From positions 1-25,419 of the forward strand of contig CBINHQ010000001.1 in the NCBI GenBank assembly GCA_966250475.1: a DNA stretch of 25,419 bases. The letters are read 5' to 3'. The notes beneath the pieces are model-generated. The model was given only the letters and a program-made list of their open reading frames with translations, had not been told where the DNA came from and did not search any database. Source of the stretch: an uncultured Chitinophagaceae bacterium. Its GTDB lineage: Bacteria > Bacteroidota > Bacteroidia > Chitinophagales > Chitinophagaceae. Shown piece by piece: positions 1 to 25,419 of the stretch. The first letter of the stretch is position 1, and every line of letters starts with the position of its first letter. Both the position numbers and the translations under genes were made by a program.

Positions 1-983
1 CCCTGCTGATTGAGGGACTTTATCTTCTTTACTCTTTCAATTGTCAGCGGGTATTGCTTGGTGCTGTCAGGCAGCGTGTACCACATCAGATTCTTGAAGA
101 TATCCTTCTTGATGAGGTATGCATTTCCCTTCGTCACCTGAATGGTATCGCAATTATCAGGAAAATGCTGCAATGCATCGAGGTAAGTATCGAGTTCGTA
201 GGTGAGGCAACACTTCAACCTTCCGCACTGACCACTTAGCTTGGTCTGATTGATGGAAAGATTCTGGTAGCGTGCTGCCGCCGTGTTCACCGACTTGAAA
301 TCAGTAAGCCATGTTGCGCAGCAGAGCTCCCTTCCGCAACTTCCGATTCCTCCAACCTTTCCTGCCTCCTGCCGCGCGCCGATCTGCCTCATCTCAACTT
401 TCACTTTAAACTCGGAAGCATAAACCTTGATGAGTTCCCGGAAGTCGACCCTTCCATCGGCGATATAGAAGAACGTAGCCTTTCGGCCATCAGCCTGCAT
501 CTCCACCTGGCTGATCTTCATATCTAGCTTGAGTTGTCTGGCGATAGCTCGGCTGCGAATGACAGCTTCCGGCTCACGTGCCTTGTTTTGTTTGCGAAGG
601 TCCAGATCGCGCTCGGTTGCAGGCCTGATCACTTTCTTCATTTCCGGGTTGTCTTCGCGCACGCCGCGTTTCTTCATCTGCAGTCGTACAATCTCACCTG
701 TGAGTGAAACTTCGCCCACATCGAAACCACTCACGCCTTCCACTGTAATCAGGTCCCCTTTCTCAAATTGCTGAAGAGTGACATTCCTGTAAAAATCTTT
801 TCTTGTTCCCTGGTTGAAGGTCACTTCGATCACCCTGCATGCGGTATCTGCGCCAGCTTCGGGCAAATTGCGCAGCCAATCGTAGGTATTCATGCGGTTG
901 CAGCTACCGGTGCCACAACCGCCATTACTCTGGCAGCCATTAGGCTTTCCTCCTTTAGCTGTACTGCAACTTGTACATCCCAT
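1..983 (-). CDS. ricT: PSP1-domain / RicT (YaaT)-like Fe-S regulatory protein, 3' end runs off the window
   Basis: Not in the ORF track because there is no stop in the window. Manual translation from ATG at 983 gives MGCTSCSTAKGGKPNGCQSNGGCGTGSCNRMNTYDWL..., open to position 1. It has the PSP1 hallmarks RVDFRELIK, EMRQIGARQEA, GGIGSCGRELCC and SGQCGRLKCC, and lies downstream of holB as yaaT does in Bacillus. Confidence 0.88.
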   Translation of the reverse strand, partial: MGCTSCSTAKGGKPNGCQSNGGCGTGSCNRMNTYDWLRNLPEAGADTACRVIEVTFNQGTRKDFYRNVTLQQFEKGDLITVEGVSGFDVGEVSLTGEIVRLQMKKRGVREDNPEMKKVIRPATERDLDLRKQNKAREPEAVIRSRAIARQLKLDMKISQVEMQADGRKATFFYIADGRVDFRELIKVYASEFKVKVEMRQIGARQEAGKVGGIGSCGRELCCATWLTDFKSVNTAAARYQNLSINQTKLSGQCGRLKCCLTYELDTYLDALQHFPDNCDTIQVTKGNAYLIKKDIFKNLMWYTLPDSTKQYPLTIERVKKIKSLNQQ

Positions 984-1245
984 TATTTTACTTTGTACAT
1001 GAGGTTAAAAATTGAGAGCCACTTCAAATGGCCCGAAAGGGAAGGAGAATAATTCAGGGATTTCCCGGAGCTTGCAGGGGAGGCAGCCGTTCTGGATTAC
1101 ACACAATGCAGTATAAATCGAAACTTTGTCCTGTTGCAGGATGCGCAATGTGTATATGTAAAACGGGATCTCATTATTTGCAATTCGGAAAATATTCAAA
1201 CTCACAATTTCCTTCCATCTGCCTGGCGTTCCGGAGAACACGAGG

Positions 1246-2445
1246 CTATTCTGTCAAAAATACAATTTTGTCCTGAATGATGTGATATAACTTAATGGTG
1301 AGCGCGAGGAACAAAATCTTCGGATTAGCATTCCTTTCTATGTAATAAACTGCCTTGTCAATCTCCTCCACCATGGCCTGTTGCTGCTCAAGCCCGGAAA
1401 CCTTGTTAAGCCTGATGGCAAAATCACGCTCTTTCTCGGGCATTTGATGATCTTCACCCCTCACCCGCAGCCTGATCGACTGCTCGAGCAGATGATTGCA
1501 ATACCTTAGAAACTGCTTCTGCTTCTCTCTTCCCAGCTTGCTCATTTCATCCACCCACTTAGTCTGGGCAATTGGCCCGAGCCTGAGAATGGTTCCCAAC
1601 CACTCCCTGAACATGGACTGCCAGTCCTCATCTGCATGCTGCAGGGCCTGCAACGCATCACGATAATTGCCATCGCTCACTCCTGCTACCTGCGCGGCCT
1701 GCGTTGGCTCGGTATTGTTTCTTGTTATCAGCGCCTGTTCGATTTCCGAAGTCTCAAGCGGCGGGACTTTTATTAATTGGCACCTGCTGAGAATGGTCGG
1801 CAGTATCATCGATTCGTTTTCCGCAAGGAGAAGAAACAAAGTGTTCTCCGGCGGCTCCTCTATCAGCTTGAGCAGTTTATTTCCTTCGTTGCCGAGATAT
1901 TCGGGCATCCAAAGTATCAGAATCTTGTATTCGCTCTCGAAACTCTTTAGACTTAGCTTACGCGAAATATCATTGCATTCATTCGCCGTGATATTGCCCT
2001 GCTTGTTTTCCGCCCCGATGAATTGCAACCAATCGTATACATTGCCGTAAGGATATGAAGTGACAAATTCTCTCCACTCAGTAATGTAATCGGTGCTGAG
2101 CGGAGGCGACCCGGCCTTCTTCGTCACCACGGGATAGCTGAAGTGAATATCGGGATGAATCAGTTGGTGCGATTTGGTACAGGCTGGACAAATTCCACAA
2201 CTATCGTGCATGGGTTCGCGCGCCACTTCGGGTTCGTCGCCGAACAACGATGGGCCTGCTGAGGCCTGGCTCTTTCCATTTACCTTCTCACAGACCATGA
2301 ACTGGGCAAAGGCCATTGCAAGCGGAAGCATTCCATTTCCTTCTTTTCCGAGGAAGAGAAGGGCATGGCTTAATCTGTTTTGATGAACTAACCGGACCAG
2401 GTTGTTCTTCACTTCATCCTGGCCGATGATATCGGTGAATTGCAT
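1246..2445 (-). CDS. holB: DNA polymerase III subunit delta'
   Basis: 399 aa. Starts MQFTDIIGQ, then HALLFLG with a degenerate Walker A, a Zn module (C...DSCGICPAC), HPDIHF, NKLLKLIEEPP and ILPTILSRCQ: clamp-loader AAA+ signature. Confidence 0.92.
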   Translation of the reverse strand: MQFTDIIGQDEVKNNLVRLVHQNRLSHALLFLGKEGNGMLPLAMAFAQFMVCEKVNGKSQASAGPSLFGDEPEVAREPMHDSCGICPACTKSHQLIHPDIHFSYPVVTKKAGSPPLSTDYITEWREFVTSYPYGNVYDWLQFIGAENKQGNITANECNDISRKLSLKSFESEYKILILWMPEYLGNEGNKLLKLIEEPPENTLFLLLAENESMILPTILSRCQLIKVPPLETSEIEQALITRNNTEPTQAAQVAGVSDGNYRDALQALQHADEDWQSMFREWLGTILRLGPIAQTKWVDEMSKLGREKQKQFLRYCNHLLEQSIRLRVRGEDHQMPEKERDFAIRLNKVSGLEQQQAMVEEIDKAVYYIERNANPKILFLALTIKLYHIIQDKIVFLTE

Positions 2446-2483
2446 TCTGTTGAATGTTGCGTTGAGCTGCCGAAACCGGCTGA

Positions 2484-3002
2484 CTAGTTCAGATACTTCA
2501 ATACATCCTCGCTCATTGGGTTGACCTTGTTGTGGATCACGGTGATCAACTCACCCTTTTCATTGACGAGGAACTTGGTGAAATTCCATTTAACGGGATC
2601 GGCGAATCCTTTCTTTGCCGCTTCTTCCGTGAGGTATTTATATAAAGGATGAATATCGTCGCCCTTCACAGAGATCTTCTCCGCCATGGGAAAGCTTACG
2701 CCATAATTCTTCTGGCAGAACTCTTTTATCTCTTCATTGGTACCTGGCTCCTGTGCGCCAAAATTATTTGCAGGAAATCCTACTATCACCAACGTGTTCT
2801 TGTATTTGTTGTAAAGCTTTTCAAGGTCGGCATACTGTTTTGTATTGCCGCAATGCGAAGCTGTATTAACGATCATGATCTTCTTGCCTTTGAACTGCGA
2901 AAAATCGATCACGTTTCCATCAAGCCCCGGCACCTTGAAATCGTAGATTGATGTTCCTGCCAGCGTAACTGAAAGCAGCAGGGATATTATTAGTGTTTTC
3001 AT
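2484..3002 (-). CDS. Glutathione peroxidase family protein (Cys type) with N-terminal signal peptide
   Basis: 172 aa. Motifs VNTASHCGNTKQY, GFPANNFGAQEPG, FCQKNYGVSFPM and KWNFTKFLV. Hydrophobic N-terminus MKTLIISLLLSVTLA. Confidence 0.93.
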   Translation of the reverse strand: MKTLIISLLLSVTLAGTSIYDFKVPGLDGNVIDFSQFKGKKIMIVNTASHCGNTKQYADLEKLYNKYKNTLVIVGFPANNFGAQEPGTNEEIKEFCQKNYGVSFPMAEKISVKGDDIHPLYKYLTEEAAKKGFADPVKWNFTKFLVNEKGELITVIHNKVNPMSEDVLKYLN

Positions 3003-3018
3003 GACTTTTTGGTTTTAC

Positions 3019-3026
3019 CAAAGGTA
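3019..3026 (-). promoter_or_regulatory. Bacteroidota housekeeping promoter -7 box (TACCTTTG) for the peroxidase gene
   Basis: Exact TAnnTTTG consensus on the minus strand, 16 nt before the ATG at 3002. Confidence 0.7.
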
Positions 3027-3080
3027 ATTAGTTAATTAGCTAATTGACTAATTAGTTAATCGACTAATTGGCTAATTGTG
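3025..3080. repeat. TAATTRRY octamer tandem array (7 units) containing a 30-bp near-perfect palindrome
   Basis: Units TAATTAGT TAATTAGC TAATTGAC TAATTAGT TAATCGAC TAATTGGC TAATTGTG. Positions 3025-3054 are self-complementary around AGCT with one T/G mismatch. Confidence 0.95.
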
Positions 3081-4466
3081 TTCGTAGCTTCCCAGATCCG
3101 GCAGATTAATTGGTCGTGGATTTCCATCCAAATCAATTCCTACTGTGGTAATCACGCCTTTATCTATAGCGGGAGAATTATCTTTCAGCCTGAAGTTGTA
3201 GAAATTCTTCGAGACATCTATACTGTCGAATAGAGGATTTTCATTATTGATCGGCGGGTTGCCCACGATGCTGACATTAGGCGGTTGAGTCTGAACTTTC
3301 CAAAGCACGTGCTCGAATACTACATTGAATGCGGCTGCATCATCCTTATCGGCCACTACTTCATTTTCTACAATGCCATTCTCTCCCCAGAAAATGCAAT
3401 TCCTGAAGCTTGCATTCAGTGGGAATGATGAGAGTCCATCGGTGTTGCTCACCTGCAGCACAGGATCGCGGTGCGGGATGAACTGGTTTGAGATGCTTGC
3501 GACTGTGCAATGCGTGAAGTTGTAATCGCCTCCCCTGAAGAGCACTATGTTTTTTCCGCAATTGCTAACCAGGCAGTTTCTCGCGTCGATACTTGAATTT
3601 GCTGCGATGATTCCGGCATCAAAAGAATTATCAATGATGCATTCATTAAGAACGAGCTTGGGGTTGGCGTTCACCGAAGGACCAATCACTCCGATCGATT
3701 GATAGGCATTCCTGATCACGGCATAGCTCATCACATTATCGTAGCTCGTCTCCGTAAAATAGATTCCCGGCCAGGCAGCAGGGAAGTCGCGGTAAGGCTC
3801 ATCGAGGCGATCGCCGCGGAAGTAAACCCTGTCGACTGAATCCTTTTCGCCATTCACTACCAATGATCCATCCACAACTATCGGCGCATCGGCATGCAGA
3901 TAGATTCTGCATCCCTTCTCAACAGTCAATCTCGCGTTTTCCGCAATTAGCAAGTAATCGAGGATCACATAAGGAAGATCATTTGTCCAAACCTCATCCA
4001 CCTCGATCTCTTCACCTCGCAGGAAGTGCGCGTTTTGTCCCCATGCTTCTAGTTGCACCAATCTCTTGTTGCCATTGTATGCAATCTGAATGCTGTCCCT
4101 GATGATGAACGGAAGATTATCAATTGTTGGGTCAATGTTCACCTTTACAAAAACATACACGCTGTCGTTGGCTTCGATGTCGACGTTGGTGACCTCCTGC
4201 GCTGCTGTTCCATCCACATTCATTGAATAGGATGAGGAGACTCCACCCATCAGCTTTACCGATGAGAGGCGAAGCTTCTTATCATTCTCATTTACGATCT
4301 TGAAACTTTGTGTAACTGATCCCGTCTGAGTGAAGACAGTATCATACTTTAGCGTATCCACCGTAACTCGCACAATGGCATCCGGACCCGTGATGAAGGA
4401 GTCCTTCCTGCATGAAAACAGGATAAGCAGTGAAAACAACGCGGGAAGAAGAATTGCAGCCCTCAT
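3072..4466 (-). CDS. Lipoprotein with right-handed parallel beta-helix repeats and a choice-of-anchor-Q-like C-terminus
   Basis: 464 aa. Lipobox LFSC. Repetitive IRNAY/IDNSF/VSNCG beta-helix-like segments. C-terminal FRLKDNSPAIDKG...DLDGNPRP..PDLGSYE resembles the SPAIDxG...DxGAYE motif. Confidence 0.7.
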   Translation of the reverse strand: MRAAILLPALFSLLILFSCRKDSFITGPDAIVRVTVDTLKYDTVFTQTGSVTQSFKIVNENDKKLRLSSVKLMGGVSSSYSMNVDGTAAQEVTNVDIEANDSVYVFVKVNIDPTIDNLPFIIRDSIQIAYNGNKRLVQLEAWGQNAHFLRGEEIEVDEVWTNDLPYVILDYLLIAENARLTVEKGCRIYLHADAPIVVDGSLVVNGEKDSVDRVYFRGDRLDEPYRDFPAAWPGIYFTETSYDNVMSYAVIRNAYQSIGVIGPSVNANPKLVLNECIIDNSFDAGIIAANSSIDARNCLVSNCGKNIVLFRGGDYNFTHCTVASISNQFIPHRDPVLQVSNTDGLSSFPLNASFRNCIFWGENGIVENEVVADKDDAAAFNVVFEHVLWKVQTQPPNVSIVGNPPINNENPLFDSIDVSKNFYNFRLKDNSPAIDKGVITTVGIDLDGNPRPINLPDLGSYEHN

Positions 4467-4516
4467 GAATACGCGAAAATAGCCTGAAAAATCCGTTTAT
4501 TGTTTTTATGATGATG

Positions 4517-5218
4517 CTAGTTTGCTGAAGCGTAACATAGCGTGGCGAGACTGAGCGATGTATCCTTCGCCGAAAGCAATTCACTTCCGCAAGCCTCCAG
4601 CGTTGCTCCCGTGGTCACCACATCATCAACCAGCATTACATGCCTGCCTTCGATCGCCTCAGAATTCTTCAGCATGAATTTTCCATCCATGTTCTTCCAT
4701 CTTTCAATCCTTCCCTTCCTCGTTTGCGTTTCGGTGTAATGCGGTCTTATCACCACATCATGCAAAACTGGAATTCGCAACACTTCCGACATTCCTTCGC
4801 ATAGCACGGCCGCCTGATTGAATCCTCTCTTACGTTCGCGTGAGGGAAACAATGGCAATGGCACAAGCACATCAGGCGCCACCCTTTCCGCGCGGGCAAT
4901 TCGCTCGCCCATCATTCTTCCTAACTGGAAACCGAGTTCTTTATTGCCATGATACTTGAACTCATGCATCAATCTCTGCAGCAACGATGCGCTGGTGAAA
5001 TAAAATGCGGCCGATGCATATTCGAGTTGTAATCTTCCCCAGTATTTCTTCTCTACGGGATTGGAGTGAAGGAATTCGAAATGGGTCTCAGGCATCTCTC
5101 CGATGCAGGAAAGGCAAAGCATGGAATCCTCGACATGCAACTCGTTACCACAACCGGGACAAACGTCAGGGAAGACCAACCCCAGCAACGCATCCCTGAT
5201 ATCTCTCGCACTTATCAT
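4517..5218 (-). CDS. comF: ComF family (phosphoribosyltransferase-like) protein
   Basis: 233 aa. N-terminal CPGC..CLSC Zn finger, RERKRGFNQA, and the PRPP-binding loop LVDDVVTTGATL. Its ATG overlaps the radA stop (ATGA). Confidence 0.9.
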   Translation of the reverse strand: MISARDIRDALLGLVFPDVCPGCGNELHVEDSMLCLSCIGEMPETHFEFLHSNPVEKKYWGRLQLEYASAAFYFTSASLLQRLMHEFKYHGNKELGFQLGRMMGERIARAERVAPDVLVPLPLFPSRERKRGFNQAAVLCEGMSEVLRIPVLHDVVIRPHYTETQTRKGRIERWKNMDGKFMLKNSEAIEGRHVMLVDDVVTTGATLEACGSELLSAKDTSLSLATLCYASAN

Positions 5219-6612
5219 GTGAAAAGGTATTGATAGACTTCCTCCACGCGACCTACCGTAACAATCGTTATTCCGGGATGCCTTTCGGAAATCCTGGTTT
5301 TTTGTCTTGACAATCCTTTCTGGTTATATTTTGACAGAATGATCTTCTCGAATCCAAGCTTCTCCGCTTCCGCTATTCGCTGCTCAATTCTGTTAACTGC
5401 CCTAATCTCTCCACTCAATCCCACTTCGCCGGCAAAACAAATGTGCTGAGGCAGCGGCACATCTTCATAAGAAGAAAGCAACGCACAAAGCACTGCCAGG
5501 TCGATCGATGGATCTTCCACCTTCAATCCTCCCGCAATATTCAGGAAAACATCCTTAACCCCAAACTGAAATCCTCCGCGCTTTTCCAACACAGCAAGCA
5601 GTAGTTGAAGCCTGCGAAGATCGAATCCCGTAACCGTTCGCTGAGGTGTTCCATAAACAGATTGCGTGACAAGCGCCTGAACCTCGATCAGTAATGGCCT
5701 GATACCTTCGATCGTCGCGGCAATCGCAATGCCACTCAATTGCTCTTCCTTTTGCGAAATGAGAAGCTCACTCGGATTTATCACTCCTTTCATTCCCGCA
5801 TCCGTCATCTCGTAAATGCCGAGTTCCGCCGTGCTGCCGAACCTGTTCTTCAACGTGCGCAGAATTCTGTATGCATAATGCCTGTCGCCCTCAAACTGGA
5901 GCACTGCATCAACCATGTGCTCCAGAATCTTGGGGCCTGCAATGCTTCCATCCTTCGTGATGTGACCAATGAGAAACACCGGCGTGTTCGTTTCCTTCGC
6001 GAATCGCTGAAACTCCGCTGCCGACTCGCGGATCTGAGACACGCTACCCGCAGATGATTCGATGAAAGGAGTATGAAGAGTTTGAATTGAATCGACAATC
6101 ACCAGGTCCGGCTTCAGTTTTTTTATTTCCTGGAAGATGGTTTGAGTTGATGTCTCAGTGAGGAGATAGAAATTTTCATTCTTCAATCCCAGCCTGTCCG
6201 CGCGCATCTTTATCTGTTGCTCACTCTCTTCTCCACTTATAAAAAGGACTACACTGTCCTTCATCCATAATCCATTCTGCAAAAAGAGTGTCGACTTACC
6301 AATTCCCGGTTCACCTGCAACAAGTACAATGCTGCCCGGAACAATTCCTCCACCAAGTACGCGGTTCAATTCGACATCACTTGTTACTAATCTTTCTTCA
6401 CCACCCGCCGCAACTTCTGCAAGCGATACCGTTCGATTCGATCGCGCTTGCTCATGATAATCTTTCCAGCCGTTGCCGTTTTTTGGATTTTCTTTTTGAA
6501 TGAGTTCTTCCACAAAGCTGTTCCACTTCCCGCAGGATGGACATTGTCCCACCCACTTCACACTTTCAAAACCACAGTTCTGACAGAAAAATGCTGTCTT
6601 GATCTTCGCCAT
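5215..6612 (-). CDS. radA: DNA repair protein RadA/Sms
   Basis: 465 aa. CQNC..CPSC Zn finger, Walker A GEPGIGKS, Walker B IVDSIQT, KNRFG motif and Lon-like C-terminal domain. Confidence 0.97.
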   Translation of the reverse strand: MAKIKTAFFCQNCGFESVKWVGQCPSCGKWNSFVEELIQKENPKNGNGWKDYHEQARSNRTVSLAEVAAGGEERLVTSDVELNRVLGGGIVPGSIVLVAGEPGIGKSTLFLQNGLWMKDSVVLFISGEESEQQIKMRADRLGLKNENFYLLTETSTQTIFQEIKKLKPDLVIVDSIQTLHTPFIESSAGSVSQIRESAAEFQRFAKETNTPVFLIGHITKDGSIAGPKILEHMVDAVLQFEGDRHYAYRILRTLKNRFGSTAELGIYEMTDAGMKGVINPSELLISQKEEQLSGIAIAATIEGIRPLLIEVQALVTQSVYGTPQRTVTGFDLRRLQLLLAVLEKRGGFQFGVKDVFLNIAGGLKVEDPSIDLAVLCALLSSYEDVPLPQHICFAGEVGLSGEIRAVNRIEQRIAEAEKLGFEKIILSKYNQKGLSRQKTRISERHPGITIVTVGRVEEVYQYLFT

Positions 6613-6701
6613 GCGTTAAAGATAAAGGTTCAACGGAGTTGAATAAAAAGAAGAAAATTTAGCGCTGAAAGGGGTCAGGAATTGCGGTTGAACTTTAACG
6701 T

Positions 6702-6728
6702 AAAAAGGGCCAATCTTGCGATTGACCC
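6702..6728 (-). terminator. Intrinsic terminator
   Basis: Minus strand GGGTCAATC-GCAA-GATTGGCCC-TTTTT: 9-bp stem with one G.U pair, GNRA tetraloop and a 5-U tail. Confidence 0.8.
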
Positions 6729-6757
6729 CCTTACTTACTAACCCATTAAATTCTATT
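6702..6757 (-). ncRNA. Candidate small RNA (~55 nt)
   Basis: Lies between a promoter-like TTTG-N18-TAACTTAG and the terminator above, with no ORF in between. Predicted sequence approx. AGAAUUUAAUGGGUUAGUAAGUAAGGGGGUCAAUCGCAAGAUUGGCCCUUUUU. Confidence 0.45.
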
Positions 6758-6758
6758 G

Positions 6759-6788
6759 CTAAGTTACAATTCTACTCAACATTTCAAA
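6759..6788 (-). promoter_or_regulatory. Promoter-like -33/-7 pair (TTTG-N18-TAACTTAG)
   Basis: One mismatch to TAnnTTTG, with a TTTG 18 nt upstream, in an AT-rich intergenic region. Confidence 0.5.
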
Positions 6789-7037
6789 ATAAATTTTTCT
6801 TGCTGTGAATAACTTTAAGAATGTTTCAACAGCACAAACCTTGGCTTTTCAAAAAAAATTAATACCTTGTATCTTATTAATCATCAACGTGTTATGGGCA
6901 ATGATTCGCAAATTCACGAATCAATGTAAATTCTAATCTAATACTAATCTTAATGACAAAACGACTGAAAAACAGGCCTTAATCCAAATGGATAAAGATT
7001 TGTTGTAAAGATTGATAAAACTAAAAAAAATCGAAAA

Positions 7038-7727
7038 ATGACACCAGGAATCTTGATCGTTTCAATAATTTTTTTAGGCATCAGCATGGTTGTTTCCATG
7101 ATCCTGAAGGGGAAGTTCAAAAAGTACAGTAAAGTGGCCCTTTCCCATGGTTTGACTGGCCGGGAAATCGCGGAAAAGATGTTGCGGGAAAACGGCATTT
7201 TTGACGTGAAAGTCACCTCCTCCCAGGGCTTTTTGTCAGACCACTACAACCCCGCCAACAAGACTGTGAACCTGAGCCCCGAGGTCTACGACGGGATCAG
7301 CGTTTCAGCCGCGGCAGTAGCCGCCCATGAATGTGGCCATGCCGTTCAGCATGCCACTGCCTACGGACCTCTTACGATGAGGAGCAAACTGGTACCGGCC
7401 GTTCAATTCAGTTCCATGCTGGTGAACTGGGTGCTGTTGGTCGGAGTGATCATGGCCGCTTCTGGTAACCCAACTGTTCTGCTCATCGGCATCATCCTGA
7501 TGGCCATTACCGTGCTGTTCACGCTCATCACCCTTCCCGTAGAATTCGACGCCAGCAAGCGCGCACTCGCATGGTTGCAAAATACCAATGTGACCAACAC
7601 CCAGGAATACCCCCTGGCTAAGGACGCGCTGAAATGGGCCGCAACCACATACGTTGTAGCTGCATTAGCCGCTGTGGTTACATTGATTCAATACATTATG
7701 CTCTATCTTGGAAGCAGGGATGAGTAA
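7038..7727 (+). CDS. Putative neutral zinc metallopeptidase (Zn_peptidase_2 / YugP-like), membrane bound
   Basis: 229 aa. LSDHYNP, AAVAAHECGHAVQH (HExxH), LPVEFDAS.RA and AATTYV, plus N-terminal and internal TM segments. Confidence 0.92.
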   Translation: MTPGILIVSIIFLGISMVVSMILKGKFKKYSKVALSHGLTGREIAEKMLRENGIFDVKVTSSQGFLSDHYNPANKTVNLSPEVYDGISVSAAAVAAHECGHAVQHATAYGPLTMRSKLVPAVQFSSMLVNWVLLVGVIMAASGNPTVLLIGIILMAITVLFTLITLPVEFDASKRALAWLQNTNVTNTQEYPLAKDALKWAATTYVVAALAAVVTLIQYIMLYLGSRDE

Positions 7728-7768
7728 TTAATTAACTAATTAGCTAATTAGTTAATTAGTTAATTGAA
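7725..7768. repeat. TAATTRRY octamer array with a perfect 30-bp palindrome
   Basis: 7729-7758 TAATTAACTAATTAGCTAATTAGTTAATTA equals its own reverse complement. The array begins at the peptidase TAA stop (7725-7727). Confidence 0.95.
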
Positions 7769-7783
7769 TAGCACTTTGGATAA

Positions 7784-9337
7784 TCAGAGCTTGATCTCTT
7801 CGTCGTTTTGATCGAAGAATTTGTACTCGGTGAGGTGATAGTTCGTGTCTTCCGCGAGCCTGGTCTTCTGGCCAAACTTCTTATTCCATTTCGCGATCCT
7901 CGTATTCCAGGGCCAGCCCTTGGTGAGGTATGCGTACATGATCGGGTTGACGACGAGCCTGAGATTTTTATGCTTGTGCGTGATGAGGTAATTCAAATTC
8001 TTTTCGATCTCATCTTCCAAAAGAATGGTAGATGAAATCTTTCCGGTGCCGTGGCAGCTTGGGCAGATCTCCTGCGTGTTGATGTTCACCTCAGGCTTCA
8101 TGCGCTGGCGGGTAATCTGCATCAAACCGAATTTGGAGATTGGCAACACGGCGTGCTTTGCGCGGTCAGGGCTCATGAACTCTTCCATCTTCTCAACCAG
8201 CTTACGCTTGTTCTCCGGAAGTTTCATATCGATGAAGTCGGCCACGATGATGCCGCCGAGGTCGCGCAGGCGAAGTTGCCTTGCAATTTCCTCAGCCGCC
8301 TCGAGGTTTGTCTCCAGTGCGTTTTGTTCCTGATTATTGCTTACGCTCTTGTAGCCGCTGTTCACGTCGATCACGTGAAGCGCTTCGGTATGTTCGATGA
8401 TCAGGTATGCGCCGCTGTTGAGGTTGACTGTTTTTCCAAACGATGACTTCACCTGTTTGGTGATGCCGAATGAATCGAAGATGGGAGAACCGTTCTGATA
8501 AAATGAAACGATGTCGGCCTTCTCTGGCGCGATACGCTGAATGTAATTCTTTGTGTCGGTGAAGATGGTGCGGTCGTTGACAACGATCCGGTTGAAGTCC
8601 GCATTCAAAAGATCGCGCAGAATGCTTGTGGTCTTCGTTTGCTCGCTCAGGATCTTTGCCGGAGCAACTGCACCTTTCAGATTCTTTTGAATCGTCTTCC
8701 ACATTGCGACGAGCGCCGAAAGATCTTCGTGCAATTCTGCAGTATTCTTTCCTTCTGCCGCCGTACGCACGATCACTCCGAAATTCTTCGGCTTGATGGC
8801 TTCTACGATCTTTTGCAGGCGCTTCCTTTCCTCAGAAGAATGAATCTTCCTTGAAACGGCAACAATATTATTGAATGGGGTGATGACGACGAACCTGCCG
8901 GGCAATGAAATCTCACAACTCAGCCTCGGACCTTTTGCGGCGATGGGTTCTTTGAGAATTTGTACGAGGATGTGGGGCTTGCCACCGAGAACCTCGTTTA
9001 TTTTTCCTGTCTTGATGATTTCGGGTTCGATGGTGAATTTGCCGAAATCAATTCCGCTTTCACTTTTGTCGTTCATGCTCATGGCAGTGAACTTCAGGAG
9101 GGAGCGGGCGTAGGGACTTAAATCAGTATAATGTAGAAAGGCATCCTTCTCAAAGCCCACATCAACAAATGCGGCATTGAGACCGGGAATCAGCTTTTTG
9201 ACCTTACCAAGGTAGAGGTCACCAACGGCGAAGCGGGCATCGCTTTTCTCGCTATGCAACTCAACCAGCTTCCTGTTCTCCAACAAGGCGATTTCAACAC
9301 CCTGAGGCGCTGCATTAATAATAAGTTCTTTGTTCAT
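7784..9337 (-). CDS. Rne/Rng family ribonuclease (RNase E/G)
   Basis: 517 aa. S1 domain (GDLYLGKVKKLIPGLNAAFVDVG), IDVNSG, RLRDLGGIIVADFIDM, Zn-link CPSCHGTG. No long C-terminal scaffold, so RNase G-like. Confidence 0.95.
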   Translation of the reverse strand: MNKELIINAAPQGVEIALLENRKLVELHSEKSDARFAVGDLYLGKVKKLIPGLNAAFVDVGFEKDAFLHYTDLSPYARSLLKFTAMSMNDKSESGIDFGKFTIEPEIIKTGKINEVLGGKPHILVQILKEPIAAKGPRLSCEISLPGRFVVITPFNNIVAVSRKIHSSEERKRLQKIVEAIKPKNFGVIVRTAAEGKNTAELHEDLSALVAMWKTIQKNLKGAVAPAKILSEQTKTTSILRDLLNADFNRIVVNDRTIFTDTKNYIQRIAPEKADIVSFYQNGSPIFDSFGITKQVKSSFGKTVNLNSGAYLIIEHTEALHVIDVNSGYKSVSNNQEQNALETNLEAAEEIARQLRLRDLGGIIVADFIDMKLPENKRKLVEKMEEFMSPDRAKHAVLPISKFGLMQITRQRMKPEVNINTQEICPSCHGTGKISSTILLEDEIEKNLNYLITHKHKNLRLVVNPIMYAYLTKGWPWNTRIAKWNKKFGQKTRLAEDTNYHLTEYKFFDQNDEEIKL

Positions 9338-9472
9338 TACAGCTTACATAAATGATAAACCTTCGTGCTGTAAAAACTGGTTGCCGGTATACCGTACCTG
9401 TATGCGGGAGGGATAAAGTTGCAGCAGAAATTAGTGGGATGCAAACTTGTACGGCGGCGACCAGTCAAACTG

Positions 9473-9508
9473 AGTTTCTGTTCCCAGCCCCTTGCGGGAA
9501 CAGAAACT
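9473..9508 (-). other. Perfect 13-bp stem-loop between bS22 and rne/rng
   Basis: AGTTTCTGTTCCC-N10-GGGAACAGAAACT. It is not followed by a U-tract on the minus strand. Confidence 0.8.
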
Positions 9509-9523
9509 GCTTAAGAAATGGAA

Positions 9524-9619
9524 TTATTTGTTCCTCTTCTTATGACGGTTCTTTCTCAGTCTTTTTTTACGCTTATGCGTCGCAATCTTATGACGCTTTC
9601 TTTTCTTACCACAAGGCAT
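9524..9619 (-). CDS. 30S ribosomal protein bS22 (AURKAIP1/COX24/mS38-like), 31 aa
   Basis: Manual translation MPCGKKRKRHKIATHKRKKRLRKNRHKKRNK*. It matches, from recall, the Bacteroidota bS22 pattern MPxGKKRKRHK(V/I)ATHKRKKR. Below the ORF-track length cutoff. Confidence 0.9.
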   Translation of the reverse strand: MPCGKKRKRHKIATHKRKKRLRKNRHKKRNK

Positions 9620-9697
9620 ACTCAAATATTTTTTTAAACTTGTTTGTTATAATATGTTCAAAGCGAATGCGGCAGCAACGGCTGTCTTTGCCCCAGG

Positions 9698-10570
9698 CTA
9701 AAAACTCATTTTACTCAATTCCGAAATTCTCTTTTCAATTTCCATCCTGGCATCAATTCTTTGAATGTAGCGAAGGCTTTCCTTGTACATCAAGATTGCA
9801 TTCTCTTTGTCTTTTGTCCGTTCATACATGTCTGCGAGCATCAATATAGCTTCGAGGTGTGAGGGGTCGGTCTTTAATACGTTCTTCAATCTTTCGATTG
9901 CCTTATCATATTGGCCGGACACGATTGAACCTCTTGCGAGCATCATTTGCGCATAGGCATTCGTGCTGTCCTTCTCTACCACCTCTCTAATCATGGCAAT
10001 GCCTTCCATTGGGTTGTCGGAGATATTACCGAAGAGGTAAACTCCGCCAAGGCCGACCTTTGCCGAATCATTTCCAGGATTTAATTTCAAAGACCTCTCA
10101 AACAGATCCCTTGCCTGAGTCGCTCCCCATCTCCGAAGGTCCGGGTTTGGCTCCTGTTGCAGGTTATCTAAAAATAAGCGGGCAGCAAAGGTGAGGGATT
10201 TTTCGGAATTTTCCAATCTTGCTGCCTCGGCCTCGTACCAGGCATAGGGCAGAAAAATGCGGGCAGTATCGCTCCAGAAATGGGCGAGGTCGTGGTAGAC
10301 CTTCATCCGCTGCTCCGGGTTGTTGGTTTCTGACAGCGATGACTCGAGAGCCGTAACCCGCGTAAGAAGTTCAGGCTTAATCTGCCGCCTCGCCATACTC
10401 AGGATGGTATCGGTCGACATCACGCTCACTACGGAATGGTCATGACCATCATTTTCATGATGCTCCTCCGCTGAAGCCAGGGTTTTGTTTGGGGAAGTTT
10501 TTCCGAAAAAATAAATAATCGCGACAAGTACAACTGCCACGCCTACCGTTAGCCACTGGGGTTTCTTCAC
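9698..10570 (-). CDS. Tetratricopeptide repeat protein with N-terminal membrane anchor
   Basis: Likely GTG start at 10570 (VKKPQWLTVGVAVVLVAIIYFFG); the track's TTG at 10591 overlaps the promoter box. His-rich EEHHENDGHDHS segment and TPR-like helices. Confidence 0.8.
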   Translation of the reverse strand: MKKPQWLTVGVAVVLVAIIYFFGKTSPNKTLASAEEHHENDGHDHSVVSVMSTDTILSMARRQIKPELLTRVTALESSLSETNNPEQRMKVYHDLAHFWSDTARIFLPYAWYEAEAARLENSEKSLTFAARLFLDNLQQEPNPDLRRWGATQARDLFERSLKLNPGNDSAKVGLGGVYLFGNISDNPMEGIAMIREVVEKDSTNAYAQMMLARGSIVSGQYDKAIERLKNVLKTDPSHLEAILMLADMYERTKDKENAILMYKESLRYIQRIDARMEIEKRISELSKMSF

Positions 10571-10588
10571 TTGTTGTTTTTTGGAAGG

Positions 10589-10596
10589 CAAAGGTA
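10589..10596 (-). promoter_or_regulatory. -7 promoter box TACCTTTG for the TPR-bS22-rne/rng unit
   Basis: Exact TAnnTTTG, 18 nt upstream of the GTG. Confidence 0.7.
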
Positions 10597-10603
10597 CGAA
10601 GAA

Positions 10604-10666
10604 GTTGACCGATTACCGTTGACCGATTACCGTTGGCGGTTAACTGCCAACGGTCCACTATCAACT
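10604..10666. repeat. 7-bp-period tandem array (9 units) with an internal 26-bp palindrome
   Basis: GTTGACC GATTACC GTTGACC GATTACC GTTGGCG GTTAACT GCCAACG GTCCACT ATCAACT. 10629-10654 is self-complementary with one mismatch. The array abuts the HU stop. Confidence 0.9.
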
Positions 10667-10985
10667 AATCCGCGTCCTCCCCCGGCCCCGCATCAGGTTT
10701 AACTTCCTTCAGCTTCTTTACTTCAGCCACGAATTCTTTGGCAGGTTTAAAGGCAGGAATATAATGTTCCGGAATATGAACGGCTATGTTTTTCTTGATG
10801 TTACGGCCGATTTTGGCGGCTCTCTTCTTGGTAATAAAACTTCCGAAGCCGCGGATATAAATATTCTCTCCGGCGGCCAGCGTATCCTTTACCTCTTTGA
10901 ACATGGTTTCGAGTGTAACGAGTACATCCACCTTGGGAATTCCAGTCTTTTCAGATATCTGGTTGACGAGATCGGCTTTTCTCAT
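10665..10985 (-). CDS. HU/IHF family DNA-binding protein
   Basis: Likely start MRKADLVNQISEKTG at 10985 (106 aa). Motifs IRGFGSF, GRNIKK and PAFKPAK. Confidence 0.93.
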   Translation of the reverse strand: MRKADLVNQISEKTGIPKVDVLVTLETMFKEVKDTLAAGENIYIRGFGSFITKKRAAKIGRNIKKNIAVHIPEHYIPAFKPAKEFVAEVKKLKEVKPDAGPGEDAD

Positions 10986-11122
10986 TTTTGCAGGTTTAAG
11001 AATTTTCACACCAATTTATGATAAAATAAAGTGATTGTCAACATTATATGAAACTTTTTTCTGGAACAATGGATGGATTTTTCCCGGAATAGCGGATATT
11101 TAAGCGTTTTTCGGGACGTAAA

Positions 11123-12205
11123 ATGACCATTTCAGCCGCTCAAAAGACCAAATTTGTCAATTTTCTCCTCGACTGGAACCGGAGGATTAACGACCGGCCC
11201 ATGCCCTGGAAGGGAGAAAAAGATCCTTATCGCATCTGGCTCAGCGAGATAATTCTTCAGCAGACCAGGGTTGAACAGGGCCTGAATTACTACAATCGCT
11301 TCATCAAGACTTATCCCAATATCCATTCCCTCGCCGCGGTGGAGGACAATCAGGTGTTTAAATTATGGGAAGGCCTGGGTTATTATTCGCGTTGCCGGAA
11401 TCTGTTGCATACTGCACGATACATTTCATCAGAACGTAATGGAGAATTTCCCCAAACCTTTAAGGAGATCGTGAAACTAAAAGGCGTGGGTCCCTACACG
11501 GCTGCAGCGATTGCATCCTTCGCGTTCAACCTTCCTCATGCTGTGGTGGATGGCAACGTGTATCGCGTTTTGGCAAGAGCATTTGGTGTGAGTACGGCAA
11601 TGGATACAACGAATGGCAAGAAGGAATTCACATCTCTTGCCAATGAAATTCTTCCAAAGACAGAACCCGGCGTTTACAATCAGGCGATCATGGACTTCGG
11701 CGCTACGGTCTGCAAGCCATCACCAGAATGTTCAGCCTGTGGTTTCAGAGAGAATTGTGTTGCATTCAGGAATGATCAAATCGACCAACTCCCTGTGAAG
11801 ACAAAGAAGGTTTCAATAAAAAAGCGATGGTTCTACTATATGGTAATGGAACATGAAGGAAACATCGCGATCAGGCAGCGGGTGGGAAAGGACATCTGGA
11901 ATCAGCTTTTCGAATATCCAATGATTGAAGCCTCGCAGGAATTGCAGGAGCAGGATGTCATCGCACTGGCAAAGGATAAAGGATTTTTGACCCAGGAGTA
12001 TTTCAACAGTATGGGAATATCCCTTGTTCACAAGCAACAACTTTCGCATCAACTGATTCATGGAAGATTTCTTCGGATAATCCTTAAGAAAAAGCCAAAA
12101 AATTCAAACGACTGGAAATGGATTCCGGCAACCGGATTGAAGGAATACGCGTTTCCAAAGATCATAACTACATATCACAGCGAGTCCCAGACATCCAACC
12201 CTTAA
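11123..12205 (+). CDS. mutY: A/G-specific adenine glycosylase
   Basis: 360 aa. WLSEIILQQTRV, WEGLGYYSRCRNL, HhH LKGVGPYTA, VVDGNVYRV, Fe-S Cys cluster and a NUDIX-like C-terminal domain. Confidence 0.96.
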   Translation: MTISAAQKTKFVNFLLDWNRRINDRPMPWKGEKDPYRIWLSEIILQQTRVEQGLNYYNRFIKTYPNIHSLAAVEDNQVFKLWEGLGYYSRCRNLLHTARYISSERNGEFPQTFKEIVKLKGVGPYTAAAIASFAFNLPHAVVDGNVYRVLARAFGVSTAMDTTNGKKEFTSLANEILPKTEPGVYNQAIMDFGATVCKPSPECSACGFRENCVAFRNDQIDQLPVKTKKVSIKKRWFYYMVMEHEGNIAIRQRVGKDIWNQLFEYPMIEASQELQEQDVIALAKDKGFLTQEYFNSMGISLVHKQQLSHQLIHGRFLRIILKKKPKNSNDWKWIPATGLKEYAFPKIITTYHSESQTSNP

Positions 12206-12228
12206 ACCCTTAAACCTTTAAACCTAAA
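12188..12228 (+). repeat. AACCYTWA octamer array (4 units, 12197-12228) spanning the mutY stop
   Basis: AACCCTTA AACCCTTA AACCTTTA AACCTAAA. 12188-12215 is 24/28 identical to 17282-17309. Confidence 0.8.
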
Positions 12229-12342
12229 AGAATCCTACCCGCCAAAACATCTATATCTTTTTTTATTCCGCTTAAAAAAATATAATTTTAAGTAGCCTTC
12301 GAAGCCTGTAGAGGATTAATTAATCAGAAAAAGAAAAAGCGT

Positions 12343-12765
12343 ATGAGAGGCGTAAACAGAGTAATGCTCATTGGCAATCTCGGAAAGGATCCAGACGTTC
12401 AATTTCTCGAAGGAAACATCGCCGTGGCCAAGTTCCCACTAGCTACCACAGAAACATTTAAAGACAGGTCAGGCAAATTAGTTTCACAAACGGAATGGCA
12501 TACGGTAGTGTTGTGGCGTGGTCTCGCGGAACTTGCCCAGAAATATCTTCATAAGAGCAGCCTGGTTTACATTGAAGGAAGGCTTCGCACAAGAAGCTGG
12601 GAAGACAAGGAAGGTAACAGGAAGTTCGCAACGGAAGTGGTTGGCGATAATCTGATCATGCTCGATAAGCGTATGGATTCAGGTGGCAGCCAGTCTGATC
12701 TTTCGGAAGGTCACGGTCCGGCAGAGCCACCAATCGGGGATCCTTCGGAGAACATGCCGTTTTAA
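12343..12765 (+). CDS. ssb: Single-stranded DNA-binding protein
   Basis: 140 aa. VNRVMLIGNLGKDP, TEWHTVVLW, YIEGRLRTRSW and an acidic tail ending MPF. Confidence 0.96.
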   Translation: MRGVNRVMLIGNLGKDPDVQFLEGNIAVAKFPLATTETFKDRSGKLVSQTEWHTVVLWRGLAELAQKYLHKSSLVYIEGRLRTRSWEDKEGNRKFATEVVGDNLIMLDKRMDSGGSQSDLSEGHGPAEPPIGDPSENMPF

Positions 12766-12800
12766 AAACATCAGCAAATTGACCAGTTATTTAATTGCAA

Positions 12801-12808
12801 TACCTTTG
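12801..12808 (+). promoter_or_regulatory. -7 promoter box TACCTTTG for gldE-gldD
   Basis: Exact TAnnTTTG, 22 nt before the TTG start at 12831. Confidence 0.7.
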
Positions 12809-12830
12809 ACCGGCAACAAAACAATTTGAG

Positions 12831-14162
12831 TTGGAGAGTCATTCGGTAATCCATCTTTTTGCAAACAAGTTTTCCTTTATCCTGCTGGATATAAACCTGG
12901 AAGGCACCACTTTGCTGGTCGTCTTGCTCCTGGTTCTTCTGCTTCTCGCTTTTACAATTTCGGGCGCCGAGGTGGCCCTGTTTTCACTAAGCAACAAGGA
13001 TATCAATGTGCTGAAGACAAAGCAGCACACCGCCGCTCGTCGCATAGTTGGATTGCTCGAAGAATCGAAGGCAGTTTACGCCTCGCTGCTGATAGCAAGT
13101 ACCTTCATCAGCATTTGCATCGCGATACTATCGAATTATCTTATCGATCAGTTCGTCAGCTTTGGAAACATTCCGTTCGGCATCACTATGCTCATAAAAG
13201 TACTGGTGATCGCCTTCGTGTTATTATGCGTTTTCGAGGTACTTCCAAAGATCTGGGCCACGCAAAATAATCTTCGCTTCGCCTATGGCTGCTCTTACAC
13301 GGTTGAACTCGTGCACCTCGCACTGAGGCGCATCAGCAAATGGATGGTCACGCTGGCAGACAACATCGGAAAGAGAATGGGCACCAACAAATCTGAGGCA
13401 CTAAGCATCCGCGAGCTCGATGAAGCGATCGACATAAAGACCGACGAAGAGGCATCGCCGGAGGAAAAGAGCATAATGAAAGGAATTGTGAAGTTTGGCA
13501 ACATTTCCGTGAGACAGGTTATGAGAAGCCGACTCGATGTGAGTGGTATCGAACTGAAAACATCATTCAGCGAACTGGTGAGAAAGATCGAAGAGCTTCA
13601 CTATTCGCGTCTACCAGTTTACAGCGAATCGCTCGACAACATCGCAGGCATCATCAACACGAAAGACATCATTCCTCATCTTTCTGAAAGCGATAGTTTC
13701 GACTGGCGACCCCTGATGCGTCAGCCTTATTTCGTACCTGAATCGAGGCTGATCGAAGACCTGTTGAGAGACTTCCAAACGAGAAGAATACATTTCGCTA
13801 TTGTGGTTGATGAATTCGGCGGAACCAGCGGCATTGTCACCATGGAAGACATAATGGAAGAAGTGATCGGTGAAATACGTGACGAGTTCGACGAAGAAGA
13901 ATCAGGCAACAGGAAGATCGACGAACACAGTTACATCTTCGAAGGCAAGACGATGATACACGACCTTTGTAAGATGATGGAAATACCGATGGACACCTTC
14001 GACAAAGTGAGAGGAGAAAGCGAATCCATCGGAGGGCTTGTGCTCGAACTGGCGGGAGAGTTTCCGCAGACAAACACTGAAATAAAGAGCGGCGATTTCA
14101 CGTTTACAGTACTCGAAACGGAAAACAACAGGATCAAACTAATTAAAGTAACATCTCATTAG
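12831..14162 (+). CDS. gldE: Gliding motility-associated protein GldE (CNNM/CBS/CorC domains)
   Basis: 443 aa. N-terminal TMs with [13 protein letters not shown] pair ([38 protein letters not shown]) and a CorC C-terminus. Directly upstream of gldD. Confidence 0.88.
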
Positions 14163-14172
14163 AAGTAACCTC

Positions 14173-14778
14173 ATGACGAACCGATTGAATTTCGCATTGC
14201 TTATCATCTTCGCGCTCACGATTGCCGCGTGCAACAGCGACTATCATCCTGAGACTAAGAAGAAAGGTTACTTCCGCATAGACTTCCCCGAGAAAGAATA
14301 CGCGAAGTTCGATCAGGCAGGATTCCCTTACACATTTGAATATCCTGTCTACGCGCAGATCGTCCGCGACACAACCTTCTTCGGCGAAACCACAGAGAAT
14401 CCCTGGTGGATCAATGTTAACATCCCTCAGTTTGAAGGTAAAATTCACGTAAGCTACAAAGAGATTAAAAGTAAACGTCAACTCGATTCACTTGTTAATG
14501 ATGCCTTTCAAATGGCATACAAGCAACATACTGAAGTCTCGACAGGAATTGAAGACAGCCTCATGACTACACCGAAGGGTGTCGAGGGAATTTATTATTC
14601 GCTTAGAGGAAATACAGCGACCGCGAATCAATTCTTCCTTACCGATTCCACAAATCATTTCCTCAGGGGAGCGCTCTACTTCAACGCTACTCCGAATGAA
14701 GACTCTCTTGGCATAGTCAACGAATTTCTCAAGGAAGACCTCAGGCACCTGATCAATACGCTTGAGTGGAAACAATAA
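14173..14778 (+). CDS. gldD: Gliding motility lipoprotein GldD
   Basis: 201 aa. Lipobox IAAC, GYFRIDFP, PYTFEYP, QFFLTDSTNHFLRGALYF. Confidence 0.92.
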   Translation: MTNRLNFALLIIFALTIAACNSDYHPETKKKGYFRIDFPEKEYAKFDQAGFPYTFEYPVYAQIVRDTTFFGETTENPWWINVNIPQFEGKIHVSYKEIKSKRQLDSLVNDAFQMAYKQHTEVSTGIEDSLMTTPKGVEGIYYSLRGNTATANQFFLTDSTNHFLRGALYFNATPNEDSLGIVNEFLKEDLRHLINTLEWKQ

Positions 14779-14823
14779 GCCGGATCACTCGTAATAAACG
14801 CAGCAACTCATTAAAGATTTACG

Positions 14824-14856
14824 GATTTCTTACCTAAATTGTATTCATAAGAAATC
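14824..14856. promoter_or_regulatory. 9-bp perfect inverted repeat (possible operator or 5'UTR hairpin)
   Basis: GATTTCTTA-N15-TAAGAAATC, ending 3 nt before the ATG at 14860. Confidence 0.4.
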
Positions 14857-14859
14857 ACC

Positions 14860-16662
14860 ATGAGAAAATTGCCAATCCTTCTGGCACTCCTGGCGCTTAC
14901 CTCTGTTTCCATAGCGCAGGAGGCGCAGATGCTTGACTCCATGAAGCTCGAGTTGCAAGCCGCAAAGACCAGCGCCGAAAGAGTCAATCTGCTCGACATC
15001 ATGTCCCGCACAATGATGAATATAAATCTCGAGCAGGCGGAGGAATATGGCAAGAAACTTATCCAGGAGGCGGAAGAGTCACGCGACAGGCTGCTCATGT
15101 TCACTGCTTATATCTCAAACGGTGTGAGATGCAGTTATTACTCAGGAGTTGGCGATTACCTGAAGCGATCTATTGAATACTATGAGAAGGCATTAACAAT
15201 CGCAAAGGAAAACAGGATGGAGCAGCAGGTAGGTGAAGCGTACATGAAGCTTTCACAGATCCATCTCGTCATCCCCGACAGGGAGAAGGCGCTGAAGTAT
15301 TGCAACCAGGCATTCTCCATCATTACCAATCTCAAACACGACAGCCTGCAGGCGCAGGCGCATAATCTGTATGGGGATGTATACCTCAGCAGCAATGAAA
15401 ACATTCTCTCCCTCCGCCATTACTTCACAGCGATGAGGATTGCGGAGACAACGAAGTTGCCTACGCTACTCAGGAGCTGCTACATGAATCTTTCCGAGTT
15501 CTATGCGCGCATCGCCGACTTTGATAAATCACTCGACTATGCCATGAAGGCGCATCACCAGCTTGATAAGATCCAGGATAAACGCGTAGCATACATGAGG
15601 GTGACGGACGTGAACAAGATTGGAAATCTCTATGCCGCGAAGAAGAATCATGATCTTGCCATTTCGTATTTCGAGCGATCGGTGTCCATGGCTGATTCAC
15701 TTAAGTATACCTCGCTAAAGGTTCCGGGTTACATCAGCCTGCTCAATCAATACTTAAGAATGGAGCAACCCGCGAGAGCTCTGGAATACTTCAATTCACC
15801 CCGCGGTAAAGAATTGCGCGATCATCTAAACGGCTTTGGATTTACGGGCGTCACCGATCAGGCCTATGCAGTAATCTACACCGGATTGAATAACCTCGAT
15901 TCGGCAAAGTATTATTTCGAGAGAGCAATGCCTTATTTTGAAAAAAATGTGAACAACAGTTTCAGGCTTGGGTTCTATTCACAACTAGCCACGTATTACA
16001 AGATGGCTGGTGAAACTTCAAAGGCGATTGAATATTTTCTGAAGGAGAAGGAATTGGCAGAGACAATGGGCGTGCTCGAAAATGCAGAAATGGCGGTGCG
16101 TAACCTGGATACTCTACACAGGAAGAAAGGAGACTTCATGATGGCAAGCCAGTTCAATGCAATTCATTATCAATACAAGGATAGCATTGAAACATTAAAC
16201 AAAGAAAAAGAACTCACCCAGATAGAAGCAGATGAGGAGAGTTACAGGCAGCAACGGCTACAAGAGGAAGAAGCGGAGAAGAAGAGAAGAAAGAACAATA
16301 TCCAATACATGGCAATCACCATTGGCATCGCTGCCTTGTTCGTATTCCTGGTGGTGCTCGGTATGTTCAGGGTATCTGCGAACACGATCAGGCTGGTAGG
16401 ATTCTTCGCCTTCCTGATGTGTTTCGAGTTTATCTTCCTCATCTTTAAGAAAAACATAAATGCGATCACTCAAGGCGAGCCATGGAAGGACCTTGCGTTC
16501 ATGATCGCGCTCGCTGCTGTGCTTCTGCCTCTCCATCACTGGCTTGAACACAGGGTGATAAAATACCTGACCTCGCACAACAGGCTTACCGGAAGCGGAA
16601 AGACGCTCCTGTCCAAAGTTTTTGTATCGAGGAAATCGAACAGGGACAAAACGAAGGTGTAA
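14860..16662 (+). CDS. Secreted TPR-repeat protein with C-terminal coiled coil and three TM helices (function unknown)
   Basis: 600 aa. Signal peptide, about 450 aa of TPR-like helices, an E/Q/K/R-rich coil, three hydrophobic segments and a short basic tail. Confidence 0.8.
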   Translation: MRKLPILLALLALTSVSIAQEAQMLDSMKLELQAAKTSAERVNLLDIMSRTMMNINLEQAEEYGKKLIQEAEESRDRLLMFTAYISNGVRCSYYSGVGDYLKRSIEYYEKALTIAKENRMEQQVGEAYMKLSQIHLVIPDREKALKYCNQAFSIITNLKHDSLQAQAHNLYGDVYLSSNENILSLRHYFTAMRIAETTKLPTLLRSCYMNLSEFYARIADFDKSLDYAMKAHHQLDKIQDKRVAYMRVTDVNKIGNLYAAKKNHDLAISYFERSVSMADSLKYTSLKVPGYISLLNQYLRMEQPARALEYFNSPRGKELRDHLNGFGFTGVTDQAYAVIYTGLNNLDSAKYYFERAMPYFEKNVNNSFRLGFYSQLATYYKMAGETSKAIEYFLKEKELAETMGVLENAEMAVRNLDTLHRKKGDFMMASQFNAIHYQYKDSIETLNKEKELTQIEADEESYRQQRLQEEEAEKKRRKNNIQYMAITIGIAALFVFLVVLGMFRVSANTIRLVGFFAFLMCFEFIFLIFKKNINAITQGEPWKDLAFMIALAAVLLPLHHWLEHRVIKYLTSHNRLTGSGKTLLSKVFVSRKSNRDKTKV

Positions 16663-16667
16663 CTTTG
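16660..16667 (+). promoter_or_regulatory. -7 promoter box TAACTTTG overlapping the upstream stop codon
   Basis: Exact TAnnTTTG, 14 nt before the GTG at 16682. Confidence 0.65.
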
Positions 16668-16681
16668 CCGAAAACGGACAC

Positions 16682-17299
16682 GTGATAGTAATTGATAATG
16701 TATTCATAAGCGACGATGTGGTAGAGAAGCAGTTTGTCTGCGACCTGGCTAAGTGCAAGGGCGGATGCTGCGAAGATGGTGATGCAGGAGCGCCGCTTGA
16801 TACCGAGGAGTTAGACCTCATCCTGGAAATGTATGAGAAGGTGAAACCCTATCTTCCCCCTGAGTCGATCGCCGAAGTGGAGAGAAAAGGGAAATACGTT
16901 TACCACAAGGAATTTGGCTGGGTGACACCCACACTCGGAAGCGATAAAGATATCTGCGTGTATGGATATCGCGATGAGAAGGGAATGATCAAGTGCGCAT
17001 TTGAACAGGCATACAACGATGGAGTGATTCCATGGAAGAAGCCAATCAGTTGTCATCTCTACCCTATCATCGCCTCAAAAGGAAAGCATGGTGCGTATGA
17101 GAAAGTGAATTACGAACCTCGCGAGACGCTCTGCAAACCAGCCTGCGGTCTTGGCAAAAAGCTAAAGGTTCCGGCATACGAATTTTTGAAGGAGCCGCTG
17201 ATAAGGAAGTATGGTCAGGAGTTCTATGATACCCTTGATAAGATTGCAAAGAAGCAGTATGAGGCTTCAAACTCCAAACAACAAACCTCCAACTCTTAA
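16682..17299 (+). CDS. DUF3109 family Cys-rich protein
   Basis: Likely GTG start VIVIDNVFISDD (205 aa). FVCDLAKCKGGCCEDGDAGAPL, KPISCHLYPI, LCKPACGLG, EPLIRKYG. Confidence 0.88.
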   Translation: MIVIDNVFISDDVVEKQFVCDLAKCKGGCCEDGDAGAPLDTEELDLILEMYEKVKPYLPPESIAEVERKGKYVYHKEFGWVTPTLGSDKDICVYGYRDEKGMIKCAFEQAYNDGVIPWKKPISCHLYPIIASKGKHGAYEKVNYEPRETLCKPACGLGKKLKVPAYEFLKEPLIRKYGQEFYDTLDKIAKKQYEASNSKQQTSNS

Positions 17300-17312
17300 A
17301 CCCATAAACTCT
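17265..17312 (+). repeat. Degenerate 7/8-bp C/A-rich array spanning the DUF3109 stop
   Basis: CTTCAAA CTCCAAA CAACAAA CCTCCAA CTCTTAAA CCCATAAA CTCT. It encodes the low-complexity tail ASNSKQQTSNS*. Confidence 0.65.
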
Positions 17313-17322
17313 TCATTCCAAA

Positions 17323-18699
17323 ATGTCCGACCAGGCAGGCACTTTCAAAGCTAAGAGCACGATTAAGGCTGCGGACATCGAACACCGCAGGAAAATCAAC
17401 TTCAATATCGGCAGGTATAATTCTGCTGTACCGAATGGGAAGCAACAGTTTCAGGATCTAGCTAAGGCCAGGGAACGTGCAAAGAATGCGAAGTGGAGAT
17501 CGATAGAAACTCTCGATCAGCAACTCGAACAGTTTGAGGCGATCATAACGTCTCGTGGTGCAAAGGTGATATGGGCGGAAAATGCGGAGCAGGCAAATGA
17601 GGAAGTCATCCGCATCTGCAAATCCGTCAATTGTAAAACGGTGGTGAAGAGTAAGAGCATGGTGACGGAGGAGATTCACCTCAACGATCACCTCGAGAAG
17701 AGTGGGATCATGAGCATCGAGACTGACCTGGGCGAATATATTCAACAATTAGACGGAGAGCCTCCATATCATATCGTCACGCCGGCAATGCACAAGAGCA
17801 AAGAAGACGTGGCGAAGTTGTTCGCGGAAAAACTTGGAACCGACCCCGCACTCACACCTGAACAACTCACGCTCGTAGCAAGGGAGATGCTGAGGGAAAA
17901 ATATGCCACGGCTGAAGTCGGAATTACCGGCGCCAACTTCATCATCTCCGACGTGGGTGGGATTGCTATTACGGAAAACGAAGGCAATGCGAGGCTCAGC
18001 AGTTCATTGCCAAAGACACACATCGTGATTGTGGGAATTGAGAAGATGATTCCTTCCATCACCGACCTCGCATTATTCTGGCCGCTGCTTTCAACTTTTG
18101 GAACCGGTCAGCGCGTGACTGTTTACAACACAATCATTACAGGTCCTAGGCAAGAAGGAGAAGTCGATGGTCCGGAGAATATGTACGTGATCCTGCTCGA
18201 CAATGGCAGGACGAACATACTCGCAAATGCAAAACAACGCGAGAGCCTTTATTGCATTCGTTGCGGTGCTTGCCTGAACGCATGTCCGGTCTACAAGAAC
18301 ATTGGTGGTCATTCCTACTCCACAACTTACAGTGGACCGATTGGATCGGTTATCACTCCCCATCTCAGGGACATGGGAGAATGGAAGCATTTGAGCTATG
18401 CCTCTTCACTCTGCGGAAACTGTACGGAGGTTTGCCCCGTGAGAATAAACATCCATGAATTGCTACTCGAGAATCGCCACGAATCTGTTGAGGAAGGAAA
18501 GAATGAATTCTCAGAAAAGATTGCCTGGAAAATGTGGAAGCAGGGAATGTTGCGCAGAAAATGGATGAACTTGGCAGGAGGAAAGATGAAGGGCTGGGTG
18601 GTGAATTCGATCATCAAGGGCTGGAAGACGCACAGGGGCGAGCTTGAATTCCCCAAAGAATCATTCAACGAACGGTGGGTGAAGGAAAAGCGCGGATAA
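17323..18699 (+). CDS. lutB: Lactate utilization protein B (LutB/LldF) iron-sulfur protein
   Basis: 458 aa. KSKSMVTEEI, ETDLGEYIQQL, HIVTPAMHKS, ENEGNARL, and ferredoxin motifs CIRCGACLNACPV and SLCGNCTEVCPV. Confidence 0.92.
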   Translation: MSDQAGTFKAKSTIKAADIEHRRKINFNIGRYNSAVPNGKQQFQDLAKARERAKNAKWRSIETLDQQLEQFEAIITSRGAKVIWAENAEQANEEVIRICKSVNCKTVVKSKSMVTEEIHLNDHLEKSGIMSIETDLGEYIQQLDGEPPYHIVTPAMHKSKEDVAKLFAEKLGTDPALTPEQLTLVAREMLREKYATAEVGITGANFIISDVGGIAITENEGNARLSSSLPKTHIVIVGIEKMIPSITDLALFWPLLSTFGTGQRVTVYNTIITGPRQEGEVDGPENMYVILLDNGRTNILANAKQRESLYCIRCGACLNACPVYKNIGGHSYSTTYSGPIGSVITPHLRDMGEWKHLSYASSLCGNCTEVCPVRINIHELLLENRHESVEEGKNEFSEKIAWKMWKQGMLRRKWMNLAGGKMKGWVVNSIIKGWKTHRGELEFPKESFNERWVKEKRG

Positions 18700-18732
18700 A
18701 AATCCGGCGAGCTGCCAAAACAGATTCCAACA

Positions 18733-20046
18733 ATGCTTCTTTATTCTCCATACCAATCTCCCAGACTGGATTACATTGTTGATTTCATCTCTAAGGAAAT
18801 GAACCTTGAACCGATCAGGGTAACAAACTCGGTCGAAGAGTTTAAGGCTTTCGAAGGAGCAAGGATCAATTACTCAGCAGAAAGATTGGACAAGGAGATC
18901 TGGATCAAGCCATATAAGAATTTCCTCTTCGAATCAGGAATCAATCAGGTTGAGGTGGAATGCTTCAACACGAATGATCATACTGCCTTCTTCCGAACGG
19001 ATGGTGATACCGGGTTCGACATTCTTGCCGCATCCTTCTATCTGCTATCGCGATACGAAGAATATCTTCCACACTCGAAAGATGAGTACGGCAGGTATTC
19101 GCATCTGGAATCAATCGCTCACAAGGCAGGCTTTCTTCATCAGCCGCTGGTGAATATCTGGATTAAGAATCTGAAGGAACTCATCATTTCAAAATGGCCG
19201 CCTGCGGAACTGCAGAAGAACGATAGATTTACCTTCATACCAACTTACGACATTGACATCGCCTGGTCGTTCAGGCACAAAGGTCTGATCAGAAACGTTG
19301 GCGGATTTACGCGATCATTTTTCAAAGGAAACTTTGCTGAAGTAAGCCAGCGGGTTCGGGTGTTATCCGGAAAAGAGAAGGATCCATTTGAAGTGTATGA
19401 CTGGCTCAATACATTGCACGAGAAGCATGGACTGAAGCCGTATTATTTTTTCCTCGTGGCAGGAAGGAGTGGTAAGTACGATCGAAACATTTCACCCAAG
19501 AATGAAGCATTGCGTGAGCTGATCAGGCACCACATACTTCACTATCCCATCGGGATTCATCCATCTTGGAGAAGCGGGGATGAAACGAACCTGCTTCAAC
19601 GGGAAATCAAGACTCTCACTTCGATTACGGGACAGGAAGTACTTTCATCGCGTCAACATTTTATTCGGTTCACAATGCCGGAAACGTATCGCAGGCTTCT
19701 GCACCATGACATCCTCTTCGATTTCTCCATGGGTTATGGTACCACCAATGGATTCCGTGCATCGGTTGCATCGCCATTTTACTGGTATGACCTGCCTAAT
19801 GAACAACAAACAGGTTTAATGTTGTTTCCATTCTGTTTCATGGATGCGAATTCATTCTACGAACAGAAACAAACTCCCGCAGAGGCATTGGCGGAGATGA
19901 GGCGCTACTTTGATGCAGTGAAGTCTGTCGATGGCACGCTCATCATGATCTGGCATAACTCCTTCCTTGGCACGGATCCTTTGTACAAAGGATGGCGTGA
20001 GGTCTACGAAGAATTCGTTTCTTCGATAAATAAAGGAAACATGTGA
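18733..20046 (+). CDS. Polysaccharide deacetylase (CE4/NodB-like) family protein with N-terminal DUF7033-like region
   Basis: 437 aa. YLLSRYEEY, PTYDIDIA, IGIHPSW, SRQHFIRF, GFRAS, PFCFMDA, IWHN. Confidence 0.75.
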   Translation: MLLYSPYQSPRLDYIVDFISKEMNLEPIRVTNSVEEFKAFEGARINYSAERLDKEIWIKPYKNFLFESGINQVEVECFNTNDHTAFFRTDGDTGFDILAASFYLLSRYEEYLPHSKDEYGRYSHLESIAHKAGFLHQPLVNIWIKNLKELIISKWPPAELQKNDRFTFIPTYDIDIAWSFRHKGLIRNVGGFTRSFFKGNFAEVSQRVRVLSGKEKDPFEVYDWLNTLHEKHGLKPYYFFLVAGRSGKYDRNISPKNEALRELIRHHILHYPIGIHPSWRSGDETNLLQREIKTLTSITGQEVLSSRQHFIRFTMPETYRRLLHHDILFDFSMGYGTTNGFRASVASPFYWYDLPNEQQTGLMLFPFCFMDANSFYEQKQTPAEALAEMRRYFDAVKSVDGTLIMIWHNSFLGTDPLYKGWREVYEEFVSSINKGNM

Positions 20047-21069
20047 TCAAATCAGTTCTGGTTGCTCCGGCGGGGGCAGTGCGGTTCGGAATGCCTTGTT
20101 GACAATGTACACACCGAGCAGAGTGATCAATCCTCCAATTATGATATAGACCGTCATCGACTCGCTGAAGATCATCCAGCCGAGGAGGATTGCAACAATT
20201 GGATTGATGTAAGCGTAGATTGAGGTTTGTTCAGTTGGTAAATTCTGCAATGCGTACAGGTATGCAATGAACGAGATGATGGAACCGAAAACAACCAGAT
20301 AAAGTATCGAAGCCCATGCCTGCCAGGGAACTTCGCTCAACGGTACATAGTAATTTGAGTTAGGACCGTCGAGAAGTCTTGTGATGAGGAGCAATGCGAA
20401 TCCGGAGATAGTCATCTGCAATCCGAGACTGAAGTATGGATTGAAATTGAGCGCTTCCTTCTTGGTGTAAATCGTACCGAATGCCCACGTCCATGTGGCG
20501 ATGAGCGAAAGCAGGATTCCAAATCTGAAATCGGCTTTGAAAAAATCATCGAGGTGCTCGTAGAATACCACGCACACTCCCGCGAAACCCACAAAGAGTC
20601 CGATAATCGCATTTACGGGCAGTCTCTTCCTCGAAGAAAATAACCCAATCACCACAAGCCATAGCGGAAAGATCGCTCCCATGATTGAACCGAGTCCGGC
20701 AGAAATATATTGCACGCCCCAAGTGCTGAGGCCATTGCTCATGAAGAAATTAAGGAAGCTGAGTACGAGAATTGGAATCCACTCTCTCCCTTTCGGCAGA
20801 GTAGCTCCTCTTGCAAGGAAGAATATCACGTAGATGATTCCAGCGATAGCCTGCCTTGCGCCTGCAAGTTCAAGCGCAGGCATGTGCCTCACACCTTCTT
20901 TCGAGGCGACCCATGTTGTACCCCAGAAGAAACAAACGAGTGCGAGGGCAAACACAGCCTTTGTTCTTGCGCCCTTCTTGTGTATGGTAAATGGATTGAA
21001 AGCGGCGATCTTCCTCAGCGTGAAAGCTGTAGAATCGACAATGAATTTATGAAAGTCATAAAACTTCAT
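20047..21069 (-). CDS. EamA/DMT family transporter
   Basis: Likely ATG at 21069, 4 nt after the purH stop (340 aa). Contains FFWGTTW and about 10 TM segments in two EamA repeats, ending YAYINPIVAILLG. Confidence 0.9.
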   Translation of the reverse strand: MKFYDFHKFIVDSTAFTLRKIAAFNPFTIHKKGARTKAVFALALVCFFWGTTWVASKEGVRHMPALELAGARQAIAGIIYVIFFLARGATLPKGREWIPILVLSFLNFFMSNGLSTWGVQYISAGLGSIMGAIFPLWLVVIGLFSSRKRLPVNAIIGLFVGFAGVCVVFYEHLDDFFKADFRFGILLSLIATWTWAFGTIYTKKEALNFNPYFSLGLQMTISGFALLLITRLLDGPNSNYYVPLSEVPWQAWASILYLVVFGSIISFIAYLYALQNLPTEQTSIYAYINPIVAILLGWMIFSESMTVYIIIGGLITLLGVYIVNKAFRTALPPPEQPELI

Positions 21070-21073
21070 CCGG

Positions 21074-22636
21074 CTAGTGCTTGAAATGCCGCATGCCTGT
21101 AATAACCATCGCCAGTCCGTGTTGTTTGCAGTAATCAATGGAATCCTTGTCGCGAATAGAGCCTCCGGGTTGAATGAATGCGGCGATGCCGGCCTCATGC
21201 CCGAGCTTCACGCAATCATCAAAGGGGAAGAACGCATCGCTTGCCATCACAGCTCCATTTGTATCGAAACTGAATTGCTTTGCTTTTTCCACCGCCTGCC
21301 TGAGCGAATCGATTCTGCTGGTCTGGCCACATCCTTTTCCAATTAATTGCCCGTTCTTCACCAGCGCGATGGCGTTCGACTTGAGATGCTTGCAGACGAG
21401 GTTCGCGAACACGAGATCTTTCTTCTCTTGTTCAGAACTTTCCCTGCCGCCGGCTTCGGTCCATTCTGAATAATTTCCTGCGTCGATTGATTGTACCAGC
21501 GTGCCATTCAATACTGAACGATATTGGTTACGCCTTTCGGGATAGCGCTTCAGTTTAAGAATGATCCTGTTCTTCTTCGAGCGAAGTATCTCAAGCGCCT
21601 CGGCCTCGAATGAAGGCGCAATCAGCACTTCGAAGAAAATATTGTTGATGGCCTGTGCAGTGCGAATGTCAATTGCGCCGTTGCATACCAGCACGCCACC
21701 GAATGCACTCTCGGGATCACCCGCAAGCGCTGCCTCCCAGCTTGTGAAGACAGAATCACGAATGGCAATGCCGCAGACATTGGTGTGTTTGATAATGGCG
21801 AAAACTATTTCTCCACTCTTCGCTCCAGGCTCCGTTCCAAATTCGGATGCAAGCTGAATCGCAGCATCCACATCCACGAGGTTATTGTAAGAAAGATCCT
21901 TTCCATTTAACTGCTGAAACAGGTGATTGATCTCTCCATAAAACACGCCGGGTTGATGCGGATTTTCTCCATACCTCATCGGGTGCGGGAACGGAGTCGA
22001 CTCGAGGAAATATTCAGCTCCTTCGCGACTGAAATATTTGGCGATTGCCACTTCGTAATGGGCTACAATGTCGAATGCCTTTGCAGCATACGCCCTCCTC
22101 TGCTCCATGGTCGTCTGCCCATCCTGCGATCTCAGCAATGATGCCAGCGGACCATACTCAGATTTTGCTGCCACCACGAGCACATCCGAGAAATTCTTCG
22201 CCGCGCCACGAATCATCGAAGGACCACCGATGTCGATCTTCTCGATGATGGCAGATTCGTTGATCTCTCCTCCGGATGCAGCGAGTTGTTCCTGTTCCTT
22301 TAAAGTTTCTTCGAAGGGATAGAGATCCACAATCACGAGGTCGATTGCGGGAATTTTGAATTCTTCCATCTCCTTAACATCGGTTTCGTTGTCTCTCCTT
22401 CCGAGAATGCCACCGAATACAGAAGGATGAAGCGTCTTCACCCTGCCGCCAAGAATGGAAGGATACCCGGTAACACTCTCCACCGGAACGCAGCTCACGC
22501 CGAGTTTCTCGATGAATTTCTGTGTGCCTCCGGTTGAATAGATCGTCACTCCCTGGCGGGACAGTTCAGAGACAATTTCTTCCAGGCCATCCTTATAAAA
22601 GACGGAAATGAGGGCGGAGCGAATCTTCTTGTTCAT
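21074..22636 (-). CDS. purH: Bifunctional AICAR transformylase / IMP cyclohydrolase
   Basis: 520 aa. ALISVFYKDG, STGGT, GGRVKTLHP, IDIGGPSMIRGAAKN, RYGENPHQ, LSYNNLVD, MASDAFFPF, QPGGSIRD, GMRHFKH. Confidence 0.98.
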   Translation of the reverse strand: MNKKIRSALISVFYKDGLEEIVSELSRQGVTIYSTGGTQKFIEKLGVSCVPVESVTGYPSILGGRVKTLHPSVFGGILGRRDNETDVKEMEEFKIPAIDLVIVDLYPFEETLKEQEQLAASGGEINESAIIEKIDIGGPSMIRGAAKNFSDVLVVAAKSEYGPLASLLRSQDGQTTMEQRRAYAAKAFDIVAHYEVAIAKYFSREGAEYFLESTPFPHPMRYGENPHQPGVFYGEINHLFQQLNGKDLSYNNLVDVDAAIQLASEFGTEPGAKSGEIVFAIIKHTNVCGIAIRDSVFTSWEAALAGDPESAFGGVLVCNGAIDIRTAQAINNIFFEVLIAPSFEAEALEILRSKKNRIILKLKRYPERRNQYRSVLNGTLVQSIDAGNYSEWTEAGGRESSEQEKKDLVFANLVCKHLKSNAIALVKNGQLIGKGCGQTSRIDSLRQAVEKAKQFSFDTNGAVMASDAFFPFDDCVKLGHEAGIAAFIQPGGSIRDKDSIDYCKQHGLAMVITGMRHFKH

Positions 22637-22673
22637 AGCGTGAAAATTGAGAGCAGGCAGTCGTTAAGGAGGG

Positions 22674-22681
22674 CAAAACTA
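22674..22681 (-). promoter_or_regulatory. -7 promoter box TAGTTTTG for purH-eamA
   Basis: Exact TAnnTTTG, 37 nt before the purH ATG and immediately after the comEC stop. Confidence 0.6.
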
Positions 22682-22683
22682 AA

Positions 22684-24783
22684 TCAATTCAGGTTCATCA
22701 CAAAGGCTCCATTCTTACTCACATCATGCCAGGGGATGCCCAATGAGTCGCAATCCCGCTTCCAGTAAGCCATTCGCCATGCCGGAACCGAACTGTCGAA
22801 GACTATTTGTCGAATATCGATCATCTCCGAGAGCTTCGTAATGTAGAGCCTCGGGCTTCGGGAGAGAATCATGAGGTCTATGATAGTCTTTTCCTCCTCC
22901 GGTTCTACCGCCATTGCTTCGTTCACCAACATTATCCGTTTGTCGCCCATTCGCCATGTTTTGTTTCCCGAAGTATCATTGACTCCACCCAATGTTCTCG
23001 CTAGCGTACGCGAAGGCTTGAGATGAAAGCTGCTGATGAAGGGATCGCTGAGACAGGCAGAATCGCCAACGAAGAAATGCGAACGTGCGATAAAGAAATC
23101 CATTGCAGAATGCCTAGGAATATTGTACACAACCACGCAGCGCTGCTCACCTCGCTCGAAAAATGACCACGAGCGCAATGCAAAGAATGCAACAGCAGTG
23201 AGCAGGAACAGCGCGAAATTCATCCTGCTCTTCCTCATCAGCCATAATGCGACGAACATGATGATTGCATACAACAGAATTGCCTGAATCAGACTTATCT
23301 GCAAACCCTCCCAGACTGAAGAAGGCAACATTTCGATGAGCGACACATATTCATTCATCATCCTGATCATCCACGACAGAAGTTTACCTAAAAGCCCGGA
23401 AGCTGAAGAGAGAAATTCAAGACTTCCGAGTGCACAAAGCAGGATCTCCCCCAACACAATCGCGCTGGAAAGAGGAACAGCAACGATGTTTGTCAGGATG
23501 AAATAATTTTGAAACTTGTGAAAATGATAAATGCTTACCGGCAAGGTGAGTATTTGCGCTGCAATCGTGACTGCATTCAACTTCCATACATTGTCGAGCA
23601 GTTTGTTCTTAACATAGAAAAGATTGTAAATGGGCTTCATGAAGATGATGATGCTCAACACAGCGATGTACGAGAGTTGAAAGCCCGCATCCCAAAGCCA
23701 GAATGGATTGTAGCATAGCAAACCAAATGCAGAAAAAGCCATCGTATTGTAGATGGAACTTTTTCTGCTAAACGTCTTCCCCAATACGATGCAGGTGAAC
23801 ATTACAGCGGACCTCATTACAGAAGGCGATGCACCTGCGAGCAGGCTGAAGCCCCAGAGTCCTGCAATGACGAGCAACGGCTGCATCCATCTTGTCTGCT
23901 TTTTCCTTCCAAGCGGTTTCAGCAACAGCATCAGCACTGCATAGATGAGTCCGATGTGTAAACCAGAGATGGCAATCACATGCACCACTCCTGTGTTGGA
24001 GTATGATTGTATGAGATCTTTGTCCAGGTCGTTCTTATAGCCGATCAACAAAGCCTCGGCCAGACCACTTTCCTTTTCTCCGCTGATAAATTTTCGCAGA
24101 ACCGATAGCACATAATTTCTGGTACTCTCCAGTAGTCGCCCAATGAAAGTTGTACGATTATCGCTCAGTCTTACAAATTCGCCTTCCTTCAAATAAATCT
24201 GATGAGTGATGCCCTGGAAGAGACAATATCGTTCGTAGTCAAACCCACCGGGATTGCCGGAGTTGCGAATCTCCTGCAAGGGCTTGCGAAACGCGATCAT
24301 GGATCCATATTGGAGACCCGGTTGCAAGGAATCCTTTCCAAAATAAATGATGATGCTTCCCTTAACCTGCAGCGTATCATCATCCCTGATCACAGCAATT
24401 ACACTTGCGTTTGCCTTAAAGGATTTCGATTTGGGAACCAGGGATTCTTCAAGCGAAACGATCAACACATCATCCTTGATAACCTGTTGATGGATCGATG
24501 CAGGATCGTTGGTGATTGTATTGAAATGCGTCAAGATTCCGCCAATTGCTGCAATGGCCGAATAAGCCATCAGGCCTGCTATCCATCCCCGCTTAAACTT
24601 TTCAAAATAGGGCAGCAGGAAGAAGAAAAAGAAAAGTAAAAGAGAGATCGAACCAAGATAAATCCAGAATGTGAGTTTGATTTCAAGATACCAATGCAGC
24701 ACAATGCCAATGGCAAGCGAAGCGAAGAGTCCAAGAAAGGGCGATCGCTTTCTGAAATAGGAACGGCCATCACGCATCTGCAT
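22684..24783 (-). CDS. comEC: ComEC/Rec2 family competence protein
   Basis: 699 aa. DUF4131-like region (NPGGFDY), HVIAISGLHIG, PSVMRSAVM, DAGFQLSY and multiple TMs. Confidence 0.93.
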   Translation of the reverse strand: MQMRDGRSYFRKRSPFLGLFASLAIGIVLHWYLEIKLTFWIYLGSISLLLFFFFFLLPYFEKFKRGWIAGLMAYSAIAAIGGILTHFNTITNDPASIHQQVIKDDVLIVSLEESLVPKSKSFKANASVIAVIRDDDTLQVKGSIIIYFGKDSLQPGLQYGSMIAFRKPLQEIRNSGNPGGFDYERYCLFQGITHQIYLKEGEFVRLSDNRTTFIGRLLESTRNYVLSVLRKFISGEKESGLAEALLIGYKNDLDKDLIQSYSNTGVVHVIAISGLHIGLIYAVLMLLLKPLGRKKQTRWMQPLLVIAGLWGFSLLAGASPSVMRSAVMFTCIVLGKTFSRKSSIYNTMAFSAFGLLCYNPFWLWDAGFQLSYIAVLSIIIFMKPIYNLFYVKNKLLDNVWKLNAVTIAAQILTLPVSIYHFHKFQNYFILTNIVAVPLSSAIVLGEILLCALGSLEFLSSASGLLGKLLSWMIRMMNEYVSLIEMLPSSVWEGLQISLIQAILLYAIIMFVALWLMRKSRMNFALFLLTAVAFFALRSWSFFERGEQRCVVVYNIPRHSAMDFFIARSHFFVGDSACLSDPFISSFHLKPSRTLARTLGGVNDTSGNKTWRMGDKRIMLVNEAMAVEPEEEKTIIDLMILSRSPRLYITKLSEMIDIRQIVFDSSVPAWRMAYWKRDCDSLGIPWHDVSKNGAFVMNLN

Positions 24784-24915
24784 TTTTAATGCAAGGAAGA
24801 TTCAATTTCCAGACTTGCAAGGGGAAAATCAGCCGGACATCGCGTTTTTTTAGCGTGATGCTTCCGTGGAAAGACGGATAAAGTTTCGAAAGAATGTCTT
24901 ATAAGATCAATTAGC

Positions 24916-25386
24916 TTACTCCAGCAATTTCTTCAGATAGGCGATCTGTCCTGCGTGGTAAATGTGATGCTGGATGAGACCGTTGAGCAGGTATTTGAAA
25001 TCGTATTCGCGGTAATCGACCTTCTCGCTAAGGAACGCATCATCCTTTGTCTTCAGCAGTTCGATTAATTCCTGATTGGTTGCGATGAATGCGGAGAGTC
25101 CTTCTTCCCATCCATGAATCATTGGATCGATCTCGCGCCAATCGAGTTTCTCAAATGCCGCGAGGTCGTTGATCTTATCCTTCTGCACACGTTTCAAAGT
25201 GAATTCCGTCCAGGTAAGCATGTGATAGATGAGATCAACAAGAGAATGTGAAGCTTCATTCGGCTTCACAGAAGCATACCCTGCATCGATGGACCGTAGA
25301 AGCCTGTAGACCGGTTGGCCGTACCAAGGCTCTCCATCCAACACATCCTCCAATGACTTAATTATTACTGACAACTCTGCCTTCAT
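24916..25386 (-). CDS. DinB family protein
   Basis: 156 aa. GEPWYG, SHSLVDLIYHMLTW and GLIQHHIYHAGQI metal-binding helix pattern. Confidence 0.88.
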   Translation of the reverse strand: MKAELSVIIKSLEDVLDGEPWYGQPVYRLLRSIDAGYASVKPNEASHSLVDLIYHMLTWTEFTLKRVQKDKINDLAAFEKLDWREIDPMIHGWEEGLSAFIATNQELIELLKTKDDAFLSEKVDYREYDFKYLLNGLIQHHIYHAGQIAYLKKLLE

Positions 25387-25419
25387 TATCTAATTATCTA
25401 ATTAACTAATTAGCTAATT
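25383..25419. repeat. TAATTRRY octamer array, truncated by the window end
   Basis: TCATTATC TAATTATC TAATTAAC TAATTAGC TAATT. 25399-25419 is identical to 7729-7749 (21/21). Confidence 0.9.

Follow-up and report, generated by a model that had tools for sequence, protein, structure and literature searches.

Repeat arrays at three gene boundaries

The window analysed here, 25,419 nucleotides in length, is one entire contig of a 2.98-Mb Chitinophagaceae metagenome-assembled genome (MAG) that is 92% complete and is labelled G000. It holds three tandem octamer arrays (Table 1), with an exact AATTAGCTAATT core at 3034, 7738 and 25408; allowing one mismatch, the core has 10 matches in the window compared with 0.06 expected from shuffles. 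The initial annotation had reported three copies touching CDS boundaries, and a check of each site confirmed both their location and the adjoining boundary. The shared core, the pair identical across 21 bp (7729-7749 and 25399-25419) and the stop-codon positions also proved to be as first stated. All plus-strand frames are closed by TAA at 7729, 7737 and 7745, and for the minus strand TTA lies at 7732, 7740 and 7748. A perfect 30-bp palindrome with AGCT at its centre spans 7729-7758.

Array 1 fills the gap between a gene of 464 aa (3072-4466, minus strand) and a glutathione peroxidase (GPx) gene (2484-3002, minus strand), and the final two codons and TAG stop (3072-3074, minus strand) of the former lie inside the terminal units of the array. 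The array folds into a hairpin of -20.3 kcal/mol (plus strand, z -5.1). Its last unit continues into TACCTTTG, which matches the Bacteroidota -7 promoter box TAnnTTTG; both the sister species and L207 conserve this match, which we regard as a putative -7 box of GPx. Array 2 (-17.4 kcal/mol, z -6.3) lies between convergent genes for a Zn-peptidase (7038-7727, plus strand) and RNase E/G (7784-9337, minus strand), and array 3 begins 5 nt upstream of the start codon of a DinB-family gene (24916-25386, minus strand). The two array-bearing gaps of the window contain no terminator-like call.

Table 1. Arrays and associated spacer in the window.
Feature	Position	Strand	Description
Array 1	3025-3080	no strand	seven TAATTNNN units
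Spacer, array 1 to GPx start codon	3003-3024	minus	sequence match
Array 2	7725-7768	no strand	half-unit forming the peptidase stop TAA (7725-7727), then five units
Array 3	25391-25419	no strand	at least 3.6 units, truncated by contig end

A dispersed family of self-complementary octamers

Genome-wide, the family unit is the self-complementary octamer TAATTARY, in which a purine-pyrimidine pair of variable identity comes after TAATTA (GC in 369 units, GT in 342, AC in 282 and AT in 123). Positions 1-5 are 94-100% conserved and positions 7-8 are free to vary. The label "AGCT-centred" given by the initial annotation therefore suits part of the family but fails as a general description, since TAATTA precedes a variable RY pair. 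The proposal of a dispersed family exceeding an AT-rich background was upheld by a genome-wide count, in which the 12-mer core occurs 405 times compared with 0.07-1.3 expected under Markov orders 1-4; the octamers contained in this 12-mer are the most frequent 8-mers of the genome. Chains of units form at spacing 8 only (TRF and chain analysis), giving ~403 head-to-tail arrays, usually of 4-5 units (range 3-7; median 32-40 bp, ceiling ~48 bp). The unit-count distribution is humped rather than geometric, unit order within arrays is strongly non-random, and the outer units tend towards the TAA-only variant on the strand entering the array. The median array fold is -11 kcal/mol compared with -3.5 in shuffles.

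There are 380 distinct sequences in 399 arrays (maximum multiplicity 4 vs 2.2, maximum 5, in shuffles), and no master-copy population was found among the 399. End logos showed nothing more than a terminal unit in degenerate form (CAATTAAC / TAATG) with random sequence beyond it; GTAG and CGTC tags, terminal inverted repeats, target duplications and conserved flanks were all absent. Arrays occur at only 16 of 1,246 contig ends, which led us to reject them as a cause of assembly breaks. Restriction avoidance was also rejected, the ratios for AGCT and AATT outside arrays being unremarkable (0.86 and 1.01).

The genome has many tandem-repeat families, which together comprise ~1,300 short arrays and 1.8% of its length. 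TAATTARY is the largest of them; the initial annotation had overlooked the others. Mirrored arms are not a rule among these other families, as neighbouring units mostly share one orientation. Loss of mismatch repair was rejected as a cause given that MutS and MutL are present, and loss of the hairpin nuclease SbcD is non-discriminating, as the protein was not found in G000 and is likewise missing in 24 of 25 relatives.

Placement on stop codons

None of the 403 arrays lies wholly within a predicted CDS. Arrays were found in 102 of 292 convergent gaps (35%), 163 of 1327 tandem gaps and 42 of 356 divergent gaps, and at convergent sites the array constitutes the whole gap (median 36 nt). The median distance from an array to the adjacent 3' end is -3 to -1 nt, compared with +81 nt for the other repeat families of the genome, and that to the next start codon is 31-33 nt; for 25% of tandem-site arrays the next start codon is no more than 8 nt away. 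With these distances tabulated, the positional bias to gene boundaries suspected by the initial annotation is very strong. The stop is in array register at 292 of 372 adjacent gene ends (78%), and TAA makes up 73% of array-adjacent stops vs 54% genome-wide. Because the unit carries stops in six frames (all closed within 11-16 nt), an array cannot exist in a gene and terminates any ORF that reaches it; arrays therefore abut coding sequence and donate the stop codon. A general placement between a stop and the -7 box of the next gene was rejected: it holds at site 1, but the box occurs at only 34 of 163 tandem arrays vs a 19% background.

Strand symmetry and canonical terminators

Sense and antisense folds of the arrays do not differ (n=163, p=0.65), mirror pairs of A:C and G:T are equally frequent (216 and 214), and mismatches occur in half of all R/Y mirror pairs. 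Selection at the RNA level was rejected on the basis of this equality of folds together with the lack of orientation bias in non-palindromic families, and compensatory covariation preserving perfect hairpins is weak at most, the R/Y mirror pairs being near independence. Arrays at convergent sites fold slightly better than those at tandem sites (p=0.002). Array stems are AT-only, and no T enrichment follows the arrays. Canonical terminators were identified at 3% of array-bearing gene ends compared with 10-11% of array-free ends; a genome-wide loss of canonical terminators was nevertheless rejected, as their density (3.6 per 10 kb) falls inside the range of relatives (0.5-8).

Variation among strains and relatives

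At site 1, alleles of 7 and 4 units occur in six samples, with lengths of 69 and 45 nt that are exactly 3 units apart, in strains whose flanking gene is 99.1-99.4% identical; all other gaps compared for G000 and strain L202 are identical. The alleles show gain and loss of whole units between strains by slippage. In the sister species, whose flanking gene shows 68% identity, both orthologous positions (sites 1 and 2) carry octamer arrays that have diverged, with units of TAGTYAAC, CAATTAAC and GAATTGGT. Its site-2 array differs in sequence yet forms a perfect 13-bp stem; its site-1 array is barely structured (z -1.5). At the two sites, arrays have thus kept their gene junction through divergence at the species level, with drift or homogenisation of their units. 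In L104 a decayed array accompanies a terminator, and more distant relatives carry either a canonical GC-hairpin and T-tract terminator or nothing at these junctions. In relatives the slot of array 2 is taken by a canonical, bidirectional terminator of similar size. Judged directly from sequence, the arrays occupy the slot of the canonical terminator hairpin of relatives.

Matches to (TARY)6 number 1,102 in G000 vs 0-6 in each of 400 further genomes of the family. Outside Chitinophagales and a small number of other Bacteroidota, the AGCT-centred type is almost absent, and among AGC-containing matches with record titles shown, 22 of 23 were Bacteroidota. The presence of the element in other Chitinophagales and Sphingobacteriales MAGs is patchy and of low copy, and isolated arrays of other genera likewise start on TAA stops. 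A phage vector was rejected: a perfect (TAATTAGC)3 was present in one viral contig only, and viral matches to the degenerate pattern were mostly (TAAT)n or one-directional (TAATTAGT)n.

Relation to known repeats

No Rfam family matches the arrays, and the motif string was not found in the searchable literature. The initial designation of an undescribed repeat system stands in this respect, but the kind is not wholly new given its traits of long simple-sequence repeats and REPs; the TAATTARY arrays are a real, undescribed family within a known, poorly understood repeat class. To our knowledge, dispersed tandem repeats of 7-8 nt (STRR, TAACTGA and others) have been on record for decades, with neither mechanism nor function assigned to them.

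Long simple-sequence repeats, including STRR, are dispersed intergenic arrays of 5-11-nt units with several families per genome and unknown function (Mrazek et al. 2007 via PMC4679880; Rehm et al. 2015, PMC4692102). The arrays of G000 have a head-to-tail unit in this size range at ~400 intergenic loci, change by whole units between strains, and coexist with many other dispersed short-unit families (~1,300 arrays). Cyanobacterial STRR differ in being heptamers of heterocystous cyanobacteria, as opposed to a self-complementary octamer in Chitinophagaceae, and TAATTARY abuts stop codons tightly, unlike the other repeat families of G000. TAACTGA repeats, found in marine Beggiatoaceae, some Cyanobacteria and five Bacteroidetes, have a stop-codon-rich 7-8-nt unit in 2-6 copies per set and ~170 sets per genome, and are almost wholly intergenic, with patchy phylogeny, whole-unit strain differences and no known mechanism (MacGregor 2015, PMC4679880). 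These short stop-rich tandem sets resemble ours in intergenic location, patchy spread and whole-unit strain steps, but the TAACTGA unit is a directional heptamer with stops in three frames, situated mostly just upstream of start codons, whereas TAATTARY is a self-complementary octamer with stops in six frames, situated on stop codons. Directional arrays ending at starts were not seen here; the TAATTARY arrays are strand-symmetric and abut stops.

REPs carry a GTAG or CGTC tetranucleotide at one end (PMC3733652), and the ends of GTAG REPs donate a stop codon to the flanking ORF (PMC3733652, PMC3116915). The ~403 arrays are likewise high-copy extragenic palindromes of 20-40 bp that lie 3' of genes and between convergent genes and donate stop codons, as in REP/BIME/REPIN systems, but they have no GTAG/CGTC tag, doublet structure or master sequence with many identical copies, no cognate single-copy RAYT (Y1) gene was found in the 92%-complete assembly, and they consist of tandem octamers with an AT-only stem. 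MITEs differ in their terminal inverted repeats, conserved body and target-site duplications; here nothing is conserved beyond the array. Intrinsic terminators share the 3'-end hairpin and, in relatives, the slot, but the arrays have no GC-rich stem or U-tract and often lie directly before the next start codon.

Discussion

The preferred explanation for these results, to which we assign a probability of roughly 0.5, is that the sites belong to a lineage-amplified family of long simple-sequence repeats (STRR/REP-like) in a gene-end niche, maintained by slippage and possibly replacing the gene-end hairpin. The family would live at the level of DNA, in the space free of promoters that immediately follows stop codons, in line with the equality of sense and antisense folds and of A:C and G:T mirror pairs. 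The arrays may be self-renewing, near-neutral passengers whose hairpin, at many convergent pairs, may have taken over the gene-end role in transcript 3'-end formation or insulation. Spread to ~400 sites could, as a guess, have involved template switching or recombination seeded by TAA/TAG-TAATT microhomology at stops. This interpretation must be made cautiously, however. Slippage alone cannot put one octamer at 400 loci, the humped unit-count distribution and strongly non-random unit order run against it, and the overall terminator density of G000 is not reduced. The constancy of the TAATTA core beside a free RY pair looks more like sequence-specific constraint, such as a protein site, than drift, and the survival of arrays at each of the two sites compared, despite a flanking-gene identity of only 68% between the species, hints at selection.

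One may postulate an alternative scenario, unlikely but deserving of some weight, in which the host uses the arrays as bidirectional gene-end hairpins, the AU-only palindrome serving as factor-dependent terminator, processing site or 3'-end stabiliser and replacing intrinsic terminators, above all at convergent pairs. The filling of 35% of convergent gaps, entire at a median of 36 nt, the similarly sized bidirectional terminators in the same slots of relatives, the 3-4 fold rarity of canonical terminators at array-bearing ends, and fold z-scores of -5 to -6 all accord with it, as do the 13-bp stem kept through sequence change at site 2 of the sister species, the slight folding advantage at convergent sites, and L104, where a canonical terminator accompanies a decayed array. 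Yet GC-rich stems, T-tracts and a sense-strand G.U signature are lacking, one in two R/Y mirror pairs is a mismatch, divergent gaps contain 42 arrays, and the site-1 array of the sister species is barely structured. A strong terminator role is further disfavoured because the 25% of tandem-site arrays within 8 nt of a start must be transcribed through. We give distinctly less credence to a selected six-frame stop cassette, acting as fail-safe stop and frame insulator, which is highly improbable: six-frame closure within 11-16 nt, the TAA excess among adjacent stops and the tendency to TAA-only outer units would suit it, but one to two units would suffice where arrays have 4-5, divergent gaps hold 42 arrays, relatives manage without them, and any stop-bearing repeat inevitably ends ORFs, so that donation needs no selection.

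The initial annotation also proposed a propagating element, for which no positive support emerged, or else a selected gene-boundary insulator or a nucleoid-protein site, both of which are conjectural. A selfish miniature element of REP/REPIN or MITE type, copied in trans by some enzyme that the 92%-complete assembly lacks or that belongs to an unrecognised family, would account for the hundreds of copies seen in a single lineage and the scattered low-copy occurrences elsewhere in Chitinophagales and Sphingobacteriales, for palindromes of 32-40 bp, for gene-end position and stop donation as in GTAG REPs, and for TAA-anchored isolated arrays in other genera. We consider it quite unlikely, however, as the RAYT/Y1 transposase (PF01797) had no match in G000 while positive controls matched, and tag, terminal inverted repeats, target duplication, conserved flank and master sequence are all absent (380 of 399 arrays are unique). 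Positions are moreover conserved between species, and strains differ in unit number only. No multi-copy IS-like or transposase-like gene occurs either (at most 3 paralogues), a weak test given that IS elements are often lost from MAGs. Binding of a protein that recognises TAATTA every 8 bp, whether nucleoid-associated, gyrase-like as at BIMEs, or a lineage-specific regulator, would explain the almost invariant core with its variable RY pair, the full strand symmetry and the enrichment where convergent transcription meets; the window also encodes HU, though HU is not sequence-specific. This we find very doubtful, as no candidate protein was identified, the TAGTYAAC, CAATTAAC and GAATTGGT units at orthologous sites would break a fixed site, and loss of three units between strains is apparently tolerated.

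The arrays distort ORF ends through donated last codons and stops and vary by strain, which is relevant to MAG annotation and strain typing. G000 is an unusually clean case, with one self-complementary unit at ~400 loci and near-absolute placement on stop codons, to which it adds slippage that can be measured between strains, a sister species with orthologous arrays and, in outgroups, a view of the replaced terminators. It makes testable how a repeat spreads without a recognisable transposase and whether an AU-only hairpin can substitute for an intrinsic terminator. On a bolder view, which seems to us rather improbable, Chitinophagales and perhaps wider Bacteroidota would possess a hitherto undescribed mechanism for building or placing palindromic octamer arrays exactly at stop codons, through a dedicated enzyme or coupling to translation or transcription termination, and the arrays would form a second class of bidirectional gene-end signal, made of A and U only, that has displaced intrinsic terminators in this lineage.

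A dispersed family of octamer arrays

The initial annotation had placed AGCT-centred octamer copies at 3025, 7729 and 25399, and a check of the sequence found all three exactly as given. They belong to short tandem arrays of the self-complementary octamer TAATTARY, which we refer to as the TAATT family and whose unit variants we denote AGC, AGT and AAC. Array 1 contains the TAG stop and the last two codons of the gene for a 464-aa protein, and the TAA stop of the Zn-peptidase gene is the start of array 2, within which lies a perfect 30-bp palindrome (7729-7758). Array 3 begins 5 nt upstream of the start codon of a DinB-family gene and is cut at its other end by the contig end. The genes flanking the three arrays are ordinary housekeeping genes. 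The window spans one entire contig (C1) of the genome, whose protein relatives carry the name Chitinophagaceae, with a look-up giving Bacteroidota.

Arrays of the TAATT family in the window, with period as called by TRF
Array	Position	Period	Location
Array 1	3025-3078	8	between the 464-aa gene and the glutathione peroxidase (GPx) gene
Array 2	7728-7765	8	between the Zn-peptidase and RNase E/G (RNase G) genes
Array 3	25385-25419	8	contig end

The suggestion that these copies are part of a dispersed family exceeding the AT-rich background was borne out across the genome (2.98 Mb in 623 contigs, 92% complete, 47% G+C): we counted 405 copies of the 12-mer core, with 0.07-1.3 predicted by Markov models of orders 1-4, and its octamers stand at the top of the 8-mer ranking. 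With TAATT copies linked every 8 nt, about 403 arrays of at least three units were obtained; spacings of 6, 7, 9 and 10 yielded essentially none. Within the unit, conservation is 94-100% at positions 1-5 (TAATT), A stands at position 6 in 80% of units, and positions 7-8 accept any purine-pyrimidine pair. The number of units per array follows a humped distribution with a mode of 4-5 and a sharp ceiling near 48 bp, and the arrays are flanked by one degenerate terminal unit, past which the sequence is random. Outside the arrays, CTAG is strongly under-represented in this genome (observed/expected 0.38).

Unit order within arrays is non-random: AAC units are on the left side, AGT units on the right and AGC units between them, and direct AAC-AGT and AGT-AAC steps are avoided. 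This order can be read in two ways: as an asymmetric unit repeated in two arms that mirror each other about an AGCT centre, or as an arrangement in which the strand entering the array, whichever it is, has TAA for its outermost stops.

Placement at stop codons and relation to terminators

Placement was assessed on our own rough gene map, in which long ORFs were scored by codon usage (2,598 genes, 87% coding). On this ORF-based map no array lies inside a gene, and arrays are found in 35% of convergent gaps and in 12% of both the tandem and the divergent ones, a strong bias of the kind anticipated from the contact of the window's copies with gene boundaries. Between convergent genes the gap is essentially all array (median 36-40 nt). 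Among the 372 gene 3' ends lying within 60 nt of an array, the stop codon is in the array's own register at 292 and is the first TAA of the first unit at 124; TAA is the stop at 271, an enrichment over the 54% seen genome-wide. In tandem gaps the array lies a median of -1 nt from the upstream stop and 31 nt from the next start, and a quarter of arrays are within 8 nt of that start; arrays directly before start codons must be transcribed through.

Canonical terminators, which we called with a strict detector of our own, stand behind 10-11% of the gene ends that lack an array versus 3% of those that bear one, and no terminator-like site was found in the window's two array-bearing gaps; the overall terminator density of the genome is within the range of its relatives. 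One may postulate that the arrays are themselves dedicated RNA terminators, as they fold strongly (z of -5 to -6), with slightly better hairpins at convergent than at tandem sites (p=0.002). This is a poor fit, however, given that the two strands fold alike (sense versus antisense, p=0.65) and that arrays before starts have to be read through. Mirror pairs of A:C and of G:T occur at equal frequency, close to that of Watson-Crick pairs, and the palindromy of the arrays is therefore mainly a consequence of the self-complementary unit. Taken together, the results fit a DNA-level element occupying the terminator slot, with use of the hairpin at gene ends possible.

Other tandem repeats of the genome

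The genome carries approximately 1,314 non-redundant short tandem arrays, or 1.8% of its length (TRF), a landscape resembling that of STRR. Families with periods of 7, 8 and 10 include CTCATCY, GTTGACC, AACCCTTA/AACCTTTA, CAAATTTT, ATCATAAC and others; few arrays of such kinds were present in the sampled relatives. These other families lie at a median of +81 nt from the stop, compared with -3 nt for the TAATT family, so only the latter obeys the stop-codon rule. Nor is the orientation of the other families biased with respect to transcription.

Examples can be seen in the window. At 12197-12224 a AACCCTTA octamer array overlaps the end of a MutY-like ORF (11123-12205), providing its last codons and stop. 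At 10604-10666, between the stop of the HU gene and the next gene, the 14-mer GTTGACCGATTACC occurs exactly twice, and a mirrored arm about GTTAAC comes after it; such mirroring is seen in few members of the non-palindromic families. Elsewhere, CTCATCY arrays (contigs C30:1178-1264, C182:3615-3685, C389:43-102 and C17:11985-12040) share a conserved TCTTCGAnnTnAAGACC-like flank and frequently adjoin ACGGTCA arrays, which suggests that they are the internal tandem repeats of a larger composite element of MITE type. A longer dispersed repeat of at least 18 copies, mostly beside contig ends (C44:218-290, C84:4407-4480, C185:1-65, C69:8560-8694), consists of CACGGATTTG, a 10-mer array (ATCATAAC/AAATCATAAG) and CCGCG.

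Phylogenetic range

A 15-mer matched 296 times in this genome versus 0-2 times in each of thirty relatives, and (TARY)6 matched 1,102 times versus 0-6 across 400 genomes from 150 genera of the family. Two perfect AGC units occurred in only five of 400 Bacteroidota genomes, all five in the same order as ours. When one genome per species was scanned, at least 99 matching stretches were returned; among the matches listed, 40 were plain (TAAT)n and many others were one-directional (TAATTAGT)n, while 22 of the 23 AGC-containing matches listed with titles were from Bacteroidota. Three MAGs, one each of Ginsengibacter, Chitinophagaceae and Sphingobacteriales, had 27-36 two-unit matches each (reversed control, 0). 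The AGC type was hardly present in the viral contigs searched, and the data do not point to a phage link for this unit. In other genera, most isolated arrays start at a TAA stop, 6 of 14 lying at -3 or -1 nt and 3 further ones within 7-14 nt of the stop.

Orthologous sites

The site 1 gap, which holds array 1, measures 69 nt in four same-species samples and 45 nt in two, a difference of exactly three units between strains whose flanking gene is 99.1-99.4% identical; all other gaps compared with strain L202 are identical. The species is present in samples ERZ27393765, ERZ27245830, ERZ27256727, SRR27712895, SRR17041389 and SRR33696284, and the sister organism in SRR11094508-12. In the sister organism (95% aa identity for RNase G; 74% aa and 68% nt for the 464-aa protein) site 1 carries an array built on another palindromic octamer, of TAGTYAAC type, directly after the stop, and the 32-nt gap at site 2, the location of array 2, is filled from stop to stop by a diverged array that keeps a perfect 13-bp stem. 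The arrays therefore predate the split from this sister species; they stay in fixed positions, and their content changes fast. Site 1 has no array in a more distant relative. At site 2, a metagenome relative at 87% identity has a decayed array with a canonical terminator behind it, and nearly all other relatives have a canonical terminator (GC-hairpin and T-tract).

Upstream of the GPx gene, a match to TAnnTTTG, the Bacteroidota -7 box, is kept in three lineages (window 3003-3030, L203:3715-3742 in the sister organism and L207:3710-3746 in a third lineage); in our genome and the sister species this putative box directly abuts the repeat array, which would then lie in the -33 region. In another metagenome relative (69% peptidase identity), a GC-rich GGAGGCCGGAGTAGGGA-like tandem array stands right after the stop of the same peptidase (L119:903-1030).

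Mobility and relation to known repeats

Spread by a RAYT transposase, which the initial annotation had raised, found no counterpart in gene content: neither a RAYT gene nor multi-copy transposase-like genes were found in this 92% complete genome. The arrays, nearly all of them unique in sequence, have neither an end tag nor terminal inverted repeats or target duplications. The propagating element, gene-boundary insulator and nucleoid-protein site put forward in the initial annotation are conjectural roles for the family. Searches for the C-terminal domain of SbcD came out negative in this genome and in 24 of 25 relatives.

The closest described repeats are the TAACTGA repeats of Beggiatoaceae, cyanobacteria and some Bacteroidetes, from which the TAATT family differs in symmetry and placement, together with STRR and long simple-sequence repeats in general. 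The ends of REP elements donate stop codons, as TAATT arrays do, but the family lacks the defining features of REP elements as well as those of MITEs. Rfam contains no family matching the arrays and our literature search returned no match to the motif; with the genome counts and placement, this upholds the view of a family that is dispersed, undescribed and strongly biased in position. We place the TAATT family in a known but unexplained class of repeats, of which the variant itself is new, and the seeding of the same unit at stop codons is the feature most worth pursuing.
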